Part shown: positions 1-64,000 of the stretch, in pieces | Layout: the number at the start of each line of letters is the position of its first letter | How positions within the stretch are numbered: position 1 is the stretch's first letter | Assembly: GCA_017134395.1 (NCBI GenBank) | Contig: CP070993.1 | Span: forward strand, 462,199 to 526,198 | Origin: Candidatus Kaiserbacteria bacterium | GTDB taxonomy: Bacteria > Patescibacteriota > Minisyncoccia > Phycocordibacterales > UBA2100 | Reading direction: 5' to 3' | DNA length: 64,000 bases | Position numbers and translations under genes: made by a program | Notes under the pieces: model-generated | Database searches by the model: none | The model's input: the letters and a program-made list of their open reading frames with translations, nothing else | What the model was told of the DNA's origin: nothing

Positions 1-233
1 AATGCGTAATACGTAGTTTGCATTCGTACAGTGTACGAAACCACCCCTCTCCCACAGTTTGAAAATATTTCTTGTAAAGACTCGTGCTAGTAATGCGTAC
101 GTCTTTATTCGGTTGCCATGATACTTAGTAGTCATTAACTCATACGCTCTTGCGAGACATTCTTTTTGTGACGATGAATTCTGTAACTCCTCCACTGCAC
201 TCTGCATTGTTTTTGGTAATTTTTCTGGCATGG
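1..233 (-). CDS. Partial CDS: start codon at 231-233, runs off the window start. Hypothetical protein, weak transglutaminase-like Cys motif (GFVHCTNANYVLR).
   Basis: Hand translation of the minus strand from the ATG at 233 gives MPEKLPKTMQSAVEELQNSSSQKECLARAYELMTTKYHGNR... with no stop through position 1. It is not in the supplied ORF track. Confidence 0.3.
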
Positions 234-288
234 CTGTTTTTTATATAATTTTGTATGGTAACCAGCTTTAAATCTAACATAGTATCGT

Positions 289-330
289 ACAACGTACGTA
301 TGGACGTACGTACGTCCATACGTACGTTGT
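289..330. repeat. 42-bp perfect palindrome (acaacgtacgtatggacgtac|gtacgtccatacgtacgttgt) about 40 bp upstream of tRNA-Ser.
   Basis: The reverse complement of the left 21 nt equals the right 21 nt exactly; read directly from the sequence. Confidence 0.8.
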
Positions 331-372
331 GTATCTATATTTTAGGAACGTAATCTGTTAGGATACCCCCAC

Positions 373-458
373 GGAGAGGTGGCAGAGAGGTCGATCGCAC
401 TGGTCTTGAAAACCAGAGTGCCGCAAGGTACCGAGGGTTCGAATCCCTCCCTCTCCGC
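373..458 (+). tRNA. tRNA-Ser (anticodon UGA), long variable arm, CCA not encoded.
   Basis: Acceptor ggagagg/cctctcc; anticodon stem ctggt/accag with loop cttgaaa; 17-nt variable arm; T-arm gaggg-ttcgaat-ccctc. Confidence 0.85.
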
Positions 459-466
459 AATACACT

Positions 467-496
467 AAAACTCCCCTACTTTCGTAGGGGAGTTTT
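467..496 (+). terminator. Intrinsic terminator after tRNA-Ser.
   Basis: Perfect hairpin aaaactcccctac-tttcg-taggggagtttt with flanking T-run. Confidence 0.7.
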
Positions 497-657
497 AGTG
501 TATCTTGTCGACGGGATTCGAAAGGCGGAAGCCCGCGTGCGGGGCACGAGGAAGGGCTGAGCCCAGACCAAAAACACTTACGTAGAATTGAAGCGAAGTG
601 AACAATTGTACTTAGTGACTGGTGGTCGAATCCTTCTTTGAATATTTATGAACAAAA

Positions 658-692
658 TACTTAGCAGAGGTGACCGAATCCCTCCCTCTCCG
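658..692 (+). repeat. Partial direct duplicate of the tRNA-Ser 3' end (..gaccgaatccctccctctccg), att-like, about 215 bp downstream of the tRNA.
   Basis: cgaatccctccctctccg at 675-692 matches tRNA positions 441-458; it is preceded by the TACTTAG motif shared with the other tRNA-linked repeats. Confidence 0.6.
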
Positions 693-778
693 TATCGACA
701 TAAATAAACTTTTATGCTCTACTGCGCACAGCTTGTTCGTATTGACTCCATCTCAAATGAAAGAAAGGGTATCCTGCT

Positions 779-1189
779 ATGGAAACACAGGAAAAAGAAA
801 TTATTTGGGTTCCAGAAATCTCAGAAGAAGCGCTTGATGAACTTTTCAGAAGAATCAAGCCGGTGATTAGAATAGGTGACAATCTTCACCGAGTCAAAAT
901 AAAGCGGGAAAACTTGCGTGATACCGCATATTTATGGGGAGCAAAACTAAAGTGGAGAAGACAGAAAGGTCTTACGGTCTTGTGTGACATCAATACTTTT
1001 CATTACTGGACACGTCCGCTTTTTAAACCGTCTGTAGCTGAAGTATTGGCTCAGATACCAGAAGAATTCCTCGAAAAAGTAGTAGCGTTCGAAATTGTTG
1101 CGCTTGAACCTTTCAATTCTGAGCTGGGAAAGAAAGCTTTTAACGCTGGTTGTGCTACTGCAATCACAAGGCTTTATGTTCTAACATAA
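779..1189 (+). CDS. Hypothetical protein (136 aa), no recognisable family.
   Basis: ORF lying immediately after the tRNA/att-like repeat and followed by a hairpin plus T-run at about 1203-1245. Confidence 0.45.
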   Translation: METQEKEIIWVPEISEEALDELFRRIKPVIRIGDNLHRVKIKRENLRDTAYLWGAKLKWRRQKGLTVLCDINTFHYWTRPLFKPSVAEVLAQIPEEFLEKVVAFEIVALEPFNSELGKKAFNAGCATAITRLYVLT

Positions 1190-1255
1190 GCGGTGTTGTT
1201 GACATAAACAAAAGCGTGCGACCTTTGGGACGCGCGCTTTTTTGTAACTTGATAA

Positions 1256-1879
1256 TTACCTAGCGAGTTGCTCAGGAGACCGGTTAAAGTTTCTTTTCAC
1301 ATACTCTGTAATCTGTTCAACGTCCACAGTATCAAGCTCAAGTAGTCTACCCCACGAAGCAACAGCAATGTTGCTATCATTTGCTGACCGCGGTGAGACT
1401 ACAGTTCTACCAGAATAGTTTCTTCCAATATCTTCGAGTTTCTGAATATCCTCTTGGCTTAAGTCTTTATATGAGATCCAAATACCTCCATGCTCAAGGT
1501 TATGGACTACATTTTCGTCGATTAATTCATCTTGGTACACACCAAAATTAACCGGGGCACCGTGCGCGCCTGATGTAGGAGGATTCGTATTGTATGGATC
1601 GTGTGTTGCACCTATGGTTATATGCCCCGCTCCCATCACGGCGACTTGTTTGCCTGGCCGTGCTTCCTCTGATTTTTCAGCGGCACTAATACCCCAATAT
1701 ATCAAGGCACCCAAGGCAACAAATACCACCAACCATACTGCTATTTTCTTAATTTTTTTTGAACGAATACTTCTTGCACGCTGATGCTCTTTTGCGGCTC
1801 GTTTGTTATCTATTTTTTCCTTTCTACTAAGTTGTGGTTCTTGGTTTATATTTTCTTCATTTTGCATATTGATTTTCAC
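1256..1879 (-). CDS. DUF3105-family membrane-anchored protein.
   Basis: N-terminal TM segment; conserved YNTNPPTSG and HNLEHG motifs typical of DUF3105. Confidence 0.55.
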   Translation of the reverse strand: MKINMQNEENINQEPQLSRKEKIDNKRAAKEHQRARSIRSKKIKKIAVWLVVFVALGALIYWGISAAEKSEEARPGKQVAVMGAGHITIGATHDPYNTNPPTSGAHGAPVNFGVYQDELIDENVVHNLEHGGIWISYKDLSQEDIQKLEDIGRNYSGRTVVSPRSANDSNIAVASWGRLLELDTVDVEQITEYVKRNFNRSPEQLAR

Positions 1880-1886
1880 TTAATGA

Positions 1887-2429
1887 CTAATCTGTTACAC
1901 ATACTTGCGGTTCGCTAATTTTTTTTGCAGTTGTTACAACAGCATATATGAGTAGCGCCACACCGAGAATTCCAAATTCCTCACCCCCTAATGGTAAGAA
2001 CGAAATTATGCCAGCAGCACCAATAAATCCAAGTATCCATGTAAGAATGAAAGTCCCACAGGCAGCACATCCAATACCAAATATTCCACTAATCAAACCA
2101 CCAACACCTGCCATTGAATTCGTCCCTCGTATGATTGTTTTTTGTTTACGAACAAAGTACGCGAACAATGAAACATTAACTCCAAACAAGATGGCGATAA
2201 GAATGGTGTATGTTGCTGACACTACTGTAAAGTTTGTCTTGATGGATTCAGATAAACTGAGAACAAGTGTGACTTTGTCACGTAACTCAATACTCGGACT
2301 CGGGAGTATCTGCCACAATAATGCGAAGTTAGGTAGCAGTACTGCAAAAGTAAAGATGAGTAACGCGATTCCTACCGAAAGGGCGATATAGAAAGGACTG
2401 CGAAATACTTTGTATATACCATCCATCAT
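1887..2429 (-). CDS. Polytopic membrane protein with an intramembrane CxxC (GIGCAACGTF); possible thiol-disulfide partner of the adjacent DsbA.
   Basis: 4-5 hydrophobic segments, CAAC motif, and its position next to a DsbA-like gene; no firm family assignment. Confidence 0.35.
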   Translation of the reverse strand: MMDGIYKVFRSPFYIALSVGIALLIFTFAVLLPNFALLWQILPSPSIELRDKVTLVLSLSESIKTNFTVVSATYTILIAILFGVNVSLFAYFVRKQKTIIRGTNSMAGVGGLISGIFGIGCAACGTFILTWILGFIGAAGIISFLPLGGEEFGILGVALLIYAVVTTAKKISEPQVCVTD

Positions 2430-2432
2430 GCG

Positions 2433-3143
2433 TTATTTGCTATCTAAACCAATCTCTATGAGTTGTTTTACCGCTTCATAAGGTTGTGCACCAGAAAGTG
2501 GGTAGGTGGTACCGTCTGCCCCAATCACTACACTCCACGGCGTTCCGCGTCCACCAGTTTCTATAGCGTTTTGTATATCTTCCTCTATATGACTATCGTA
2601 CGTACCGCTATCCAAACACTCATTGAAAGCAGCTTCATTTAGCCCAATCTCTCTTACAATCTGTGGGATAACTGTGTCCAAGTCGGTTTGATTATTCGAT
2701 GGCGTCAATTCAAAAAAGCGGTCGGTAAACTGCCAAAATCCATCATTACCACCTAACTCTGCGGCACACTCAGATGCTACAGCTTCACGACGTGCTTTTA
2801 CTGGATGTAGTTGGTCGAGTGGGAATTGACGATACACCCATGCAACCTCGCCACTGTCCCCGTACTCATCCATAACTTGATTCATTGTTTCGTGAAAACG
2901 CTTGCAGAATGGGCATTCAAAATCTGAATATTCAACAATCTTTACTGGGGCGTTCGGATCTCCTTTAATGTGGTCTTGTGCTGTCACGGGATTCACTGCA
3001 TCCGTAGACCCATTTGCTTGTTGTTCTTGGGTATCGGCTGAAGCTTGACCAGCTGGATTGCTACTGCTGATAACCACTGCTGCTGCTACAAGCACTCCTG
3101 CGATAACTATTGCTACTGGTACTGCTAGTTGTTGTCCTTTCAT
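2433..3143 (-). CDS. DsbA-family thiol:disulfide oxidoreductase (thioredoxin fold), secreted or anchored.
   Basis: N-terminal TM/signal segment; CPFC active-site motif (SDFECPFCKRFH). Confidence 0.7.
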   Translation of the reverse strand: MKGQQLAVPVAIVIAGVLVAAAVVISSSNPAGQASADTQEQQANGSTDAVNPVTAQDHIKGDPNAPVKIVEYSDFECPFCKRFHETMNQVMDEYGDSGEVAWVYRQFPLDQLHPVKARREAVASECAAELGGNDGFWQFTDRFFELTPSNNQTDLDTVIPQIVREIGLNEAAFNECLDSGTYDSHIEEDIQNAIETGGRGTPWSVVIGADGTTYPLSGAQPYEAVKQLIEIGLDSK

Positions 3144-3150
3144 ATATTTT

Positions 3151-3537
3151 TTACTTTACATTATTTATTACTTTTTTTAATTTATCTTCAATTTCTTGAG
3201 CGATGCTTTGTAAGTCTTCGCTTTCTACCATAGACATAGCAACTGTTGGTAAAATAGAAGAAACGAAAACCTCGTCGTCCTTCTCGTACACAATAACATT
3301 ACATGGTAAAAGCAGTCCTATTTCTTGTTCTGCTTGCAAGGCTGTGTGAGCAAATGGTGGATTACACGCACCTAAAATTATGTAATTACCAAAATCAACA
3401 CCCAGCTTCTTTTTCAGAGTACCTTTTACATCAATTGTAGTTAATACACCGAAGCCTTCTGCTGATAGTTCCTCCGTTGTTTTTTCGACCGTTTTCTCGA
3501 AGTTTAGTGTTGATTTTTTCGTATATCCGTATGACAT
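3151..3537 (-). CDS. DUF302 domain protein.
   Basis: About 128 aa; the sequence pattern and its location beside a heavy-metal ATPase fit DUF302. Confidence 0.45.
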   Translation of the reverse strand: MSYGYTKKSTLNFEKTVEKTTEELSAEGFGVLTTIDVKGTLKKKLGVDFGNYIILGACNPPFAHTALQAEQEIGLLLPCNVIVYEKDDEVFVSSILPTVAMSMVESEDLQSIAQEIEDKLKKVINNVK

Positions 3538-3543
3538 AGTAAT

Positions 3544-5553
3544 TTATTGTAAGTTAATTTTTTTAAGCGTCATTGCGTTGACTACAACAATAACAGTTGA
3601 AAGACTCATGACCAAAGCTCCTATCTCAGGTCTTAAAAAGAATCCCCAAACAGCAAATACTCCAGCGGCGGCCGGAATAGCGATTATGTTGTACCCAAGC
3701 GCCCATACAAGATTTTGTATCATTTTTGAGTACACCTTTTTAGACAGTGTAATGAGACGAGCAATGTCACTTGGGTCATTGTCCATTAAAACAACATCGC
3801 CAGATTCAACCGCGACATCTGTTCCTGCACCAATTGCTACTCCGGCATTTGCTTGTGTAAGTGCAGGAGCATCGTTTACCCCATCACCAACCATGAGAAC
3901 AATATTTCCCTGTTCTTGGAGATCCTTTATGTGCGTATATTTGTCCTCTGGTAACACATTCGCAAAGTAGGTATCAATTCCCAACTCATCCGATACAGCT
4001 TTCGCCACCTGCTCATTATCTCCTGTAAGCATTGCAACTTTTACCTCCATATCGTGCAGCGCTTTTATTGCTGTGTACGATTCTTTTTTTATTGCATCTG
4101 CGAGAACAATGTAACCGAGTAGTTCTTTTTTATTAGCGACAAATACTATCGTCCCATTAATAGCGTTCGGTGATTCATGGTCAAACTGCAAACTCTTAAT
4201 TAGTCTCTCATTTCCAGCAAAATACTCTTCACCGTGTACCTTTGCTGTAATTCCCTGTCCTGCGATGTTCCGGAAATCAGAGATTTCCGATAATGCAATA
4301 TTTTTCTCCTTTGCATGAGCTACTATTGCATGTCCAATGATGTGAGAAGAATGTTGCTCTAGAGAAGCAGCAATTTCAATAATCCTGTTTTTATCTGATT
4401 CCTCCTTTGAAACTATTTCTGTCACACCAAACTCTCCTCTTGTCAGCGTTCCTGTCTTATCGAACACAACATAATCTGTTTTTCGAATAACCTCTATTTT
4501 AGAGAGGTCTTTGATAAAAAATCCATTCTTAACTGCAAGTGATGTCGTGATTGTTGTAACAGTTGGAATAGCGAGACCAAGTGCGTGCGGACATGCAATC
4601 ACTAACACTGTAATTGCGAGAGTGATGGCGAATACAAACGTTTCTCCCATGATAAGAGTCCAGACCAGTAGTGTAAGAAGTGCGGTTATTCCTGCAACAA
4701 ACGTCAATATAGCTGAAGCTTTATCAGCAATTTTTTGTGATCGTGGCTTTGTTCTTCCGGCTTCTTCTATTAACTTTTGAATTTGTCCGACGGTCGAATG
4801 CTCTCCGACACGAACAAGCTCTATTGTCAGTGCTCCATCTAAACAAATCGAACCTGCCACTACTTCATCGCCTTCGTGTTTTTCTATTGGTTTTGATTCT
4901 CCACTAATAAGTGACTCATCTACGTTAGCCGACCCAGTGATTAGTATTCCGTCAGCAGGAATTTTTTCTCCTGGTTTTACAATAACTACATCTTTCTCTT
5001 GTAACTCAGCTATATCAACATCAATTTCTTTCCCATCTACAAGTTTGTGAGCTTGTTTCGGTAACAATTTAGCAACTTCTTGCAGGGCATTTCCCGCAGC
5101 TCCGCTCGATTTTGCTTCTAGATAATGACCAAACAAAAGCACCCAAACCAGCGTTGAAATTTCAAGATAAAATTCAACCTCAAGAACTACGATAAACGTA
5201 GAGGCGACAGAAAATAAGTACCCTGCGCCAACAGCAAGTGATACGAGAGTCATCATGCCGTACTGTCTCGCTTTTATCTCATGCCACGCGTGTTTGAAAA
5301 ACACCAGCGCAAATCCAAAAATAATAGTAGCGATAATAAATTGAATCCACTTCCCTAATCCCAGCTCTCCGATACCGAGCAAACCAGCAATAAACTCATT
5401 GGTAAGAGCTAATGGAAGTAATAAGAAAGTAACAATCCAGAACCTTTTTAGGTAAGAACTCGCTGACCCATGATCCATTCCATGTCCGCCATGACTCGCA
5501 TGTGAAGAACTTTTCTCTTTGTGGTTAATGTGTGAAGAGTGATCCATACGCAT
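3544..5553 (-). CDS. Heavy-metal (copper) translocating P1B-type ATPase with His-rich N-terminus, CopB-like CPH motif.
   Basis: DKTGTLT phosphorylation motif, GDGVNDAPAL hinge, intramembrane CPH (IACPHALG), N-terminal HxxH-rich tail. Confidence 0.85.
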   Translation of the reverse strand: MRMDHSSHINHKEKSSSHASHGGHGMDHGSASSYLKRFWIVTFLLLPLALTNEFIAGLLGIGELGLGKWIQFIIATIIFGFALVFFKHAWHEIKARQYGMMTLVSLAVGAGYLFSVASTFIVVLEVEFYLEISTLVWVLLFGHYLEAKSSGAAGNALQEVAKLLPKQAHKLVDGKEIDVDIAELQEKDVVIVKPGEKIPADGILITGSANVDESLISGESKPIEKHEGDEVVAGSICLDGALTIELVRVGEHSTVGQIQKLIEEAGRTKPRSQKIADKASAILTFVAGITALLTLLVWTLIMGETFVFAITLAITVLVIACPHALGLAIPTVTTITTSLAVKNGFFIKDLSKIEVIRKTDYVVFDKTGTLTRGEFGVTEIVSKEESDKNRIIEIAASLEQHSSHIIGHAIVAHAKEKNIALSEISDFRNIAGQGITAKVHGEEYFAGNERLIKSLQFDHESPNAINGTIVFVANKKELLGYIVLADAIKKESYTAIKALHDMEVKVAMLTGDNEQVAKAVSDELGIDTYFANVLPEDKYTHIKDLQEQGNIVLMVGDGVNDAPALTQANAGVAIGAGTDVAVESGDVVLMDNDPSDIARLITLSKKVYSKMIQNLVWALGYNIIAIPAAAGVFAVWGFFLRPEIGALVMSLSTVIVVVNAMTLKKINLQ

Positions 5554-5560
5554 TAGATTC

Positions 5561-6046
5561 CTATTCTGTCTTCACTACTAACGCCTTAATTCGTACCTCT
5601 AGCTCTGGCGTAGCGCTCGCGTTTGTCTTTAAAAATACAGATCGTTGCGCAAGCCCTGTTCCTGAAGGACCGTGGGCTAGTGGATCATAGATAACAGTCA
5701 ACTCTTTCGTCTCTCCGGCAAGTATAACAAACTCCTTATTCATTTCTTCGTGCATACCGAAGCTAATCCCTCCAAGTGCAGCGTTAGTACAACCGCAACT
5801 GGTTGTGCCTTCTGTAACTACAACGTCATCCGGGCCCCCATTTGTTAGGGCAAAAGTTGTGGTAACTACTCCACTGAATATATCTACTTCACCAAAGTCG
5901 TGCATCTGCCTATCGACAGTCAACAGTGAAGAGCTTGTAGTTTGTTTACTCTCTACTGTTTGGTTTGTACCATCCGACAAGAGCATAATGCCTCCTCCGA
6001 CTAGAAGAGCTCCTATGAGTATAAGTAATGCAGTATTTGTTTTCAT
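5561..6046 (-). CDS. Secreted DUF1573-family protein.
   Basis: Signal peptide; HDFGEV and SCGCT motifs characteristic of DUF1573. Confidence 0.5.
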   Translation of the reverse strand: MKTNTALLILIGALLVGGGIMLLSDGTNQTVESKQTTSSSLLTVDRQMHDFGEVDIFSGVVTTTFALTNGGPDDVVVTEGTTSCGCTNAALGGISFGMHEEMNKEFVILAGETKELTVIYDPLAHGPSGTGLAQRSVFLKTNASATPELEVRIKALVVKTE

Positions 6047-6064
6047 AATTTATATATATGTTAC

Positions 6065-6973
6065 CTATTCGCCTTCTAAGATATCAACCGTGATTTTCAC
6101 TTCTGCCTCAAGATTGTTTGGGTCATTTGTTGGAATAAAAATAGTTCTAGTTAACTTATCTGAAGGCTCCTTATGAAAGTCGGGGTCAAAGTAAACGGTC
6201 AGAATAGCCGCATCACCAGGTGCAATATTTTCATTCGATATCTCTGCTGTGGTGCAGCCACAACTAGTACTTAGTTCGCCAATATTAAGGAGACTTTTCC
6301 CAGTATTTCTCACCGTAAAGGTAGTTTGAAGAATTCCTTGAGATTGGGGAACATCGCCAAAATCGTGCACTGCGCGATCAAAGGATATGCGTGCATCAGA
6401 ATCGTTTACCGAAGTAATATTTGAGTCAGTGCCGTCATACTCCCCAGTTTCAGTGAATGGATACTTATCTTCTTGCCAGTGCACCATACCACCTGCGACA
6501 CTGGTGATATTTGTATAGCCAAGAGAGTTCATAATGTCATATGCTTGTTTGCTGCGAGCGCCACTACGGCAATATATGATTATTTCTTTGTCCTTTGCGT
6601 TATCCCCAAGATTAATGCCGGCAAGTGTATTCGCTGAAAGTTCTCCGACCGGAAGGAGTAGTGCGTTCTCTAAATGAACTTCTGCATATTCTTCTGGAGT
6701 TCTTACATCAAGAAGCACGATATCTTTATTCCTTCTAATTTTTTCTACGACATCTCGTGGGCTCATTTCATAGCTATCTACGTAATCTGTATGGTACTCA
6801 TCATGACCAAACATCATATCCATCATTCCACCATATTCATGTTCATCGTGGTCATGATCGTGATTATGGCCAGTATGAAATCCTATGTGTGTGACATTAT
6901 TTAAGAAGAAGAATCCTAGAATAATAACGAGGATAGAAATAAGTACCGTCGTAAATACATTGGAATTGTTCAT
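6065..6973 (-). CDS. Membrane-anchored fusion of a His-rich metal-binding segment, a rhodanese (sulfurtransferase) domain and a DUF1573 domain.
   Basis: HTGHNHDHDHDEH tract; rhodanese active site IYCRSGARS; C-terminal VHDFGDV...SCGCT repeats the DUF1573 motifs of the neighbouring gene. Confidence 0.6.
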   Translation of the reverse strand: MNNSNVFTTVLISILVIILGFFFLNNVTHIGFHTGHNHDHDHDEHEYGGMMDMMFGHDEYHTDYVDSYEMSPRDVVEKIRRNKDIVLLDVRTPEEYAEVHLENALLLPVGELSANTLAGINLGDNAKDKEIIIYCRSGARSKQAYDIMNSLGYTNITSVAGGMVHWQEDKYPFTETGEYDGTDSNITSVNDSDARISFDRAVHDFGDVPQSQGILQTTFTVRNTGKSLLNIGELSTSCGCTTAEISNENIAPGDAAILTVYFDPDFHKEPSDKLTRTIFIPTNDPNNLEAEVKITVDILEGE

Positions 6974-6975
6974 AA

Positions 6976-7245
6976 TTATTTCTTTAATTTATATACTTTC
7001 AAAATTTCAGTCACTGCTTTCTTCTGTTCACCTGTTTTAATCTGGGTAATAACACAAGAAGACAGGTGCTTCTCTAGTAACACATCCTCAACTCCCCTCA
7101 AGGCATTACGAATGGCAGACGTCTGAGTAATAACGTCAATGCAGTATGTATCTTCTTCCACCATTCTTTGGAGACCCCTGATTTGGCCTTCAATTCTCTT
7201 TAGGCGATTGTTCACTAATTTCTTATCAGCTTTCACAAATTCCAT
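6976..7245 (-). CDS. csoR: CsoR/RcnR-family metal-sensing transcriptional repressor.
   Basis: 89 aa, DUF156-like; conserved YCIDV...Q..A and C-x-H/C pattern; sits at the head of the copper gene block. Confidence 0.7.
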   Translation of the reverse strand: MEFVKADKKLVNNRLKRIEGQIRGLQRMVEEDTYCIDVITQTSAIRNALRGVEDVLLEKHLSSCVITQIKTGEQKKAVTEILKVYKLKK

Positions 7246-7316
7246 TATACCCCATAGGGGTATAATGACAAACGATCAATTGTGTCTGTATTATATAGAG
7301 CGTGTGAGGGCTTTTA

Positions 7317-8261
7317 CTACTCTTCTTCTCCTAACCGGAAAAATCGTCTTTTCAAACCAACCCAGAGCAAGTGCAGAGCACCGAGCGTAAGCACCACAAG
7401 CTCTGCGTAAAACATCCACGCTTTGCTTATCATAACTCCAGCAACAGAGGCACTCGCAGCTGCTATTTGATGTTCCCGTTTTTTACTTTCTTCTGCTGTT
7501 TTAATTTCATTTTCAAACCCTTCAACGGCAGGAAGTGACTCAGACCGCTCTATTTCTGCAAGCGCAGCACGTTGCGTTTCTTCATACTCTCGCAATACTT
7601 CAGCAGTTTTCTTTCGAGTGTTTTCGATTGACTCAAATGTTGTTGCCACTACTCCTTTTTCTTTCTCTTGCTCAGTATCCTCAGGAGCACTTTGTTCTTC
7701 TAATTTTGTACGTGGTGCTCGGCTCACTATCTTGTCTAATAACACCTTTCCTGATTCAGTAACATCAAAGGAGGTTTTAGGAAGTATATTTTTAATCAGC
7801 GGTTCACTATCTTCGCTATCGTTAATGCCATCATTATCGTCATCTGGATCGGTAGTATTTTGTATACCATCTCCATCAGTGTCCGCTACCACAAAAATAG
7901 TGCGCTCTGCGAGCTCAGTGTTTGTAATTTCACTACTATTACCTGCAGTAAAACTCATATGTATCGTGTGGCTGCCGACACCAAAGGCGTACGGGATGCC
8001 CACCCTTTTTATATCTCCTTTTCCAATAGTTACTTCAGTGGCCTTTACCGCCTCTCCGTCAACAACAAGCGTTGCAATACCTTGTATTTGTTCGTCAGTT
8101 TGATTATGCAACACTGAATATACGGTTGTTTCTCCAAAATTCGTTATTGGGTCAGTTGAAAACCACAACCCATTTACCAACCCGGCAGTTGTTGCGGCAG
8201 AAGCAGTTGTTGCAGTGGCAAGAAACAGTACGATGAGACTAATGTAACAAAACTTATACAT
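7317..8261 (-). CDS. Secreted protein with thrombospondin type-3-like Ca-binding repeats and a C-terminal TM anchor.
   Basis: Signal peptide; DTDGDGIQNTTDPDDDNDGINDSED aspartate-rich repeats; hydrophobic C-terminus. Confidence 0.5.
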   Translation of the reverse strand: MYKFCYISLIVLFLATATTASAATTAGLVNGLWFSTDPITNFGETTVYSVLHNQTDEQIQGIATLVVDGEAVKATEVTIGKGDIKRVGIPYAFGVGSHTIHMSFTAGNSSEITNTELAERTIFVVADTDGDGIQNTTDPDDDNDGINDSEDSEPLIKNILPKTSFDVTESGKVLLDKIVSRAPRTKLEEQSAPEDTEQEKEKGVVATTFESIENTRKKTAEVLREYEETQRAALAEIERSESLPAVEGFENEIKTAEESKKREHQIAAASASVAGVMISKAWMFYAELVVLTLGALHLLWVGLKRRFFRLGEEE

Positions 8262-9270
8262 ATTCTTTAATATACCTCATGATAACATCTGCAAGCTTAC
8301 GACTATCATGACGAATGAATGAGCGTGTGTGTGCAAGAGCATCGCCCGTGCCACCTTCTGTTGTTTTTTCATTGAGGAAATCCTCTCCAATAATACGTGT
8401 GGTGTTTTTGTGAGTATCACATGATACAAACATCCCCTTTCCTTCTTGTTCTTCATATCGCCGTGCCAACTCTTCGCTCGGTTCTGCAGTATTACATACA
8501 AGCACATCGATACTTCTCCCACGTAAGTGTTTTTCAACTGTTGTTGCGTAGGTATGTGCACTAAATCCACCGGTGAGCCCTTTTTTGTTGGTAACGTTTG
8601 CTACAACTGCGATATGTGCTGATGTGTCGCGTAATGATTGTGAGATACCTTCTACAAGTAGGTTGGGAATAATGCTCCCGTGCACATCACCCGGACCAAT
8701 CACTACGAGGTCTGCTTTTGTAATTGCTTCAAGTGCTTCAGCTGAAGCAGTAACTGGGTACGCGAGCGAAATCTCTCTTACGCCATGTTCGCGCACGCGC
8801 TCATCATCATCAAGATAACTCTCCCCTTCAAGAACGACACCATTATTCAATTCTACCAGTAAGCGCATGTCTCCCTCCGTAACTGGCAGTACCCGTCCAT
8901 ATACATTGAGAATCTTTCCTGCAACTGCAACTGCTTTTGGAAAACTACCTGTTATCTTTTCAAGTGCAGAAAGAAATAAATTACCGGCGTTGTGTCCTTT
9001 TATATCACCATGCAAAAATCGATAGCTAAATAGCTCTCGCACTTCAGGAGTTGCTCGAGCAAGCGCGGCAAGGCATTGCCGCACATCACCTGGCGGCAAC
9101 ACTCCTAAATCATCGCGCAGCACTCCGGTCGAACCCCCGTCATCAGCCATGCTAACAATCGCTGATATGTGTATAGGAAATTCCTTAAGACCAGACAAAA
9201 GTACGAAGCTGCCCGTTCCTCCTCCGATAGTTACTATGCGTGGCTGTCGGCTATTTTTTGTTGTTTCCAT
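8254..9270 (-). CDS. YvcK/CofD-like (UPF0052, gluconeogenesis factor family) protein. The true start is probably the internal ATG at 9270 (METTKNSRQPRIVTIGGGTG), not the annotated 9438.
   Basis: IVTIGGGTGSFVLLSGL...MADDGGSTG motif typical of YvcK/CofD; the N-terminal 56 codons of the ORF overlap the divergent pilin promoter. Confidence 0.65.
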   Translation of the reverse strand: METTKNSRQPRIVTIGGGTGSFVLLSGLKEFPIHISAIVSMADDGGSTGVLRDDLGVLPPGDVRQCLAALARATPEVRELFSYRFLHGDIKGHNAGNLFLSALEKITGSFPKAVAVAGKILNVYGRVLPVTEGDMRLLVELNNGVVLEGESYLDDDERVREHGVREISLAYPVTASAEALEAITKADLVVIGPGDVHGSIIPNLLVEGISQSLRDTSAHIAVVANVTNKKGLTGGFSAHTYATTVEKHLRGRSIDVLVCNTAEPSEELARRYEEQEGKGMFVSCDTHKNTTRIIGEDFLNEKTTEGGTGDALAHTRSFIRHDSRKLADVIMRYIKEYV

Positions 9271-9325
9271 AGCTATGCATCTAATCTTATTGAATAGAAA
9301 GCAGTATGTCGATACAATGCATTGT

Positions 9326-9730
9326 ATGAAACGTGGTTTTACGATTATTGAGCTGCTTGTAGTCATGGCAATTATTGGCATGCTTGCATCAATAATGTTT
9401 GTTACATTCTCAACACTCCAGGCAAAATCACGTGACACTCGTAGAGTAGAAGACGTTCGAGAATTACAAAAAGCGCTTGGGATGTATTATATTGAAGGCA
9501 ACCAATTCCCTATTTCTGCCTCGGCAGTAAACATTACAGGTTCTGATCCTGTGTCAACGACACTTATAAATAATGGGGTGATTTCAGGAATTAGTGGCGA
9601 TCCCGTAAGCCCAACGTACGATTATACTTACCAAACATCTGGTCCAGGTAACTACACTATTACCTTCTGTCTCGAAACTGATTCAATACAAAAATATGTT
9701 CAAGGATGTACCAACACAGTTTCTAATTAG
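9326..9730 (+). CDS. Type IV pilin-like (prepilin-type N-terminal cleavage/methylation) protein.
   Basis: MKRGFTIIELLVVMAIIGMLA class-III leader (G|FTxIE); the annotated longer ORF begins inside the divergent gene. Confidence 0.7.
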   Translation: MKRGFTIIELLVVMAIIGMLASIMFVTFSTLQAKSRDTRRVEDVRELQKALGMYYIEGNQFPISASAVNITGSDPVSTTLINNGVISGISGDPVSPTYDYTYQTSGPGNYTITFCLETDSIQKYVQGCTNTVSN

Positions 9731-9751
9731 CAGTAGTGTCACATACGTATC

Positions 9752-10213
9752 ATGCCACAAAACATCGTTTGGAAAGCATACGAACACTCCCACACAGATA
9801 AAGGATCTGACTGGTTTTGGGCGCTTGGAATCGTTGCCTTTTCGAGTGCCTTAGTTGCGGCTCTTTTTCAAAACTTCCTCTTTGCCCTTTTAATTCTTGT
9901 GGGTGCATTTACGCTTGCCCTTCTTTCGGCTCGCCCTCCTCGAGAACTTGAATTTGCACTCACCCCCCAAGGAGTACGTATAGACAATGCGCTCTATCCA
10001 TACCAAATGCTTATATCGTTTTGGATTAAAGACAGAGAAACTGACCACGCAGAACTCATCATTGACGCACGTAAATTTATGACGCCTCACCTTATTGCCT
10101 CTTTGGAAGATACAGATGTTGAATCAGTACAAGCGTACCTTGAACAGTTTCTTCCAGAAGAAGAGCTTGAAGAACCCTTTGTGCAACGCATCTTAGAGAG
10201 ATTTGGTTTCTAA
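9752..10213 (+). CDS. Hypothetical membrane protein (2 TM).
   Basis: ORF with two hydrophobic helices; no family recognised. Confidence 0.4.
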   Translation: MPQNIVWKAYEHSHTDKGSDWFWALGIVAFSSALVAALFQNFLFALLILVGAFTLALLSARPPRELEFALTPQGVRIDNALYPYQMLISFWIKDRETDHAELIIDARKFMTPHLIASLEDTDVESVQAYLEQFLPEEELEEPFVQRILERFGF

Positions 10214-10276
10214 TAACTGGTAATACACCAGTAATTTTGTATAGTAGTGCCTACTTATACCTATTGTGTATAAGGG

Positions 10277-10353
10277 TCGCACCACAAGAGTACTTCCATT
10301 ATTTCTAAGAGCATAGCTCTAAGAAAAATTGGTCGCACCACCAAGGCACTTCT
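10277..10353. repeat. Two ~22-bp direct repeats (GGTCGCACCACMAAG..ACTTC) upstream of tRNA-Arg.
   Basis: ggtcgcaccacaagagtacttcc and ggtcgcaccaccaaggcacttc, about 55 bp apart; read directly. Confidence 0.6.
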
Positions 10354-10376
10354 TGTTTTGTAAACAAAACAAAGTC

Positions 10377-10448
10377 GCTCCCGTAGTTCAATGGATAGAA
10401 TACAGGTTTGCGGAACCTGAGATCTAGGTTCGACTCCTAGCGGGAGCA
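10377..10448 (+). tRNA. tRNA-Arg (anticodon read as GCG).
   Basis: Acceptor gctcccg/cgggagc; anticodon stem caggt/acctg with loop ttgcgga; T-arm ctagg-ttcgact-cctag. Confidence 0.75.
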
Positions 10449-10461
10449 CTAGAAAACCAAG

Positions 10462-10495
10462 ACCGTAACGCGATTAAGCGTTACGGTTTTTGGGT
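10462..10495 (+). terminator. Intrinsic terminator after tRNA-Arg.
   Basis: Hairpin accgtaacgc-gattaa-gcgttacggt followed by tttttgggttt. Confidence 0.7.
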
Positions 10496-10641
10496 TTCTT
10501 GATTCAGCTAGGAGTCGAAAGACGGAGGCGGTATACAAGACGAGTGAAACGAGTGCTTGTCGCCGAGTCAAGGCAGGAGCCACTTAGGAGCGGAGCGAGT
10601 TAGTGAGCTGCGCCGACTCCTACGTAAAAGTGTGAAAATTA

Positions 10642-10662
10642 TACTTAGTGATTCGTGACCAC
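10642..10662 (+). repeat. Copy of the tRNA-linked motif TACTTAGTGATTCGTGACCAC.
   Basis: Matches the motifs at 608-630 and 14614-14634; see findings. Confidence 0.6.
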
Positions 10663-10697
10663 AAAGGTAATTAAAAAACCGCCCAATTGGGCGGTTT

Positions 10698-10961
10698 TTA
10701 TGCTACGTTTGCAACATCACGAGCAATCTTAGCTTTCTTTCGTGATGCGTTGTTTTTCTTTATAATTCCGCGTTTTGCTGCCTTATCAATTGCTTTGTAT
10801 GCCTTTGGAAGAAGCTCCTCGGCGGTCTTTTTTTCTTTTTTACCAACAAGAGTAGCAATTTCTTTCATTGCCTCTTTCATAGCGCGAAGACGACGTACGT
10901 TGAAAACACGACGGGCTTCCGCTTGTATAACTGACTTCTTTCCTGATTTCGATGTTGCCAT
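10698..10961 (-). CDS. rpsT: 30S ribosomal protein S20.
   Basis: 87-aa basic protein with the S20-like layout (MATSKSGKKS...AEARRVFN...). Confidence 0.8.
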   Translation of the reverse strand: MATSKSGKKSVIQAEARRVFNVRRLRAMKEAMKEIATLVGKKEKKTAEELLPKAYKAIDKAAKRGIIKKNNASRKKAKIARDVANVA

Positions 10962-11020
10962 GAATGGGCAATATACTGTATTTATCTACGAAACGCAATG
11001 CTCGTGGTATGATTTGTTCA

Positions 11021-11584
11021 ATGATTATACAGTTACGCGGCACAGTAGTGGGAAAAGACCCTGAATACATAATTCTCGACGTAAGTGGCGTTGGCTATAA
11101 AGTATTTGTTACTCCAGAAACATTAGCTCATACTCCAGAGGATAAAGAAGCAGCAGTATGGACACATCTAGCTGTTCGAGAGACATCACTTGATATTTAT
11201 GGATTCCTTAAACGAGAAGACATGCTTTTCTTTGAACTCCTCATCGGAATTTCAGGTGTTGGTCCAAAGTCTGCCCTATCCATACTTAGTCTTGCTGATG
11301 TCACGACTCTCACCAGTGCGATTTCCCAAGGAGATACTTCATACCTCACAAAGGTTTCTGGCATTGGTGCCAAGAGTGCTCAAAAAATAGTACTTGAGTT
11401 AAGTGATAAGGTAGGAGCACTAAGCGAAAACCCGTCACTGAAAGAAGATGCAGACGCAATTGACGCTCTCACCGCAATGGGGTACTCGGTGTCAGAAGCG
11501 CGAACCGCGCTTAAAGCTGTTCCAAAAGATGTCGAAGGTGCTAACGCACGCTTAAAGCAGGCATTAAAAGCGCTCGCTCAGTAA
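11021..11584 (+). CDS. ruvA: Holliday junction branch-migration protein RuvA.
   Basis: Begins MIIQLRGTVV...; HhH region GIGPKSA; start moved to the internal ATG at 11021. Confidence 0.8.
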   Translation: MIIQLRGTVVGKDPEYIILDVSGVGYKVFVTPETLAHTPEDKEAAVWTHLAVRETSLDIYGFLKREDMLFFELLIGISGVGPKSALSILSLADVTTLTSAISQGDTSYLTKVSGIGAKSAQKIVLELSDKVGALSENPSLKEDADAIDALTAMGYSVSEARTALKAVPKDVEGANARLKQALKALAQ

Positions 11585-11594
11585 TATTTACTAT

Positions 11595-12872
11595 ATGCAT
11601 ACACTCAAAAGACTCATACCAAAACCGCTGTACCAAATGATAGCGCCTCTCTACCACCACGCTCTTGCGTGGGTTGGTGCACAATTATACGGACATCCTT
11701 CAAAGAAAATAAACGTTGTTGCTATTACTGGCACAAAAGGAAAATCGAGTGTCAGTGAATTGGTACATAGTATATTAGAGCACGCTGGCTACAAGACGGC
11801 ACTTGTAAGTACTATCCATTTTAAAATGGGATCACATAGTGAGCCCAATAAACTCAAGATGACAATGCCTGGCCGCTTCTTTCTGCAAAAGTTTCTTAAA
11901 AAAGCAGTTGACGCCAACTGTGATTGGGCTGTCATTGAAATGACATCTGAAGGTGCTAGCCAGTTTCGTCATATCAACATTGAGACTGATGCGCTCATTT
12001 TCACAAATATCACTCCTGAACACATCGAATCCCACGGTTCGTTTGAAAACTATCTTGCTGCAAAACTTTCTATTGGAAAAGCCCTAGAGAAATCGAAAAA
12101 ACCCTCCCGGATTATTGTGGCAAATGCCGATGATGAACATGGGGCTGATTTCTTAGCACTTCATGTGGACAGAGCGCTACCTTTTACACTTGAGTATGCA
12201 AAACCATGGTCTACAACCGAAAGCGGCACACAAATAACATTTGAAGGTACCACCATACACTCTCCTATTCCGGGTGAATTCACTGCATACAACATGCTTG
12301 CTGCTGCCACATTCGCACGCGCCATAGGAGTGGGCATCAAGCACATTAAGGCGGGACTTGAAGCAACACAGCTTATTCCAGGACGAGTAGAGCCTATTGC
12401 AATTGGTCAAGATTTTAAAGTTATTGTAGATTACGCGCACACCATCGAATCTCTTGAGAAACTCTACCAGGCATTCCCAAACAAAAAGAAAATATGCGTC
12501 CTTGGAAACACCGGTGGTGGCCGGGATACATGGAAACGTCCCAAAATGGCAGCACTTGCAGAAAAATACTGCGAACGAGTTATCCTTACTGATGAAGATC
12601 CGTATGATGAAGACCCTGAGTCTATCGTGCAAGAAATGGCAGCTGGAATGAACACGAGGCCTGAAATTATAATGGATCGTCGGCGCGCAATTCGAGCAGC
12701 AATAGAATTAGCAAAAGGTAATGCCGAGAGTGCAGTGCTTATAACCGGAAAAGGAACTGATCCATATATTATGCGCGCTAACGGTGACAAAGAGCCTTGG
12801 AGCGACGCTACTGTGGCACGTGAAGAGTTACAGGCAGCACTTGGTGATACTAAAAGTGCTGCTACTATATAA
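11595..12872 (+). CDS. Mur ligase family protein (MurE/MurF-like ATP-dependent amino-acid ligase).
   Basis: P-loop VVAITGTKGKSS, central Mur ligase domain, C-terminal domain; exact substrate not assignable. Confidence 0.6.
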   Translation: MHTLKRLIPKPLYQMIAPLYHHALAWVGAQLYGHPSKKINVVAITGTKGKSSVSELVHSILEHAGYKTALVSTIHFKMGSHSEPNKLKMTMPGRFFLQKFLKKAVDANCDWAVIEMTSEGASQFRHINIETDALIFTNITPEHIESHGSFENYLAAKLSIGKALEKSKKPSRIIVANADDEHGADFLALHVDRALPFTLEYAKPWSTTESGTQITFEGTTIHSPIPGEFTAYNMLAAATFARAIGVGIKHIKAGLEATQLIPGRVEPIAIGQDFKVIVDYAHTIESLEKLYQAFPNKKKICVLGNTGGGRDTWKRPKMAALAEKYCERVILTDEDPYDEDPESIVQEMAAGMNTRPEIIMDRRRAIRAAIELAKGNAESAVLITGKGTDPYIMRANGDKEPWSDATVAREELQAALGDTKSAATI

Positions 12873-12874
12873 GT

Positions 12875-13786
12875 ATGTTAAAGAAAATTTTTGTTATTGG
12901 CGGAGCTATTTTGATTTTACTTTTTGTCTGGTTCACGTTTCAATCAGTCAAGAATGCACTCACAACAAATACCAAAAGTGAAAGCAGCTTCTTTGGAGCT
13001 GACTTTTTCTTTCCTTTTCCAAGTGACATTATGCAAAGTATCTCCTTCCAAGATACTAATCGAGTAGCACAAGTAAGTCTTGAAGAACTTGGTGAATTCT
13101 CTCCGGCACAAGGACTTGTAGAAATAGAAGAAAATACTGCGCATATAAGTGTTTCGGACGTGAATGATGAATACATCATTATTCGTGCGCTTGAAACAAA
13201 CGTGCAGCCAGTAAACATCAGTAATTGGTCGCTTCAAAGCATGGTAAGCGACGAATGGATAGGGCTACCACAGGGAGCCCCTCTGTACATTCTTGGAGAA
13301 GTAAATGAGGTACAGGATATCTATCTAGCACCAGGCGAACGAGCAATTATATCAACAAGTCAATCGCCTGTCGGTGTTTCGTTTCGCGTTAATCGCTGCT
13401 CTGGATTTCTAAATGACACTCAAGATTTTGACCCCCCTATTCGTACCGCGTGTATTAACCCACAAGAAATTCTGTTACCTACTGCACAGAACATAAAAGA
13501 CTACGGTGCTTCATGTGTCTCATTTGTTGAACGAATAGGAAGCTGTACGTATGTCACCAGTGATCTCAAAGAAATTTTGGATGTCTCACAGGCATGTAAA
13601 GACTTTATCAAACCGCTTCTTACCTATAACTACTGCATCAACACGCACGCTGGTGATGCTGATTTTTACGAAAAAAACGAATGGCGAATATTTTTAAATG
13701 AGGACAAAGCACTGTGGCGAGAGAATTACGAAATAGTGCGTTTGCTCGATGAAAAACATCGAACTGTTGATGTTATTACGTATTAG
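12875..13786 (+). CDS. Hypothetical membrane-anchored or secreted protein, possibly with a lamin-tail-like domain.
   Basis: N-terminal TM segment; the ISNWSLQS...APGERAII pattern resembles LTD domains. Confidence 0.4.
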   Translation: MLKKIFVIGGAILILLFVWFTFQSVKNALTTNTKSESSFFGADFFFPFPSDIMQSISFQDTNRVAQVSLEELGEFSPAQGLVEIEENTAHISVSDVNDEYIIIRALETNVQPVNISNWSLQSMVSDEWIGLPQGAPLYILGEVNEVQDIYLAPGERAIISTSQSPVGVSFRVNRCSGFLNDTQDFDPPIRTACINPQEILLPTAQNIKDYGASCVSFVERIGSCTYVTSDLKEILDVSQACKDFIKPLLTYNYCINTHAGDADFYEKNEWRIFLNEDKALWRENYEIVRLLDEKHRTVDVITY

Positions 13787-14246
13787 TACTAAGTGAAAAC
13801 AAAACAATACCTGCAGTCACACTTACGTTCAGTGACTCCTTCTTTCCATGCATTGGTATCTCAACTATGTAATCGCTCTTATCGCGCAACTGCTTCGACA
13901 CCCCTCGTACTTCGTTACCAAGTATCAGTGCCATCTTGGGCAATGTCTTGAAGTCGTTTAAAACAATAGATCGCTCATCTTGCTCTATCGATATAATACT
14001 AAAGCCTTCTTTCTTCAAATCTTTTAATACGTTGTTAATGTCTCCCGATTCCCATCGTACATACTCTTGTCCACCAAGAGCGGTCTTGGCGATATCTTTT
14101 TGGGGACGACCAAAACGATCAATTGGCTTAGGTGTGTATCCGGTAAGATACATTTTAGTGACGCCTGCTGCATCAGCTGTTCGAAAGATAGAACCCACAT
14201 TGTGAGTACTCCGTATGTTGTGCAATATTACAATAACCTCATTCAT
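13776..14246 (-). CDS. SpoU/TrmH-family RNA 2'-O-methyltransferase.
   Basis: SPOUT motifs (LILGNEVRGVS, IPM.G...SLNVSVTAGIVLF). Confidence 0.75.
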   Translation of the reverse strand: MNEVIVILHNIRSTHNVGSIFRTADAAGVTKMYLTGYTPKPIDRFGRPQKDIAKTALGGQEYVRWESGDINNVLKDLKKEGFSIISIEQDERSIVLNDFKTLPKMALILGNEVRGVSKQLRDKSDYIVEIPMHGKKESLNVSVTAGIVLFSLSTNT

Positions 14247-14317
14247 GCTGCATACTATACAATAAGACTGTAAAAATAGTGTATGTATGCTATATTTTGC
14301 ACCATTCCCGCCCGTAG

Positions 14318-14380
14318 CTCAGTTGGTAGAGCAGCGGCCTTTTAAGCCGAATGTCGTAGGTTCGAGTCCTACCGGGCGGA
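14318..14380 (+). tRNA. tRNA-Lys (anticodon UUU).
   Basis: Acceptor ccgcccg/cgggcgg; D-arm gctcagttggtagagc; anticodon loop cttttaa; T-arm gtagg-ttcgagt-cctac. Confidence 0.8.
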
Positions 14381-14392
14381 CAAACGTAAAAA

Positions 14393-14432
14393 TATAAGCA
14401 CTTCCCGTGAATAGGAAGTGCTTATATTTTTA
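14393..14432 (+). terminator. Intrinsic terminator after tRNA-Lys.
   Basis: Hairpin tataagcacttcc-cgtgaata-ggaagtgcttata followed by a T-run. Confidence 0.7.
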
Positions 14433-14572
14433 GCAAGCAAACTGCTTTGCTTGCGGCGTTTGTCCGAGACGGAACCATGTTTTGCGATTTTCCCTGAGCG
14501 AAACGGGTGAGTCCGGGCAGGAGGTTCTTAATGAACGTAGTGAATTTAGAAACCTGACGCGACATATAAAGC

Positions 14573-14700
14573 ACTTAGTAAAATTGGAGAGTACGAATAA
14601 TTTTACTTAGTGACTTGTGACGACATAATGAATTGAATGAAATTTACATAGTGATGGGTGGCGACAAATATAAAACCCACCTAATAAATGTGTGGTGACA
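14573..14700 (+). repeat. Cluster of 3-4 copies of the tRNA-linked motif (CACTTAGTA..., TACTTAGTGACTTGTGACGAC, TACATAGTGATGGGTGGCGAC, GTGTGGTGACAAAC).
   Basis: Read directly; same consensus as the copies at 608-630 and 10642-10662. Confidence 0.6.
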
Positions 14701-14821
14701 AACAATCTAATTTGTTACTCTAAAAACAGAGACCTCTTGGCCAATCGTACTATGGGAGGAAGGTTGGCTAAGAAGCGGCTCGGAAAGGATCGCTTGGCCA
14801 GTGATCCTTTTCTTTGCCTCT

Positions 14822-16819
14822 TTAGTCTTCGGGCTTAAACTCTACCGTCACATCTTTGGTAGCTTGCGTACCGAACTCTGACTCACATTCGAGTGTGTAA
14901 ATGGCAGCACGTATTTGTCTGTCTGGAACACTTTCTTTATCAAAACTAAACGGTTCGGTTATCACCACGCCTTGTGGGTTTGTGTATCCAAACCCTCGCG
15001 GACCAGTAACCTTACAACTCTTCATAAACAAACTAGACCACGCAACTCGCACCCTATCGCCACGCTCAGCTTCCTCAGGTTCTACCACAATATCGTATTG
15101 TGGTTCTCCCACAGTTACCGCACACGTATTCCTTCCTATCTCTATACCGTCTTCATCGAGACACTGTACTGCGTATTCTTCATTATGGTCCGGGGTAACC
15201 GTCACTTCGCCAGAAACCTTTCCTTCTGTATCGATACCAATACCTTGGCTGCTTGTGGCTGCTGTCGTACATGCCCATTTAAGAGTACTCGGGCGATCCT
15301 TGCGAATTGTATTCGGTACACATGAGAGCTGTGGTGGCGAAGAACCTGTTGGACCAAGTGCGTCACTGCCTTCAACAACAACCGTCACTTCGCACATCTT
15401 TATGTTGTCATCTCCACTTCCTGTTGCGGTCAATTCATACGTTGTGGTTTCAGCAGGTCGTATTGTCGTCTCGCTACTCTTAGGCAAATCAGCTCCTATG
15501 CCACTAATACTGACTGTTTCTGAACTTGCAGTACGCCATCGAATAACGACCGTTTCGCCAGACAGAATCTCCTTCTTACTTGCATCTAACAAACACTGTG
15601 GCACGGCAGTCCCCTCTTTTTTACATACTGTCCGCCCATCCACAACAGCTTTAACGTATCCGGCTGAACATCCTTGCGCACTACTACCAGATCTATTGCT
15701 ACTACTCCTGTTCGAACTGTTCCAACGAGTAAACGCGCCTCCAATACCTTGCCCTATCGCAATTCCGACTGATGTCCACGCCTGTGAAGTTCGTGAGGTC
15801 ACACCTCGTATCTCACACTCCATACGCTGAGTAAATGTTCCACTACAGCGAGATCCACTAGTGCCCGGGGCTCCTGAAATTCCTGAGACGCCGGTGCGTA
15901 ATTTTGGATCTTTAGGAACACAGGTATATCCTTTTGTAGTGTCACTGAAATCGTTTGGATAACATACCACTGGACCTTTGTGCGCACATACAAGAGCTTC
16001 GGCCGCAGTAGCGTTTGAATGTGCGGTGCTAAGATTGCGTAATTTGACTATTGCATCAAGCTCTGGTTCACACACCTCTGGTACAGCAAACACTGTTTTT
16101 CCATCTTGCGTCTCTGAATCTGGGTCCAGCACAGTATTCTCGATAGGACAACTACCGCTTTCACAAGTCCTTAAAAACAATTTTGGTAAATCTGCAATAC
16201 AGAGTGCTTGCTTCATCGGGCTCTCAACAAATCGAACGGTATTTTCTGTAGTCCCTTGTTTTACTTCCGCAATATCAGCATTCCCGGGAATAGTTTCCCC
16301 TGTCTCACGTTCAATACATTGCTGTAGTTTCAAAACAGCCCTAACTGGGGCATTGGGAACATTTGATGCGTAACAATCAGTAACACGAAAACCATCTATT
16401 GATGGTGTAACAAATGAGGTAGAACATCTGTTCTTACAATTCCCCGTCCCATCAGCATCACAAGTTTGTAGCGCCTGTGTTAACAAATCAGTTGCAACAG
16501 AAACTCGTGATGTTGTGGGCGTATTCTCATTTTCTACCTCAACCTCTCGTGTGTTTGTACCTGTTCCGAACGGAATATTTTGACCACCACGACGAGCATC
16601 TGGATTCGTCCATTGTGTTGTTTCTGTTTGCGTTTGGGCTTGCTGTGGCGCACCCACGGTTCCGGTGTCAGGATTTATCCATTCCGATGCATCATTTGCC
16701 GCAGCGGTATTTCCCCCACTAACGGGAGTCTGTAAAAAGGTGCCTGAAACACCTAAACCAACTATTAAAAGTGCGGCAAACGCGAGTCGTGTAATATCTT
16801 TTTTTGTTTCAGTACCCAT
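14822..16819 (-). CDS. Large secreted Cys-rich protein with three C-terminal ~90-aa Ig-like repeats.
   Basis: Signal/TM at the N-terminus (start moved to the ATG at 16819); internally repeated C-terminal modules; no family match. Confidence 0.5.
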   Translation of the reverse strand: MGTETKKDITRLAFAALLIVGLGVSGTFLQTPVSGGNTAAANDASEWINPDTGTVGAPQQAQTQTETTQWTNPDARRGGQNIPFGTGTNTREVEVENENTPTTSRVSVATDLLTQALQTCDADGTGNCKNRCSTSFVTPSIDGFRVTDCYASNVPNAPVRAVLKLQQCIERETGETIPGNADIAEVKQGTTENTVRFVESPMKQALCIADLPKLFLRTCESGSCPIENTVLDPDSETQDGKTVFAVPEVCEPELDAIVKLRNLSTAHSNATAAEALVCAHKGPVVCYPNDFSDTTKGYTCVPKDPKLRTGVSGISGAPGTSGSRCSGTFTQRMECEIRGVTSRTSQAWTSVGIAIGQGIGGAFTRWNSSNRSSSNRSGSSAQGCSAGYVKAVVDGRTVCKKEGTAVPQCLLDASKKEILSGETVVIRWRTASSETVSISGIGADLPKSSETTIRPAETTTYELTATGSGDDNIKMCEVTVVVEGSDALGPTGSSPPQLSCVPNTIRKDRPSTLKWACTTAATSSQGIGIDTEGKVSGEVTVTPDHNEEYAVQCLDEDGIEIGRNTCAVTVGEPQYDIVVEPEEAERGDRVRVAWSSLFMKSCKVTGPRGFGYTNPQGVVITEPFSFDKESVPDRQIRAAIYTLECESEFGTQATKDVTVEFKPED

Positions 16820-16851
16820 AAATAGCTTGTTACATGGTATCCGCAAAGACA

Positions 16852-18414
16852 CTAGATTGAAAATAGGTTATGCACACGAGTAAAGTCATTTCCATCAGTC
16901 ATCCGCAACAATGAACGTGGAGTGCTTCCAATAAGTAATGGAGATATAGTATGCACGACTCCGTAATATGAACCGTACAAAACACTCTGTTCAGCAAAAC
17001 GGACAGTCTTTCCAGGTGTAGAAGAAACTCTTTCTGGAGCAATCGTTTCTCGTCCTCCTACAACAAACTGTCCGTAATCACTATTATCAGCCTGCACGCT
17101 CGGTGCTTGTTGCACACTCGTTGTGCCATCGTTTGGTATATGTGTTGCATAAAATCCATCAAATGAGTTGTCGCTGGCGATAGTTTTTTGAATTTCGCTC
17201 TCCGCTCCAGATTGTGTTGTGTTATCAGCAGTATTTGAATCACTTCCGTTGGTCAATTTTGTTATATTGTGCACGAGATTTGAAACAACTGAATTATTTC
17301 CTCCTGCTGTAGTGTTTGCTTGCGTTTCCTCTTGTTGAGGCTCACATGTTTTGAAAAAATTGGTGCCCAAAAAACCAGAACCTTCACAGACAACTTCATT
17401 GTTTTCTGACGGTTGATTTGCAGGTGTATCGAAAGTTAAAACACTTTGAGAATCATCTTCGGTTTGTTTTTTAGGGTTAGTAAGAAAATCTAAAAGTGAC
17501 CCACCGCCAGTAGGCTTAGTATCGTCTGCCTGTTCGGAGTCAATGTATACCAACCCATCAGAGAATACTTGACTGGTCGCATCAGGAGTATTGAACGTGG
17601 ATCCACCGCCAATTGGCTGGAAAAGATTTGGAAATGATATACTCGGTATATTTGAGATAGGTTGATACAGCTCTTCAAAATAGTTTTTTGGTGTGTATTC
17701 ACTTGTTCGCGGTGTCAGTATTATTTCTTTGAATTCGTCCGAATACTCTGCTGGTGGTGTGTATTCTTCTACCGGTCCATACTCTTTTTCTTCTGTGTAA
17801 TCTCCACTAATACTGCCAGTTACGCACTCTCCATCACCAAAGCTATACAGTATCTCCCGGGCTTCTGGGTCGCGCACGTTTCCTGAAATGTTGGTTCTCT
17901 TATATCCTGTAGACCATATAGATGTCCGTCCTGTGCGAACATCTACATGTATAGATTTACTCTTGTAATAACCAATTCCCCCTTCGCAATTATTTACTTT
18001 TCGTAAACCACATATTGCAAAAGTGATGAATTCTTTTTCTTTTCCTTCAGTGACCTTCAGGTCAATTGCATTATTGTGACGATGCTGACTATTACTTACT
18101 CCGGTGTTGTAAGTACATTCAGGATTGTTTTGATTTATATCCCCTTCATTGTAGCGACAACCACTCGTAAAAGTACACTGATTTCTTCCGCCAATTGCCT
18201 CACATGCGTTTAGAACAACATCTGACACTTTAGTGTTAGCTCCACGTATATTCTCCCCGTATTCTTTCCAGTTAGCGTCAATAATTTCACACCCTTGCTG
18301 TCCAAACCGCAAATCAGGGACTGCAACAATTGCTTGTGCACTCTGTACAAAACTAAAAAACACTACAACAACCAAAATTAAGAATGTAGAGAAAGCACGA
18401 AAGGACCAAATCAT
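16852..18414 (-). CDS. Secreted protein with an N-terminal LAS/peptidase-M15-like metallopeptidase signature.
   Basis: Signal peptide; SQHRHNNAIDL (SxHxxxxAxD-like) and IHVDVR (HxD-like) motifs resemble zinc D,D-peptidase folds. Tentative. Confidence 0.4.
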   Translation of the reverse strand: MIWSFRAFSTFLILVVVVFFSFVQSAQAIVAVPDLRFGQQGCEIIDANWKEYGENIRGANTKVSDVVLNACEAIGGRNQCTFTSGCRYNEGDINQNNPECTYNTGVSNSQHRHNNAIDLKVTEGKEKEFITFAICGLRKVNNCEGGIGYYKSKSIHVDVRTGRTSIWSTGYKRTNISGNVRDPEAREILYSFGDGECVTGSISGDYTEEKEYGPVEEYTPPAEYSDEFKEIILTPRTSEYTPKNYFEELYQPISNIPSISFPNLFQPIGGGSTFNTPDATSQVFSDGLVYIDSEQADDTKPTGGGSLLDFLTNPKKQTEDDSQSVLTFDTPANQPSENNEVVCEGSGFLGTNFFKTCEPQQEETQANTTAGGNNSVVSNLVHNITKLTNGSDSNTADNTTQSGAESEIQKTIASDNSFDGFYATHIPNDGTTSVQQAPSVQADNSDYGQFVVGGRETIAPERVSSTPGKTVRFAEQSVLYGSYYGVVHTISPLLIGSTPRSLLRMTDGNDFTRVHNLFSI

Positions 18415-18473
18415 AGCTTGATAGTACCGTGTGTGAGGTTAAAAATCTATTTTCCTGTGTGACTAAAGCAGTT

Positions 18474-19490
18474 TTACAAACCGAGGGTATCTGCAATGAG
18501 CATAAGTATGCGCCTCCACCATGCGAGCCGTTCTTCTTCTGTTCCTAAGCTATCGTAATAGCCTTCAGCGAGCAAATCGGCATCTGTTCCAGACTGAGAG
18601 ACATTTGAGCTTCGGTAGTCTCCAATATCACCAGTACCTGCATTTTGCTCGTTAAGTAGTGCTTCGCGTCGACGTGCTTCTTCTGCTGCTCGTTCCAGCT
18701 CAGCTAATGAAAGGCCAGATGTGTACGCTGGGTCATCTAAATTATCAAGAAGCTCTTGTCCAAATTCTGTATTTCCCCCGCTGGAGTTACTTGAACCACC
18801 ATCTAAAGATTGGTATGAGGTGGTTACAGAATCACCTGTTTGTGTATTTCTTGTGTTGTTCGTTGCTGGCGAGGCGCCACCTGTTGTATTTGTTGTTGGA
18901 TTTTCTCTGTCAAGGATTGTAAAGATTGAATCTGTGTTGCTAGAGTCATCCGAATTATCGTCACCAAAATCTAAATTAAATCCGTTGTCATTATTGTTAG
19001 CTCCGTAGTCATCAGTGACGTCTAAAAATGTGCTTACATCGTCAATGTAATCGTATTGTGTGCCACCTGAACCCGAGTATGAGTCAGTTCCTATCCCCCC
19101 ACTGATGAGATTGTTAATAAACCCCACCGCTGTTTGTACGACAATTCCCTGTGCTACGCCTTCGATGAAACCTCCTCCTAAGCTTCCGCCGAAGATACCG
19201 GTAGGAGCTGGTGTATATGTAGACACTTGGCAACAACCAGCAGTACACACTCCGTTGACAGCACCTCCCGTTATCCCTGTTGCCCAGCAAATAAATAGAC
19301 CATCTCTACCCTTAGGTGGCGGTCCTGCAGGTTGGCAGACTTCATGATTTATATATACACCAAAAGATGATTGTGGACATGCCGATTGTGCATTAGTAAA
19401 TGAAACTCCTACAAAGAAGTAACCAAAAACGAGCAACGCAATAAATGACAATGTTAAGTTCATTTTGTGTGTACGTAGTAAAGATTCCAT
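18474..19490 (-). CDS. Secreted hypothetical protein, Gly/Ser/Asn/Asp-rich.
   Basis: Signal peptide and low-complexity acidic middle region. Confidence 0.45.
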   Translation of the reverse strand: MESLLRTHKMNLTLSFIALLVFGYFFVGVSFTNAQSACPQSSFGVYINHEVCQPAGPPPKGRDGLFICWATGITGGAVNGVCTAGCCQVSTYTPAPTGIFGGSLGGGFIEGVAQGIVVQTAVGFINNLISGGIGTDSYSGSGGTQYDYIDDVSTFLDVTDDYGANNNDNGFNLDFGDDNSDDSSNTDSIFTILDRENPTTNTTGGASPATNNTRNTQTGDSVTTSYQSLDGGSSNSSGGNTEFGQELLDNLDDPAYTSGLSLAELERAAEEARRREALLNEQNAGTGDIGDYRSSNVSQSGTDADLLAEGYYDSLGTEEERLAWWRRILMLIADTLGL

Positions 19491-19501
19491 ATACCTGTAT
19501 A

Positions 19502-20350
19502 TTACCTTGGATCTATCTCTAATTCCTCCTCTTGCAAAAGTCCGCTTTCAGATTCGCATGTGAGTCTAAAAATAGTATCCCGTAGAATTGCTGGTGTTTT
19601 TACTTGCCCCTCTATTCCCCGGCGCGTGAACCCTAGGTGTGTATCTGATGTTAACAAGCATGAGTTAACATCTGTCGTTGTCCAACTGAGCACGATTGAG
19701 TCGCCACGATCAATAGACAATGAATCAGCAGAGAACGTCAGTACTGGTTCTGCAACATTCACTACACAACTTGCGGTTGTATCAGCTACGTCAACCAAAT
19801 CATTTACACATTCTATCGTGTAGGTTGTATCCTCAGTAGGTTGAACCCGTACTGTACCGATTGTCTCACCAACACTATCAAAATTCTCACTTACCGTAGT
19901 GTACGCTCCATCACGACATGCCCACATGATGATTGTTTCTTCCGAGACCCCAATGATAGGCGGTATACAAATGAGGGTTACTCCACGCGTAGCGAGTGGC
20001 CCTGTGCCAACTTGATTTGTTTGTGTTGTCTGACCTGATTGGATTCCGACATTTGCAGATGGCGTATTGATATTAGTCTGAGTTGACGCTGAATTAAATG
20101 GGTCGTCACTTATATTAGAAAAGTATGCATCAGCATCATTTACATAATCACCAGTTACGTTTGTATTCGAATTTGTGTTACTTCCTGTTTGGATGCCAAG
20201 AAATGATGCGATGGAATCAAACGCGCCTGCTGTTTGCTGTTGCCCTCCAGAAGAAACAGTTTCTAAATTCTTGTATTCAGAGAAAGAGAAAGCGACCACA
20301 AAAACAAAGAGTAATGCAAGCGCTTTTATTTGAGTATGAGGAATATTCAT
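19502..20350 (-). CDS. Secreted protein with two Ig-like repeats related to those in 14822..16819.
   Basis: Start moved to the ATG at 20350 (MNIPHTQIKALALLFVFVVAF); same repeat-module pattern as the neighbouring gene. Confidence 0.5.
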   Translation of the reverse strand: MNIPHTQIKALALLFVFVVAFSFSEYKNLETVSSGGQQQTAGAFDSIASFLGIQTGSNTNSNTNVTGDYVNDADAYFSNISDDPFNSASTQTNINTPSANVGIQSGQTTQTNQVGTGPLATRGVTLICIPPIIGVSEETIIMWACRDGAYTTVSENFDSVGETIGTVRVQPTEDTTYTIECVNDLVDVADTTASCVVNVAEPVLTFSADSLSIDRGDSIVLSWTTTDVNSCLLTSDTHLGFTRRGIEGQVKTPAILRDTIFRLTCESESGLLQEEELEIDPR

Positions 20351-20442
20351 AGGTGCAAAATCGGCCTTAGTATTTTCAATGATACGGGACGTACACCATT
20401 GTCGCAATTCGCCTTGTGCACACCAAGACACCGTTACTTTCC

Positions 20443-20478
20443 TTCTAAAATATATCAGTTAACTGATATATTTTAGAA
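20443..20478. repeat. 36-bp perfect AT-rich palindrome with core ATATATCAGTT|AACTGATATAT.
   Basis: ttctaaaatatatcagtt|aactgatatattttagaa; the same core recurs at 62148-62189. Confidence 0.8.
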
Positions 20479-20510
20479 AAAAGGAAATTATAGAATATAT
20501 GACTCTTTTG

Positions 20511-21230
20511 CTACAACGTGAGAATAAACCGCTCGAGCTCAATTTCTAAGGCAACTCCGTTTCTACGTGCGTGCTGTGGTAATAAAGCTAACGCTTTCAG
20601 ATGCCCTTCCACTACTTCAACCGAAGAAAAATTTTTCAGGGAGCTCTTTGCTTTAGTAAACGGGTATGGCTTCATACCAACTTCATCTGGAGTTTTTGCA
20701 CTTGACGCAAGCACGAGGCTTTTCAACATCCAAAATAAAATTCCATGAATTTCCTCATCACTTACACCGCTATTTTTTGCCTCTCGAAATAAACTCCATA
20801 GTTTCTTAACATTTCTCTCACCAAGTGCGTCAGTAAGTGAGAATGTGTTAAAAGTTGGCTTTTTTGTAGGAACTGTTTCTTTAAACTCATGGGTTTTTAC
20901 CGCATGTTTCTCGAGCTTCTTTTTAATGGGGGCAGTCAAAGCTGCATCTAATACAAAAAATGGGTGTGGAGCTTCTGCGATTTTCTCAAGATTTTGCAAT
21001 ACAATCTCTTCTCCTTCTTTGGTACTAAAGAGCGTGTCGAGAACAACGACGTATTCATTCTTGAACAGAGCCTGACTACCAGTTAATTCATCAAAATTAT
21101 AGCCATGTACATCGTCCACTGTTATACGAAAGTAAAGTGCGTCTGGACTTTTAGCGAGCATGCTCGCAACAGTCGCCTGAACTTTTGCCCTCGCCGCATC
21201 TACATCTTTACCGTAGTAAACGTACAACAT
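20511..21230 (-). CDS. DNA polymerase III delta subunit (HolA)-like.
   Basis: Size, N-terminal pattern and position immediately upstream of polA; weak similarity only. Confidence 0.45.
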   Translation of the reverse strand: MLYVYYGKDVDAARAKVQATVASMLAKSPDALYFRITVDDVHGYNFDELTGSQALFKNEYVVVLDTLFSTKEGEEIVLQNLEKIAEAPHPFFVLDAALTAPIKKKLEKHAVKTHEFKETVPTKKPTFNTFSLTDALGERNVKKLWSLFREAKNSGVSDEEIHGILFWMLKSLVLASSAKTPDEVGMKPYPFTKAKSSLKNFSSVEVVEGHLKALALLPQHARRNGVALEIELERFILTL

Positions 21231-21231
21231 A

Positions 21232-23637
21232 TTACATTCCCTTCATTTCACCCCAATTATCACCGTGAGAAACGTCAACGAGTAACGGTACTCCGTGAGT
21301 TTGATCTGGAGTTAGTATATTTTCCATTAGTTCTTCTATGTGTTTCGTTATTTTAATACTGTCTTTTTTCTTCATTTCGTATATGAGTTCATCGTGCACC
21401 TGTAGAACAAGTCGTGCAGAATCTAAGAAATTATTTTTGGTTAGATATTCATGAATGCGTATCATTGCAATCTTTACCACGTCAGCTTGCGTGCCTTGAA
21501 TCGGTGCATTTATCGCCATCCGCTCAGCAGCAGCCCGCACGTGCGGTAAGCTTGAAGTAATACCCTCAAAATATCGTCTCCGTCCAAATAGTGTTTCTGT
21601 GTATCCAAGTCGTGATGCGTCTGCTTTTGTATGGTCAATCCATTTTGCAAGACCTGCGTATTTTTCAAAGTATGTATCGTAAAACGCACGTGCTTCTTTT
21701 TGCGTAGTGTCGCCACCAAGATTTGCGCGTAGTGCGTTTACTCCCATTCCATAGAGAATACCGAAGTTGATGACTTTAGCACGTCGTCTCATTTCTTTAT
21801 CAACATCTTGTGGCTGAACATCAAACACTTCGGCTGCAACTGCTGCATGAATATCTCCTCCGCTTTTAAATACTTCGAGAAGTTTCTCATCTTGAGATAA
21901 AATTGCGGCAATGCGCAGTTCAATTTGAGAATAATCAAGTGCTACTAACTCGTACCCTTTCTCAGCAATAAATCCATTGCGGATACGTCTTCCGTATTCC
22001 GTTTTTATCGGTATGTTTTGTAGGTTTGGATTCTGGCTCGCCATTCGCCCTGTCGTTGTGCCGGCTTGTAAGAATTCGGCGTGTAGACGACCATCTTCAC
22101 CAACAAGCGTTGGGAGCGTATCAATGTATGTTGAAAGCAATTTTTGAAGTTCGCGATATGCAAATACGTCTTCAATTATTGGATGCTCTCCTCGTAGTTT
22201 TTCGAGTTCAGACTCTTTCGTACTACGTTGTCCTGTTGACGTTCTTTTTTGGTTTTTCGGCTTCAATTCTAAGGTATCAAACAGAATTTCGCCCATTTGC
22301 TTGGGAGAATTGATATTGAAAGTGACCCCTGCGTGTTTGTATATCTTTTTTTCTAGCTTCGAAAGCTCTGTATGGTATTCCTTAGAAAGCTTTTTTAAAT
22401 ACGCCACGTCTAATGCAATCCCATTTTCGTTCATGTGCGTAAGAACTTGGATGAGTGGCTCTTCAATATCTGTATAGACTGTATATAACTTTCTTTCTTT
22501 TAACGTTTTAAAAATTGCATCATATGCTTCTTTGAACGTTCCGTTTGGTACAAACTGCATAACATCTTCCAGTGTGGGATTGGTAATGTCTGAGCGGACA
22601 ATCCACAGTGCGAGTGCTGCTCGCGCAAGTTCTTCTGGGTTAATTTCTTCGGTCTCTTTCTTTTCTTCCTCTTCTTCATCGTACTCAACCCCATTACCTC
22701 CATTAAGCACCTTTTTTACCCTGTCGCTCAATGCGCGGAATTCAAGTTCTGAGAATAGTTCGAGTACTTTTTCTTTTTGTACTGTGTTGAGCCATACGTC
22801 TTCCGGAATCTCAAATTTTATAGGAGCGTCCCGCCTAATAGTTGCAAGCATCTTAGAAAAGAACGCTTCGTCTTTTCCCTCTTTTAATAAACCAATCATT
22901 CGCGCTTTTATGCCAAGCGCTATAAATTTATCTTCACTTTTCTCGAGTACTGTATAGAGATTCTCTAGTGTTCCAAACTCAATAATTAACGTTGTAGCTG
23001 TCTTCTCCCCAACGCCACGTATCCCTGGGATATTATCTGACGGGTCGCCGCGTAGACCTTTGTAGTCAGGTAACAAATCCGAGTGAAATCCAAAGCGGCT
23101 CTGTACCGCATCTTCATCGTATAAAATTGTGTCCTGTATTCCTTTGCGCAAGGTGTATACAGTTACCTTTCCTTTATCTATTAACTGAAGCGTGTCCATA
23201 TCGCCTGACGCGATGACTATATCAATAGGCTTCTTTTTCAATTGCTCAACAATAGTTCCTAACACATCATCGGCCTCGAATCCTTCCGCATCATAAATTG
23301 GAATACCAAATGCTTCGAATACATCTCGACTTCTTTGCAACTGCCTTGCCAGTTCGTCATCAGTTTTTTTTCTTCCTGCTTTATATTCCGCAAACACTTC
23401 ATGACGAATAGTTGGTTTTGGTAAGTCGAAACACGCAGTGATGTAGTCTGGATTCAATTCTTGAATTATTTTCATTAGCATCGTCGCCAGACCGTACAGA
23501 GCACCAGTTGGCTCCCCTTTACTCGATGAGAAATCAGGCAATGCGTGATATGCACGATGAATAATCGCATGCGCATCAAGTAGTATGAGTCGTTTATTAG
23601 GCTTCTTTGTCATAAGAAATGCTACGTGTTGTATCAT
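21232..23637 (-). CDS. polA: DNA polymerase I (5'-3' exonuclease plus polymerase domains).
   Basis: 5'-nuclease N-terminus (LILLDAHAIIHRAYHA), motif A DYSQIELRI, motif C QVHDELI. Confidence 0.9.
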   Translation of the reverse strand: MIQHVAFLMTKKPNKRLILLDAHAIIHRAYHALPDFSSSKGEPTGALYGLATMLMKIIQELNPDYITACFDLPKPTIRHEVFAEYKAGRKKTDDELARQLQRSRDVFEAFGIPIYDAEGFEADDVLGTIVEQLKKKPIDIVIASGDMDTLQLIDKGKVTVYTLRKGIQDTILYDEDAVQSRFGFHSDLLPDYKGLRGDPSDNIPGIRGVGEKTATTLIIEFGTLENLYTVLEKSEDKFIALGIKARMIGLLKEGKDEAFFSKMLATIRRDAPIKFEIPEDVWLNTVQKEKVLELFSELEFRALSDRVKKVLNGGNGVEYDEEEEEKKETEEINPEELARAALALWIVRSDITNPTLEDVMQFVPNGTFKEAYDAIFKTLKERKLYTVYTDIEEPLIQVLTHMNENGIALDVAYLKKLSKEYHTELSKLEKKIYKHAGVTFNINSPKQMGEILFDTLELKPKNQKRTSTGQRSTKESELEKLRGEHPIIEDVFAYRELQKLLSTYIDTLPTLVGEDGRLHAEFLQAGTTTGRMASQNPNLQNIPIKTEYGRRIRNGFIAEKGYELVALDYSQIELRIAAILSQDEKLLEVFKSGGDIHAAVAAEVFDVQPQDVDKEMRRRAKVINFGILYGMGVNALRANLGGDTTQKEARAFYDTYFEKYAGLAKWIDHTKADASRLGYTETLFGRRRYFEGITSSLPHVRAAAERMAINAPIQGTQADVVKIAMIRIHEYLTKNNFLDSARLVLQVHDELIYEMKKKDSIKITKHIEELMENILTPDQTHGVPLLVDVSHGDNWGEMKGM

Positions 23638-24034
23638 TAATGTATTCTAAGTATATATGCTCAGTGTTTTGTGGAAGTAGTCCTTCTATCTTTTCTGGCC
23701 ACTCAACAAGAATAAGATTAGATGGGTCTATAATTATGTCATTCCATCCAAGGACTTCCATTTCCCTCTCTTCTTCAAGGCGGTACGCATCTACATGTAT
23801 CAACTGAGAAAAAGCTTGGTCCTCTAACGGATAATTTTTTTGTATCACAAATGTAGGGCTGACTATTTCACCAGTAACCCCAAGAGTACGAGCAAGTGTT
23901 TGTGCGAAGGTAGTTTTCCCAGCGCCAAGATCCCCATGAAGCGCTACAACATAGGCTCCACTCTTATGTGCTTTCAATTTCAACGCATATTCGCGAGCAC
24001 TTTTCTCGAAATCACTCAATACATAGTCTGCCAT
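23597..24034 (-). CDS. tsaE: tRNA threonylcarbamoyladenosine biosynthesis protein TsaE (YjeE).
   Basis: P-loop LHGDLGAGKTTF, SPTF, HVDAYRL motifs; start set to the ATG at 24034 (the annotated start is GTG). Confidence 0.75.
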   Translation of the reverse strand: MADYVLSDFEKSAREYALKLKAHKSGAYVVALHGDLGAGKTTFAQTLARTLGVTGEIVSPTFVIQKNYPLEDQAFSQLIHVDAYRLEEEREMEVLGWNDIIIDPSNLILVEWPEKIEGLLPQNTEHIYLEYINDTTRSISYDKEA

Positions 24035-24152
24035 AGGCGCATTGTACACTAAAGAAAAAAGGTGGTCGCCTTGTCTGTATCACGGTCTTATTTCATATAC
24101 GCATAAGCACACAGGCTCTTTTTAGTGTACGTGATAAAATAGAAGTATATTT

Positions 24153-25856
24153 ATGGTTCAATTTGATGAAAAAGATCAAAAAGAGAAGGTAGCCGAGCTC
24201 TACGAACAAGAAGAAGAGTCATTAGCTCAGACTCTCTCTCAAAAATATGGCGTTGAATACGTTGACCTGACCCGTGTGTCTATCGACACCGACGCTCTAA
24301 AGCTAATCGATGAGCCAACTGCTCGAAAGGTAGAAATAGCGCCTTTTCGGAAAATCGGTAAGAAGGTTTTTATTGCAATGCGTGCACCAGGGAGGGCAGA
24401 CTCTCTTGAGGCAATCCAAACAATAGAGCGACTAGGCTACCAGACACGATTATTTATGGTTTCGTCTGCCTCACTTACGCACGCATGGGACCATTACAAA
24501 GATATTTCTCATGCATCGGCAAGCGAGGGCGGCGTTCTAAACATTTCTTCTGAAGAAATCGAGCGGATTAAAAATGAGTTAAAAAGTATCGAAGATGTCC
24601 GTAAAAATGTAGACGCTAGTTTTGCAAGTTCAAAATCCCACCGTGTATCTCGTGTGCTTGAAGTACTTCTTGGTGGTGGATTAGCATTACATGCGTCCGA
24701 CGTGCACATTGAACCAGAAGAAGAGTTCATTCGTGTTCGTTTTCGATTAGATGGACTGCTTACTGAAATTTTAGAATTCGACCACGAAACGTACAAGCTA
24801 CTCTTGTCTCGTATAAAACTTCTTTCTGGCCTCAAGCTCAATGCCAAAAGCTCTGCTCAAGATGGTCGTTTTAGTGTAAAAGTTGGTGATGGAGAAATGG
24901 AAATACGAACATCTATGATTCCAGGGAACTACGGAGAAACTGTGGTTATGCGGTTGCTTGACCCATCAACTATTGGTCTCCCACTTGAGAGTCTGGGTAT
25001 GGACGATTTTCTTATGCAGCTGTTTTTAGATGAAATAAAGAAACCAAATGGAATGATTCTAAACACTGGACCAACTGGTTCTGGTAAAACAACCACGCTA
25101 TACGCATTTCTTAAAGCAGTGAGTAAACCTGGAATTAAAGTGATTACACTTGAAAACCCTGTCGAATATCACTTACCGGGAATTGTTCAGACACAAATTA
25201 GCAAAGACTACACATTTGCTGATGGGCTCCGTAGTATCTTGCGGCAAGACCCCGACATCATTATGGTTGGAGAGATTCGCGATCCTGAAGTTGCCGCAAC
25301 TGCAGTGCATGCCGCGTTAACGGGACACTTGGTATTCTCAACTCTGCACACAAACAATGCTGCAGGAACATTTCCTCGTTTAATTGATATAAAGGTACGA
25401 CCTGAAATTCTTGGAAGTGCAGTGAACCTCACAATGGCACAGCGTCTTGCTCGACGTTTATGTGAGGATTGTAAGAAGAGTGTTCCTATTACTGGAGCCG
25501 CTCGAGAAAGTATGAATAAACTCCTACACAATATCCCCCGTCCAGATGAACTTCCAGAGAATAAAGATGTTATGTGGGAAGCGGTAGGTTGTGATACGTG
25601 TAATGGAACTGGCTACACTGGACGGCTCGCTATTCTTGAAGCAATCAGAATGGACGAAGCGGTGGAGGCAGCTGTTCGCGCTAACCCGAGTGAAATTGAA
25701 ATATGGCGTGCGGCGCGCCCACAGCAAATTAGGCGAATGGCAGAAGATGGTGCAGTAAAAGTACTCCAAGGGGTAACGTCACTTGATGAACTAGCTCGTA
25801 TTATAGATATAGAAGACGCTGACCTTATGGCAATGAAGGATTTTGGACAGGGTTAA
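24153..25856 (+). CDS. Type IV pilus / type II secretion assembly ATPase (PilB/GspE family).
   Basis: Walker A GPTGSGKTTT, Asp box, His box TGHLVFSTLHTN, C-terminal tetracysteine CxxC...CxxC. Confidence 0.85.
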   Translation: MVQFDEKDQKEKVAELYEQEEESLAQTLSQKYGVEYVDLTRVSIDTDALKLIDEPTARKVEIAPFRKIGKKVFIAMRAPGRADSLEAIQTIERLGYQTRLFMVSSASLTHAWDHYKDISHASASEGGVLNISSEEIERIKNELKSIEDVRKNVDASFASSKSHRVSRVLEVLLGGGLALHASDVHIEPEEEFIRVRFRLDGLLTEILEFDHETYKLLLSRIKLLSGLKLNAKSSAQDGRFSVKVGDGEMEIRTSMIPGNYGETVVMRLLDPSTIGLPLESLGMDDFLMQLFLDEIKKPNGMILNTGPTGSGKTTTLYAFLKAVSKPGIKVITLENPVEYHLPGIVQTQISKDYTFADGLRSILRQDPDIIMVGEIRDPEVAATAVHAALTGHLVFSTLHTNNAAGTFPRLIDIKVRPEILGSAVNLTMAQRLARRLCEDCKKSVPITGAARESMNKLLHNIPRPDELPENKDVMWEAVGCDTCNGTGYTGRLAILEAIRMDEAVEAAVRANPSEIEIWRAARPQQIRRMAEDGAVKVLQGVTSLDELARIIDIEDADLMAMKDFGQG

Positions 25857-26410
25857 GTGTGACCACTGTGGATAGCTAATCTATTTTTCCGTAAAAATCG
25901 TATACTACATTATAGTGTTGTGCACCGAAGGATACTTCGATGCACAGCGCACTCCTTTATATTTTATATAGGAGTTAGTGTGTGAGCTTGCGTAAGCAAG
26001 CAAGTGAAAAGCGCAGCCGCCCAAGCTGCGCTTTCGCTGTATGTATAAGAATGCGTCATGCAACGACACGCTGCTTCTAAGTAGTCAACTTTCCAAATCT
26101 CTTCCCCGCTGCTATGGTAGATGCAGACGAAAAAAACACCCCAAAGGGTGTTCTAATCTCGTCGGGGAAAAAATTCTCTAAACGATTCTTTGCAATAAAG
26201 CAAAGGTGAGTGCCTAACTAAGGATAGAATCAGCACCTTGAGCCATATGAAAACCTCTCCTATTTTCGAATAGGGACGCACCCATAAGGCTCAAGACCAT
26301 TTCGTCCTTGAAAGGTCTCTTATTGACCAGGAGTCTCATCGCTTAGAGAATTTTGTCTCCGAAAATGTGCAGTAATGAACGTTGAAACTATATTAACACA
26401 TTAAAATTGT

Positions 26411-27439
26411 ATGTCAACCCCAATCGACGACACACAAGATGAAACGGCAGAAGATACTGCTGATGTCTTCCTTGATAAAACACTGCGTCCCAACAAATGG
26501 GACGAATATGTTGGCCAAAAACGTATAAAAGACAACCTCGCAATCCTCCTTCGAGCAGCGTCAGAGAGAGAACAACCTCCTGAACACATTCTTTTTTATG
26601 GTCCTCCCGGTTTGGGGAAAACAACGCTTGCTCACCTTATCGCCCACGAATCCGGTTCACAAATTCGAATTACGTCTGGTCCTGCCATTGAGCGAGTTGG
26701 TGACTTAGCATCCATACTTACCAACTTAGGCGAGAAAGATATCTTGTTCATCGATGAAATACACCGCCTCAACAAGAATATTGAAGAGGTCCTCTACCCT
26801 GCAATGGAATCAGGTGTGCTCGATATCATCATTGGAAAGGGGCCCTCAGCACGCACAATACAACTTGAACTTCCTGCGTTTACATTAATAGCTGCAACGA
26901 CACAAGTGTCGGGCATTTCAAGCCCCTTGCGTAGCCGTTTTTCAGGTGGAACGTTCCGTCTTGAGTATTACGACACTGAGGAGATAAAAGATATTCTGAA
27001 ACGTTCGGCAAAGATACTCGGTGTCACTATCGAAGAAGACGCATTAGACGAAATAGCAAAAAGAAGCCGTTTCACACCACGTACGGCAAACTTTCTACTC
27101 AAACGTTGCCGCGACTTTGCACAAGTGCACAAGAATAAACTCGACAAAAAGTCAGCTCAAGAAGCACTGGAGTTATTGGATGTTGATGATCTCGGACTCA
27201 ACCGAAATGATAAAGAAATTTTGAATATAATTATAAACAAATTCAATGGAGGCCCAGTTGGATTAAAAACGCTTGCCGCTGCAACTTCGGAAGAAGAGAG
27301 TACTATCGAAGAAGTATACGAACCATACCTTATTCAACTTGGCTTACTCGACAGAACTCCACGTGGGCGCATCGCAACTGCGTTAGCCTACGAACATATT
27401 GGCCTTGAAGTACCGAAGCGACTGCAAGAAAAAGCTTAA
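26411..27439 (+). CDS. ruvB: Holliday junction ATP-dependent DNA helicase RuvB.
   Basis: [13 protein letters not shown] Walker A, AAA+ layout, C-terminal winged helix. Confidence 0.9.
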
Positions 27440-29208
27440 TTAGAGACTTCGTCTTCAAATGTCGTATCAGTTCCTGTTATGAGGTTTGTTAGTGTCTCAA
27501 CTGCACTAGAAGCAGCATCTGCGATGCTATCAATAATTCTTGAAACAAGGCTCTTTCCGTCTGTTGTTACTTCATAATCTTCCAAGACTGTTCCATCTTG
27601 ACCGTGCAATACACCGAGTGTAGACGTTGCGTGAGTTGCTGGCGCTGGAGTTGGTCGCACCCATCCATCGTACACTGCAAGAAAATGGAGAACTGCGTTT
27701 TCTGGCAACACTCTCTTTTCTAGCTCAGCAACAAACACTTGACGCTCAACTATTTTCGCGCGCTCCTCCCTTCTCTCTAAACAATCCTCACTCGTTTCAA
27801 ATGCCCTGCAGTATGTTGAATTCTTAGCCCGTTTCCCTTCTTCTTCTGCGAGCCGTAAGGAACGGATCGCCTCATCTTCAATAATCAAATCTTGAATGCG
27901 GCCGAATGATTTATTTTCTGTACTTACCTCGTTTGGACCTCCGACTAACGTTAACGTTTGTGCAAAATGATCCACTCGTGACAGTGTGTTTTCCGCTTGT
28001 TTTTGCGAAGCAATATCGCTCGCGATTTCTTTTATATTCCTAAATTCTTCTCCTGTCTCGGGTATTTCTGGTGTCGGAATCGTACTTACTACCTCTGTGT
28101 CGGGTATTTCAGTCCTCACAGTATTAACAATTGTTCGTCCTCTTACGAAATTCGCCAAGCTATCGATAAGGCCAGTTCCCCACGCAAATTGCTGTACTGG
28201 ACTACTGGGTTGCACGGTATCACTTGGGCTAGGTTGTAAACTTTTGTATGGGGAAGCATCGTCTCCAGTAACCCCTTCACTAGTTGCGATAGGTTCTGCT
28301 CCTGCACCAGATATTTGAGGAGTACCGAGTGATGCAAAACGCATTGAGTAGTCAGTGTTCATAGCTGCGATACTAATATCTGAAAGACCTCCCTGAAGAC
28401 CTGGAACCGCCCCGGATACGATTGTTTTACTTCCACCAATATTGTTTGAAAACTCTGGAGATAATTCAAAAGAATCAAGGCGACTTATGCTATTCCTTGG
28501 GGACTCTGAACTACTTATTAGTGCATCATCGAAATTGGTTCTGGGTTGAATACTATTTCCATTAGCTGGAGTAAGTTCAAAAGCATCCCCTCCTCCAACA
28601 ACATCCCCTCCTCCAACACTAGTGACTGATTGCTCAGTTCTAACTGGTGTAGTAACTTCACGACGTACTGCAGCGGCCTCGATGGTCCCAGAAAACGCAA
28701 TACGTGCACTGCATACCGGATCGTCCTTACGGCAACACTGCCAATTTTCTATAGCCGCTATAGGTGCCGCAACTTGAGTGTTATTACTTGCGTATGTTCC
28801 TTCAAAACATGCTACAGCGCCACGATATTGGTAGTCTGCCCCATTATCACAAATAGCTGGTGCTGTGGCACCCGAATTGCTATTAGTAAGCGGTTCAACT
28901 ATTGTTGCATCAATGTATGATTGACAGTCTGCGCGTCCTTCACATATCTGTGCTACAAATTCAGGACTTAACTTGCACGAAACAACCTCAGGAGGTACGC
29001 CATTGATTATATAGTTCGTTACGTATTTATTATTACATTTTTCTGTATTTGATTTAGGATCGGAACACTCGCCATCTTCTGTAGATTCTATGGCGGTAGC
29101 AACATGAATATTTCGGTCAGCACTAATTGTCTGTCCAATATCTGAAAAAAGTAAAATGCTTGCCACCAGCATTACAAGTAGTCCTGCTGTCACAAAATTT
29201 GCTTTCAT
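27436..29208 (-). CDS. Large secreted hypothetical protein (590 aa).
   Basis: Signal peptide, Cys-rich N-terminal region, low-complexity middle. Confidence 0.45.
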
Positions 29209-29414
29209 TATATATACAATATAGCGTGATTATCTAAGTAAATGGACAAAAACGACTAAAATGTGGATACGGTCTTTATCATTGACTTTGTTTGAAAAAA
29301 TGTATAGAGTTGTAATACAGAACAGCTATTGCAATATGTCAATAGCACAGAGGTTAATGTACACAAAATTTGCGTATATAGACCCCTGTCACTAGGGGAG
29401 AAAGGGAGGCTGTT

Positions 29415-29696
29415 ATGTTCAAAATTTCAGTTCTTGCTATCTTTGTGTTGGCAGCCCTCGCTGCCCCTGCCAATGCGGAAAATCGTAAGTGGACTTATTA
29501 CCAGATAGTAATTGATGGTGATGAGTCTAAGTGCATTGTTTCTGAACTCCATAAAGGTCGCCTCTATTGTCCTGACGATACCACTACGGCGGTTCTCGTT
29601 TTGGGGCAAAAAATCACCAATGTGGATTTCATTCAACAGCTCGAAGCTCACGGACAATTTTCGCAAGTACAAAACCGGACTTCAAACTCCGAATAA
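29415..29696 (+). CDS. Small secreted hypothetical protein.
   Basis: 93 aa with a clear signal peptide; GGAGG upstream. Confidence 0.45.
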   Translation: MFKISVLAIFVLAALAAPANAENRKWTYYQIVIDGDESKCIVSELHKGRLYCPDDTTTAVLVLGQKITNVDFIQQLEAHGQFSQVQNRTSNSE

Positions 29697-29760
29697 ATTG
29701 GTAGCAAATAACACACTGGGAGGGAAGTGCTTCGTGCTCTTCCCTCTCTTTTTATTTATT

Positions 29761-30783
29761 TTAGTTGTTTGGTAGTTCGCGTACTTCTATAGTACTCGGG
29801 TCAAATTCCTCTACTGGCTCCTCTTCTATTGGAAACACGATATCAAGACCGGCTGCTGCGCGTTCAATAATATACAGAATGTCGTACACAAGACGTTCAG
29901 CGTATACAAGGTCACCTTCCTGCATAGCATTTTCTAATTGCTGCTGTAATTCTACGACACGTTCTTGAGTGAATGTATCGATGTTTACAAGTTCTGCTAC
30001 TCTACTTTCCATAATGCCTATAAGCGCTTCTAGCACCTCTAGTGTGAGTGTTGATTTAGGTGCCTTAAGCAATACTTCAACTGTACTAATTGCACTCTCT
30101 TGAACAACCGTACGTGCCATCATTTCACTTCCCGCCGAAACAGCTGTTTGCGTGTTATCTACAAACATCATCTCTGGTGCCTCCATCGCGAGAGAAGCAG
30201 CTTGAGGTTCTGAATCCATACTAAAGTCTGCGCCACTGAATGCTAATGTACTTTCCTCACGTATCTCTTTACCAATAGCAAAAGCAACGCGGATAGCTTG
30301 AGCCTGCACGGGGTCTGTTTTGCTTAATGTATCGAGTTCTTCTTCTGCTTTTACGATACTCTCATCTACATACGCCATGTTGGCACCACTACCACTCTCT
30401 ACAAGTCTTGTCTGCTCAGCAAAACGTTTATATGTTCTATCTACCGCATAAAGAGCGCGCTCTTTCTCATCGCTAATTGTCGCTAGTTTTATTTCTTCGC
30501 CAGCTGTCTTGACACCAAACAGTACGTCTCCCGGGACAGCATTGGGTGCAGTAAACGAAACGCCAACACCAGAAACAACTAATAATAGCAGTACCGCAAA
30601 TGCTGTATTGAACTGACTAAAAAAGAAGTAGCCTTTAGTAATAGGAGCAGCGGGAACTTCTTTTTGCACAACAGGTGTATATTCCATATATTCAAATATC
30701 TTCTCGCGCATAGCATCTTTCTCCTGCGCACTCATGTGCACATGTGCTCCGATATCTTTCATTGTGTCTTGAAATTTTTTCAT
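29761..30783 (-). CDS. Putative anti-sigma factor (cytoplasmic N-terminus, single TM, extracytoplasmic domain).
   Basis: Immediately downstream of and translationally coupled to the ECF sigma gene; topology fits. Confidence 0.5.
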   Translation of the reverse strand: MKKFQDTMKDIGAHVHMSAQEKDAMREKIFEYMEYTPVVQKEVPAAPITKGYFFFSQFNTAFAVLLLLVVSGVGVSFTAPNAVPGDVLFGVKTAGEEIKLATISDEKERALYAVDRTYKRFAEQTRLVESGSGANMAYVDESIVKAEEELDTLSKTDPVQAQAIRVAFAIGKEIREESTLAFSGADFSMDSEPQAASLAMEAPEMMFVDNTQTAVSAGSEMMARTVVQESAISTVEVLLKAPKSTLTLEVLEALIGIMESRVAELVNIDTFTQERVVELQQQLENAMQEGDLVYAERLVYDILYIIERAAAGLDIVFPIEEEPVEEFDPSTIEVRELPNN

Positions 30784-30785
30784 AC

Positions 30786-31331
30786 TTATTGTGTAACCAT
30801 ATATTCCTGTAACTTTTTGATGCCGCGGTTTATTCGCACCGATACTGTATTCTCATTCTCGTTCAAAACTTCAGCAATCTCTTTTGGTTGCAATCCATCC
30901 ATAAAACGCATAACGACAACACTCCGATAACTGTCTGGTAACTGCGTAAGGGCACGAGCAAGCTCTTGCGATTGGAGTCCTATCTCTAATTTCTCAATTT
31001 CTTCTTCTAAACTTCCCGTTTGCAATCCCTCAAAATTTCCCTCTGTTACTCCCTCTTGTTCGAGAAGTGCATCAAGTGAAGAACTTTTTTTCTTTCGGTA
31101 CTCGTCAATTATGAGATTGTTGAGCACGCGAAACAAAAACGCTTTATAGTTTTGTATTTCTTTACCGTTTGAAGCTGCATCCCACGTTTTCATAAACGTT
31201 TCTTGTGTGAGCTCGAGAGCTCTCTCGCGATTCGACACACGGAAAGAGCAGTGCCTAAATAGCCCATCTGAATGCTCTTCATATGCTTGTGTGAATGCTT
31301 TTTCCACGTCCATTGGTGTGTATAGTATCAA
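30786..31331 (-). CDS. ECF-type RNA polymerase sigma-70 family factor.
   Basis: Region 2 (ETFMKTWD) and region 4 HTH (LQPKEIAEVLNENENTVSVRINRG). Confidence 0.8.
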   Translation of the reverse strand: MILYTPMDVEKAFTQAYEEHSDGLFRHCSFRVSNRERALELTQETFMKTWDAASNGKEIQNYKAFLFRVLNNLIIDEYRKKKSSSLDALLEQEGVTEGNFEGLQTGSLEEEIEKLEIGLQSQELARALTQLPDSYRSVVVMRFMDGLQPKEIAEVLNENENTVSVRINRGIKKLQEYMVTQ

Positions 31332-31424
31332 AGACGCACCAGATGCGCCTTTCTTTCATATTTAAATCTTAAACAAAGAATACACTTGGCCAAGAATAGT
31401 CTTTCAGATCCTTCTTTTCTTTAC

Positions 31425-31448
31425 ATATTAGCGATTAATCGCTAATAT
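31425..31448. promoter_or_regulatory. 24-bp perfect palindrome ATATTAGCGATTAATCGCTAATAT in the divergent promoter region between the ECF sigma gene and the TrpR/YerC-like gene; candidate operator.
   Basis: Exact inverted repeat ending 8 bp before the start codon at 31456; a second copy lies at 31974-31995. Confidence 0.6.
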
Positions 31449-31455
31449 TTTATAC

Positions 31456-31887
31456 ATGGTTCATATTTCCAAAAACAAAGTCGCTAGTCCCGTCCAAGAA
31501 AAATTGTTTAAAGAGCTCGCTGATCTGTTCGTTGCAAATACAAGCGCAACTGGCTTTTCGAAATTGCTTTTTGAGCTTCTCTCCAAAACAGAGCGGATTA
31601 TGCTCGCGAAGCGAGTTGGCATCATAGGTGCACTGCTCAATGAATACTCGGCATACGAAATTAGTCAGCTATTTAAAGTCAGTACATCTACGGTTATTCG
31701 TATTGAAACGCAAATGCAGCAAGGGAAATTTGACTACATAACGAGCATATTTAAAAAGAAGAAAGCGCGTGCAAGTTTCCTACATATTTTGGAAACAATG
31801 GTGACACTTGGTTTTCCTGGTGTAGCAAATAAGCGTGTGCGCGCTAAGGTACAGCGAGACATGCATGCGTGGAAAGCGGGTGGATAA
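31456..31887 (+). CDS. TrpR/YerC/YecD-like small DNA-binding protein.
   Basis: 143 aa; the helix-turn-helix region (ISQLFKVSTSTVIRIE) and overall pattern resemble the Trp-repressor-like YerC family. Confidence 0.5.
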   Translation: MVHISKNKVASPVQEKLFKELADLFVANTSATGFSKLLFELLSKTERIMLAKRVGIIGALLNEYSAYEISQLFKVSTSTVIRIETQMQQGKFDYITSIFKKKKARASFLHILETMVTLGFPGVANKRVRAKVQRDMHAWKAGG

Positions 31888-31973
31888 TAACACTAACCCC
31901 GCACAACTAGCACTGCACAGTGACTACACACTTCTCTAAACCTATAATTTGCTACCTGATTTGTATTTGTAGT

Positions 31974-31995
31974 TTTTAGCGATTAATCGCTAAAA
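31974..31995. promoter_or_regulatory. Second perfect copy of the palindrome TTTTAGCGATTAATCGCTAAAA, about 87 bp after the TrpR-like stop and about 180 bp upstream of yebC.
   Basis: Exact inverted repeat sharing the TTAGCGATTAATCGCTAA core with 31425-31448. Confidence 0.6.
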
Positions 31996-32172
31996 TTCAG
32001 CATTGTAAATCAAAAGAGGAGAGAAGGGGGTTGAAAAAGAGGAAATAGGGGTGGTGCTTCCTGTTGCTGCTTTTTTATTTACGGTATAGTGCTGCGTTGT
32101 TTGTGTCCTGCTGATTGTACAAGGTGTGAATTTCTTTCAAACTATCTCGTAATATTGTAAAATCACCATACT

Positions 32173-32709
32173 ATGTCAGGACACAATAAATGGTCAAAAA
32201 TAAAGCACAAAAAAGCGGCTACTGATGCTGCAAAGAGTAAGGTATTCGGCAAAATGGCAAAACTCATAGCCATAGAGTCGAAAAAAGCAAATGGCGACAT
32301 AACGTCACCTGGATTGCGCGCTGCAATAGAATCAGCAAAGGGAGTAAGTATGCCAAAGGACAATATAGATCGTGCAGTTGCAAAGGGATCTTCTGAAGAA
32401 ACTGCGGCATTGGAATCTATCTTGTACGAGATGTACGGACCAGGTGGAACTGCAGTACTTATTGATATTCTTACTGACAACCGAAACCGCACGGCAGCAG
32501 AAATTCGCCACTTACTTTCAAAACTGGGTGGGTACGAACTCGCAACTCCAGGAAGCGCCGCATGGGCCTTCACAAAGCAAGCCGAAGGAGGATACGAAGC
32601 AAACAGCACTGTTGAAATTTCAGACGAAGATGGTGAAAAACTTGAAGCTCTCATGGAGGCTCTTGATGAACAAGAAGACGTCCAAGACGTTTACACAAAC
32701 GCTGCATAA
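32173..32709 (+). CDS. yebC: YebC/PmpR-family probable transcriptional regulator (short form).
   Basis: N-terminal MSGHNKWSKIKHKKAATDAAKSK is signature YebC. Confidence 0.8.
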   Translation: MSGHNKWSKIKHKKAATDAAKSKVFGKMAKLIAIESKKANGDITSPGLRAAIESAKGVSMPKDNIDRAVAKGSSEETAALESILYEMYGPGGTAVLIDILTDNRNRTAAEIRHLLSKLGGYELATPGSAAWAFTKQAEGGYEANSTVEISDEDGEKLEALMEALDEQEDVQDVYTNAA

Positions 32710-32742
32710 TCGCAGCGTTTTTTGTTCGTGTACAATGTGTGT

Positions 32743-33216
32743 ATGAGAATAATCGGTATAGACCCAGGTTATGAACGCCTCGGGATAGCAATTATTGAAA
32801 AAGACACTGGAAAAGAAATTCTAGTTCATAGCGAGTGCTTTCAGACAGATGCAGCACTTCCCTTTCACCAGCGCCTGCACAAAGTCGGCGAACGTATAGA
32901 GGCACTTGTTTCAGAATATTCACCAAAACAACTCGCACTAGAGAACGTTTTCTTTAACACCAACCAAAAAACTGCAATGGATGTTGCGGCTGTTCGTGGG
33001 GTTTTATTATATGTAGGAAAGTCACTGAACTTAGAAACATTTGAGTACACACCTCCTCAAATAAAGTCCGCAGTGGGTGGAAGTGGGCGTGCAGATAAAA
33101 AAGCGGTAGCTTCAATGATTCATAACCTAATAGATATCAACAAGGAAATTCGCTTAGATGATGAGTACGATGCTATTGCAGTAGCACTTACACACAGTGC
33201 TATCCACAGAAAATAA
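32743..33216 (+). CDS. ruvC: Crossover junction endodeoxyribonuclease RuvC.
   Basis: MRIIGIDPGYERLGIAI RNase H-like start; start moved to the ATG at 32743. Confidence 0.8.
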   Translation: MRIIGIDPGYERLGIAIIEKDTGKEILVHSECFQTDAALPFHQRLHKVGERIEALVSEYSPKQLALENVFFNTNQKTAMDVAAVRGVLLYVGKSLNLETFEYTPPQIKSAVGGSGRADKKAVASMIHNLIDINKEIRLDDEYDAIAVALTHSAIHRK

Positions 33217-33382
33217 CTAGTTGTCCTCTCTTATTTTAAAGTTATTCCCGCTTAGAGCTTAGTTATTCACTCGCTTTCCACATTCTAATGGTAGTTATCC
33301 ACAACTTATTCCCTATTGAAAAAGGTTTTATATTTGGTACAAAAGTGACGGAGTATTAGTAAAATATTTTGTTATACACACT

Positions 33383-33592
33383 ATGATGTTGGATGAAGAA
33401 AACAACGATTTGTCAGAGGCATTTGACGATGCGTTTGATGAAGAAGACGAGGAAGATGTCGAGGAAGAGGAAATTCCTTTAGAAAACGGAGAAACTGGTA
33501 GTGAAGACGACGACGAGAGTTTGTGGGAGGATGATGAAGATGATAACGAAGCTCCCGAGATTCCTTTCTCAGACGACGAGCCGCGGCTCTAA
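33383..33592 (+). CDS. Small extremely acidic protein (69 aa, about 50% Asp/Glu).
   Basis: ORF with its own upstream region and a strong downstream terminator; function unknown. Confidence 0.4.
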   Translation: MMLDEENNDLSEAFDDAFDEEDEEDVEEEEIPLENGETGSEDDDESLWEDDEDDNEAPEIPFSDDEPRL

Positions 33593-33608
33593 TTAGCGCC
33601 AAAATGAA

Positions 33609-33635
33609 CAAACGCCTCAGTCACTGAGGCGTTTG
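33609..33635. terminator. Bidirectional intrinsic terminator between the acidic-protein gene (+) and tyrS (-).
   Basis: Perfect hairpin caaacgcctcagt-c-actgaggcgtttg with T-runs on both strands. Confidence 0.7.
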
Positions 33636-33637
33636 TT

Positions 33638-34855
33638 TTATACCTTAATTTCCAAGAACCTGTGTTTTCCTATTTTATATATTCCTGAAGTGGCAATGGC
33701 AGCTGTGTTGTCGATTTTTGTATTAGTTGTCTTGTTGGTGATAGCCCCAGCTTCCACTAAACGTTTAAAGTCAGTTTTAGATTCCACAACACCTGCTTCA
33801 AGGAACACGTCTACAAGAACGTCTCCTTTTTTTATTGAAGTGCTTTGTACATTTTCTGGTATACCTCCTTTTTGAAAAGTCGAGATGAATACCTCTTGAG
33901 CGGTAACTGCTTCTTTATCGCTATGAAAGAGACTCACAATTGCATGCGCAAGACGCATCTTAGTATCTCGCAAGTTCACTGTTTTCGCAGTTAGACCTTC
34001 TGTGATTTCGGTAACCTCAGCCATAGGTAGTCGCGTTAGGTTCGTGAAATACACTGGCATGACTTCGTCATTCACACGCATCACTTTTGCATACATTTCC
34101 GCCGGAGATTCAGTAAGGTTGATTGTATTGCCCCAACTTGAACTCATCTTGCGTCCGTCAGTTCCTTCAATTAAAGGATTCATAATAATGTCTTGTCGTT
34201 CTTGTCCAAAGTGTTCTTGTAGTGTTCTTCCTGCAAGTAAGTTGAATCGCTGGTCGGTACCACCTAATTCAACATCGGCTTTAAGTGCAACACTGTCGTA
34301 GCCCTGCATAAGTGGATACAACATTTCGCGAAGCGATACACGCTTCCCTGCGTCAAGACGCTTCTTGATATTGTCGCGTGCTATGAAATCTGCAACGGAA
34401 AATTGGTCGGCGTGCATACCAATTTCTTCATAGGTAAGTTTGTGTAACCATTCAGAGTTGCGGCGTTTCTCTACCTTCCTCATGTCGAGTATTGCGCTAG
34501 CCTGCTCGAAGTAGGTACTCATATTTTCTAATACCAATTCCCTTGTGAGCATTGGGCGCTCACTTTCTTTATCAGAAGTATCTCCAACTACACCAGTTCC
34601 GTCACCAATTACCAACACAACTTGATGTCCAAGTTTTTGAAAATCTCGGAGTTTAAGTAGTGGTACTGCTCGCCCTAAATGAAGATTGGGGCTTGTTGGA
34701 TCTATTCCTAACTTAATACGTAGCTGTCGTCCTGAGAGCAGCTTCTTTTTAAGAGAATCGTACTGAATAACTTCAGCAACGCCACGAGTGAGTAATTCTT
34801 CTATCTTTGCTTCGTCTGTACTAACAGCCGTGCTTTTAAAAAAGTTTGAAAACAT
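33638..34855 (-). CDS. tyrS: Tyrosyl-tRNA synthetase.
   Basis: HLGR (HIGH-class) motif, KMSSS (KMSKS) motif, C-terminal S4-like domain. Confidence 0.85.
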   Translation of the reverse strand: MFSNFFKSTAVSTDEAKIEELLTRGVAEVIQYDSLKKKLLSGRQLRIKLGIDPTSPNLHLGRAVPLLKLRDFQKLGHQVVLVIGDGTGVVGDTSDKESERPMLTRELVLENMSTYFEQASAILDMRKVEKRRNSEWLHKLTYEEIGMHADQFSVADFIARDNIKKRLDAGKRVSLREMLYPLMQGYDSVALKADVELGGTDQRFNLLAGRTLQEHFGQERQDIIMNPLIEGTDGRKMSSSWGNTINLTESPAEMYAKVMRVNDEVMPVYFTNLTRLPMAEVTEITEGLTAKTVNLRDTKMRLAHAIVSLFHSDKEAVTAQEVFISTFQKGGIPENVQSTSIKKGDVLVDVFLEAGVVESKTDFKRLVEAGAITNKTTNTKIDNTAAIATSGIYKIGKHRFLEIKV

Positions 34856-34885
34856 GGGTTAAATACTACACCAAATCACTGTTTC

Positions 34886-37309
34886 ATGGTACCTTTTGTT
34901 TTAATGAAGCGAATATTTCGTAACTTCTTTATAACCTCTGTAGCACTAGGGCTTTTTGTCGTAAGTGGTGTTTTTCTGTGGGTAGCAACTCTTGAAATTC
35001 CCACTCTCGATGGCTTTGCTGCGCGACAGATAACTCAATCAACAAAAATCTATGACCGAACCGGAGAAGTTCTCCTCTTTGATTTACACGAGGATATTCG
35101 TCGAACAGTAGTCCCACTTGAGGACATGTCTCGTAATCTAAAAAATGCAACTATCGCTATTGAGGATGCAGAATTTTATAGTCACTACGGTATTCGTCCT
35201 GGTCGTACGTTGAAAGCAGTGTACGACAACATAACAACTGGAGACCTACTCGGCGGACAAGGTGGCTCCACAATTACTCAACAGGTAATTAAAAATACCC
35301 TTCTCACACGCGATAAAAAAATATCTCGAAAGGTAAAGGAGTGGATTTTGGCACTAAAGATTGAACAGATTTTAGAAAAAGATGAAATTCTCGAACTCTA
35401 TTTAAACGAAGCACCATATGGTGGAAATATATATGGCGCTGAAGAAGCTTCACAGCATTTTTATGCAAAATCTGCTAGCGAACTCACTCTCGTTGAAGCG
35501 GCATATCTAGCAGCTCTCCCGCAAGCACCAAGTCGGTACTCTCCCTATGGAAACCGTACTGACCTGTTGGAGGATAGAAAAAATTTAGTCCTTACACAAA
35601 TGCTTCAGGGTGGTTTTATTACACAAGAAGAGTATGACGAAGCATCAACGGAGATTGTAGAGTTCGAACAATATGGTGATACAAATATTAAAGCTCCCCA
35701 CTTTGTCTTTTATGTACGAGAGTATCTCGAAGAAAAATATGGCCGGGAAGCTGTGTATGAAAGTGGATTAAAGGTTATAACCACACTGAATTACGACCTG
35801 CAAAAAATTGGAGAAGAAGTTGTTGCAGAATTTGCGTATAAAAATGAGGAAGATTTTAATGCCGAGAATGCAGCACTTGTTGCCATTGACCCAAAGACAG
35901 GCCACATTCTCACAATGGTAGGATCACGTAACTATTTTGATGAAGATATAGACGGTAAATTTAATATTACAACTGCGTATCGTCAACCAGGGTCTACATT
36001 TAAACCAATTGTGTATGCCTCCGCATTCGAACAGGGATATACTCCAGAAACTGTTGTGTTTGATGTCCCTACGCAATTCTCAACAAACTGCGAACCAAAT
36101 AACTTTAGTAGTGCAGATGGATGCTATTCACCAGTAAACTATGATGGTGTGTTCCGAGGACCAATGACATTCCGTAACGCGCTGGCTCAGTCAATAAACA
36201 TCCCTGCCGTCAAAGCTTTGTACTTAGTTGGTGTAAACACAGCGCTTGAAACAGCTCAAAAACTTGGTATAGAAAGTCTTGCTGAAAATGTCAATTATTA
36301 CGGGCTTCCTTTAGTACTTGGGGGTGGTGAAGTGTCTCCATTAGAAATAACGAGTGCTTACGGAGTGTTCGCAAACGATGGAGTACGACATCCTCACACT
36401 GCTATTTTACGCGTTGAAGATTCCGCTGGGACAGTCCTAGAAGAGTATGAGGAAAATGAGGGTAAACAAGTGATTTTAGAACAAACAGCTCGTTCAGTTT
36501 CGAGTGTCCTTACTGATATCCAAGCCCGCACGCCAGCATACGGTGAAAATTCATTTTCGTTTGGCTCTCAGCAAGTCGCAATTAAGACTGGTACGACTAA
36601 TGATTTTAGGGATGTATGGATAATGGGTTACACACCTTCGATTGCAGTAGGAACATGGGGAGGAAATAATGACAACTCTCCTATTGTTAAGAAGGTTGCA
36701 GGGTTTGTTCTTGCTCCAATGTGGCGCGCGTACATGGACAGAGCTCTGCCATTAGTAGAAGCTGAAAACTTTGAACCGCCAATACCTGAAGAAGATGTGG
36801 AGACTTTGAAGCCAGTACTTCGTGGGTTCTGGCAAGGATCGACTGCATCTACCACCTCGAGTGTTCATTCCATACTCCACTGGGCCTCTAAAAATGACCC
36901 GAGAGGACCCGTTCCTTCAAATCCGACCCAAGACCCCCAATATGAATCATGGGAGTATGCGGTTAATGTGTGGGCTCAGGAGAACACACCACAACTAGCG
37001 GGAGGTTTTAATTCAGGTATTAGTAACCAAAATATAAACATGCAAGAAAGTATAAAAATACTCTCACCAGTAACAGGTGGTGTGTATAAGGAAGGAGAAA
37101 TTCTTTCAGTGTTGGTTGGTACAAACAATTCACTTCCTATTACGTCAGTAGACTACTATTTTAATGATGTCTTTCTAGGAAACTCGAATCAAAAACCGTA
37201 TACATTAAGCATTATCCCAAGTGGTAAAGGTGAACAAACCATTACAGTTACCGGCCGAGGTGGTGATGCTTTAAACTACACAACTGAAGTTACTTTCCAG
37301 GTGGACTAA
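34886..37309 (+). CDS. Class A penicillin-binding protein (glycosyltransferase GT51 plus transpeptidase) with a C-terminal extension.
   Basis: GT51 motif EDAEFYSHYGI, TP motifs STFKP, SIN, KTGT; about 150 extra C-terminal residues. Confidence 0.85.
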   Translation: MVPFVLMKRIFRNFFITSVALGLFVVSGVFLWVATLEIPTLDGFAARQITQSTKIYDRTGEVLLFDLHEDIRRTVVPLEDMSRNLKNATIAIEDAEFYSHYGIRPGRTLKAVYDNITTGDLLGGQGGSTITQQVIKNTLLTRDKKISRKVKEWILALKIEQILEKDEILELYLNEAPYGGNIYGAEEASQHFYAKSASELTLVEAAYLAALPQAPSRYSPYGNRTDLLEDRKNLVLTQMLQGGFITQEEYDEASTEIVEFEQYGDTNIKAPHFVFYVREYLEEKYGREAVYESGLKVITTLNYDLQKIGEEVVAEFAYKNEEDFNAENAALVAIDPKTGHILTMVGSRNYFDEDIDGKFNITTAYRQPGSTFKPIVYASAFEQGYTPETVVFDVPTQFSTNCEPNNFSSADGCYSPVNYDGVFRGPMTFRNALAQSINIPAVKALYLVGVNTALETAQKLGIESLAENVNYYGLPLVLGGGEVSPLEITSAYGVFANDGVRHPHTAILRVEDSAGTVLEEYEENEGKQVILEQTARSVSSVLTDIQARTPAYGENSFSFGSQQVAIKTGTTNDFRDVWIMGYTPSIAVGTWGGNNDNSPIVKKVAGFVLAPMWRAYMDRALPLVEAENFEPPIPEEDVETLKPVLRGFWQGSTASTTSSVHSILHWASKNDPRGPVPSNPTQDPQYESWEYAVNVWAQENTPQLAGGFNSGISNQNINMQESIKILSPVTGGVYKEGEILSVLVGTNNSLPITSVDYYFNDVFLGNSNQKPYTLSIIPSGKGEQTITVTGRGGDALNYTTEVTFQVD

Positions 37310-37318
37310 TACTGTTTT

Positions 37319-37579
37319 TTAGAAAATAGCAGTGAGGGCATTCTTATCACCCATCTCTTTATTTACTTTTTTTAGAATATCTTGTTGATTAAAGCGTATC
37401 TCACTTTTAATAACCGAAGGTGCATTCACATGTGCTGTGTGTTTATTTATTTTTACGTCTTTTTTGTCTATGACAAAATCTATCGTTTCCTCCACTGCTT
37501 TTATGAACGCTTTTTTGATCGTAGCATCAGGAGCTTGAATATGTGCGTATCTGTCGAGTAGATTGTTGATTATTTTCAT
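37319..37579 (-). CDS. Small hypothetical protein downstream of dnaN (possibly DUF721-like).
   Basis: 86-aa ORF abutting the dnaN stop; the positional analogy to dnaN-linked small genes is weak evidence. Confidence 0.35.
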   Translation of the reverse strand: MKIINNLLDRYAHIQAPDATIKKAFIKAVEETIDFVIDKKDVKINKHTAHVNAPSVIKSEIRFNQQDILKKVNKEMGDKNALTAIF

Positions 37580-37581
37580 AC

Positions 37582-38685
37582 CTACTTGTTCATTGGCATA
37601 ACAAGATAAATAAATGAGTTATCACTTACGCCTTTCACAATGAGTGGTTTTCCAAATCCTGCAAAAGACAAAGATACACTGTCAGTAGTGATTGATTGAA
37701 ATACATCTATAAGATATTTATGATTAAAGCTTATATCTAAGTCTTCTCCTGTTATAGCAGCGTCGAGGGAATCAAATATTTCACCAACATCGTTGTTTCT
37801 AGCACTAATAGTGAATGTCTTTTTTTGAGGGTACACATGAAGTGTAATTTGGCCAAATTTATCAGAGAATATTTGAGCTTTTTTTAGTGTATTTAAAAGA
37901 TCTTCTTTCAACACTACAACTTCTGTTGTTGTTTCTTTAGGAAGAATGCTTCTGTAGTCAGGAAAAGAGCCATCTATAATGCGAGAGGTTATATATAAAT
38001 CACCACTTTTAATCGAATATTGGTTTTCGTCAATAAATACCTCGAGGTCTTGGTTTTGTTGTGATTCTAAGATACGAACAAGTTCTGTAGTGTTTTTTAC
38101 AGGCATTATTGTAGTAGGTAGTTCTTCTTCTGTTTTATAGTGTACTTTTTTTTCAGCCAGGCGAAACGAGTCAGTGGCAACGAATACTAAATTTTCATCT
38201 TCATGGTACATGTATACACTAGCGAGCTCTGGTTTAATTAGTGAAGTTGATGCACTGTATAAAACACTCTTTACACCTTTAATGAGGCTTTCTTTAGGTA
38301 TTATGTGTTTATTTTTAGTTTCTGGTTTAGGAATTGTTGGGAAGTCATCTAGTGGGATTGTCTTAATTGTTGTTTTTGCACCACCTATTACCAACACTAT
38401 AGATCCTTCAATAAGTTCTAGTGATACTTTAGATTGTTGTGGTGATGTCTTTAAGGTTGAGTGTAGTATTTGAGCAGGAATTGCTACAGATCCTTCTATT
38501 TTTACATCTGCTGAGAATTTTATTTCAATACTTAATTCTAGATTTGTTGAGCGTATAGTTACATTCTTACCTTCTGCTTCAAACACCAAACATCTGAGCA
38601 CTGGGAGTGTTGCTGAATTAGACACCACTCTTGATGTGGTATCCACAGCCTCTTCAAGGTCTTTTTTTAAACATTCTAATTTCAT
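37582..38685 (-). CDS. dnaN: DNA polymerase III beta sliding clamp.
   Basis: 367 aa, three-domain clamp pattern, directly downstream of dnaA. Confidence 0.85.
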   Translation of the reverse strand: MKLECLKKDLEEAVDTTSRVVSNSATLPVLRCLVFEAEGKNVTIRSTNLELSIEIKFSADVKIEGSVAIPAQILHSTLKTSPQQSKVSLELIEGSIVLVIGGAKTTIKTIPLDDFPTIPKPETKNKHIIPKESLIKGVKSVLYSASTSLIKPELASVYMYHEDENLVFVATDSFRLAEKKVHYKTEEELPTTIMPVKNTTELVRILESQQNQDLEVFIDENQYSIKSGDLYITSRIIDGSFPDYRSILPKETTTEVVVLKEDLLNTLKKAQIFSDKFGQITLHVYPQKKTFTISARNNDVGEIFDSLDAAITGEDLDISFNHKYLIDVFQSITTDSVSLSFAGFGKPLIVKGVSDNSFIYLVMPMNK

Positions 38686-38932
38686 ACGTATTTTTTATTT
38701 TCCTCAACGTTTATATATTAGGACTGTGTGTATGTGGACAAAGGTATAAGTACCTAAAGTATTAAACACTTTTTAAATAAATACTCTGTGGGTTACTAGG
38801 TGAGAAACAAACAATAAGAGTGTTAACAACTAATACCTAAAAAATATTTTAAGATTTTTTGTGGACAACCTTTTAATAATTAACATAGTTATCAACACCA
38901 AATCCCAACATCTACACACAACTAATTAACAC

Positions 38933-40291
38933 CTAATTGTGTATAAGTGTACGGACATGATTAATTTCTTGGTCAAGAACAGTGTCAGTTTTGATTTCAT
39001 TTTTTATCTTCTCACATGAGTGAATAACAGTGGTGTGATCTCTCCCCCCTATTTTTTCTCCAATACTTGGGTATGAAATAGCAAAATCTTCTCGTAGTAT
39101 ATACATAATTACCTGTCGTGGGCGAACAACTTCTTTTTTTCTTGTTTTTTTGTAAATATTCTGCTCTTCAACTTCATAATATTCAGATATTTTTTTAACG
39201 ACCTCAGCAACCGAAATATTTTTATTCGGTTTACTAGTGTGTTTTACAACATTCTGGACTTCTAAAGAACTTAATTCCTTTCCTTTCAACTGCGTTTTAC
39301 AAATAAGGGTGTTAAGAAGACCCTCTAATTCTCGAATGTTTCCTGGTACTTCTTTTGATATATATTGAAGAACTTCTTCTGGAATATTAAAACTATGTTG
39401 TAGTGCTTTTTCACGTAATATTTCCATTCTCGATTCAATATCAGGATTTGGGATTTCAGCAATCATACCAGCGCTAAAACGCCCTTTTAATCGTTCTTCT
39501 AGACCAGGAAGGCTATTAGGATGTTTGTCTGATGAAAAGATTATTTGTTTATTGTTGTCGTACAATGCATTAAATAAATGGAACAACTCTTCTTGTGTAC
39601 GTTCTTTATCTGCGATGAACTGAATATCATCCATAATTAACACATCATATTGTCTATATTTATCTTTAAAATTATTACCTTTACCGATTTTCACCGCATT
39701 TATAAAATCCATAGTGAATCGCTCTGAGGTAACATAAAAAACCTTTCGGTTAGAATTTGTTTTTTTTAGGTAGTTCCCTATTGATTGAATAAGGTGGGTT
39801 TTTCCGTGACCGGTACCACCATAAATAAACAAAGGGTTGTAAGTAAGGCCAGGATTCTGCACAACAGCTTGAGCGGCTGCGTGAGCCAATTGGTTAAAAG
39901 GACCAACTACAAATGTATCAAATGTGTATCGAGGATTAAGATTATCTCGTTTATCAATAAACATATCCTGTAATAACAGTTGGTTTTGATTCTGGTTTGT
40001 ATTTTGCGCAGGACGCTGCTCACCCGAGGCACGCTTAGCTGCATTTTTTGTCACCATATATTCAACACCTCGGATAGAATCATCAAACCCACGGATGGTT
40101 TTTAGAATAAAGTTGTTGTGTTTTTCATACAACCAATCCTTTACAATTTTATTAGGAACTCCAATGTAGACTATGTTGTTATCATGTTTAATGATTGCCG
40201 TATCTTTAAACCATGTACGGAAACTAGCTTCAGAGATATTCATCTCTATATACACAAGTGTATTCTGCCAAAGTTCTTGATCGTTTAACAT
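38933..40291 (-). CDS. dnaA: Chromosomal replication initiator DnaA.
   Basis: AAA+ Walker A GGTGHGKTHL; C-terminal DnaA box-binding domain (...SYPSIGEKIGGRDHTTVIHSCEKI). Confidence 0.9.
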   Translation of the reverse strand: MLNDQELWQNTLVYIEMNISEASFRTWFKDTAIIKHDNNIVYIGVPNKIVKDWLYEKHNNFILKTIRGFDDSIRGVEYMVTKNAAKRASGEQRPAQNTNQNQNQLLLQDMFIDKRDNLNPRYTFDTFVVGPFNQLAHAAAQAVVQNPGLTYNPLFIYGGTGHGKTHLIQSIGNYLKKTNSNRKVFYVTSERFTMDFINAVKIGKGNNFKDKYRQYDVLIMDDIQFIADKERTQEELFHLFNALYDNNKQIIFSSDKHPNSLPGLEERLKGRFSAGMIAEIPNPDIESRMEILREKALQHSFNIPEEVLQYISKEVPGNIRELEGLLNTLICKTQLKGKELSSLEVQNVVKHTSKPNKNISVAEVVKKISEYYEVEEQNIYKKTRKKEVVRPRQVIMYILREDFAISYPSIGEKIGGRDHTTVIHSCEKIKNEIKTDTVLDQEINHVRTLIHN

Positions 40292-40580
40292 ATATCTTGA
40301 AAGTTAGACTATTATATACAAGTTTTCCACAGTCTGGAAATTGAGGTTAAATCAAAATATATGTTAGTAACCTGGGGATAACTAAAAAGAGTACTCAAGA
40401 AGGCTTTTGCCACCCTACTCTCTTAAGGACATACATGTATTGAAAAATATAAGGTTTAATACGAATGATGACTGAAAGACACTAAAATCATATAAATAAA
40501 AGAAACTTAAAATGTGGATAAAACAAAAATAGTCCACACCCTATTGCTTTTCTTGGTTTTATACGTACTATATGTTTCTT
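40292..40580. promoter_or_regulatory. Candidate oriC between divergent dnaA and rpmH, with DnaA-box-like 9-mers and AT-rich stretches.
   Basis: tgtggataa (40513-40521, exact reverse complement of TTATCCACA), ttttccaca (40324-40332), tggggataa (40373-40381), tgtccaca at the rpmH start; two TGTGGACAA boxes in the dnaA-dnaN spacer (38733-38741, 38860-38868). Confidence 0.55.
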
Positions 40581-40730
40581 ATGTCCACAAAGCGTACATA
40601 CCAACCAAAGAAAAAGAAGCGACAGCGAAAGCATGGATTCCTTGCTCGCGCAGCTACAGCAGCAGGACGCCGAGTTCTTCTTATGCGACGACGTCGCGGA
40701 CGAGCACAACTTACTGTAAAGAGAAAGTAG
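40581..40730 (+). CDS. rpmH: 50S ribosomal protein L34.
   Basis: Hand-translated 49-aa [49 protein letters not shown]; not in the ORF track as a separate ORF. Confidence 0.85.
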
Positions 40731-40744
40731 GTTACTATTACTCT

Positions 40745-41053
40745 ATGCTTTCTAAAAAACACCGTGCAACTACCGCTACGGTGGTTAAAACCATTACTCA
40801 TGGCAAGACTCGAAGTGCGCCTCACTTTTCAGTGCGTGCACTTTCAAACAGCTCCCCAGTTACTGCGGTAGTGGTATCAAAGAAAGTTTCTCCAAAAGCA
40901 GTTATTCGCAATACACTAAAGCGGCGCATACGGGCAGCGATACAACCACTTAAGTTTTCAAAAGATACAACTTTTGTTATATATGTAAAAAAAGGCGTGG
41001 AAGACCTTACTATTTCTGAAATACAGAAAGAACTACAAGAGCTTCTTATCTAA
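40745..41053 (+). CDS. rnpA: RNase P protein component.
   Basis: Internal ATG at 40745 (MLSKKHRATTA...); SKKVSPKAVIRNTLKRRIRAAI matches the RnpA RNR motif region; classic rpmH-rnpA order. Confidence 0.75.
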   Translation: MLSKKHRATTATVVKTITHGKTRSAPHFSVRALSNSSPVTAVVVSKKVSPKAVIRNTLKRRIRAAIQPLKFSKDTTFVIYVKKGVEDLTISEIQKELQELLI

Positions 41054-41062
41054 TTCATTTAC

Positions 41063-41857
41063 TTGCACTACAGGGTGCGCTACTATGCTGCAATGATTGT
41101 AAACACCTTTAACACCTTTATCTTCACCCCCTTATATAACGGTCTCATTTTACTTATAGATTTTGTTCCTTATGCAGATGTTGGATTCGCTGTCATTATA
41201 CTCACAGTTCTCGTTAAGATAATCCTATTCCCTCTTGCGCACAAAGTGGCACACATGCAGGTGCAAATGAAAGAATTGGCTCCAAAATTAGAGGAGTTGA
41301 AAGAAAAATACAAAGAGGACAAACAAGAACAGACACTCAAAATAATGGCGCTGTACAAAGAGCATAATGTACGTCCATTTCTCAGTATTTTAGTGGTGTT
41401 TATCCAACTTCCTATTATTCTCGGGCTATACTGGGTTTTCTTTCGTGGAGGGTTACCAGATATACAACTAGACCTTCTGTATTCATTTGTTCCCATCCCT
41501 ACAACAGTAAACATGAATTTCTTAGGGCTTATTGATATGGGTGGCAGAAGTGTCATTCTTGCATTACTTGCAGGCGCAACGCAGTATGTGCATAGTTACT
41601 ACGCACTTGCAAAACCTAAACCGCGAGGTGAAAATCCGAGTATTAAAGAAGATCTTGCACACAGCTTCCATTTACAGATGAAGTACGTGATGCCTATCAT
41701 TGTGGTGGTCATTTCTTACACTATTTCTGCAGCCATTGCCTTGTATTGGCTAACGAGCAATCTTTTTGCAATCGGACAAGAGCTTATTGTACGACGTAGA
41801 TTGAAGCACAATAAAGAAGCGAGTGTAACAGAGAACCATGAATCAGGAAGCAATTAA
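41063..41857 (+). CDS. yidC: Membrane protein insertase YidC/Oxa1 (short form).
   Basis: Five-TM core; position between rnpA and jag; conserved central helices. Confidence 0.75.
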   Translation: MHYRVRYYAAMIVNTFNTFIFTPLYNGLILLIDFVPYADVGFAVIILTVLVKIILFPLAHKVAHMQVQMKELAPKLEELKEKYKEDKQEQTLKIMALYKEHNVRPFLSILVVFIQLPIILGLYWVFFRGGLPDIQLDLLYSFVPIPTTVNMNFLGLIDMGGRSVILALLAGATQYVHSYYALAKPKPRGENPSIKEDLAHSFHLQMKYVMPIIVVVISYTISAAIALYWLTSNLFAIGQELIVRRRLKHNKEASVTENHESGSN

Positions 41858-42287
41858 GGATTTTATAGAAGAACTTTTACGTAAGGCTCATATTGAGTTT
41901 GATTCTGTTGCTATCGAAGAGAGCGAAGAACAAACAGTATTTCAAATTCAGACACAAGATAGCGCGAAGCTTATAGGGAGTCGCGGGGATACTGTTCGCG
42001 CACTAAATCACATCGTTAAAAAAGCTTTCGAGAATAAAGAAGAACACTTACGTTTTTTAATTGATGTAAATGGCTACCGAACAAAGAAAATTGAGGATTT
42101 AAAGGAGACAGCTAAACTTCTTGCTGAAAGAGCGCGTTCGTTAAAATATAATGTTGAAATGACACCAATGAGCGGATACGAGCGTATGATAGTACACACC
42201 GCTCTTGCGGATGAGCCTAATATAAAAACTGAGTCACATGGTGAAGGTCGCGACCGAAGGGTTGTTATAAGTTATGTGCAAGATTAA
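41838..42287 (+). CDS. jag: Jag/KhpB-like RNA-binding protein (KH plus R3H).
   Basis: Jag N-terminus, GSRGDTVRALNHIV KH-like region, C-terminal R3H; follows yidC. Confidence 0.7.
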   Translation: MNQEAIKDFIEELLRKAHIEFDSVAIEESEEQTVFQIQTQDSAKLIGSRGDTVRALNHIVKKAFENKEEHLRFLIDVNGYRTKKIEDLKETAKLLAERARSLKYNVEMTPMSGYERMIVHTALADEPNIKTESHGEGRDRRVVISYVQD

Positions 42288-42307
42288 CTAATTTAAGTTG
42301 ATCCTTT

Positions 42308-43108
42308 TTATCTAATCTCCCCACAACCTCCTAGTGGATTGCTCGGGTCACTTTTCACAGCGGCAGAACAATCATTTTGACTACTAAAACAATTATTACT
42401 GCTGTTAGGTAATGTATAGCACCAAGAACCAGAAGGAAGATTCCTTCTGTCAGTAGGAGGATAAATTGTCCCATTTGCATGTGCATTAGAAATATAATTA
42501 GGATTCAGTGCGCAGCAATCTCTCGTATCTGTACCAAAAGGAGATACTCCTGGACAACGAGATTCTCGCACCGCTTCCCACCCCTCACCCTTTACACTGC
42601 TACATGTCTCTCCGATAGACATTCGTGTCCAAGTCTCATCTGTATATTCTGGAAGCACGTCCGGTGCAACCAATGTTGCTCCTGTAGTGTTTTGTTCTGA
42701 AGGAGCACCTGACTCAGAAGGTTTTGCTACAGTTATATTTACAGGACTTAACACAAAATCGAGATTTAAAATATCAGGATTTATTTCATTAAAGAATAAC
42801 CACACGCTGAGTAACATAAGTAAACCCAGAACAGCCTGCTGCATTCGTTCTCTACTTGAGCCCTTGCCTGAAGCAGCTTCTGTTGTCATGTATTGTAGGC
42901 CTGACACGGCAATTATAAGAACGGCAAGAACCGCACCTATCGTAAGAGCAATTTGGAAGAGGTTGTTGAAAAAGTTACCTAAATTTTCAGTATCCAAATT
43001 TCCAAGACCGTTTGCAAGTGGTGTATAGGCAGCATCAACAAAGGAGGGTATAACCAAAAGTGAAAAGAGAACACCAACACTTAAAAGAAATAGTTTATTT
43101 TTAACCAT
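42308..43108 (-). CDS. TrbC/VirB2-like pilin-fold membrane protein with a Cys-rich C-terminal extension.
   Basis: Signal peptide, hydrophobic helix, short polar loop, second hydrophobic helix (pilin-like layout), then about 150 aa with 12 Cys. Confidence 0.4.
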   Translation of the reverse strand: MVKNKLFLLSVGVLFSLLVIPSFVDAAYTPLANGLGNLDTENLGNFFNNLFQIALTIGAVLAVLIIAVSGLQYMTTEAASGKGSSRERMQQAVLGLLMLLSVWLFFNEINPDILNLDFVLSPVNITVAKPSESGAPSEQNTTGATLVAPDVLPEYTDETWTRMSIGETCSSVKGEGWEAVRESRCPGVSPFGTDTRDCCALNPNYISNAHANGTIYPPTDRRNLPSGSWCYTLPNSSNNCFSSQNDCSAAVKSDPSNPLGGCGEIR

Positions 43109-43126
43109 ATGTATCTGCTTAGTATA

Positions 43127-44407
43127 CTAAATACCTTCTTCGTCTCCACCTTCTTCTTCGACTATCTCTTCTGTTGTTTTAGGTAGTGTAACTGACCATA
43201 ATGTTTGGTCAGTTTTATTAATAAAGAATACTACATTTCCGTTAGTGCTCACTGAGAGATTGATAATATCGAGAGACACTCCGTGTTCAGCTTGTGGCGA
43301 AACGATATGAGTAATTCTTTTTGTATCGGTACGTACTTCAAACAATGAATCAGAAAAATGTACCCGCCCCTGGTACCATACATCCGGATACTCCCCTTTA
43401 GGGAATGCGTTGGGAAGCGCACAGAATACAGAAATGCCATTCGGATGCCACACGCATTTCTCAGCAAGACTCGCAATATCTAAAGTTGTTATTTTGCCCG
43501 ACTTTGTATTCTTAATTGTAAGTACAGGGATACCTCTGTCTCCATTGTGACTATACAAAACGTTTTCACCGTCAGGACTGAGTGTAGCAGCAAGTCCTTT
43601 TAGCTGCTGGAGAACTAACGTTTTTACGCCTGTAGATGTATTTATTACGTAAGCTGAACCCGGTAAGTCTGATGAGGCTTTTTGTGATACCAGTAATACA
43701 TCATTTTGCCAATCCATATTCCATCCTTGTAGAATTGATGCTGAAACCTCTTCTTCTCCAGAACCGTTCGGGTTTGCAAGGTAGAGTATACTTCCCTGTA
43801 AGGTTTGTTGTAAGAAGCTGATTTGGTTTCCGCTAGAATTGGTGGTTATCTCAGAGATCTGTGTCGGAAGAGATGAGCTCTGCGTTTCAGTACCTTTTAA
43901 ATCACTATAGATTGTAACTAACGAACCGTCCTCGCCAATATACCTACGTAAAACACCATCCCCGTCATTGGTAAACAAGGCTTCTTGTACCTGTGGAACG
44001 GTTGTTTGGTCAAGACGTGTCGTCGTGCCATCAGGGAGATCTTTTTCAAACACATGACCAGTAGCTTTGTCTACGAATCGTATTGCATTAGAACGCTTTT
44101 TTATAAAACCTGCTGTTGGAAGATTGTAAAGCTGACGTAATCGTGGTTTCGCGACAATTGATTCATCAGAGGTGCCATCCACATTCGTATTATTGTTTAT
44201 TACGTCCCCGAACGTTCCGCCAAACAAACCGCCTCCCCCACCACCCCTACTTGAGGTATTAAGTGCTGAATCAAAATAACCTAAATCCTCAGTCTCTTGC
44301 TGCAATCGTTGCTGTTGTTGTCCTATAAAAACAGCCCACGCTAAAAGCACAACTATAAGAATTATAATAAGGACTGATATACCGATGTAGAGTTGTTTCT
44401 TTTTCAT
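43127..44407 (-). CDS. Single-pass membrane protein with a probable beta-propeller (TolB/WD40-like) ectodomain.
   Basis: N-terminal TM; repeated PDG/HPNG-type blade-like motifs. Confidence 0.4.
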   Translation of the reverse strand: MKKKQLYIGISVLIIILIVVLLAWAVFIGQQQQRLQQETEDLGYFDSALNTSSRGGGGGGLFGGTFGDVINNNTNVDGTSDESIVAKPRLRQLYNLPTAGFIKKRSNAIRFVDKATGHVFEKDLPDGTTTRLDQTTVPQVQEALFTNDGDGVLRRYIGEDGSLVTIYSDLKGTETQSSSLPTQISEITTNSSGNQISFLQQTLQGSILYLANPNGSGEEEVSASILQGWNMDWQNDVLLVSQKASSDLPGSAYVINTSTGVKTLVLQQLKGLAATLSPDGENVLYSHNGDRGIPVLTIKNTKSGKITTLDIASLAEKCVWHPNGISVFCALPNAFPKGEYPDVWYQGRVHFSDSLFEVRTDTKRITHIVSPQAEHGVSLDIINLSVSTNGNVVFFINKTDQTLWSVTLPKTTEEIVEEEGGDEEGI

Positions 44408-44410
44408 ATA

Positions 44411-45442
44411 TTAAAATCCAAATAGCGAATTACGTGCACTTCCTTCGAATACTATATTAAAGGTACTTTTTGCGACTTGCAGAAGATGTGTGAGGTGATC
44501 AATTGTTACGTCTACAGAGGTAGCCGCATCCTCATCTCCAGATAGTTGAATGGTCAAAACAGAAGGTGCGTCTTGAACACCAAAAACTTTAGTACCGTTG
44601 ATGTTCCAGGAGTACAAAAGATTTTCGTCGTTCTCATTACGTGCGTCCATAAAGTAAGGAATTGCCTGCACTTCAATCTGTGAAGATTCTGCAAAAATAT
44701 GATTGCCATCTATAGCTGCATGATATTGAACGCCCGTTAGGGGGTTTTTTTCATACAGAATAACTTGAGGATCCTGTGTTTTTATACGTGTCGCAGATTG
44801 TGCACGCTGTATTCCATCAGGGGTTGCTACTTCAATGGCTAGAATATAGTCTCCAAAAAACTTAGGACCTTCTGTTAGTAAGGTGTTGGCACCAATGCCA
44901 GAGAGACTACCTAATACTGTCCCATTTTTACTCCATGTATAAATAAGTTCTGAGGCATTATATGTTTCCCCTTTTTCATTTCTAAATGTTGCCAATGCTT
45001 CTGCTCGTATAGAACTTCCTGACGAATACAATGCTCTACCGTTGTAAAATGGTGGAACATACGTATCTCCTTCCCAGAAAAGAGTGACTTCTGCTGGTGT
45101 TATTAATACAGATTTAGTAAAAACAGCCCCAGTAGCTGTTTTTACGAGTACGCTTACTTGTTGGGAAGAACCCACATTACCTGTTGTAAACGTAAAATCT
45201 ATCCCACCTGGTTTTTGTTGCTGCACTTCGTTGTCTAATAGCCACACAATAGTAGCTGTACGAACATTCTCGTTTGACGATGAGACGGTTGCAGTCACTT
45301 CTTGGTTCGATTGAGGTAATTCTGGCGATAAGCTAATTGAAATTTCTATTCCAGCTAAAGAGTCTATGGTTTGGGCGTAGGTAAAATTCTGAAAAGAAAG
45401 GAGCAAACTGAAAAGCAATCCTGTGTAAAGGAAAAAACGCAT
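44411..45442 (-). CDS. Secreted hypothetical protein.
   Basis: Signal peptide; no family recognised. Confidence 0.4.
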   Translation of the reverse strand: MRFFLYTGLLFSLLLSFQNFTYAQTIDSLAGIEISISLSPELPQSNQEVTATVSSSNENVRTATIVWLLDNEVQQQKPGGIDFTFTTGNVGSSQQVSVLVKTATGAVFTKSVLITPAEVTLFWEGDTYVPPFYNGRALYSSGSSIRAEALATFRNEKGETYNASELIYTWSKNGTVLGSLSGIGANTLLTEGPKFFGDYILAIEVATPDGIQRAQSATRIKTQDPQVILYEKNPLTGVQYHAAIDGNHIFAESSQIEVQAIPYFMDARNENDENLLYSWNINGTKVFGVQDAPSVLTIQLSGDEDAATSVDVTIDHLTHLLQVAKSTFNIVFEGSARNSLFGF

Positions 45443-45562
45443 ACGTACATTATATAGTGGTTTACGTAAATCAGCAGAAATATATCGTGATAAGTGTGGG
45501 TTTTCTGTGAATGCTATATTGTTGGCGATGATGTTTTTGTATAATCTTCCTCTTCCTTTTCT

Positions 45563-45895
45563 TTAATTTTTTTTAAGATCTTCCTTCTTAACTTGCTGAA
45601 TAATAACCCAAGTACCTACCGCCCAAGACGGTATGAAATTAATTAGTGGAAGCATTTCAGCTATTGTAATAGACATGTTTACTATGAAGCGATTTGGTTT
45701 ATCGGCGAAACCAACACCTAAAAGTCTAAACCAAATCCAGAAGATGATTCTGGCAAGAATTGTAAGAAAGCTCGCTAAAAAAGGTCCTACGATTGGAATA
45801 AAAGTTAACAATCCTTGCAAGAAATCTGTAAAAATGGCTGCCCCCATGAGTGCCCACGTGTGGAAACCGTTAATTCTTCTTATATTCTCATCCAT
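45563..45895 (-). CDS. Small polytopic membrane protein (110 aa).
   Basis: Three hydrophobic segments; directly downstream of the VirB4-like ATPase. Confidence 0.4.
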   Translation of the reverse strand: MDENIRRINGFHTWALMGAAIFTDFLQGLLTFIPIVGPFLASFLTILARIIFWIWFRLLGVGFADKPNRFIVNMSITIAEMLPLINFIPSWAVGTWVIIQQVKKEDLKKN

Positions 45896-45903
45896 AGAGT
45901 GTT

Positions 45904-47763
45904 TTATTTCAATTCTTGTATGTCAGCTGGTTGTGGCGATGTAGGAGTTGCGGGTGTTTCGGATAGTTCTTGCTTTGCTTTTTTAATAGCAAGTATTTGC
46001 GATGGATCGGATGTGATAATTTGATCTTCCGTGTAGCTCGCGATAACTTTTATAGCAACGTGTTTTAGTCCAGCAAAAAAGATACCCTCCCCTACATCTG
46101 ATTCAAGTAATAAGTATTTCTCTTCATCTGAAAGTTTGAATGTTTCTTGAATAAGATCGATTGATGTTGGTGACTGACGAAGCAAAATCTGAATAGACGA
46201 GTTAGTGATCATAGCTTTTCCATACGTGCTGCTTAAAAAGTCAGCGACATCTTGTGTAATTGTTGCAAGTCCAAGGTAATATTTACGCCCACGTTTTGCG
46301 ATTCCAAACAAGAAAGACGCTGTATCTTCTGATTTCATCATCCACCACGCTTCATCGATAATAAGAAGCCGCTTTCGAAGCTCCTTTCGTACCATATTCC
46401 AGATATAATGCGTCACTAGATACATTGCAACTGGCTTGAGTTCGTCTTCCATGTCTCGAACGCTAAACACAACAAAGCGTTTGTTCATGTCGATGTTCGT
46501 GGGGCGGTTTATGAATCCAGCCCAAGTACCACGAGTATACTTTGAAAGGCGTTGCACAAGAGACTCAGAACCCTCTAATCCAGAGAGTACTAATTCGAAG
46601 TCTGAAAGTAGTGGTGGTTCTAAATTAGCAAAATCAGAGTTCGGTGTAATGTCTTTCAGTGCATACGTTTCAGTAATTGCCCTATCTATGATTGCATCTT
46701 CTTCGGGTGTAAGGCCACCAAACATAATACGAAAGAGGCCCACCAATGTAATGATGTTGTTTCGAAGAATATCAGCCGGACTCTCATCTTCGCGAGGTGT
46801 GGGAAGATCAAATGGATTTATATGGTGTTGTGAAGAAAGTGATATGTTGAAATGGCGGCCACCGGTAGTTTCTGCTAAGTATTCGTATTCTCGCTCAGGG
46901 TCAATGACGATAACGTCAGCATCAAACATGAGTGAGCGAACAATCTCTAATTTTGTCATATACGATTTACCGGCACCTGATTTTGCAAATACAACAGAGT
47001 TGTAGTTTTCTAATGAGAAACGGTCAAAGAGCACAAGGCTGGAGTTGTGGCGGTTGATACCGTAAAGAATTCCCCTATCGCTCGTGAGGTCGAAAGAAAC
47101 AAATGGAAAGATGCTTGAAAGTGGAGATGAGTTAAGGTTCGAATGAACCGAAAGAGCATCTTCTGCTATTGGTAACACACTTTTAAATCCTGGTTCTTGC
47201 TGGAACAGTGCGGGTTTTAGATAGACAAGGCGGGATTCAAGAATCGATCGTATTTCTGATTCAGTTTTATCTATCTCGTCTCGCGTGTCTCCATAGATAG
47301 TTATATACAAACCAATTTTAAACATCTTCTCTTGTGCTTGCTGTAGTTGGTCTCTGAGATATTCGAGGTCAGAGTACGCGGTGTCGAGCACAGGGTCTCT
47401 TACGAGTCCTTTTTGTTGCCTAATAGAGATTTGACTTTCAACTTCTGCTACCTTCTTTTGAAACTTACGAAGTACAGCGGTTGTCTCCATAGGATGCACG
47501 AAAATAGATACATCAAATACCTTATCGAGGTTGATAATTGGAGAAAACCAACCAGTAGAGAGGAATCGTGGATACGAAATAACAAAAAAAGTACGCGCTA
47601 CTTTTTCCCCTAGGTTAAGTTCACGAGGGGTTATTTGTAGTGCTGAGGGTGCTATAACATCTTGGAGCTCAAGAACACCATGTTTATAGATTTCCTCTGG
47701 AAGGATAGGAACTATATCCTGTCCTTTTTTATTCTGTTTACCTAAAAAATCAAAAAAAGCCAT
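45904..47763 (-). CDS. VirB4/TraC/TrbE-family type IV secretion ATPase (central and ATPase domains).
   Basis: Walker A FAKSGAGKSYM, Walker B LLIIDEAWWM, C-terminal ATITQDVADF motif; the N-terminal part is encoded by the upstream ORF in another frame. Confidence 0.8.
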   Translation of the reverse strand: MAFFDFLGKQNKKGQDIVPILPEEIYKHGVLELQDVIAPSALQITPRELNLGEKVARTFFVISYPRFLSTGWFSPIINLDKVFDVSIFVHPMETTAVLRKFQKKVAEVESQISIRQQKGLVRDPVLDTAYSDLEYLRDQLQQAQEKMFKIGLYITIYGDTRDEIDKTESEIRSILESRLVYLKPALFQQEPGFKSVLPIAEDALSVHSNLNSSPLSSIFPFVSFDLTSDRGILYGINRHNSSLVLFDRFSLENYNSVVFAKSGAGKSYMTKLEIVRSLMFDADVIVIDPEREYEYLAETTGGRHFNISLSSQHHINPFDLPTPREDESPADILRNNIITLVGLFRIMFGGLTPEEDAIIDRAITETYALKDITPNSDFANLEPPLLSDFELVLSGLEGSESLVQRLSKYTRGTWAGFINRPTNIDMNKRFVVFSVRDMEDELKPVAMYLVTHYIWNMVRKELRKRLLIIDEAWWMMKSEDTASFLFGIAKRGRKYYLGLATITQDVADFLSSTYGKAMITNSSIQILLRQSPTSIDLIQETFKLSDEEKYLLLESDVGEGIFFAGLKHVAIKVIASYTEDQIITSDPSQILAIKKAKQELSETPATPTSPQPADIQELK

Positions 47764-47822
47764 AAAAACCTATCTGTATTATACCTGTTCAAACCAAACC
47801 AGACACACAACACTGGGGGCAC

Positions 47823-48488
47823 TTAGTTGAGTGCTTTTATCATTTGTTTTGGTTGGTCTCGCTCTCCTGGGTTAAATATTTTATAGAGGAGTTCTATTAT
47901 CTCCTCAGTATCAAGCTGCACAGAACGTACTCCGGTGCGCACTAGACCCTGTTGTACTATTGCCATCCGTTGGTCTAACTGAGAAACATTTTCTTGAAAT
48001 TCATTCTTTTTCACGGTGGTTTTACTTTCAGTTTTTTGAGATTTTGACCACGGGAGTGAACCCAGCATACCTTTGTTTATTGAAATCGTGGATGGGGAGT
48101 ATGGAACAACAACAAAAAATTGCTTAGTCATAATGTCAGCTCCTTCTACAAAACTCTTGATGAACTCCATATACTCACGTATTTGAATACGCATAAGATC
48201 GTCCATAGTACGTTTATACTCCACCTCAAGTGTTTCTATGTATGGGCGTATATCGAGTTCTCTTGATTGAATATAAATTTGGATCGAGAAATCTAGCGAG
48301 TTAAAGAAGTTCTGGAACTGCATTATAAAGGCACTTTGTTCATCCTCACTTTTAAGGGCGAAGTTTAATGAGGAAGCCATAAGTACACCTCTTAGGCCAC
48401 CGTTATTCAAAATAATTACACCATCTCGCACTTCTTTTACTGGTACGAAATCTTGAGATGATTGGGCTGATTTATTTGCTTGTGGCAT
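47823..48488 (-). CDS. N-terminal domain of the VirB4-like ATPase encoded as a separate ORF (split gene or frameshift).
   Basis: VPVKEVRDGVIILNNGGLRGVL...LKSEDEQSAFIMQFQNFFNSLDFSIQIYIQS matches the conserved start of Gram-positive-type VirB4 proteins; a 59-nt gap and a frame change separate it from 45904..47763. Confidence 0.55.
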   Translation of the reverse strand: MPQANKSAQSSQDFVPVKEVRDGVIILNNGGLRGVLMASSLNFALKSEDEQSAFIMQFQNFFNSLDFSIQIYIQSRELDIRPYIETLEVEYKRTMDDLMRIQIREYMEFIKSFVEGADIMTKQFFVVVPYSPSTISINKGMLGSLPWSKSQKTESKTTVKKNEFQENVSQLDQRMAIVQQGLVRTGVRSVQLDTEEIIELLYKIFNPGERDQPKQMIKALN

Positions 48489-48490
48489 AA

Positions 48491-48946
48491 CTATGATATT
48501 TCTTCTTGCTCTTCTTTTTCTCGATCCAGACGAATACGCTCGTTTATATCAAGACTCCACGCAAGACTCTTAAGTTTGTTTTCCGAAACTGATGGAATAT
48601 CTTGTTGAGACTGCGGTAACGACGTCTCGGTCTGGGTACGCTTTTTGGTGTTTTTGTAGTTAGAATTCCAGAGATAGAGTTTCTTATGTATGAAGTACAT
48701 AAAAGCAGCCTCAAGCGTGATAATGAGCGGTTTTTTATTTACTTTTACAAATGCAAGTGCCGCTGCAAAACCTACAATAGCGAGAGCAAGTGGTATTGCA
48801 ATAAGCGAAGGTAGATAACGCCACAATAAGAACCCTACTCCGACTCCACCAGCAACATATATAAATTGCTTAAGCGTAAGCGGACCGAAGATTTTATCTT
48901 CTACATCAGTAAATTGCGGTACTTGAAATTGCATAACTGATTCCAT
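48491..48946 (-). CDS. VirB3-like small membrane protein.
   Basis: 151 aa with two TM helices and a DKIFGPLTLKQF motif; immediately upstream of VirB4 (canonical VirB3-VirB4 order). Confidence 0.45.
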   Translation of the reverse strand: MESVMQFQVPQFTDVEDKIFGPLTLKQFIYVAGGVGVGFLLWRYLPSLIAIPLALAIVGFAAALAFVKVNKKPLIITLEAAFMYFIHKKLYLWNSNYKNTKKRTQTETSLPQSQQDIPSVSENKLKSLAWSLDINERIRLDREKEEQEEIS

Positions 48947-49108
48947 TAACGAGCAGGGTGTAGAGTAATACGTAGGCTTGCTCGAATGTGCTAAGTGTTG
49001 TTCTTGGCGTAGACAATCAGCTTACCGTGTCACTCATGACATGCTCTTACTCGTAAGTATCGCACATTACATTTAGTATGCCCATGAAAAAATGGGGACG
49101 AAATACTG

Positions 49109-49582
49109 TTACGCAATCGATTCTCGATATGGGTCCTCTTGTACATCCGATCGTTCGGTGCTTTTTTGTCCAACCATATACGCAGTAGTATCTGAAGGCA
49201 CCGCTTTTTCTGTCTTTTTTGAAGAATATACCGTTTCTCTTTGTAGTGATTCGCTGTCCAAATGTGTTTGCATTTTTTCACGGATTGGCTTAAACACCTG
49301 TATCGCTATGTCGTCGACAAGTTTTTGAGCGAGGTCTTCCTCGATGCCAACTTCTTCTGCGATATTTTTTGCCATATTTTCAGGATCCTCTAAGCCTAAA
49401 AGAGTCAGCATAATTTCATTCTCTAAAAGAGTCCATTGGTCGAGGTGGAGTTTATAGTTCGACGCTAATTCACGAAGTTTTTTTTCTACACGTGTATCAG
49501 AAACGGCTTGTTGTACTGCTTCGGGCAGTTCCGAAAACCTTTTTTCAATAAGTGCTTCGATATTTTCTTCTTGTAAGTCCAT
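49109..49582 (-). CDS. Hypothetical acidic cytoplasmic protein.
   Basis: 157-aa ORF between the VirB6-like and VirB3-like genes. Confidence 0.4.
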   Translation of the reverse strand: MDLQEENIEALIEKRFSELPEAVQQAVSDTRVEKKLRELASNYKLHLDQWTLLENEIMLTLLGLEDPENMAKNIAEEVGIEEDLAQKLVDDIAIQVFKPIREKMQTHLDSESLQRETVYSSKKTEKAVPSDTTAYMVGQKSTERSDVQEDPYRESIA

Positions 49583-49587
49583 AGTAG

Positions 49588-51654
49588 TTATTTATCTTTT
49601 GTTTCGCTTTTATTGTCTTTTAATCCTGAAATGGAATCTTCTGTAGACTCTGTTTTCTTTAATATTTTTTCTAGCATCTTCTCTTCATCTGTCTTACCTG
49701 CTAATTTATTTGCTCTTGCATCAATTCTTTCTTGTGTCTTTTCTCTCATTCTTTTAAGTAATCCTTTTTTCTTTTCTTCAGCAGGCTTTGTTCCGTCTTC
49801 ACTTGCAAGACTTGGAATCCTTGGCTGATTTACTGTTGTTTGATCAGGACTTGTGTTTCCGACATTATTTACAGAAATATTGTTCAATGGATTTCTTCTC
49901 GCTTGTTCCTCATTAATTCTTTGGGCTGTTTTTCCAATATCTTGTCCTGCACCTTCTATCTCGTTTTGTTTTCCACGACTATCTGCAGTGTCTGTAGCTT
50001 TGGAAGGCGAATTATCATTTGTTACAGTGTTATCGTTTGACGGCGTGCTTTGGATGTTAGAAACAGGAGCAGTACCCTTTGCTTCTTCTGCATTGTCGTT
50101 TGTTGATTGTGGTGGTTGAACTGTTGTTTGGTCAGGACCCTGTGTTTGTGGCGGTGTCTGCTTAGACGTATCTTCAACGGTCGTCTTACCTGCTTTTTTA
50201 GCATCATTTTGATATTTTGCCTCGGCATCAATCATTTTGTCGTAATTTCCTACACCAGTACCAAGATTAACCCCTGCACTTTTAAGGCTATTGGCAAGAC
50301 TCTTTGAGTCACGAATGTCGAAAGAGGTGTCTGCAGCTTTTTTAGAAGCATTTAAGGCTAGTCTCGAAGGGATATTTCTAAGTGGGTTTCTGCTCCCAGC
50401 GTTTCTTCGTAGGAATTCATTTTCAGACAATGCAGTTCCTGCCCTACCAACAGTACCTCTTCCAGCACGGCCAGCGAGCCCAAATGCCCCACCAGCTAAA
50501 CCGAGAGGGAGAGCAAGAGAACCTGAAAGAAGTTTCCTAAATCCACCTTTGCTCATATTTCCTGCAAATTTAGCTCCGCCAATAGAAAGATTGTTTGCTA
50601 CTTGAGTTGATGCGTAAAGAAGTCCAATAACAACCATCATATTGAAAATGTATATCCATGAATTACTATTTTCTCCTACAAGCCCTGAAAAATTATTCCC
50701 ACTAGAGCCTGAGTTGATACCTCCTATAATTTGAACGGTTCCCCAGAGCATTATCATAAATACGGGCGCAAACAATGCATTTTGAATAAGATGTGACCAC
50801 CATTTGTCCCACCATTTATTTCCTCCAGGTATCATATACGCAGCAAACGCCGCAGAAGAAGTGAGCATAAGGACAAGAAACATCACTATACGAGTCACCA
50901 TCAAAATAAGCCCATATAGCATGACGATAGTGAGTGCTAAAAAGAAAATCATAGTAATGACCGTGTATAAAATCGCGTTACCAACCCCACTCTCCTCACC
51001 AGCTTGTACTTGATTTAATGCCTCTCGTGCAGACCCATATGTCCAGTCTACTACTCCTGTCTTTTGCATAAATATCGTTGTGATACCAGCAGTATTTCCA
51101 TCTGTGTCACTTACTGATATCGCTTTTCTAAATTGTATTGCAGTGATGTTTGAAACATCAATGATTGCTTTGGTGAAAAAGAGACTAAAGTTTATAAGTA
51201 CTGCAACAACAAGAATTCGCACACCGAATTTTTTTAATCCGTATGCGGGGATATCAAGAATGACAGCAAATGCAACAAATACAAACATCGCAATCATAAT
51301 GATATTTGCGACGTCACGAAAACCAGCCCAAGCAGCATTGACACCAGGCTCAAATATTTTAAACGTTTCAGAAAAATCGACGATTGTATAAAAGAGTACT
51401 AGATCGAACCCTGTCCCAACCATTGCGAGAAGCCCACCAGTTAGCGTTATAAATACCGCTAATATATAAGAAATAGTACCCTCAAAGAATGGTTCTATAT
51501 CTAAATCAAAGAAACCAGCATGAGAGATAAGTAGATTAATATCTAATTTTTCCACATTGAATTGTAATGGGAGTACAATCAGTATAAAAGCTGCTATTAA
51601 ACTGTATGTAATAGGCAGAGAAGAGTTGGTTACTTTTTTAAAAAAGGAAAACAT
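49588..51654 (-). CDS. VirB6/TrbL-like polytopic membrane protein with a long polar C-terminal tail.
   Basis: At least 7 TM helices, Trp-rich periplasmic loop, about 300-aa low-complexity tail; start set to the internal ATG at 51654. Confidence 0.5.
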   Translation of the reverse strand: MFSFFKKVTNSSLPITYSLIAAFILIVLPLQFNVEKLDINLLISHAGFFDLDIEPFFEGTISYILAVFITLTGGLLAMVGTGFDLVLFYTIVDFSETFKIFEPGVNAAWAGFRDVANIIMIAMFVFVAFAVILDIPAYGLKKFGVRILVVAVLINFSLFFTKAIIDVSNITAIQFRKAISVSDTDGNTAGITTIFMQKTGVVDWTYGSAREALNQVQAGEESGVGNAILYTVITMIFFLALTIVMLYGLILMVTRIVMFLVLMLTSSAAFAAYMIPGGNKWWDKWWSHLIQNALFAPVFMIMLWGTVQIIGGINSGSSGNNFSGLVGENSNSWIYIFNMMVVIGLLYASTQVANNLSIGGAKFAGNMSKGGFRKLLSGSLALPLGLAGGAFGLAGRAGRGTVGRAGTALSENEFLRRNAGSRNPLRNIPSRLALNASKKAADTSFDIRDSKSLANSLKSAGVNLGTGVGNYDKMIDAEAKYQNDAKKAGKTTVEDTSKQTPPQTQGPDQTTVQPPQSTNDNAEEAKGTAPVSNIQSTPSNDNTVTNDNSPSKATDTADSRGKQNEIEGAGQDIGKTAQRINEEQARRNPLNNISVNNVGNTSPDQTTVNQPRIPSLASEDGTKPAEEKKKGLLKRMREKTQERIDARANKLAGKTDEEKMLEKILKKTESTEDSISGLKDNKSETKDK

Positions 51655-51656
51655 AC

Positions 51657-53711
51657 TTAGATTTTGTGTTGAGTCCAATTATCTGGTTTACACCATCCTT
51701 CTTCCCAATTAGTTCGAGTTTCTTCGAGGAGTTGCTGCATCGCTGTTTCGATTTCGTCAGCCTGTGTAGTTGCTTGCCGTAGTTGGGCTTCAGTATGTAG
51801 TACTCGAGATGCAATGAGCTCATCAAGTTTTTCTAGGATGAAACGTTGTCCACTGGCTGACGATGTTTTTTCAAGATCGTTACGTATTTTTGCAAGTACT
51901 TCGAGCGCTTTGAGTGAACGTGCAACATTTTCGTTAATGAGGTCAAGAACTGGTTGTATACTTTGATCGATTATTCGTCGGGATTCTTGCGCACTTACGT
52001 TAAGAGTTGCAGATTTTGTTGTACTCCGTGCAGTTGCGGTAATAGTTACTGCTGGTTTTTCAATCGGCACAGTGAGAACAACCCCTGTAGGCGTTGTTGT
52101 TTTCTTCACGAGTGAGAGTATGGGTGCAAACGTACCACTGCCACTTGCGAGAGTTTCTATTGTGGTCACAGTTATAGTTCCGTCTGGCAATGTCGCAAGA
52201 TCAATGGCATTCGTTGCCCAGTTACCATCGGTAGTGACCGTTGGTTGCACTGGACCTACATTGTTTGTTCCGTCTGTTGCAGTGACCTGAATAATAGAAC
52301 TTCCAGTGGAGGCACGTCCTTTCACGATGATTGTTGAGGCAGATGGCGTTGATATATCAACCGCATCTACTGCTAGAGTTTGGGTTGTTTGAACAGGGGT
52401 TGTACACGTATTAGTAGTATTTAATCCACATACTTGACCTGTAACCTCTTCTTTCAAATCTATTGTGGCTTGCTTTGTTATTTCAATCCAACACGTGTTT
52501 TCCCACGACTCAAGTTGTCGGCGGGTGTTAGAAAGTGTATTGGCAGCAGCTTGGCGTGCTTGAGCGTATTCTTGTTCTATACGAATGGTGTTATTTACGA
52601 TAGATGCACCAGCACCAGTCATGTTACTGCGTGTACGAGCAGCGGAGTCTTGTGCAAGACGATCAACATAGGGAGCTTCACCCGAAAATGATTTTGAAAG
52701 TCCAGAAAAACCTTCAACATCGGATAGAAGTTCAACTCCGATATGTGACATAAGGGCTGAAACGATTTCGTCTATCTCATCAGCGTTTTCAGATTGACGT
52801 AGTCCCGTACCGATAGTCTGGCGTAAATGATCGGCAATCATAAAACCTGGGGTCACTACACGTTTTAAGTTAGTAGTATCACCACCTCCTAAGTCTATGG
52901 TTTTGTCTGTTTCAACTGTACGGAAACCACTTCCCCAATCGAGCTGCGTTTGTTCGCGAGTTTGTTCATCGGCGATTGACTCAGTGAGCTGGTTTTCTGC
53001 GCTGTAGTATGCAAAAAGAGGATTGCAGGAAGGGTTTGTTGTGAGTTTATAGAAGGATTCCCAGCCACCGCCGCTATTGAAATCTCCAGACGAGAACGAA
53101 TTTAACTGACTCGTTGTTAAATCGCATGCCAACGAATTTTGAGGAGAGCGTGTTTCTCGCGAATAGTTTCTCGCAAGAGCAACCCTCACATCCCTTCTAA
53201 ACGGTTCTGCAAGTGTTTCAGTTTGGGCTCCTGTGATAACTCGTTCTGCAACTGGGTCAGAAATATTCTCGAGCATATGCAATGGAAGGTTTGTTATGTA
53301 TGCAGGATTTCCATCGAAGCCCGTGTTCGCCCAACTGACCACTCGGCGAATGATATCTGAGATAAGCGTTTCTCGCATCGAATTTAATATTCCATCAAGT
53401 AAACATTCTTTGTATGTAAGAAGACGTTCTTGGTCGTGTACTGCACCATCGAACACCGGAACATGAGAACCACCGGGTCCTTGCATACCAACGGCACCAT
53501 ACGCTGCCCCAGTACAGCCATAGATACCATCGCGCGAGAACCCAGTCGCGACAGATGTGGCAGCACTTGTACTTGTTGCATTGTTAAGTTGGTCGAGAAC
53601 ATTGTTAAGTAAATCAATACTTGAAGATGTTTGGGCATGCGAAACAGAAACGCCAAGGGTGCTCACAAATAAAACAGAAAGTATGAAGTATTTTGCTACT
53701 TTGTATTTCAT
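51657..53711 (-). CDS. Large secreted hypothetical protein (684 aa).
   Basis: Signal peptide; Thr-rich repeats; part of the T4SS-like cluster. Confidence 0.45.
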   Translation of the reverse strand: MKYKVAKYFILSVLFVSTLGVSVSHAQTSSSIDLLNNVLDQLNNATSTSAATSVATGFSRDGIYGCTGAAYGAVGMQGPGGSHVPVFDGAVHDQERLLTYKECLLDGILNSMRETLISDIIRRVVSWANTGFDGNPAYITNLPLHMLENISDPVAERVITGAQTETLAEPFRRDVRVALARNYSRETRSPQNSLACDLTTSQLNSFSSGDFNSGGGWESFYKLTTNPSCNPLFAYYSAENQLTESIADEQTREQTQLDWGSGFRTVETDKTIDLGGGDTTNLKRVVTPGFMIADHLRQTIGTGLRQSENADEIDEIVSALMSHIGVELLSDVEGFSGLSKSFSGEAPYVDRLAQDSAARTRSNMTGAGASIVNNTIRIEQEYAQARQAAANTLSNTRRQLESWENTCWIEITKQATIDLKEEVTGQVCGLNTTNTCTTPVQTTQTLAVDAVDISTPSASTIIVKGRASTGSSIIQVTATDGTNNVGPVQPTVTTDGNWATNAIDLATLPDGTITVTTIETLASGSGTFAPILSLVKKTTTPTGVVLTVPIEKPAVTITATARSTTKSATLNVSAQESRRIIDQSIQPVLDLINENVARSLKALEVLAKIRNDLEKTSSASGQRFILEKLDELIASRVLHTEAQLRQATTQADEIETAMQQLLEETRTNWEEGWCKPDNWTQHKI

Positions 53712-54652
53712 AAGGCTTCTTCTTTCAACGTAAAGTAAATATCAATTTGGCTATATGCGAGTTTAATGGCATCCTCACCTTCTAGAAAATCTCGCGTTGC
53801 TACAAAGGTGAGTAGTGGATCTTCTGGTGTTGTTGTCATTGTGTTTAAGATGGACGCAAAGGTGGCAAAGCTGTTTATTAAATCAAGGTGTGCTTGCGCA
53901 GCGTCTTCAGGGGCTGTAATAGTAAGTAATACTTGGGCAATCTCATCGTAAATAGTGGCCGCAGCGGTAAGTTTGTTAAACTCTTCTGCATTACCTGACT
54001 CAATAGCGCGCCCGTATGTGATAAGTTCGTATTCTCCAATTTGAGTAACCGGAGTTATGGCTTCTTGAAAATCACTTTTGTATTGCAATGTTCTGCTTTG
54101 TGAAGTGTCGGACGTGATGCCAATATCTTCGAGCGTATATTGGGCTGTGTGGCGTATAGAAAATTGTGAGTTAGCAGCTTGCGCAACGATGAAGTCAAAT
54201 GAATCACTATCGAACGACCCCTGCTGTTTCGACTGAATGTACGCTCCAAAAATTTCTCGAGCAAGTTGATCTGTTCTGGTTGTACTTGCATTACTGTGTG
54301 TGTTTTTTGCGTTTTCCTCAAACGTTTTTCGTGCTGCCGCAAGCTCATCACCATCGGAAATTCCGTCGTTGTTGGTGTCAGGATTGTTAGGATCGGTACC
54401 TAAAAGAATTTCTTCCCAATCCTTCACTCCGTCGTTATCACTGTCCGCTGTGTACTCTGTAGACTCTAGAATATTTTCTGTCGCTGTTTGCAAAGCCCCA
54501 TTATCAGACTGTGGTTTTTGAGAGAACAATTTCCATCCTGCGAAACCTACTAGCACAACGCCGAATAGCGTTGCAGCAATAATCTTGCCGCTTATGTGCG
54601 AATTAGTAAACACACTAATAGTATAGCAAGGTAGGGCGTATCGAGTGCTCAA
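53708..54652 (-). CDS. Membrane-anchored protein with thrombospondin type-3-like Ca-binding repeats.
   Basis: TM at N-terminus; DSDNDGVKDWEE...DPNNPDTNNDGISDGDE. Confidence 0.45.
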   Translation of the reverse strand: MSTRYALPCYTISVFTNSHISGKIIAATLFGVVLVGFAGWKLFSQKPQSDNGALQTATENILESTEYTADSDNDGVKDWEEILLGTDPNNPDTNNDGISDGDELAAARKTFEENAKNTHSNASTTRTDQLAREIFGAYIQSKQQGSFDSDSFDFIVAQAANSQFSIRHTAQYTLEDIGITSDTSQSRTLQYKSDFQEAITPVTQIGEYELITYGRAIESGNAEEFNKLTAAATIYDEIAQVLLTITAPEDAAQAHLDLINSFATFASILNTMTTTPEDPLLTFVATRDFLEGEDAIKLAYSQIDIYFTLKEEAL

Positions 54653-54683
54653 AAAACCCTACAAATTGGGGACACGTTAGGAT

Positions 54684-55607
54684 TTATAGGGTAAACGTAA
54701 AAATACGTCCAGGTTCATGATTTTTAAATACAACTCCGTATGATTTGAATAGAGTTACGAGTGTTATGTGCCCTTTGGCGACTTTTTCTGACGCGATATT
54801 ATAGATTAATATTCTTTCCATAAGGCTCTCATCGTCAGTTGCGAGAGTGAGGTCCCATAATAGCTCCCCTACCAATGTATATGAGGTAACTAGGTTCGTT
54901 TGCGCGTTCTGTAGTTGTTCTGGAACCTCTAGATCTGCAATGTTAGCTGCAAGCTGTAAGTATCCATCGGTGAGTCGTTTGAGCTGCTCAGTATTTTCCC
55001 GATCTTCAATAAAAATATTCAAAAGTTTTGTCTGATCTCCTTGGGAGAGGTTAAACGCATTAAGTAATGTCGCAAGTTCGTTACCGTATACTCGGAATTC
55101 CTCCTGTATCTTTGAGGGAGCGTCTTCTGAAACGATAGGGACTGTTTTGGAATAGTTACCGCTCCAAATAGGCTCATCAGAAAATGTATCTGTGTCGCTT
55201 TGTTGAGCTAGCGTATCGAGCAATGAAGACCCAATAAGCGTATTAAAAAGCGATGAGACTTCTTCGCTTTCAGTTGGTGTTGTACTTGAAGCATCAAGCG
55301 TTTCGAGGGTCGTACGGAAGTCCTGTGAACCTGGGCGTTCTTCCCATGTTTGAATAATTTTTTGTATTGCCACCTTTTGTTCCTCCAGAGATTCTGGATC
55401 GATGGTTACTGGTTCTATCTGTGGTTTCTGCTGCAAACTTGTAAATAACGTATCAGTACTTGAGAAAGAAAAGTACGTAGGAGTGGTAGGAGTAATATTT
55501 TTTTCGCTCGTGAGTGGTAAAAACCATATCGAAGTACCCAAAACACCTGCGACTATAAAAACAAGAACAGAAAGGATTATAATGAGGCGCGCGCGATCCA
55601 TGCGCAC
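54684..55607 (-). CDS. Membrane-anchored hypothetical protein.
   Basis: N-terminal TM; no family recognised. Confidence 0.4.
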   Translation of the reverse strand: MRMDRARLIIILSVLVFIVAGVLGTSIWFLPLTSEKNITPTTPTYFSFSSTDTLFTSLQQKPQIEPVTIDPESLEEQKVAIQKIIQTWEERPGSQDFRTTLETLDASSTTPTESEEVSSLFNTLIGSSLLDTLAQQSDTDTFSDEPIWSGNYSKTVPIVSEDAPSKIQEEFRVYGNELATLLNAFNLSQGDQTKLLNIFIEDRENTEQLKRLTDGYLQLAANIADLEVPEQLQNAQTNLVTSYTLVGELLWDLTLATDDESLMERILIYNIASEKVAKGHITLVTLFKSYGVVFKNHEPGRIFTFTL

Positions 55608-55644
55608 AGTATACCCTATTGGAATAATGTAATGATGCTACTAT

Positions 55645-56013
55645 GTGCGCATGAGCAGAACACGTAACTATTTTCCTAAAAAAAGTGTCGTTTTGGTAGT
55701 TGGCATCGCACTATTCGTGGCGACATCACTTTCTTTTCTTGCAACGCCACAACGCACGCAGGCGTTTGAGTGGGGTGGGCAATTCCAAACAGTAATCCCC
55801 TGTTTCAATGCCGTTATTTGGACGTTAACGAGTGGTCCGCGTGGAGGGACATTTATTTGGACGCCGAGCACGCGCACATACGACAATGGTCCACCGTCTA
55901 GTTCTGGGCAATACGGTCTCGGCCTTGCTGGTCCACCGTATTTTTGTATAGTCTTCCCGTTTCCCCTCGTGGTATTTCCCGGGGTTATTATGACAATGGT
56001 AGGTACGAGCTGA
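55645..56013 (+). CDS. Small secreted or membrane hypothetical protein.
   Basis: Signal-like N-terminus; the only plus-strand ORF in this gap; uncertain. Confidence 0.3.
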   Translation: MRMSRTRNYFPKKSVVLVVGIALFVATSLSFLATPQRTQAFEWGGQFQTVIPCFNAVIWTLTSGPRGGTFIWTPSTRTYDNGPPSSSGQYGLGLAGPPYFCIVFPFPLVVFPGVIMTMVGTS

Positions 56014-56015
56014 GT

Positions 56016-56789
56016 CTACAAGATAGACGCAAGTTCTTTCCATTTTTCTAATGGCACCTCTTCCGCACGAATATTTTCGCTTAAGCCAAGGCTTTCAAGC
56101 GTATCGATAATTGTATCTTTTGTGCCAAACTGAGCGAGGTTGTTCACCAACTTTTTACGCTTACTACTAAAACCACTTTTTACTATTTTGAAAAAGTGGT
56201 TCTCTGAAATTCCAGTGAAGAATTTTTTTGAAATGTTTTCTATATGTAAGACAGCAGAATCTACTTTCGGTGCAGGGCTAAAATAGCGCGCCGCAACAGT
56301 AGTCACATATCGTGGTTGTCCGAACACTTTAACTGATATGCTTAGTATGCTCTCCCTTGTATCGCGAGCAATGCGATGTGCCACTTCTTTTTGAACCAAT
56401 AACGTCATACACAGCGGCGGTTTATCTGCAGTGAGAAAACGACGAATAATCTCGCCGGTTATGTAGTATGGAATATTAGCAACGAGTTTGTAATCACCAG
56501 TAATTAAGTCGTCTAGTGATAATGTAAGTACGTCTTCGTGAACAATTTTAAGCTGTTTATTTTGTACATGTTCTCCGAATTTTTCTTCAAGAATCTCAAT
56601 CATATCAGCATCTGTCTCAACTGCGATAACAGTAGCACCAGTTTCAAGCAACGCTTGTGTCAAAACTCCTTTCCCGGGTCCTATTTCTAGGACGGTATCG
56701 TCTTTTGTTATTTGTGCGGCAGACAACATGTCTTTCAACACTGATTTTGAAGTTAAGAAATGTTGACCAAGATGTTTCTTTGCTTTCAT
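56016..56789 (-). CDS. rsmA: 16S rRNA (adenine1518/1519-N6)-dimethyltransferase.
   Basis: HFLTSKSVLKDM...VLEIGPGKGVLT SAM-binding motif; typical KsgA length. Confidence 0.85.
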   Translation of the reverse strand: MKAKKHLGQHFLTSKSVLKDMLSAAQITKDDTVLEIGPGKGVLTQALLETGATVIAVETDADMIEILEEKFGEHVQNKQLKIVHEDVLTLSLDDLITGDYKLVANIPYYITGEIIRRFLTADKPPLCMTLLVQKEVAHRIARDTRESILSISVKVFGQPRYVTTVAARYFSPAPKVDSAVLHIENISKKFFTGISENHFFKIVKSGFSSKRKKLVNNLAQFGTKDTIIDTLESLGLSENIRAEEVPLEKWKELASIL

Positions 56790-57007
56790 ACTTTTTTGAA
56801 TCTTAAGACTTCTTCACCATTATGCATGACCGTTTCAGTAAAGAGTGTTAGTGGTCGTGCCCAGAGTGCGTCTTTACCGAATTCTTTGCTTTCGTACAGC
56901 GCGCGATAGAACACAAGTTCTTCAAGCGTTTCGCTGTGACGACCTACGCCAATAACTTCATACTCCCCTCCTTTAAAATGTCGATACTTTCCTAGCTCGA
57001 TTTCCAT
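56786..57007 (-). CDS. DUF1653 domain protein.
   Basis: YRHFKGGEYEV...HSETLEELVFYRALY matches the DUF1653 signature. Confidence 0.6.
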   Translation of the reverse strand: MEIELGKYRHFKGGEYEVIGVGRHSETLEELVFYRALYESKEFGKDALWARPLTLFTETVMHNGEEVLRFKKV

Positions 57008-57008
57008 G

Positions 57009-58955
57009 TTAGAAGTCTATCAAATCTATTTTTCTTTCGTGTGGTGGCGTGTGACCTTCGTCGGAACTTTCGATATATTCTTCGCCTATATCATCAATGA
57101 ATTGTGATGCTGTTTGCATAGACTGAGATCCAAAGATGGTACGAATAATTGCATGAGTAAGAAAAATCTTCTTTCGTGCGCGAGTGAGGGCAACATAAAA
57201 CAGTCGCCGCTCCTCTTCTTCGTCAGTATTTTGATCAAGTTTCTCGTGTGGGAAGAGGCCCTCCTCAAGTCCCACTAAAAATACATAATCAAACTCAAGA
57301 CCTTTAGATGCATGTACTGTCATAAGTTTTACTGCGTTGTGGTTTTTTACAAGGGAATCTTGGTCTGTGGCAAGTGACGCATCTTCAAGTAGTTTTTCGA
57401 TACCTTCTTCAGGAGAGAGCTCGTCATATTTTGATGCCAACGTCGCAAGTTCTTTTATGTTCTCTAAGCGTTCGCGATCTTCTTCTGTTCCACCACGTAA
57501 TTTCATCTCTAGCCCGCTTTTTTGTACGGTAAACCGAATGGTTTCTGAAGGTTTTTCTGATACAGCACTGTCTCGTATAGCTTTAAGAGCAGCTCTAAAT
57601 TCAGCCACCTTTTTTTGTAGCGCTGGAGAAAGTTCGTGTTCTGTGCCTTCAAACATTTTTGAAAGAGTCATTTTACCGATTCCGCGTGGAGGTGTACTTA
57701 CAATGCGTGCAATATCTCCTTGGGAATCTGGGTTAAGAGCTGCTCGGATATAACTTAATACGTCTTTCACTTCTTTTCGGTCAAAAAATCGTGTCCCGAG
57801 CACTTGGTACGGAACTCCTGCAAACATAAACGCTTGTTCAAGTGCACGTGATTGAAAGTTTGCTCGGTACAGCACTGCAATTTCTCGCGGTTCCACTCCA
57901 GAGTCGATAAGTTCTTGAGATTTTTGCATGACGAATCGTGCTTCGTCATCTTCACTATATGCACTATATAAACTAAGCAGCTCCCCTGCTTCGTTTTTTG
58001 TATACAGCGTTTTTTCTTTCCGTTTTACATTCTTTTCGATGATGATATTTGCGGCAGCAAGAATATTTTGGGTTGATCGGTAGTTCTCCTCAAGAAGTAC
58101 GAGCTTTGTTCCAGGGAATTCTTCCTCGAACGTTAAAAGGTTTGCTAAGTTCGCGCCTCTCCATGAATAAATATTTTGATCGATATCACCGACAACACAA
58201 ATGTTTGCTTTTTCGTCTACGAGCAGTTGTGTAATAGCAAATTGAACACGGTTTGTATCTTGATATTCGTCAACATGCACATGGGACCAACGTTTTTGGT
58301 AGCGTTCTCGAATTTCTGCGTTATCTCTGAGTAATATGTAGGTACGCAAAAGCAAATCATCGAAATCAAGAGCCCCTTCTTTTTTGAGACGCGCTTCGTA
58401 TTCTTTCCAGATTCTGCCGAGCGTATGGCGCTTTACGTCACCGACGTCTGGCTGGTATGTATCGGTGCTTAACCCATCGGATTTGTGTCGAGAAATAACA
58501 CTTAACATGACACGGGGTTCAAATTGTTTTGGGTCAAGACCGAGCTGCTTTAGTGCATTTTTTACCGCGCGTATGCTGTCTGCTCTATCGAATATTGTGA
58601 AGTGCCTCTTTAAACCGAGTTCTTTAGCATTCTCTCTCAAGATAGAAACTCCTAAAGAGTGAAATGTTGAAACGTAGGGGCTTGCAAGACCTGTCGCTCG
58701 TGCCGAAACAGGACGGTTTATATCAACGTCAGCATCTATCATGGCGAGTACTCGTTCGCGCATTTCTTTGGCCGCCTTGTTGGTAAACGTTACAGCCAAT
58801 ATTTTCTCCGGAGGCGTCCCTTTTTTGATTAACTCTAAGATTCTTTGTGTAATGACTCTCGTTTTTCCAGCTCCAGCTCCAGCGAGAATCATGAGAGGGC
58901 CGCTGTCGTGTGCAACCGCCTCTTTTTGTTGTGGATTTAGCTCAAATTCTGCCAT
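57009..58955 (-). CDS. UvrD/PcrA-family ATP-dependent DNA helicase.
   Basis: SF1 helicase motifs (ILAGAGAGKTRV, TFHSLG, DEYQDTN, VGDIDQNIYSWRGA, LEENYRST, VALTRAR). Confidence 0.85.
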   Translation of the reverse strand: MAEFELNPQQKEAVAHDSGPLMILAGAGAGKTRVITQRILELIKKGTPPEKILAVTFTNKAAKEMRERVLAMIDADVDINRPVSARATGLASPYVSTFHSLGVSILRENAKELGLKRHFTIFDRADSIRAVKNALKQLGLDPKQFEPRVMLSVISRHKSDGLSTDTYQPDVGDVKRHTLGRIWKEYEARLKKEGALDFDDLLLRTYILLRDNAEIRERYQKRWSHVHVDEYQDTNRVQFAITQLLVDEKANICVVGDIDQNIYSWRGANLANLLTFEEEFPGTKLVLLEENYRSTQNILAAANIIIEKNVKRKEKTLYTKNEAGELLSLYSAYSEDDEARFVMQKSQELIDSGVEPREIAVLYRANFQSRALEQAFMFAGVPYQVLGTRFFDRKEVKDVLSYIRAALNPDSQGDIARIVSTPPRGIGKMTLSKMFEGTEHELSPALQKKVAEFRAALKAIRDSAVSEKPSETIRFTVQKSGLEMKLRGGTEEDRERLENIKELATLASKYDELSPEEGIEKLLEDASLATDQDSLVKNHNAVKLMTVHASKGLEFDYVFLVGLEEGLFPHEKLDQNTDEEEERRLFYVALTRARKKIFLTHAIIRTIFGSQSMQTASQFIDDIGEEYIESSDEGHTPPHERKIDLIDF

Positions 58956-59193
58956 AAATGGGCACTATACCATGCCACACTCTGGCTACGAAGAGTCCTT
59001 GACTCTGAGTCTATCCACAGTAGTATAAATGAGCTATTGCGGACTTATTCGTAGTGGTTACAGTGTATATAGGGGGTTTGCGACTGATGCGGAACCCTAT
59101 TCCGTACAAAACGGTACGGGCACGTTAATTAGGCTTATTTTATCTACAGATCAGGATTCTGATCCTAGTTTGCGTAGTTACGTAAAGGTTCAG

Positions 59194-60255
59194 ATGACAA
59201 AAATATCAACCACAATGTGGCGTAACGCCGTGTTTCTTGTGGTCGTGATATCGATGGTTTTCCCAACCGGAGTACACGCGGGCTTCTTCAGTAATGTCTT
59301 CGCAGCGTTTTCTCCAACGCTTGCATACACTGCACACGCTACTTACAATTCACAAACTATTCCTCTCCCCCGTGCTGCTCAGAACATTGACCCGAATCCA
59401 TCAAAAGGTGGAGGAGATATAACAATCGTAAATGACTCAGCGCTTTTACCAGCATCTGGTCCAGCAGGTTCTCTTGCAGACGTTGACGAAGGCAGTTCTT
59501 ACAAAAATAACGGACAAATTAGTATTTACATTGTTCGCCCAGGAGACACTCTTGGTGACATTGCACAGATGTTTGACGTATCCATCAACACGATTCGATG
59601 GGGTAACGATATTGCACGTAGTGAAGCGATACAACCTGGGCAAGAGTTGGTAATTTTACCAGTGACTGGAATTAAATACACAGTAAAGAACGGAGGAACT
59701 TTGAAAGATATTATTGATAAGTACGGTGGCGACATAGAGGAAGCTGTTGAATATAATGGTTTCTCAGCAACGGAACATCTTGTTGCAGGTACGGAAGTGA
59801 TTATCCCAGATGGTGAATTAGCAGCGCCAAAAGCGGCTGCAAAAGTGGCACAAAGCCGCTATACAACAACAACCTCACGCCCACGCGGGACATCAAACGT
59901 ACCTAGCTACAGTGGTTTCTATATCCGACCAATCAATGGAGGAACTAAAACACAGGGTATACATGGATATAACGCAGTTGACCTTGCAGCACCTGCAGGA
60001 ACTCCAATTCTTGCTTCAGCAGCAGGAAAAGTAATTATCTCCAAGGGAAGTGGATGGAATGGAGGATATGGAAAATATATTGTTATCGAACATGCTAATG
60101 GTACACAGACACTGTACTCACACAATTCACGAAACCAAGTGTTCTCAGGACAGAGTGTCGTACAAGGACAAGTTATCGGGTATGTAGGTTCGACAGGACG
60201 TTCAACTGGATCACATGTTCACTTTGAGATACGTGGTGCGAAGAACCCATTCTAG
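59194..60255 (+). CDS. Secreted cell-wall hydrolase: two LysM domains plus a peptidase M23 domain.
   Basis: Signal/TM; LysM motifs (YIVRPGDTLGDIAQ; YTVKNGGTLKDIID); M23 HxxxD and HVHFE motifs; start moved to the ATG at 59194. Confidence 0.8.
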   Translation: MTKISTTMWRNAVFLVVVISMVFPTGVHAGFFSNVFAAFSPTLAYTAHATYNSQTIPLPRAAQNIDPNPSKGGGDITIVNDSALLPASGPAGSLADVDEGSSYKNNGQISIYIVRPGDTLGDIAQMFDVSINTIRWGNDIARSEAIQPGQELVILPVTGIKYTVKNGGTLKDIIDKYGGDIEEAVEYNGFSATEHLVAGTEVIIPDGELAAPKAAAKVAQSRYTTTTSRPRGTSNVPSYSGFYIRPINGGTKTQGIHGYNAVDLAAPAGTPILASAAGKVIISKGSGWNGGYGKYIVIEHANGTQTLYSHNSRNQVFSGQSVVQGQVIGYVGSTGRSTGSHVHFEIRGAKNPF

Positions 60256-60385
60256 TTAAAAGTTGGAAAACAAGCGCAGCACTTTGTTGTGTTACATAAA
60301 ATTGCAATCACTGTATGTTCAATACAGTTCTTTTAATTTTATGTACACGCCTCGTTCTGCATCTTGTTTTCCAACTTTTTTCAGT

Positions 60386-60946
60386 CTAATTTTTTGTATT
60401 AGATATAATCCAAAAACCAGCCCTGTTTTTTACGCCATGTAATTCAATAGCTTTAATTAGTTTTGCAAGAGAAACAGTTCTTCGTGGATAAAATATATCA
60501 GAATCAAGTAACACTACTTGATCACCATTGATACTTTCAATGATATTTACGTGACCACAATTACCGCCTGAAGGATCAAGAGGAAGATTGTTAAAACACA
60601 CTAATATATCATTCTCTTTCTCTAGGTTTATTTTAATAAAATCTGCTACGTCTTGTATCGAGCTTAAAGTTCTATAGGTTTCAGTTAGGTGTATATTGTT
60701 TGTGCGGAAATAATTATTTATAGAGTATTTCTCTTTTTGCACTTGCGTTCCCCACCCAGACTTAGGGCGCGTATTCGATACTGTCGCACAAGCATATAAG
60801 GAACTTTTTTCTTCAGGCACTATTAAGCCAAGAGAACATGCAATATTTTCTTGAGCATCATGTTCAATATTACGCCTATCGAGTATCATTTCTATGCATG
60901 CCGCGGTGCAAAGATAGGGCCTTTGTTTAATAGGGTTGTACTCCAT
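60386..60946 (-). CDS. Peptidase-C39-like (papain-fold) cysteine peptidase domain protein.
   Basis: QRPYLCTAACIEMIL resembles the C39 Q-x-CG/A catalytic Cys motif; GHVNIIESINGDQVVLLD resembles the His motif. Tentative. Confidence 0.35.
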   Translation of the reverse strand: MEYNPIKQRPYLCTAACIEMILDRRNIEHDAQENIACSLGLIVPEEKSSLYACATVSNTRPKSGWGTQVQKEKYSINNYFRTNNIHLTETYRTLSSIQDVADFIKINLEKENDILVCFNNLPLDPSGGNCGHVNIIESINGDQVVLLDSDIFYPRRTVSLAKLIKAIELHGVKNRAGFWIISNTKN

Positions 60947-60950
60947 ATTT

Positions 60951-61415
60951 TTATGTTTCAATTGTTTCGATATCTCCTTCAGGAACCTCGTATCTTTCAA
61001 TGAGAATATCTAAAATCTCTTTATCAATATGGTGAATGTTATCTTCTTCCTCATTTCTCTTCCCTATTCGCTCCAAAAGTGTTTGGTAGGGCGCTGTGAA
61101 ATACATTATTCTCGAAGGTACGCCGATGTGTTCAGCGATTTGTTTATATTTCTCCCGTTCTTTTTGCTTGTAAAATCCGTAATCGAGTATTACCGAAGTG
61201 CCAGCTGAGAGCAAGGATTGTATTTCAGGAAGAAGTTCATCTTTAGTTGCCTGCTCGCGAATTTCAAGATCAACGTGGTGGTCATCCCCGTAGCGCTTGT
61301 GCATTTCTGAATCAAGTGAGAATAGTTTCGCGTGAGTATCTACTGCGAGAGTTTTGGCATAAGTAGTTTTCCCTGTACCGGGTAATCCAGTGAATATAAA
61401 TAGTGTTGGTTGCAT
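60951..61415 (-). CDS. P-loop NTPase, predicted small-molecule or nucleotide kinase (AAA_33/zeta-toxin-like fold).
   Basis: Walker A FIFTGLPGTGKTTYA; size and lid region resemble gluconate/adenylate-kinase-like enzymes. Confidence 0.5.
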   Translation of the reverse strand: MQPTLFIFTGLPGTGKTTYAKTLAVDTHAKLFSLDSEMHKRYGDDHHVDLEIREQATKDELLPEIQSLLSAGTSVILDYGFYKQKEREKYKQIAEHIGVPSRIMYFTAPYQTLLERIGKRNEEEDNIHHIDKEILDILIERYEVPEGDIETIET

Positions 61416-61416
61416 C

Positions 61417-61728
61417 TTACTTTTTAACAAACCTATCTTTGTCGCGTACTCGTAATTTATCGAGTGCTTTTTCAAATTCGATATCAAGGTCGATGTTATG
61501 GGAGTTAGCAAGGCATACGACAGTGAAGAGTACGTCAGCCAGTTCTTCGCCAAGTTGCTGCTCAGCCTCCTCTTTTTTCTTTGGCTTTAACCCATACATA
61601 TGGTTAAGAAGTCGTGCGACCTCCCCCACCTCTTCACTAAGGCGTGCAAATTGTGAAAGCGGCGGCCAGTACGGAGGCTCAAGTCCTTTCACGAGGTTGT
61701 CTACACTTTTTTGGGCATCTTTTAACAT
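61417..61728 (-). CDS. MazG-like nucleotide pyrophosphohydrolase (small all-alpha NTP-PPase).
   Basis: EEVGEVARLL...EELADVLFTVVCLANSHNIDL is the MazG EExxE...ExxD signature; start set to the ATG at 61728. Confidence 0.65.
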   Translation of the reverse strand: MLKDAQKSVDNLVKGLEPPYWPPLSQFARLSEEVGEVARLLNHMYGLKPKKKEEAEQQLGEELADVLFTVVCLANSHNIDLDIEFEKALDKLRVRDKDRFVKK

Positions 61729-61780
61729 ACATACAGTATATAGAATCATTATAAAAAAAGAACGCCAGACAGCACGAATG

Positions 61781-62074
61781 CTATCTGACGCTTTCTGCAC
61801 GGCGTTTTCTTGTGGCAACAGACCTCTTGTTGAAGTAACGCATAGCAACCAAGAGATACCAGCGATACTGGAAGAAAATAAACGAATATTTTCTAACAGC
61901 TTTTTCTACGAGGGCCTTAAATGCGGAACCCGTTTCACCTTTGCGGTGACTGTAGACTTCGTTGATAATGAGCTCTGCTTTCCCAACGTCAATCGTACAC
62001 AGGTAGTCTCTCTCGACTTCGGCAACAGCCTCTTTGAAGTAACTGTCATTTGTGTTAACAGTGAATGTAGACAC
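61781..62074 (-). CDS. Small hypothetical protein, first gene of the MazG/kinase/peptidase operon.
   Basis: 97-aa ORF in operon position; the C-terminal part is basic/hydrophobic and could be spurious. Confidence 0.3.
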   Translation of the reverse strand: MSTFTVNTNDSYFKEAVAEVERDYLCTIDVGKAELIINEVYSHRKGETGSAFKALVEKAVRKYSFIFFQYRWYLLVAMRYFNKRSVATRKRRAESVR

Positions 62075-62147
62075 AACGACCTCCTTTCTCCAAGTCTTTA
62101 AGGTACGACGCTAGTTTTGATTGTATACCCAGCACCTATCTAGTGTA

Positions 62148-62189
62148 AAGCCCAAGAATATATCAGTTAACTGATATATTCTTGGGCTT
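62148..62189. repeat. 42-bp perfect palindrome aagcccaagaatatatcagtt|aactgatatattcttgggctt, sharing a 22-bp core with 20443-20478.
   Basis: Exact inverted repeat; the GC-rich outer stem could also serve as the comM terminator. Confidence 0.8.
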
Positions 62190-62197
62190 TCTAAATT

Positions 62198-62215
62198 TTA
62201 GCGATTAGTCGCTAA
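62198..62215. promoter_or_regulatory. Degenerate third copy of the TTAGCGATTA-TCGCTAA palindrome (ttagcgattagtcgctaa).
   Basis: Two mismatches relative to the perfect copies flanking the TrpR-like gene. Confidence 0.45.
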
Positions 62216-62246
62216 TAAACTGCCAGAGTGCCAGCACTCTGGCGGT

Positions 62247-63776
62247 TTATCTCTCTTGTTTGGGTCGATATTGAAGTGCTTCAAGAATGTGAGTTTCGTT
62301 AATATTGGCGGACTTTTCAATGTCGGCAATGGTGCGAGCTAGTTTTATACAGCGATGGTACGCACGCGGTGAGAGATTCATTTTAGTTGCAGCGTTATTA
62401 AGAATATCAGCACACTCTTTTGAAAGTGGCGCATGGTGACTTAGTCCTGCTGGAGTCATGCCGCTGTTAAGACGTTTTGGTTTCTTGAAGCGTTTTAGTT
62501 GTATTGTTCTGGCGTCTGCAACTTTTTTGCGCGTAATATCGGATTCATTATTCTTTTTCGGTTTCTCTAATAGTTTACTGTGCTCTATTGCACCAACTTC
62601 AATCCACATATCTATACGGTCCATTATAGGTCCTGATAGCTTTTGCTGATACCGCTGGAGTGCAGCAGGTGCACACGTACATTTAGTGCTCCCGTAATAG
62701 CCACACGGACAAGGGTTAAGCGCTGCAATGAGAATAAAATCAGACGGAAACACAGCAGAACCTTTTGCACGCGTTATAGAAACCACTTTGTCTTCTAATG
62801 GTTGGCGCAGTGCATTAATGACCCGTTTATCGAATTCTGGGAACTCATCAAGGAAAAGGACGCCACGGTGAGCGAGCGTTATCTCCCCTGGGCGCGGTAT
62901 AGTGCCACCACCGACAAGCGAAACATAGCTTGCGGTGTGGTGAGGACTTCGTAATGGTGGGCGTTGTACAATAGTTTCTGTAAGAGTCCCAGCGATTGAG
63001 TGAATACTTGTTACTTCTAATGCTATGTCGTGAGGTAAATTAGGTAATAAGGAACAGAGCGCTTTTGCGAGCATTGTTTTACCAGTCCCAGGAGGACCGA
63101 AAAGAGCGATGTTATGACCACCTGCTGCTGCGATAGTAAGGCCACGCTTTGCATGGTCTTGGCCTCGTATAGACTCGAGATGATTTTCAGGTGTATACGG
63201 TACTGTGTGTGGTGAGTTGCTTAAAGGAGTTATTTCTTCTGTGCCACGTAAGTGAGAAACAATTTGAGAAAGTGTGGCTGTAGGGAAAACAGTAATACCC
63301 TCGATAAGCGCTGCTTCAGCTGCATTCTCTTCTGGTACAAAGACTGCATTAAAGCCTTCGCTTCGTGCTTTTTGTACCAGAGGCAATACGCCAGTTGTTG
63401 CTTTGATTTTTCCATCCAATGAAAGCTCACCAAAGAAAAGAAGTTTCTCGATTGATGCCTCCAGTTCCCCGCTTGCCAGTAGGTAGGCGATGGCAATTGG
63501 CACATCAAATAAAGGACCTTCTTTCTTTAAATCAGCTGGCGCAAGAGACACTACAATCTTCATGTTGTTGTGTTTTGGCGCTTTGAAACTAGAACTTTTT
63601 TCAAAGTCAGCATTTTTTAGTGCTGCACTTACTCTGTCGCGAGATTCTTCGACAGCTTTGTCGGGTAGTCCAACTACCGAGAACGCATGGAGACCTTTTG
63701 AGAGGTCAATTTCTATAGTAACGATATGTGCAGAAAGGAGTGATGTTTGCGCACTAAAAACTTGAGCAAAGGACAT
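62247..63776 (-). CDS. comM: YifB/ComM-family Mg-chelatase-like AAA+ ATPase.
   Basis: N-terminal Lon-like domain, Walker A GPPGTGKTMLA, C-terminal ComM domain. Confidence 0.85.
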   Translation of the reverse strand: MSFAQVFSAQTSLLSAHIVTIEIDLSKGLHAFSVVGLPDKAVEESRDRVSAALKNADFEKSSSFKAPKHNNMKIVVSLAPADLKKEGPLFDVPIAIAYLLASGELEASIEKLLFFGELSLDGKIKATTGVLPLVQKARSEGFNAVFVPEENAAEAALIEGITVFPTATLSQIVSHLRGTEEITPLSNSPHTVPYTPENHLESIRGQDHAKRGLTIAAAGGHNIALFGPPGTGKTMLAKALCSLLPNLPHDIALEVTSIHSIAGTLTETIVQRPPLRSPHHTASYVSLVGGGTIPRPGEITLAHRGVLFLDEFPEFDKRVINALRQPLEDKVVSITRAKGSAVFPSDFILIAALNPCPCGYYGSTKCTCAPAALQRYQQKLSGPIMDRIDMWIEVGAIEHSKLLEKPKKNNESDITRKKVADARTIQLKRFKKPKRLNSGMTPAGLSHHAPLSKECADILNNAATKMNLSPRAYHRCIKLARTIADIEKSANINETHILEALQYRPKQER

Positions 63777-63845
63777 GGTATGAGTATACCGTATTCAAAA
63801 CTAAGAAAGAGCAGAGTGTTTAAAACTTAGAATATATACAACAAA

Positions 63846-63887
63846 AATGAACACCTCATCCGCCAGCTGGCGGATGAGGTGTTCATT
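63846..63887 (-). terminator. Intrinsic terminator for the minus-strand gene that ends at 63920.
   Basis: Hairpin aatgaacacctcatccgcc-agct-ggcggatgaggtgttcatt with a T-run on the minus strand. Confidence 0.65.
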
Positions 63888-63919
63888 TTGGCTTCAGTAA
63901 GCCCTGTTTAGTGACCAAT

Positions 63920-64000
63920 TTAGTCAGCGTGAGCAACACACGTTGCTGCAGCGGGGTTTGCTTCGAGGCGTGCGAGAGGGATTTTTTCACCACACTCGTT
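63920..64000 (-). CDS. Partial CDS (C-terminus only): DksA/TraR-family C4 zinc-finger protein.
   Basis: Hand translation gives ...NECGEKIPLARLEANPAAATCVAHAD*, matching the CxxCGxxIxxxRLxAxPxAxxCxxC DksA/TraR finger. Confidence 0.5.
   Translation of the reverse strand, partial: NECGEKIPLARLEANPAAATCVAHAD

Follow-up and report, generated by a model that had tools for sequence, protein, structure and literature searches.

Each of the three tRNA genes in the 64,000-nt stretch of Candidatus Kaiserbacteria DNA analysed here (the window) is followed by a compact structured segment, and these segments are probably non-autonomous, site-specific mobile cassettes for tRNA gene ends in a Patescibacteria lineage. 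The family is apparently undescribed, no description of the unit having been found in the literature searched. Its members are ~160-230 bp long, lack an ORF and are highly base-paired, and their parts come in one order outward from the tRNA: an intrinsic terminator, an inverted tRNA copy of 8-19 nt drawn either from the T-loop/T-stem or from the acceptor end plus trailer, a GC-rich three-way-junction core and a displaced tRNA 3' end.

ARAGORN and Rfam place tRNA-Ser(UGA) at 373-458, tRNA-Arg(GCG) at 10377-10449 and tRNA-Lys(UUU) at 14308-14381, all on the plus strand; a first-pass annotation made from the sequence had tRNA-Ser right but started tRNA-Lys at 14318, off by 10. It had also described a terminator after each tRNA, and A-tract/hairpin/T-tract arrangements are indeed found at 460-502, 10459-10490 and ~14387-14432. 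In every case this strong, bidirectional-looking terminator separates the structured core from the tRNA. The reported GC enrichment is real in the cores (0.55-0.58 GC against 0.415 window-wide); the tails are AT-rich, unlike the cores. A plus-strand hairpin with a T-run exists at ~14786-14820, but it does not show that the whole segment is co-transcribed with the tRNA, as had been suggested: a terminator intervenes between tRNA and core.

The unit after tRNA-Ser has the highest covariance model score (match 496-653, plus strand, 140 bits). Its left arm (459-512) consists of a trailer, a 20-bp terminator hairpin (460-479 paired with 484-503) and a short spacer. It is followed by the 5' strand of helix P1, or guide, GGGATTCGAA (513-522), which exactly reverse-complements TTCGAATCCC (438-447), the tRNA-Ser T-loop with the 3' strand of its T-stem. 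An inverted T-arm copy is thus present as proposed, only at 513-522 and not at 503-512. The core (523-625) contains P2 (GGC-GGA-A[hairpin]U-GA-GCC), P3 (ACCA paired with TGGT) and P4, a long hairpin formed by CACTTACGTAGAATTG on the 5' side (575-590) and the motif discussed below on the 3' side (604-620). The P1 3' strand and a decayed displaced copy of the tRNA-Ser 3' part, TCGAATCCttctttg, occupy 626-640. Further out, at 658-692, an older unit that underwent internal deletion has left its right end, TACTTAGCAGAGGTGAC, directly against a copy of the tRNA-Ser end; the direct duplicate of the tRNA 3' end that had been noted here is genuine, 675-692 matching 441-458 over 18 nt exactly.

After tRNA-Arg, a left arm of trailer and terminator hairpin (10450-10506, hairpin 10459-10490) leads into guide, core with P2 and P4, and P1 3' strand (10507-10622; covariance model match 10493-10640, 51 bits), again on the plus strand. 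The guide GCTAGGAGTCGAA (10507-10519) is the reverse complement of tRNA-Arg 10429-10441, TTCGACTCCTAGC, just where an inverted T-arm copy had been reported; P4 is formed by CCACTTAGGAGC...GTTAGTGAGC, and the P1 3' strand is CGACTCCTA (10614-10622). An older acceptor-end-type unit has left its right end at 10642-10669, where sequence and motif scan show the motif and then GTGACCACAAAGGTA, a sequence similar to the end of tRNA-Arg together with the trailer found in the relative UBA2100 (GGGAGCACAAAAGTA). The third unit, after tRNA-Lys and likewise on the plus strand, is itself of the acceptor-end type. Its left arm (14382-14456) carries the terminator hairpin (~14387-14432) and a second hairpin, GCAAGCAAACTGCTTTGCTTGC (14433-14454), which is conserved and covaries among acceptor-end-type copies. 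Guide, core and P4 span 14457-14624 (covariance model match 14440-14648, 45-47 bits), with an extra hairpin inserted in the core at 14523-14556 and P4 running from CACTTAGTA at 14572 to the motif at 14604-14624. The guide CGTTTGTCCG (14457-14466) is the reverse complement of the last bases of tRNA-Lys plus trailer, CGGACAAACG (14377-14386); this third inverted tRNA copy was absent from the first-pass annotation. Two more remnant right ends with tRNA-Lys-end-like tails, TACATAGTGATGGGTGGCGACAAAT and GTGTGGTGACAAAC, were located by sequence and motif scan at 14645-14702.

The motif itself, TACTTAGTGAYNNGTGRNSAC, had been described as clustering after tRNAs, which holds within the 64-kb window: allowing up to 3 mismatches, it has four matches (starts 609, 10642, 14604 and 14645, all plus strand), every one less than 300 nt downstream of one of the three tRNA genes. 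Shuffles give a chance expectation of 0.17 matches per 64 kb, and 0 of 100 reached four. The earlier copies at 608 (here 609), 10642 and 14645 were recovered, as were a variant (658-674) and a partial copy (14690-14702); the copy claimed at 14614-14634 really lies at 14604-14624, and what was taken for a partial copy at 14581-14590 proves to be block C (CACTTAGTA, 14572-14580). This block is the 5' strand partner of the motif in P4, ~30 nt upstream. The motif is the 3' strand of a long covarying hairpin within a conserved unit and not a stand-alone site, which rules against an independent shared regulatory site. Its surplus copies (658-692, 10642-10669 and 14645-14702) are remnants. To that extent the idea of miniature integrative-element remnants was correct, but each full copy is a whole unit, conserved in size and architecture, and no random leftover of a larger island.

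A covariance model run with filters off found only three matches in the window, each starting 38-60 nt past a tRNA on the same strand, and 28 further full matches in 17 other metagenomic or MAG loci, all 28 co-oriented with a tRNA or pseudo-tRNA end. Units follow tRNAs for Ser, Leu, Ala, Tyr, Trp, Cys, Lys, Arg and Glu; since retrieval of the outside loci relied on a pattern derived from the element, the frequency of units among tRNAs outside the window is biased upward. Structural conservation, put forward earlier as a check on the copies, was borne out by both RNAalifold and the covariance-model alignment, with a conserved fold and strong covariation. Compensatory changes affect 22 of 31 RNAalifold pairs in a MAFFT alignment, and 25 of 31 pairs in the overall count. 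In the covariance-model alignment, 94.1% of cells are paired, compared with 27-41% in slid controls, and the covariation score is 0.463, compared with 0.05-0.08 in controls; 0 of 500 shuffles reached 0.463. Junction and internal-loop nucleotides are also conserved among copies. The 846 cells include 770 Watson-Crick, 24 G-U and 16 A-C pairs, so that there is almost no excess of G-U over A-C and no transcribed strand is identified.

Guides match their own tRNA: exact matches to the cognate tRNA are 10.8 nt long on average (range 5-19), those to non-cognate tRNAs 5.4 nt, and in the acceptor-end type the cognate match takes in 4-11 nt of unconstrained trailer. A direct copy of the tRNA end of at least 8 nt (8-38 nt) is present in 11 of the 19 units of other loci. 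The duplicated tRNA piece measures ~3-6 nt in the acceptor-end type and 16-95 nt in the T-loop type; at the upper extreme, in locus L032, a 95-nt direct repeat flanks the core and the inverted tRNA similarity extends over 30 nt. The tRNA-Ala units of loci L028 and L029 are orthologous (79% identity, 72-80% for neighbouring genes). The L028 guide matches its own changed T-loop exactly (TTCGAGTCC), and the L029 guide departs from the T-loop of its tRNA (TTCGAATCC) at a single position, where a G-U pair would still be possible. Judging from these comparisons, the tRNA-Ala unit appears to have been kept under constraint in both.

The first-pass annotation had spoken of a family of small tRNA-linked elements with att-like duplicates of tRNA ends, and comparison of relatives indeed shows insertion, replacement and accumulation in tandem. 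Locus L022 carries an extra 174-nt unit relative to L044, placed exactly at the tRNA-Trp end between flanks of 89-96% identity, with 6 nt aligning twice. At tRNA-Arg, the window and UBA2100 align through the last base of the tRNA and again from the rpsT terminator, and the interval holds different family members in the two. At tRNA-Lys, the proximal units of the window and of L031 differ, and the distal remnants are partly common to both. A unit at tRNA-Tyr in L043 is absent from syntenic L037, and in L033 and L023 the displaced tRNA end runs directly into the native spacer before the next tRNA. Tandem arrays at tRNA ends carry decayed distal remnants. For the T-loop type, neither an excised or circular form nor a truly empty site with identical flanks was recovered.

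We searched for known families and for an enzyme. Only the three tRNAs reach the Rfam 15 gathering score in the window, and E-value scans of the three segments gave only weak, terminator-driven matches (BTnc231, RNAI, GibS); BTnc231 scored 28.7 bits against a gathering score of 80.4, and the part of the tRNA-Ser unit that it aligned is the terminator hairpin. Self-cleaving ribozymes (hammerhead, twister, twister-sister, pistol, hatchet, HDV-like) gave no match at E<=10 in the Ser- and Arg-linked segments or at E<=1 in the Lys-linked segment; by eye, CUGA(U)GAG and GAAA are not arranged around the junction in hammerhead order. A check for an integrase gene sharing the att core had been proposed; neither the 64-kb window nor the surroundings of the copies at 14 loci (up to 2.5 kb away) showed an integrase- or recombinase-like ORF, the ORFs being inspected mostly by eye and Pfam being run on selected ones. 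Transposase and reverse transcriptase genes were likewise not seen, partly by eye, in the window or beside any copy, and viral, phage and plasmid collections yielded no autonomous relative. Since no such gene was seen, the mobilising activity is hypothetical.

Could the units simply be genes for a structured non-coding RNA, transcribed by read-through or from their own promoter, with a segment that pairs with the pre-tRNA or tRNA to control, for example, its 3' processing, stability or folding, mobility being secondary? Strong covariation and the conserved junction and internal-loop nucleotides would suit such a gene, as would a purine fraction of 0.55-0.61 on the plus strand of the units, the apparent constraint on the tRNA-Ala unit, and acceptor-end-type guides that span a tRNA end/trailer junction found only in the precursor. 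We nevertheless regard it as unlikely: a strong terminator always lies between tRNA and core, neither strand showed a conserved promoter, the units match no Rfam family, and G-U pairs, barely more numerous than A-C (24 against 16 of 846 cells), are atypically rare for a one-strand RNA. An RNA gene alone also leaves the displaced tRNA 3' ends, tandem arrays and clean insertions unexplained. The two ideas partly overlap, as a mobile unit may act through RNA too. That the motif is a protein-binding or promoter site common to tRNA-adjacent regions, a proposal based on a TAnAAT-like hexamer (minus strand ...TCACTAAG-TAnAAT, a possible -10 box) in most copies, is very unlikely: the hexamer belongs to the P4 stem, in its AT-rich part, and changes together with the strand it pairs with, becoming CACAAT in UBA2100 because the P4 partner changed there, no -35 box stands at a usable spacing, and a consensus scan found no promoter.

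Direct repeats of tRNA 3' ends, variable regions downstream of tRNAs (at times with small ORF cassettes) and extra motif copies that truly are remnants all recall what the first-pass annotation had suggested, namely larger integrated elements (prophages, islands) whose interior was lost and whose attL/attR scars have decayed. This origin is improbable in light of more than 25 independent copies at nine tRNA types sharing size, part order and covarying fold, which random deletions would not yield; moreover, a unit of 174 nt went in cleanly in one piece, the flanks of the copies hold neither integrase nor phage genes, and no similarity to phage or plasmid records was found. Likewise improbable is an origin with no dedicated element, in which template switching extends the terminator palindrome and creates the inverted tRNA copy, and unequal recombination between tRNA-like repeats then makes tandem units. 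The left arm is indeed one long imperfect palindrome centred on the terminator, and L032, with its 30-nt inverted similarity and 95-nt direct repeat around the core, would fit such events. Unexplained, however, would be the near identity of the core among nine tRNA types and many genomes, the constant abutment of the inverted copy on a conserved AGGCGGA block and the non-complementary acceptor strand between two stems; cores more than 90% identical across loci also argue against a purely local origin.

Mobile cassettes of this kind would have several counterparts. Elements that integrate into tRNA genes, and their non-autonomous derivatives (genomic islets, CIMEs mobilised by accretion), likewise insert in one orientation, bring a tRNA 3' part that restores the tRNA end, displace the original end as a direct repeat and accumulate in tandem. 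T-loop and 3'-end crossover sublocations were reportedly distinguished by Williams in 2002, and the units here also show two junction classes, T-loop and extreme 3' end; unlike those elements, they span 160-230 bp without any gene, no integrase was found, and they have a covarying three-way-junction fold and an internal inverted target copy. Folded single-stranded recombination sites are known from integron attC cassettes and from the CTX-phage attP hairpin used by XerCD. Intrastrand pairing that could rebuild a duplex target copy, fixed-site entry in one orientation with older units shifted distally, and almost purely Watson-Crick stems with conserved mismatch positions are shared with these, whereas the target here is a tRNA gene end that varies with the tRNA, no dif-like site or nearby intI/attI is present, and a single-stranded intermediate is only inferred. 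An integron cassette proper was rejected, the P1 strands being tRNA-derived (GGGATTCGAA, TCGAATCC) and without R/L boxes (RYYYAAC...GTTRRRY), with no intI in the window; so was a MITE, as the unit ends are not mutual inverted repeats and the duplicated tRNA piece varies in length.

In IS200/IS605 ends and PATEs, short internal guide sequences read the cleavage and target site. Like PATEs, the units are small, non-coding and hairpin-rich, with an internal segment complementary to the junction, strand-specific insertion 3' of a defined sequence (the tRNA end) and a right end that repeats the target and would permit tandem insertion. In contrast, their guides pair canonically over 8-19 nt instead of 4-5 nt, their core forms a three-way junction, their target changes from tRNA to tRNA, the T-loop type duplicates at least 16-23 nt of tRNA, and the sequence examined showed neither a TnpA nor a TnpB gene. 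The bridge (seek) RNAs of IS110/IS1111 are encoded within an IS of 1.2-1.5 kb, next to its DEDD recombinase gene, and present bipartite guides in two internal loops. They too are structured non-coding parts that match target and element junction, making specificity programmable; a bridge RNA was rejected here because no ORF lies in or beside the units, which form a three-way junction with one contiguous complementary segment.

How the proposed cassettes might move can be sketched as follows. A unit would enter at the 3' end of a tRNA gene in one orientation only, the T-loop type bringing a replacement for the 3' portion of the tRNA and the acceptor-end type beginning immediately past it. Each would come with an intrinsic terminator, with 8-19 nt reverse-complementary to the tRNA stretch at the junction and with the conserved three-way-junction core, whose last hairpin strand is the motif. 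The original tRNA 3' end would be moved to the far side of the unit, hence the direct repeats, and newcomers would enter beside the tRNA, shifting older units outward to decay, hence the extra motif copies. The complementary segment may pair with the junction copy of the tRNA sequence as helix P1 and so restore the target site as a duplex within a folded single strand, on which an enzyme encoded elsewhere (recombinase or transposase) would act through recognition of the conserved core. The fold would be analogous to a folded single-stranded DNA attachment site or else to an RNA guide; because a double-stranded circle of ~200 bp is physically awkward, an intermediate that is single-stranded or multimeric must be assumed. 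Lasting retention of the tRNA-Ala unit would also fit an RNA that benefits the host.

The window, part of a Patescibacteria (CPR) genome, carries three plus-strand tRNA genes, for tRNA-Ser (373-458), tRNA-Arg (10377-10449) and tRNA-Lys (14308-14381). The first-pass annotation had reported a motif shared by GC-rich segments downstream of each of them. Indeed, a search with TACTTAGTGAYNNGTGRNSAC at up to 3 mismatches gave four matches (starting at 609, 10642, 14604 and 14645), all on the plus strand, where shuffled sequences lead one to expect 0.17; the cores of the segments reach a GC content of 0.55-0.58 against 0.415 for the window. The inverted T-loop/T-stem copies are exact over 10 nt for tRNA-Ser and 13 nt for tRNA-Arg, and at 675-692 all 18 nt of the direct duplicate agree with the tRNA-Ser end. 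Some positions had been placed 10 nt off: the motif put at 14614 begins at 14604, and the inverted T-arm copy put at 503-512 lies at 513-522. An inverted copy is also present after tRNA-Lys, where CGTTTGTCCG at 14457-14466 pairs with 14377-14386, corresponding to the last tRNA bases and the first trailer bases.

Further copies were collected by iterated nhmmer searches and then with a covariance model (CM) built from 20 copies. A metagenome scan seeded with the conserved internal block YGAGYCMAGRCMRRANNYACTTAG returned 23 loci, comprising 18 true copies and 5 chance matches within coding sequence. With the CM, 31 full units were found in 183 kb, and the link to tRNA genes seen in the window extends to every one: all 31 lie 38-84 nt 3' of a tRNA gene (whole or truncated by the contig end) or of the pseudo-tRNA 3' end that an earlier unit left behind, always in the same orientation. 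The tRNAs concerned are those for Ser, Leu, Ala, Tyr, Trp, Cys, Lys, Arg and Glu. An unfiltered CM search of the window gave exactly three significant matches, all on the plus strand: unit 1 (496-653, 140 bits), unit 2 (10493-10640, 52 bits) and unit 3 (14440-14587/14648, 45-47 bits). The next-best score, 12 bits, comes from the P4 hairpin of unit 3 (14572-14612), a palindrome, read on the reverse strand, and all others are below 9 bits. In the retrieved locus L039 (1467-1839), a tRNA-Glu gene is followed by two units in tandem that are more divergent and richer in GC (0.59-0.61); nhmmer missed them and only the CM detected them, so the family is broader than the pattern used to collect it.

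All units are built alike. A trailer and an A-tract/hairpin/T-tract terminator, always there but not conserved in sequence, follow the tRNA. Acceptor-end units alone then have another conserved hairpin (GCAAGCAAACTGCTTTGCTTGC), with a covarying stem. Next comes a segment complementary to the adjacent tRNA, which in the T-loop type extends from TTCGA over 8-19 nt in the 3' direction, and in the acceptor-end type spans the final 5-6 nt of the tRNA and 4-11 nt of trailer. Exact complementarity averages 10.8 nt with the cognate tRNA versus 5.4 nt with non-cognate tRNAs. The core reads AGGCGGA ... GAGCCCAGACCAAAAG ... CACTTAGTA-loop-TACTTAGTGACTGGTGG, and the right end ...ACTGGTGG. Last is a direct copy of the 3' part of the tRNA: T-loop units have 16-38 nt of it (at most 95 nt), acceptor-end units about 3-6 nt. 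What lies beyond looks like native sequence, for example the spacer to the next tRNA gene.

The consensus fold, obtained with RNAalifold on a MAFFT alignment, is a three-way junction. P1 joins the complementary segment to the tRNA-derived copy 3' of the motif; P2 has the form GGC-GGA-A[hairpin]U-GA-GCC, with a G-C to A-U switch in which AGGCGGA/AGACGGA goes with GAGCCC/GAGTCC; P3 pairs ACCA with UGGU; and P4 is a long hairpin with CACUUAGUA... as its 5' strand and the motif as its 3' strand. Compensatory changes occur in 22 of 31 pairs. In the CM alignment (31 distinct rows), 94.1% of cells are paired, double changes affect 25 of 31 pairs and the covariation score is 0.463; this alignment is fitted to the model, and the independent MAFFT result agrees. 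When partners were slid by 1-3 columns, 27-41% of cells were paired and the score was 0.05-0.08, and none of 500 shuffles reached the observed values. Single-sequence folding was unconvincing (z-scores from -2.65 to +0.53), and the structure is evident only when copies are compared.

Because the covarying P4 pairs the motif with an upstream strand, the motif is half of a hairpin, neither a free-standing site, such as the shared regulatory site that the first-pass annotation listed among its options, nor a promoter. A minus-strand promoter with a -10-like TAnAAT hexamer was rejected since the hexamer belongs to the covarying AT-rich stem and has no -35 box, and no conserved promoter was found in the units. 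In the window, the plus-strand motif copies at 609-625 and 14604-14624 each form the P4 3' strand of a full unit, and the P4 3' strand of unit 2 is GTTAGTGAGC at about 10599-10608. The remaining copies are what is left of the right ends of older units with internal deletions, each followed by a tRNA-end-like tail: 658-674 (CGAATCCCTCCCTCTCCG), 10642-10662 (CCACAAAGG), 14645-14665 (GCGACAAAT) and about 14690-14702 (GGTGACAAAC).

Insertion became apparent on comparison of related loci. One relative, 'Patescibacteria group bacterium UBA2100' (a 6.9-kb contig, L021), was the sole one found by a protein-based scan of 185,579 species genomes, with 91% identity for its protein match and 84-87% at the nucleotide level. 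At tRNA-Arg, the two sequences align to the last tRNA base and again just 5' of the rpsT terminator, and the non-aligning interval measures 218 bp in the window versus 454 bp in UBA2100. The UBA2100 insert has the part order of the units and blocks in common with the Ser- and Lys-linked segments of the window. The region downstream of tRNA-Arg behaves as a replaceable cassette. At tRNA-Trp, loci L022 and L044 have flanks 89-96% identical, and L022 holds an additional 174 nt precisely at the tRNA end, a complete acceptor-end-type unit; six bases, CCGCAA, align at both sides of it. At tRNA-Tyr, L043 has a unit where the syntenic L037 has an unrelated small ORF (at least 118 aa). Such variable islets after tRNA genes sometimes contain small ORFs without Pfam match that replace or follow a unit, as does a 52-aa ORF after the tRNA-Arg unit of UBA2100 (L021 2960-3200, minus strand).

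Units also accumulate and decay. In the window, tRNA-Arg is followed by a T-loop-type unit and then by the right-end remnant of an acceptor-end-type unit, whose tail GTGACCACAAAGGTA resembles the tRNA-Arg end plus a UBA2100-type trailer; UBA2100 still holds an acceptor-end-type unit there. At tRNA-Lys, the window and L031 have different proximal units and common distal remnants (CCTGACGCGACATATAAA.CACTTA...), indicating that newcomers enter beside the tRNA. Tandem units were found in L022, L033, L038, L039 and L031, and in L032 a 95-nt block (T-loop, 3' end, trailer, terminator and complementary segment) stands on both sides of a 113-nt core. All together, these comparisons demonstrate site- and orientation-specific insertion at tRNA gene ends by units that bring their own terminator and complementary segment, have a conserved fold, form arrays and decay. 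One unit is nevertheless retained: a tRNA-Ala unit is orthologous in L028 and L029 (79% identical, neighbouring genes 72-80%). The segment in L028 exactly matches its altered T-loop (TTCGAGTCC), and that in L029 (GGATTTGAA) deviates at a single position from the T-loop of that locus (TTCGAATCC), where a G-U pair could still form. Such retention counts against pure selfishness.

Several other features of these loci deserve mention. A module of about 47 nt, AAGAGTACTTCCATTATTTCTAAGAGCATAGCTCTAAGAAAAATT, lies upstream of tRNA-Arg (10275-10345), flanked on each side by an 11-nt direct repeat (GGTCGCACCAC). It recurs at the corresponding position in UBA2100 (L021 3560-3582, minus strand) and, in L043, interrupts a displaced tRNA-Trp T-arm copy (5025-5085; CGATT|module|CTCTCATCGCC); possibly it is another insertion element, smaller still than the units. 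A terminator scan also flagged an ACGT-rich, perfect palindrome of 20 bp (GTACAACGTACGTATGGACGTACGTACGTCCATACGTACGTTGT, 287-332), which stands 40 nt 5' of tRNA-Ser. The stretch 14700-14825, which separates the tRNA-Lys array from the stop codon of a convergent gene, folds with unusual stability (z = -3.98) into three hairpins, the last a plus-strand terminator; it is partly conserved in L031 and may represent either a small RNA or the terminator region that tRNA-Lys originally had. L044 (1-541, minus strand) contains a unit whose distal tRNA-like end derives from a different tRNA (CGATTCCCCGTAGAGTCA), beside a truncated ORF containing ...NGNCFVEQKNSTHVRKSFGYLRF... that by eye resembles a DDE (rve-type) transposase; the 66-aa ORF piece had no Pfam match. 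The foreign end and adjoining ORF suggest rearrangement at such loci. Finally, dnaN (37582-38685) and dnaA (38933-40291), both on the minus strand, coincide with the GC minimum of the window (0.334 at 38-40 kb) and a flattening of the cumulative GC skew, so a replication origin is probably near 37582-40500. With an origin there, all three tRNA genes and their units would run head-on into replication, which most genes around them do not.

The existence of a real and apparently undescribed family is strongly supported. Rfam, at gathering score and by E-value, returned nothing except tRNAs; weak matches to BTnc231, GibS and RNAI align to terminator hairpins only. Pattern scans of viral contigs gave chance matches, none scoring with the CM, blastn searches of phage and plasmid collections in distant mode gave no match, and exact-protein look-ups of window genes found no record. 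The units were not described in a full-text literature search, nor are they mentioned in a study of group I introns in Patescibacteria tRNA genes (PMC13011429). By eye, hammerhead, box C/D, group I/II intron guide, T-box and tRNA-primer-binding-site readings have the wrong part order or pairing rules, and the units lack the defining features of MITEs, attC cassettes, bridge RNAs and known ribozymes. They have in common with tRNA-integrating islands the logic of att repeats, and with integron cassettes that of arrays. We lean towards a gene-less, structured insertion cassette, specific for tRNA ends and equipped with a target-complementary segment.

Our confidence in any mechanism of insertion is much lower. 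The complementary segment matches the tRNA-proximal junction perfectly, including unconstrained trailer bases, and the displaced distal copy more poorly, which suggests that a perfect P1 would arise where a right end meets a left end, as in a circle or a tandem arrangement. In that case P1 would mirror the target as a duplex that includes the crossover point. The three-way-junction scaffold would recruit a recombinase or transposase acting in trans, and the variable segment, as a target copy, would set which tRNA gene end is entered. The target duplex might be rebuilt in folded single-stranded DNA, a tRNA-directed analogue of integron attC or CTX-phage attP, whose target-duplex folding works like the proposed P1; guide-to-cleavage-site pairing at IS200/IS605 ends is similar. 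Alternatively, the segment would act as an RNA guide, in a bridge-RNA-like system separated from its enzyme. Of the 846 cells scored, 770 hold Watson-Crick pairs, 24 G-U, 16 A-C and 36 other combinations; so few wobbles and a near-zero G-U/A-C asymmetry are odd for an RNA made from one strand, and compatible with selection on DNA pairing or recent spread. The plus strand is purine-rich (0.55-0.61), so the two strands differ in their loops, and a terminator separates tRNA and core in every unit. Where the tRNA gene does not encode CCA, the displaced tRNA copies gain none, which argues against a mature-tRNA intermediate. The first-pass annotation had advised looking for an integrase gene that shares the att core; no recombinase gene was found in the window or in the available sequence around the copies. 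The window does encode a PilB-type type IV pilus ATPase (24153-25853), a pilin (9326-9727) and, within 42300-56000 and 62250-63776, a cluster in which a VirB4/TraG-like ATPase (45907-47763) is accompanied by numerous membrane or secreted proteins, as well as a ComM-like Mg-chelatase-family protein. Together these look like DNA-uptake or transfer machinery, making single-stranded DNA uptake plausible on circumstantial grounds. That the units are programmable mobile cassettes without genes, with the scaffold recruiting an enzyme in trans and the adjacent target copy selecting the tRNA end through either a single-stranded DNA fold or an RNA guide, is a tentative proposal that we hold to be rather doubtful. 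Under it, the near constancy of the scaffold across at least 9 tRNA species would amount to natural guide swapping.

If true, the units constitute a new class of mobile DNA, miniature and site-specific, in the reduced Patescibacteria genomes, occupying a large share of tRNA gene ends (three of three in the window). They rewrite tRNA 3' ends and terminators, confound the annotation of tRNA fragments, and create hypervariable islets and dispersed repeats that are possible drivers of rearrangement. Read conservatively, the units are still a structured family with strong covariation that is missing from Rfam. Moreover, pairing between guide and target junction suggests that target choice is programmed by nucleic acid, and could point to an unknown recombinase.

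Follow-up and report, generated by a model that had tools for sequence, protein, structure and literature searches.

In E. coli, the trp operator has the sequence GTACTAGTTAACTAGTAC, and trpR is autoregulated via an operator in its own promoter. Pairs of like operators a few hundred base pairs apart, one of them at the promoter, occur in the lac (O1-O2), gal (OE-OI) and deo systems, where looping has been demonstrated experimentally and is tetramer- or partner-dependent. Genes lying between palindromic repeats, with solo copies elsewhere, are found in REPtrons, which consist of REP elements and a RAYT gene; the RAYT proteins resemble HUH transposases, and REP copies number in the hundreds. To our knowledge, gene regulation has hardly been studied by experiment in Patescibacteria (CPR), and the Patescibacteria genomes that carry the family described below are very small. 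TrpR-family regulators, HisR among them, bind palindromes of ~20 bp that differ between lineages, and the HisR proteins, which are under 100 aa long, regulate histidine genes in Firmicutes and in a small number of further phyla (PMC9413887).

The locus analysed here lies in a window of 64 kb (the whole stretch of DNA under analysis, 64,000 nucleotides) and encodes a TrpR-like helix-turn-helix protein whose gene has a palindrome beyond each end. As judged from sequence comparison, the regulator and its bracketing layout very probably represent an uncharacterised family of self-regulating repressors with their operators. The protein belongs to the same Pfam family as E. coli TrpR (PDB 1TRO) and shares its fold over ~95 residues, and the palindrome resembles the E. 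coli trp operator in size, symmetry and TTAA centre. However, the two proteins are only ~20% identical, the present one being 143 rather than 108 aa long with two additional C-terminal helices, and here a second predicted operator lies past the stop codon and the promoter is predicted to be leaderless. The closest solved structures by sequence profile are those of the HisR/YerC-YecD group (B. subtilis YerC; 3KOR, 3FRW and 3G1C, matched at E 1e-7 to 7e-6), from which the present system differs in having its sites at the ends of the regulator's own gene and a context unrelated to histidine genes. The two-operator arrangement recalls lac, gal and deo, whereas looping is here a hypothesis and helical phasing was not detected. 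With REPtrons the locus shares the gene between palindromes and the solo copies, but the protein is a TrpR-like helix-turn-helix protein and the 64 kb hold three copies of the palindrome found at this gene (family 1) and two of a second palindrome (family 2). No description of this regulator-operator pair, which the original prediction had taken to be undescribed, was found in the literature searched; in protein family, autoregulation and type of operator the pair is of known kinds, and the subfamily and bracketing layout appear undescribed.

Palindrome copies and the predicted promoter of the regulator gene

Two stretches, 31428-31445 and 31976-31993, are identical to the 18-mer TTAGCGATTAATCGCTAA, in agreement with the original prediction of two perfect palindromes with a common 18-bp core around the helix-turn-helix gene (Table 1). 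A third copy lies, as had also been predicted, between comM and a MazG/kinase operon, and it carries one mismatch rather than the two first counted. At up to 3 mismatches, three matches were observed in the 64-kb window, which is the part of the 687,746-bp contig that this family-1 count covers, compared to a mean of 0.02 in shuffled sequences, and 0 of 100 shuffles reached three. The O1 core is CGATTAATCG. O1 ends 7 nt before the ATG of the regulator gene, while O2 starts 86 nt past its stop codon, with 177 nt left between the end of O2 and the yebC ATG (32173). The proposed neighbours, namely the ECF sigma factor, the DUF5667 protein, YebC and RuvC, were all confirmed.

Table 1 Features of the bracketed regulator locus and related palindromes in the 64-kb window
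Feature	Position	Strand	Description
TrpR-like helix-turn-helix regulator gene	31456-31887	+	143 aa, identical to NCBI JXR01_02585, Candidatus Kaiserbacteria
Predicted sigma-70-type promoter of regulator gene	31420-31448	+	TTTACA, 17-nt spacer, TAATAT, 7 nt, ATG
O1, predicted operator	31425-31448	.	24-bp perfect palindrome ATATTAGCGATTAATCGCTAATAT; spans promoter spacer and -10 box
O2, predicted operator	31974-31995	.	22-bp perfect palindrome TTTTAGCGATTAATCGCTAAAA; second bracket site
Solo site	62198-62215	.	TTAGCGATTAGTCGCTAA; one central mismatch relative to the 18-mer
Family-2 palindrome	62147-62190	.	44 bp, perfect, core TATCAGTTAACTGATA; terminator-like score
Second family-2 palindrome	20443-20478	.	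36 bp, perfect, core TATCAGTTAACTGATA

The promoter scan scored the regulator promoter at 9/12, with O1 between the TTTACA and TAATAT hexamers. The predicted transcription start coincides with the ATG, and this geometry implies a leaderless mRNA. The -35/-10 spacer, where O1 is predicted to lie, is the classic placement for autorepression; a repressor on O1 would exclude RNA polymerase, so the gene would be negatively autoregulated, like trpR in E. coli. A comparable geometry recurs across the family. In 24 of 52 family loci, a TTGACA hexamer with at most one mismatch has its end 29-34 nt ahead of the ATG, a spacing shown by only 5 of the 55 genes of the window. Among the 38 loci measured, 24 have the palindrome centred 13.5-21.5 nt ahead of the ATG. 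Orthologous loci have their own palindrome in the position equivalent to O1.

A TrpR-like protein family between matched palindromes

The window protein scores 29.3 bits against Pfam PF01371 (Trp_repressor; cut-off 27), and the same model matches 50 of 50 family members tested with E up to 0.01 (best E 8.9e-14). Against the NCBIfam TrpR equivalog TIGR01321 it reaches 23.5 bits, below the cut-off of 67.25, and 33/50 members also match below that cut-off (best E 1.5e-8). The YerC/YecD model TIGR02531 gave no match to the window protein at E up to 0.1, and 26/50 family members match it weakly and below threshold (best E 3e-7). Family proteins are mostly 129-150 aa long, and searches of PHROGs and PADLOC gave no match for the window protein.

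In the AlphaFold2 model (pLDDT 87.8), the protein folds into 8 helices comprising an all-helical TrpR fold, with the helix-turn-helix in helices D and E, and two additional C-terminal helices (residues 102-118 and 126-140). A Foldseek search of the PDB returned TrpR or TrpR-like (YerC-type) chains as all of its top 29 matches, with probabilities of 0.93-1.0 and target-normalised TM values of 0.61-0.82, at weak E-values of 0.2 to 1.2. The protein originally labelled TrpR/YerC-like belongs to the Trp_repressor family and has its fold; it falls below the TrpR equivalog cut-off and outside the YerC model. Alignment to E. coli TrpR with hhalign (probability 90) pairs S43/T, R53, T79 and R82 with T44, R54, T81 and R84 of the corepressor pocket, and R53 and T79 are invariant across the 50-sequence family alignment. 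The conservation of these pocket residues suggests that the regulator may be controlled by a small ligand.

A profile search for the regulator family yielded 1463 clusters at 50% identity, and the source names seen all belong to Patescibacteria (CPR) groups. At least 15 identical bases are common to the upstream and downstream flanks in 28 of the 37 dereplicated loci with full flanks, as against 0 of 143 control genes. At a threshold of 12 identical nt, sharing extends to 41 of 52 dereplicated loci, in which the downstream copy mostly starts 0-50 nt past the stop codon, and about one fifth of loci lack such sharing. In every case this shared stretch is palindromic or nearly so, and it varies by lineage: four orthologues with shared synteny carry palindromes on either side of the gene (CTTTCGATTAATCGAAAG, TTCTTTCGATTAATCGAAAGAA and TGTATCGATTAATCGATACA), and a relative in another gene context (P0002) has ATTCTATCGGTTAACCGATAGAAT on each side. 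Five orthologue proteins are 46-57% identical among themselves. Gene order is kept in four orthologous loci, with sigma/anti-sigma on one side and yebC-ruvC-tRNA synthetase-PBP-dnaN on the other, and genomic context differs widely among subfamilies. The linkage of site and gene, which the original prediction had proposed to check in relatives, is therefore kept in orthologues and distant relatives alike, with the palindrome sequence changing.

The bracket is tight: 25 of 38 loci measured have one site centred 13.5-33.5 nt ahead of the start codon and the other 13.5-25.5 nt beyond the stop codon. Distances between O1 and O2 centres range from 424 to 736 bp across loci and show no robust signal of helical phasing; the one nominal p of 0.005, at a period of 11.2, stems from loci that are not independent and have a 468-bp spacing in common. 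Phasing thus lends looping no positive support.

Across lineages, the palindrome sequence changes in step with the predicted recognition helix. The helix STSTV pairs with CG[AG]TT/AA[TC]CG in 7/7 loci, one of them encoding a protein that is only 35% identical, while helices with SPST or SSST followed by R-F pair with CGATA/TATCG in 10/10 loci, and the helix STATV pairs with TATCAGTT/AAYTGATA. Taken with the kept gene-palindrome linkage and the position of O1 in the promoter spacer, these helix-tracking cores make it very likely that the palindromes are operators of this protein and that it is an autoregulated repressor, as had been proposed from the window sequence.

Solo sites and a second palindrome family

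The solo site at 62198-62215 lies between the comM stop codon (62247) and a minus-strand operon that encodes a 97-aa ORF, a MazG-domain protein and an AAA_33 kinase-like protein. It is found 6 nt after the comM terminator hairpin and 7 nt before a family-2 palindrome, and its centre precedes the start predicted for the closest promoter-like site by ~93 nt, which is an untypical position for a repressor. None of the window neighbours checked by Pfam is a trp or aro gene, the solo sites being near comM and the MazG operon, and inspection of the ORF sequences next to the regulator in other loci suggests no relation to tryptophan genes.

The family-2 palindrome beside this third copy had been missed in the original prediction. 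Three of its nucleotides fall within the -35 hexamer of a minus-strand promoter-like sequence, TTTACA-18-TACAAT (62149-62120). The other of the two family-2 copies in the 64-kb window is flanked by two minus-strand ORFs, with the stop of 20511-21230 on one side and the start of 19502-20431 on the other. The 16-mer core TATCAGTTAACTGATA is identical in both predicted operators flanking a paralogous regulator in loci L203/L204 and nearly identical in L135. The palindrome at 62147-62190 is probably the operator of such a TrpR-like paralogue, whose gene would lie outside the window; tblastn with six family proteins found no paralogue within the window.

A similar arrangement is seen in locus L130, where a family-2-like site stands beside an exact family-1 site (3351-3403), as at 62147-62215 of the window. 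The L130 solo sites sit between two convergent genes, so no promoter is expected there. L130 is syntenic with L135 gene by gene, except that it lacks the paralogous regulator and the gene for a 136-aa membrane protein beside it; in their place stand solo palindromes of the same family. In the flanks of relatives, additional sites were found in L148 and L007 only. All solo sites (20443-20478 and 62147-62215 in the window, 2542-2561 in L007, 3272-3287 in L148 and 3351-3403 in L130) are located within ~135 nt downstream of a stop codon. A search of genome contigs with the loosened pattern TTAGCGANNNNTCGCTAA gave at least 120 matches, L130 among them, mostly chance occurrences in unrelated phyla, and among the matches listed none encodes a family member and none comes from the genome of the window.

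Proposed mechanism and competing explanations

We consider it likely that the TrpR-like protein represses its own gene from two flanking operators and has a few solo sites besides. The 143-aa protein would be a dimeric TrpR-type helix-turn-helix repressor from an uncharacterised subfamily, seen so far under Patescibacteria names only, and its operator would be an 18-24 bp palindrome centred on TTAA. O2 would form part of the same module and would most likely boost the occupancy of O1 via protein-mediated looping, possibly through the additional C-terminal helices. O2 may also terminate the transcript, by way of a bound-protein roadblock or a hairpin, and protect the gene against convergent transcription. 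Further targets may be found at solo sites, for example 62198-62215, some of which adjoin the operator of a paralogue.

The assignment of O2 to the regulator competes with a small housekeeping regulon, in which O2 would be the yebC-ruvC operator, O1 would also act on the ECF sigma/anti-sigma operon and the third copy on the MazG/kinase operon. In the Kaiserbacteria-like clade, the copy that follows the regulator does sit between it and yebC, and the sequence GTGACT-17-TATAAT at 31920-31948 would place O2 roughly between +20 and +40 in an RNA that extends into yebC. However, the downstream copy near the regulator stop is kept whatever gene comes next, be it unrelated or convergent. Of the 19 dereplicated loci with a convergent downstream neighbour, most still have a shared copy of 15 nt or more on that side, indicating that O2 belongs to the regulator and not to yebC. 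O2 is separated from the yebC start by anything from 47 to 177 nt among four orthologues, and yebC has a promoter-like site of its own, TTCAAA-16-TAAAAT, which ends 9 nt before the ATG and is clear of O2. Both the retention of the copy before unrelated or convergent genes and the variable distance argue against the yebC operator that had been proposed. Linkage to the suggested ECF sigma target holds within the Kaiserbacteria-like clade only; in L007, two copies lie in the divergent region and a fourth is found 3 nt past the anti-sigma stop, so that the sigma operon is bracketed as well. The single copy present in the window keeps a distance of 94 nt or more from the start of the sigma gene. 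The position of the third copy upstream of the predicted start likewise leaves the proposed control of the MazG/kinase operon weakly supported, and we regard the regulon as a whole as unlikely. An antisense promoter at O2 was also considered and rejected, as its geometry is unfit and the promoter scan reported none there.

Similarly unlikely, in our assessment, is that the palindromes act mainly as nucleic-acid structures (RNA hairpins or DNA cruciforms), with the protein as a roadblock or terminator-insulator at gene ends and promoter repression as a secondary effect. Perfect palindromy often outruns the common core, reaching 48 bp, and the outer arms (34-48 bp) are specific to each copy and differ between the copies of one locus; since a dimer operator has no need of such over-long palindromes, they point to selection for hairpins or cruciforms or to a palindrome-perfecting mutational process. 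The predicted hairpins are stable (-10.6 kcal/mol for O1, -10.2 for O2, and -19.6 and -26.8 for palindromes of relatives), the solo sites all follow stop codons, those of L130 between convergent genes, and the family-2 site at 62147-62190 scores as terminator-like, as does the comM hairpin. In contrast, the family-1 sites lack a T-run, and the terminator scan, which looks for a G+C-rich stem with a T-run, reported nothing at 31425-31448 or 31974-31995; Rfam gave no match at E up to 1 within 31000-32400. The upstream copy would moreover escape transcription because of the -35 spacing, and structure alone leaves both the same-core copies and the tracking of core with helix unexplained. Other terminators in the window (10674-10699 and 63844-63889) are also perfect palindromes, so perfect palindromy may be a general mutational habit of this genome. 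A further explanation, which we hold to be very improbable, is that the site-gene-site unit is a selfish or mobile cassette gained and lost by recombination between palindromes, with solo sites as empty footprints. It draws on the comparison of L130 with L135, on the tightness of the bracket, on the varied context between subfamilies and on weak, sub-threshold matches to the IS630 transposase helix-turn-helix region in 14/50 members. These matches are confined to the helix-turn-helix, however, and no recombinase or transposase domain scored above threshold in the window protein or the 50 members; together with only three copies in 64 kb, this does not fit an insertion sequence or miniature element. 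The same neighbours are kept in four orthologues, only one or two copies are seen per genome, and deletion between short direct repeats is ordinary gene loss that needs no dedicated mechanism. We keep in view the broader notion of a protein-plus-palindrome system that would mark gene ends as a roadblock or terminator-insulator, or of palindromes serving as recombination sites for cassette gain and loss, because of the empty site in L130/L135, the post-stop solo sites and the over-long palindromes, although its probability is rather low.

The reading as a self-regulating repressor with two operators has several implications. In most lineages of a large family, the cognate DNA site could be read from the gene's own flanks, so that dozens of natural protein-operator pairs would be at hand for a recognition code within the TrpR fold, and the same rule would allow simple regulon prediction for uncultivated genomes. 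It also poses a design question, namely why a repressor gene is bracketed with two operators.

Two resemblances of the locus were set aside. The dnaN and dnaA genes lie 6-8 kb from the bracket and the cumulative GC skew has its minimum near 32 kb, but a replication-origin element was dismissed, as the bracketed gene is found in many unrelated contexts. The TTTAGC...GCTAAA in the palindrome resembles KorA/KorB operators, a likeness deemed coincidental because the orthologues carry different flanks. Shine-Dalgarno motifs are nearly absent from the window (2 of 55 genes), and their scarcity, together with the predicted leaderless promoter, bears on translation start in these organisms.

The protein and its relatives

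The 143-aa window protein has the same sequence as a hypothetical protein from a Candidatus Kaiserbacteria genome (contig of 687,746 bp). At 29.3 bits it cleared the Pfam Trp_repressor threshold of 27; its NCBIfam TrpR score of 23.5 is far below the cut-off of 67.25, and the YerC/YecD model gave no match. A profile built from 50 relatives matched the solved TrpR-like (YerC/HisR-type) structures 3KOR, 3FRW and 3G1C at E-values of 1e-7 to 7e-6, and the E. coli TrpR structure at about 0.01. The AlphaFold2 model (pLDDT 87.8) comprises eight helices, of which those at residues 102-118 and 126-140 are additional to the TrpR fold, and its first 29 Foldseek matches in the PDB were all TrpR or TrpR-like chains, with about 95 residues covered. 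R53, T79 and R82 align with the pocket residues R54, T81 and R84 of E. coli TrpR (hhalign, probability 90). In an exhaustive profile search (E up to 1e-3) the family came to 1463 clusters at 50% identity, with lengths of 130-150 aa for almost every member listed; the organism names, where the source gives one, are all of Patescibacteria groups. The window protein is a member of the TrpR superfamily that belongs to neither named family (TrpR, HisR/YerC).

An alignment of 50 diverse members has a strongly conserved N-terminus (residues 1-9), M-[PV]-[HRN]-[VI]-S-[KR], in which M1 never varies and S5 hardly ever does; if the transcript is leaderless, both the protein and the RNA 5' end could be under this constraint.

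The neighbouring genes are where they had been expected, with an ECF sigma factor and a DUF5667 protein on the divergent side and YebC, RuvC, a class I tRNA synthetase, PBP, DnaN and DnaA downstream. The stretch between the ECF sigma gene and O1, the upstream putative operator, holds an imperfect palindrome, AAAGAATACACTTGGCCAAGAATAGTCTTT, that may be part of the sigma gene promoter. At 178 aa, and 176 aa in the relatives at L001, L007 and L009, YebC is a short homologue, and its best NCBIfam match covers only about positions 1-137 of a 245-position model; the Kaiserbacteria-like clade may carry a truncated YebC. A replication origin is probably close by: dnaN and dnaA follow the regulator at a distance of 6-8 kb, G+C content drops to 0.36 at 36-42 kb and the cumulative GC skew ceases to fall near 32 kb.

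Coordinates of the features in the window and in loci from other genomes
Feature	Locus	Position	Size	Remark
O1, full palindrome	window	31425-31448	24 bp	upstream
O2, full palindrome	window	31974-31995	22 bp	downstream
18-mer, exact copies	window	31428-31445, 31976-31993		TTAGCGATTAATCGCTAA
18-mer, third copy	window	62198-62215		TTAGCGATTAGTCGCTAA
TrpR-like regulator ORF	window	31456-31887 (+)	143 aa	ATG start
Promoter-like site	window	31420-31448		TTTACA-17-TAATAT
Imperfect palindrome	window	31375-31404
YebC homologue	window	32173-32709	178 aa
dnaN and dnaA	window	37582-40291
Family-2 palindrome	window	20443-20478	36 bp
Family-2 palindrome	window	62147-62190	44 bp
Terminator-like hairpins	window	289-330, 10674-10699, 63844-63889
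Terminator-like hairpin	L007	6379-6410
Palindrome, four copies	L007	2542-2561, 4201-4222, 4272-4297, 4806-4825		TGTATCGATTAATCGATACA
Palindrome, four copies	L010			ATTCTATCGGTTAACCGATAGAAT
Palindrome	L001			CTTTCGATTAATCGAAAG, flanks regulator gene
Palindrome	L009			TTCTTTCGATTAATCGAAAGAA, flanks regulator gene
Membrane protein gene and paralogue	L135	3491-4485
Corresponding spot	L130	3281-3537	257 bp

Bracketing palindromes across the family

Both perfect copies that the original prediction placed around the regulator gene were recovered as exact matches of an 18-mer; the third copy carries one mismatch rather than the two first reported. At up to three mismatches these three copies are all the matches within 64 kb, shuffled sequence giving a mean of 0.02 and none of 100 shuffles reaching three. 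O1 ends 7 nt before the ATG of the regulator. O2 starts 86 nt past the regulator's stop codon, and 177 nt separate its end from the yebC ATG.

The linkage of site and gene is conserved in relatives. Four orthologues have the same gene order and a fifth close relative (P0002, at L010) lies in a different context; the five proteins are 46-57% identical, and each gene is flanked on either side by a perfect palindrome particular to its locus. The ECF sigma operon of L007 is bracketed too, with two palindrome copies in the divergent region and another located 3 nt beyond the anti-sigma gene stop. A metagenome scan with a 16-sequence alignment added 71 further loci. The 250 nt before the gene and the 450 nt after it have 12 or more identical bases in common in 41 of 52 dereplicated loci; with 15 or more the figure is 28 of the 37 loci with full flanks, versus 0 of 143 control genes taken from these loci. 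What the flanks share was in every case a palindrome or near-palindrome; in most loci it ended 0-22 nt before the start codon and began again 0-50 nt after the stop. By this comparison the bracket of putative operators is a property of the family, not peculiar to the Kaiserbacteria window genome.

Recognition helix and site vary together. The helix STSTV pairs with the core CG[AG]TT/AA[TC]CG in 7/7 loci, including L138 with a protein 35% identical to that of the window; SPST or SSST followed by R-F pairs with CGATA/TATCG in 10/10 loci; and STATV pairs with TATCAGTT/AAYTGATA in L135, the same core flanking a paralogue in L203 and L204. The remaining helices pair with other palindromes. Copies within a locus agree and those of different lineages differ, the pattern that would be expected of a regulator and operator co-evolving; neither structure alone nor chance accounts for it easily.

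The systems closest to this module are E. coli TrpR with its operators, which are TTAA-centred, and HisR/YerC. The latter has lineage-specific 20-bp palindromes (PMC9413887). On the evidence, the window protein would work like both, but it differs in length and C-terminal helices, in a family restricted, so far, to Patescibacteria, in the putative operator pair bracketing its gene and in a promoter predicted to be leaderless. Searches of Rfam, PHROG and PADLOC gave no match, and a literature search returned no description of a bracketed TrpR-like module.

Upstream and downstream copies

A promoter scan placed a promoter-like site 7 nt before the ATG, a geometry from which the predicted transcription start is the start codon; O1 fills the spacer and -10 box of this predicted promoter. 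A TTGACA-like hexamer ending 29-34 nt before the ATG is present in 24 of 52 family loci (exact TTGACA in 14), and at that spacing in only 5 of 55 window genes. A Shine-Dalgarno-like motif at -18 to -5 precedes only 2 of the window's 55 long ORFs; one of the two is a GTG-start 97-aa ORF at 62074 with AAGGAGG in front. An operator over the core promoter of its own gene is the standard layout for negative autoregulation, and E. coli trpR is autoregulated through such an operator. The position of O1 and the family-wide linkage suggest that the protein is probably, as had been proposed, an autoregulated repressor with the palindromes as its operators. We regard the feature as a real, conserved and probably self-repressing regulator module with linked sites; the original prediction is supported in part, and not for the downstream copy as a yebC operator.

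The gene after the regulator varies between subfamilies and is convergent in 19 dereplicated loci, most of which retain the downstream copy. In the four orthologues this copy lies anywhere from 47 to 177 nt from yebC, and a separate promoter-like site ends 9 nt short of the yebC ATG. O2, as a putative operator, belongs to the regulator rather than to yebC. It could cooperate with O1 through looping, act as a roadblock or as a hairpin terminating the transcript, or protect the gene against convergent transcription. The O1-O2 spacing has no reliable helical phasing, so looping lacks direct support; the palindromes of the regulator gene and the third copy (family-1 sites) have no T-runs and no call in a terminator scan, and as RNA a predicted fold of about -10 kcal/mol.

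A second palindrome family and alternative readings

A 16-mer core, TATCAGTTAACTGATA, recurs in two perfect window palindromes (family 2), the second of which lies 7 nt from the third family-1 site and shares 3 nt with the -35 hexamer of a promoter-like site on the minus strand (TTTACA-18-TACAAT). In L203 and L204, GTGTATCAGTTAACTGATACAC stands on both sides of a paralogous gene, and L135 has a near-identical pair; the core is the putative operator of this paralogous TrpR-like branch. The 64-kb window contains no such paralogous gene. One marine genome has both branches (CL652_00565 and CL652_02930), so a second regulator is predicted elsewhere in the window's genome.

At L130, in a Patescibacteria genome, a family-2-like site is paired with an exact family-1 site, as in the window. 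This locus is syntenic with L135 gene for gene over 8 kb; between its MGMT-like and M16 peptidase genes L135 carries the bracketed paralogue together with a gene for a 136-aa membrane protein, and at that spot L130 has neither of these and only the two palindromes, between two convergent genes. The difference looks like gene loss or gain at the palindromes, and the L130 sites do not fit a pure promoter-operator reading. They leave some room for two less conventional readings, both improbable in our estimate, in which the palindromes would serve as gene-end marks or as recombination sites for cassette gain and loss. In many palindromes the perfect symmetry continues well past the core that the copies have in common, to as much as 48 bp, and within one locus the outer arms of the two copies are different; a dimer operator does not require such extended palindromy.

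Terminator-like hairpins perfect through the loop, which is unusual, were also seen in the window and in L007 (e.g., AAAAACCGCCCAATTGGGCGGTTTTT). Because ordinary terminators are perfect palindromes too, there may be a mutational tendency towards perfect palindromes, the alternative being selection for hairpins.

The motif TTAGCGA-N4-TCGCTAA, with centres ATTT, AAAT or ATAT, has many Saprospiraceae, Lewinella and other Bacteroidota among the matches listed (L012-L131), none of these with a TrpR-like family gene nearby, and its frequency in Bacteroidota suggests more than random spread.

Follow-up and report, generated by a model that had tools for sequence, protein, structure and literature searches.

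The window analysed in this study was a 64-kb stretch of DNA from a 688-kb Kaiserbacteria genome. Positions 42308-55607 of this window are filled by 12 co-directional ORFs, all on the minus strand, at exactly the coordinates listed in an earlier first-pass annotation (Table 1). In every relative, the cluster is flanked by ksgA and uvrD on one side and by jag-yidC-rnpA-dnaA-dnaN on the other, and the order uvrD-ksgA-cluster-jag-yidC-rnpA-dnaA-dnaN was kept across Kaiser-, Adler-, Taylor-, Zambryski-, Nomura-, Vogel-, and Wolfebacteria. Because the same flanking genes recur in every relative, the cluster is a fixed chromosomal system beside the origin (oriC) and not a mobile element. A LysM-M23 peptidase gene lies 3.4 kb from the cluster, and a ComM-like gene lies at positions 62247-63776 of the window.

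Table 1. Genes and features of the T4SS cluster (window coordinates)
Feature	Description	Coordinates	Strand	Basis
g01	Membrane-anchored protein, 307 aa	54684..55607	-	One N-terminal TM helix, residues 9-27
g02	Membrane-anchored protein with TSP3 (Ca-binding) repeats, 314 aa	53708..54652	-	PF18884
g03	Secreted protein, 684 aa	51657..53711	-	Helical N-domain, long helical stalk, adhesin-type Ig-like repeats
g04	VirB6/TrbL-like polytopic membrane protein (tentative), 688 aa	49588..51654	-	TrbL homologues, fold match
g05	Acidic protein, probably cytoplasmic, 157 aa	49109..49582	-	No TM segment or signal peptide
g06	PrgI/VirB3-like membrane protein, 151 aa	48491..48946	-	PF12666
g07	TrsD-like protein, detached VirB4 N-terminal module, 221 aa	47823..48488	-	VirB4 models, TrsD match, synteny
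Spacer	59 nt between the VirB4 pieces	47764..47822	-	Stops in all three frames
g08	VirB4 ATPase body, 619 aa	45904..47763	-	NF045971, PF19044, Walker motifs
g09	Small membrane protein, 110 aa	45563..45895	-	Hydrophobic segments
g10	Secreted protein with tandem Ig-like domains, 343 aa	44411..45442	-	Profile match, leader
g11	Membrane-anchored TolB-like beta-propeller protein, 426 aa	43127..44407	-	TM residues 10-28, profile
g12	VirB2-type T4SS pilin domain with Cys-rich variable extension, 266 aa	42308..43108	-	PF18895

VirB4 is encoded in two pieces. As the first-pass annotation had described, these lie in different reading frames, with the g07 stop codon (TAA) at 47823-47825 and the g08 start codon (ATG) at 47763, and HMM searches (Pfam and NCBIfam) placed both ORFs in the VirB4 family. 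The g08 product matched the VirB4-like model NF045971 (conju_CD1110; E = 9e-109, 364.7 bits against an NCBIfam cutoff of 325) over model positions 185-733 of 752, as well as PF19044 (P-loop_TraG, E = 2e-26), and its Walker A (GAGKS) and Walker B (LLIIDE) motifs, read from the sequence, are intact. The g07 product matched N-terminal positions 98-238 of VirB4_plasma (E = 2e-13), positions 2-118 of the CD1110 model, and positions 3-177 of TIGR00929; the two products thus mapped to consecutive, non-overlapping parts of three independent VirB4 models from NCBIfam. Against the TrsD/TraD model NF041427, g07 scored E = 9e-5 and 22 bits, far below the family cutoff of 200, and is therefore only a remote TrsD homologue. 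It is identical to NCBI JXR01_02675, its homologues carry PF26593 ("TraC-like"), and no solved structure matching its family profile was found by sequence.

The VirB3-like assignment of g06 was confirmed by a match to PF12666 (PrgI; E = 6.4e-11, 43.1 bits against a GA of 27). A hydrophobic stretch at approximately residues 37-67 is consistent with two TM helices, and the gene lies directly upstream of the TrsD-like gene in 78 of 81 related loci. For g04, previously described as VirB6/TrbL-like, the protein itself had no Pfam match; PF04610 (TrbL) was matched by 4 of 64 homologues (best E = 3.5e-5), and the top seven Foldseek PDB matches were all R388 TrwI/VirB6, the best of them weak (8rt9_F, E = 0.013, probability 1.0, TM-score on target 0.50). 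These homologues and the specific fold match to TrwI tentatively suggest a VirB6 protein. Approximately seven hydrophobic segments were seen. AF2 modelled the TM core with pLDDT >90, and the long C-terminal tail, partly of low confidence, is probably flexible.

Two small membrane proteins had been regarded as pilin-fold, and this held for g12 only. Residues 40-107 of g12 form a pilin domain matching PF18895 (T4SS_pilin; E = 5.3e-6, 26.9 bits against a gathering cutoff of 26.6), fused to a Cys-rich extension of approximately 150 aa. Of its homologues, 42 of 46 matched PF18895 and 7 matched TrbC/VirB2; their lengths ranged from 106 to 580 aa, with conservation confined to the pilin domain. The small protein g09 had no family or PDB match, giving no support for a pilin; it was detectable by BLAST in 21 loci, and its counterpart in the close relative L083 was only 24% identical. 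Neither a VirB8-like nor a VirB1-like component was detected within the cluster.

The remaining genes had been taken for six large secreted or anchored proteins, of which five are surface proteins and the sixth, g05, has neither a TM segment nor a signal peptide and no PDB or Pfam match. It was present in 49 related loci and ends in a D-P-Y-R-E motif, in which D150, Y152, and E154 were invariant in 43 sequences. Among the surface proteins, the TSP3 repeats noted earlier were confirmed and the beta-propeller was supported, as were Ig-like repeats in g03 and g10. The TSP3 protein g02 (TM residues 20-38, 36 related loci) matched PF18884 (TSP3_bac, E = 1.1e-7), and its family profile weakly matched lanmodulin and the Ca-binding repeats of a biofilm-associated surface protein (7c7u). 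Its helical C-terminal domain is paralogous to that of g01 (hhalign probability 90%, E = 1.5e-6, 136 columns); for g01, BLAST detected homologues in 10 loci, all from the closest relatives. The stop codon of g03 overlaps the start of the VirB6-like gene. In g10, present in 71 loci, an N-terminal hydrophobic leader, below the TM cutoff, ends in an A-Q cleavage-like site as read from the sequence, and the family profile matched phage Hoc Ig-like domains (3shs, E = 4.5e-5). The g11 family profile matched TolB (7mx5, E = 4.8e-4) and several other TolB chains, with a weak TIGR02800 match, and g11 was present in 64 loci.

When compared with L083, all core genes were under strong purifying selection, with dN/dS values of 0.010 for g08 and 0.039 for g07 (both at dS of approximately 1.1), and 0.05 for g06. 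The values were 0.07 for g05, 0.14 for g01, and 0.35 for g12.

The first-pass annotation had found no coupling protein or relaxase, and Pfam scans of all other window ORFs likewise detected neither a VirD4/TraG-type coupling protein nor a relaxase in the 64 kb. In related loci, gene tables and tblastn with pSK41 TrsK and relaxases revealed neither of them up to 10 kb from the homologous cluster. Since most patescibacterial genomes have VirD4-like genes elsewhere according to a 2025 survey (PMC12102498), this absence refers to the window, and a coupling protein may be encoded elsewhere in the 688-kb genome.

In gene order, the locus resembles the Trs system of the Staphylococcus plasmids pSK41/pGO1 (MPF-FATA, pGO1 subclass), with trsC(VirB3)-trsD-trsE(VirB4), a small protein resembling VirB2/CagC, and a member of the TrbL family. 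The position of the VirB4 split is common to both: g08 residues 35-573 matched pSK41 TrsE residues 36-617 (E = 7e-35) with a shared N-terminal boundary, TrsE residue 36 aligning with g08 residue 35. In hhalign, g07 matched TrsD with E = 9e-4 over 173 columns, and g04 matched TrsL weakly (E = 3e-3). However, pSK41 is a mobile plasmid with the VirD4-like TrsK, relaxases, the CHAP hydrolase TrsG, topoisomerase III, and SSB. The Enterococcus pCF10 Prg/Pcf system (PrgI, PrgJ, PrgH) shares a PrgI-family VirB3 and a monoderm design without outer-membrane core proteins. It differs in its VirB4, PrgJ, which is one full-length protein, and in having the adhesin PrgB, the hydrolase PrgK, VirB8-like PrgL/PrgD, the T4CP PcfC, and a relaxase; it is not known to have a pilin. 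In the Mycoplasma ICE T4SS, the Mbov_0397 VirB4 family gave the best N-terminal HMM match to g07 (E = 2e-13) and the pilin-like Mbov_0395 family weakly matched g12, but all scores were far below the family cutoffs, and the VirB4 there is a single protein of approximately 890 aa on a mobile ICE. Helicobacter pylori ComB, archaeal Ced, and Bordetella Ptl also work without a relaxase, some without a T4CP, and demonstrate that DNA import or protein export is possible for VirB4 machines; they differ in component sets and envelope types, with specific homology limited to VirB4.

The closest counterpart is already known, the cluster being the standard chromosomal T4SS of ultra-small Patescibacteria, with TrsD and VirB4, described in papers from 2023 to 2025. 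Quiñonero-Coronel et al. 2025 (PMC12102498) reported a Patescibacteria VirB4 clade nested in MPF-FATA, with TrsD as the most abundant partner adjoining virB4, PF18895 pilins, no relaxase in most genomes, and, in Paceibacteria, clusters near dnaA/dnaN/rnpA/ksgA. The T4SS of Southlakia epibionticum, which has no recognizable coupling or relaxase protein, is essential for epibiotic growth (Wang et al. 2023, PMC10633639). Like these systems (including SEML1_0006-0019 of S. epibionticum), our locus has VirB4 with an adjacent TrsD homologue, PrgI/VirB3, a VirB6-like protein, and a PF18895 VirB2-like pilin, lacks a relaxase and T4CP, and occupies the chromosomal site reported for Paceibacteria. No essential difference was observed; one pilin-domain gene is present instead of an array, no VirB1-like hydrolase lies inside the cluster, and the Ig-like, propeller, TSP3, and helical-stalk accessory proteins, unannotated in that survey, appear to be lineage-specific. 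Small additions made here are the shared split point, a rare fused VirB4, and the hypervariable Cys-rich extensions carried by the pilin-domain proteins.

The locus is very probably a Patescibacteria T4SS derived from MPF-FATA, without DNA-processing genes, that serves an epibiotic, host-dependent life. Instead of a classical conjugative element, the first-pass annotation had proposed a minimal secretion, DNA-uptake, or cell-contact apparatus. This agrees with the conclusions for Patescibacteria (PMC10633639, PMC12102498), in which ultra-small host-dependent bacteria use a host-contact or transfer apparatus and not classical conjugation; the word "minimal" is too weak for a conserved 12-gene cluster. 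The role in epibiotic growth would carry over to Paceibacteria by analogy with essentiality data from another class, Saccharimonadia. The machine very probably descends from MPF-FATA-class conjugation systems, which belong to single-membrane bacteria, and has become detached from the DNA-processing genes. The VirB6-like and PrgI/VirB3 proteins would form a translocon in the cytoplasmic membrane, powered by a VirB4 whose N-terminal membrane/VirB3-docking module is a separate polypeptide; homology and gene adjacency suggest an association of the 221-aa protein with the 619-aa ATPase body, like that of TrsD and TrsE in pSK41/pGO1, and with PrgI. VirB4 may drive assembly of a filament or conduit at the surface from the pilin-domain protein, and the five surface proteins (Ig-like, TSP3, TolB-like propeller, helical-stalk) could cross the wall or make contact with the host. 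Such a machine might exchange macromolecules with the host cell or attach to it, and would not perform plasmid-style conjugation; others have speculated about uptake from the host through a pilus conduit (PMC12857230; bioRxiv 10.64898/2026.06.21.733656).

An apparatus importing DNA like Helicobacter ComB or archaeal Ced, which would provide nucleotides or genes that the cell cannot make itself, is an unlikely alternative reading of the same genes. DNA import is known for VirB4-based systems that lack a relaxase or T4CP, clusters of the ABY1 class co-localise with comF/recG/radA (PMC12102498), and the window holds the ComM-like gene mentioned above. However, the partial match of g08 to CedB (NF041017, E = 5.8e-10), which also points this way, is far below the cutoff (38 against 700 bits), and no DNA-binding or nuclease component was seen in the cluster. 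Competence of S. epibionticum needs comEC, and since the species tolerates deletion of comEC but cannot do without the T4SS (PMC12857230), the essential role is not transformation.

Still less probably, the cluster could be the remnant of an integrative conjugative element whose relaxase, coupling protein, and integrase have disappeared. The VirB4, PrgI, and TrsD homologues are closest to Firmicutes/Mollicutes conjugation systems, and the relaxase and T4CP are absent from the window. Against this, the chromosomal site and gene order are identical in approximately 80 species-level genomes from several candidate phyla-level groups, and selection on every core gene is strongly purifying. The cluster shows no GC anomaly, its composition being that of the host genome, no flanking tRNA was found, and Pfam scans of the window ORFs detected no integrase, transposase, or relaxase domains. 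The literature shows that the system was acquired once, long ago, and has since been inherited vertically (PMC12102498).

For the VirB4 pieces, the first-pass annotation had left a two-gene architecture, a programmed frameshift, and a pseudogene as options, and had proposed a comparison of synteny. When this was carried out, two adjacent ORFs were found in all 81 related loci, in relative frames 0, 1, and 2 in 21, 31, and 29 loci, respectively. The spacer in L083 is 58 nt and similar in sequence, and since gaps computed from longest-ORF starts are only roughly 1-25 nt in most other loci, it is not broadly conserved; these variable offsets and gaps show no fixed frameshift geometry. All of the best 120 g07 matches were stand-alone proteins of approximately 220 aa, as were 149 of the 150 best cluster representatives from 2265 matches. 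Given this conservation, the varying frames, the strong purifying selection, the many stand-alone homologues, the boundary shared with pSK41, and the collinearity with a fused homologue, VirB4 is here genuinely encoded by two genes. Two out-of-frame ORFs covering one VirB4 might instead suggest decay into a pseudogene, a frameshift introduced by sequencing or assembly, or programmed ribosomal frameshifting that gives one full-length protein. These alternatives were rejected, being effectively refuted by the conservation in 81 independent genomes, the dN/dS values, and the spacer stops in all three frames, together with the thousands of stand-alone proteins and the same split in the functional conjugative plasmid pSK41. 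The one fused homologue, which could also be cited in their favour, is a 797-aa VirB4 (P0367) in a rare relative with the same genomic context; g07 residues 8-217 are collinear with its residues 5-219, and g08 residues 29-598 matched its residues 226-796 with 55% identity.

The twelve genes of the cluster were arranged co-directionally on the minus strand from 55607 down to 42308 and were tightly packed in the ORF listing, with overlaps or gaps of 2–162 nt between them. The source genome is small (approximately 41% GC) and the window is a chromosomal segment; the GC content of the cluster (0.385–0.444) was like that of the rest of the window. Pfam searches of the window ORFs showed dnaN, dnaA, rnpA, yidC, and jag/khpB immediately downstream of the cluster, and ksgA, uvrD/pcrA, and a gene for a LysM-M23 peptidase on its upstream flank.

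[quoted passage not shown]
Feature	Coordinates	Strand	Assignment
VirB6-like protein	49588-51654	-	4/64 homologues match TrbL; weak R388 fold match
g05	49109-49582	-	157 aa, between VirB6-like gene and PrgI
PrgI/VirB3	48491-48946	-	PF12666, 43.1 bits versus gathering score 27
TrsD-like VirB4 N-module	47823-48488	-	221 aa, N-terminal VirB4 model matches
VirB4 ATPase body	45904-47763	-	619 aa, NF045971 conju_CD1110 and PF19044
T4SS_pilin-domain protein (g12)	42308-43108	-	PF18895, pilin domain at residues 40-107

Both halves of the VirB4-like ATPase, which had been described as split in the first-pass annotation, were placed in the VirB4 family. The 619-aa ORF scored 364.7 bits against NF045971 (curated cutoff, 325; E = 9e-109), in an alignment limited to model positions 185–733 of 752, and 93.2 bits against the P-loop_TraG family PF19044 (cutoff, 25.8). 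Walker A (SGAGKS) and Walker B (LLIIDEAW) motifs, read from the translation, were intact. In three VirB4 models, the 221-aa ORF matched the N-terminal part (positions 98–238 of 894, 2–118 of 752, and 3–177 of 792). VirB4 is therefore not a single polypeptide here, its N-terminal 180 or so model positions being on the separate 221-aa ORF, and the model coordinates indicate that the two ORFs are consecutive, non-overlapping parts of the protein. The junction was confirmed to consist of a TAA stop codon (47823–47825), a 59-nt spacer, and an ATG at 47763, with the two ORFs in different frames and stop codons in all frames of the spacer.

Identity was 100% between the 221-aa product and JXR01_02675, a hypothetical protein encoded on a 687,746-bp contig of a Candidatus Kaiserbacteria MAG. 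The product is a stand-alone protein within the range of approximately 200–230 aa, encoded between the virB3 and virB4 genes and homologous to the VirB4 N-terminus. Its score against the TrsD/TraD model NF041427 was below the cutoff (22.4 bits versus 200; E = 9e-5). PF26593 (TraC-like) is the precomputed domain of P0001, a protein identical to the 221-aa product, and of all its best 120 homologues, and was absent from our own Pfam scan of the ORF. Comparison of the family profile with PDB sequences gave no match at E ≤ 1. The identity of this ORF was settled by the HMM coordinates together with collinearity with a fused homologue.

Homologues of the 221-aa protein formed 4,901 clusters, the best 120 of which were all stand-alone proteins of 198–240 aa with 62–92% identity. 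Among the best 150 representatives of 2,265 matches (50% clustering), 149 were stand-alone and one was a 797-aa fusion collinear with both ORFs, with residues 5–219 corresponding to the 221-aa ORF and residues 226–796 to the 619-aa ORF (55% identity for the latter). The fusion gene was located at 544–2937 of the patescibacterial locus L082 (GCA_964615945.1, CAZTUR010000004.1), in a PrgI ... jag-yidC-rnpA-dnaA context. The downstream accessory genes (Ig-like, propeller, and pilin) were absent from L082, with a 163-aa gene alone between VirB4 and jag.

Three explanations had been proposed for the split, namely a genuine two-gene architecture, a programmed frameshift, and a pseudogene, and only the first of these survived. 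In 81 related loci, from 80 species representatives of a genome collection and one long metagenome contig, the TrsD-like and VirB4 ORFs were separate, adjacent, and on the same strand without exception (81/81). The relative frame was 0, 1, and 2 in 21, 31, and 29 loci, respectively, and the gap lengths varied; a conserved programmed frameshift, as well as an assembly artefact, is therefore excluded. A pseudogene is ruled out by the low dN/dS of both halves against the close relative L083 (0.039 for TrsD-like and 0.010 for VirB4, at a dS of approximately 1.1), with which the VirB4 protein was 98% identical.

The functional conjugative staphylococcal plasmid pSK41 likewise has its VirB4 split, as TrsD and TrsE, in the order trsC-trsD (227 aa)-trsE (672 aa), so a split of this kind is already known within the family. 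TrsE was 24% identical to the window ATPase, and its residue 36 aligned with residue 35 of the latter (E = 7e-35), indicating that the break is at the same place in both. The alignment of the TrsD-like family with pSK41 TrsD by hhalign was weak, with 173 collinear columns, E = 9e-4, and a probability of 23%. TrsE alone was BLAST-detectable; TrsA, TrsB, TrsC, TrsF, TrsG, TrsH, TrsJ, and TrsK gave no match as tblastn queries. The identical break in Paceibacteria and pSK41, with occasional re-fusion, might reflect one ancient fission and an obligate two-subunit VirB4.

The assignment of a VirB3-like protein was upheld by Pfam; PrgI/VirB3 had a hydrophobic stretch at approximately positions 37–67 and two predicted TM helices, and its gene adjoined the TrsD-like gene in 78 of the 81 loci. 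The VirB6 identity is a weaker call. The window protein had no Pfam match at E ≤ 0.1, the best match to TrbL (PF04610) among its homologues had an E value of 3.5e-5, and hhalign with pSK41 TrsL gave E = 3e-3 over 54 columns. With its family profile, only low-complexity or coiled-coil noise was obtained from PDB sequences. An AF2 model, confident in the membrane core, was compared with PDB structures; the best seven Foldseek matches were all R388 TrwI/VirB6, but with a best E value of only 0.013 and a target TM-score of 0.50.

Two small membrane proteins had been suggested to have a pilin fold. This held for g12, which matched PF18895 marginally (26.9 bits versus a gathering score of 26.6) and has the signal peptide and two hydrophobic helices of VirB2-type pilins; 42 of its 46 homologues matched PF18895 and 7 matched TrbC/VirB2. 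For g09, a small membrane protein of 110 aa (45563–45895), the pilin fold was unsupported. The g12 protein is modular: downstream of the conserved pilin domain, approximately 150 residues form a hypervariable, Cys-rich extension that had no family match. Its homologues, examples of which are encoded in the related loci L043 (13815–15557) and L001 (15251–17076), ranged from 106 to 580 aa (median, approximately 295), and in single relatives the ORF also encoded a Peptidase_S8 domain or M15/HH_signal domains of the LAS cell-wall peptidase type. Against L083, the dN/dS of g12 (0.35) was the highest of the clearly orthologous cluster genes, followed by that of the VirB6-like gene (0.24). With a conserved pilin anchor, a hypervariable extension, and enzyme domains in relatives, the "pilus" may therefore not be a plain conduit but a carrier of variable host-attacking heads.

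Five of the six proteins initially regarded as secreted or anchored were supported as such, and the beta-propeller and TSP3 repeats noted among them were found again. The features detected were TSP3 repeats, a TolB-like propeller, tandem Ig-like domains, and a helical stalk bearing adhesin-type Ig repeats. Two anchored proteins, g01 (307 aa) and g02 (314 aa), encoded at 53708–55607 (minus strand), are paralogues because their C-terminal helical domains are homologous (hhalign probability, 90%; E = 1.5e-6); of the two, only g02 contained TSP3 repeats. The sixth protein, g05, is acidic, has neither a signal nor a TM segment, and is probably cytoplasmic. It was kept in 49 related loci, with an invariant C-terminal D-P-Y-R-E motif (D150, Y152, and E154). 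No family or solved-structure match was obtained for g05, and the family profiles of g05 and g09 had 0 matches in PDB.

In the mechanism proposed, the VirB6-like protein and PrgI would most likely form the membrane platform, and binding of the TrsD-like N-module to the ATPase body would give a two-subunit VirB4 motor. In intact VirB4, as in the R388 structures, the N-module contacts VirB3 and the membrane. The VirB2-type pilin-domain protein is predicted to be assembled by the system, and the set of surface proteins may span the wall or contact the host. Combining one ancient VirB4 fission, in which the N-module docks the motor to PrgI/VirB3, with a pilus displaying or delivering variable host-attacking heads gives a reading that is tentative and, as a whole, rather doubtful. 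DNA import by the system is an unlikely alternative, since the saccharibacterial model can do without comEC-dependent competence but not without the T4SS. A pilus conduit taking up host material has been speculated on in a 2025 review (PMC12857230) and a 2026 preprint (bioRxiv 10.64898/2026.06.21.733656).

The lack of a coupling protein and relaxase seen in the first-pass annotation was borne out. Pfam scans, which took in essentially all remaining window ORFs, detected neither a coupling protein of the VirD4/TraG type nor a relaxase or any other mobility-gene domain in the 64-kb window, and the pSK41 coupling protein and relaxases used as tblastn queries had 0 matches in the window and 83 related loci. 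Integrase, tRNA/att borders, atypical composition, and variable location were all absent at the cluster. The three tRNAs of the window were distant from it, Rfam and tRNA scans gave no match within or flanking it, and promoter and terminator scans across it gave signals not exceeding the shuffle expectation. The order uvrD-ksgA-(small opposite-strand ORF)-g01..g05-PrgI-TrsD-VirB4-(g09)-g10-g11/g12-jag-yidC-(rnpA-rpmH)-dnaA-dnaN recurred in Kaiser-, Adler-, Taylor-, Zambryski-, Nomura-, Vogel-, and Wolfebacteria and other Paceibacteria, and median identities in the 81 loci were 77% for VirB4, 56% for TrsD-like, 48% for PrgI, and 26–34% for the accessory proteins. The cluster has a fixed chromosomal place next to the replication origin and is inherited vertically. 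A conjugative plasmid or ICE, already argued against at first, is rejected by the lack of relaxase, coupling protein, and mobility signatures in the 64-kb window, and an ICE remnant by the gene order recurring across Paceibacteria lineages.

A survey of 3,035 patescibacterial genomes (Quiñonero-Coronel et al. 2025; PMC12102498) described a monophyletic Patescibacteria VirB4 clade nested in MPF-FATA and 2,272 TrsD homologues, 1,664 of which adjoin virB4, with PrgI/VirB3, VirB6, and PF18895 pilins nearby. Most genomes had no relaxases, VirD4-like genes were mostly far from virB4, and the Paceibacteria cluster was close to dnaA, dnaN, rnpA, ksgA, and rpmH. The window cluster is alike in its VirB4 with adjacent TrsD, PrgI, and pilin, in having no nearby relaxase, and in its chromosomal position near dnaA. 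Its close homologues were all from Patescibacteria MAGs, and its VirB4 probably falls within that clade, given a median identity of 77% to the VirB4 of the 81 loci versus 24% to pSK41 TrsE. Observation and interpretation are correct and match the published work point by point, and the cluster belongs to a known class; the window holds a typical Paceibacteria-type locus and no new kind of system. Slightly new, with the classification unchanged, are the split point common with pSK41 and the rare fusion in the same genomic context, the modularity of g12, the g01/g02 paralogy, and the g05 motif; the shared TrsD/VirB4 break and the modular pilin-domain protein may go beyond published surveys.

Patescibacteria T4SSs are nearly universal across a huge, mostly uncultured radiation. 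In its sole genetically tractable member, Southlakia epibionticum, the homologous cluster was shown by Tn-seq to be essential for epibiotic growth (Wang et al. 2023; PMC10633639). As the window genes are publicly labelled "hypothetical", the practical value lies in correct annotation of TrsD-like and VirB4 as one functional ATPase, and of PrgI, the VirB6-like protein, the pilin-domain protein, and five conserved surface proteins. Testable refinements are the fission point in common with pSK41, the rare fusion, and the modularity of the pilin-domain proteins.

A 122-aa ORF on the opposite strand (55645–56013, plus) separates ksgA from the first cluster gene; it has an N-terminal signal/TM segment, a hydrophobic C-terminus, and no family match. 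It was BLAST-detectable in 13 related loci, with an unchanged location in L001, L083, and the closest relatives, and may be part of the T4SS. The LysM and Peptidase_M23 protein (59029–60255, plus) is encoded 3.4 kb upstream of the cluster, and in 13 related loci its gene recurs on the upstream side of uvrD. It is a candidate functional stand-in for a VirB1-type wall hydrolase, which the cluster lacks; M23/LysM domains in VirB1 homologues are mentioned in PMC12102498.

Elsewhere in the window, the minus strand at 14822–20431 and 27436–29208 encodes five large proteins (676, 520, 338, 309, and 590 aa) that are secreted or membrane-anchored; polA and the gene for a lone PilB/GspE-type ATPase (24153–25856) lie nearby. 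The five proteins have a high content of Cys, Thr, Ser, and Asn and no Pfam match, and may also act at the cell surface or in host interaction. The region 3544–8261 (minus strand) appears to be a cluster for copper or metal homeostasis, with a P-type ATPase, a CsoR-type repressor, two DUF1573/Ig-like proteins (one a rhodanese fusion), and a surface protein with Asp-rich, TSP3-like repeats and no Pfam match.
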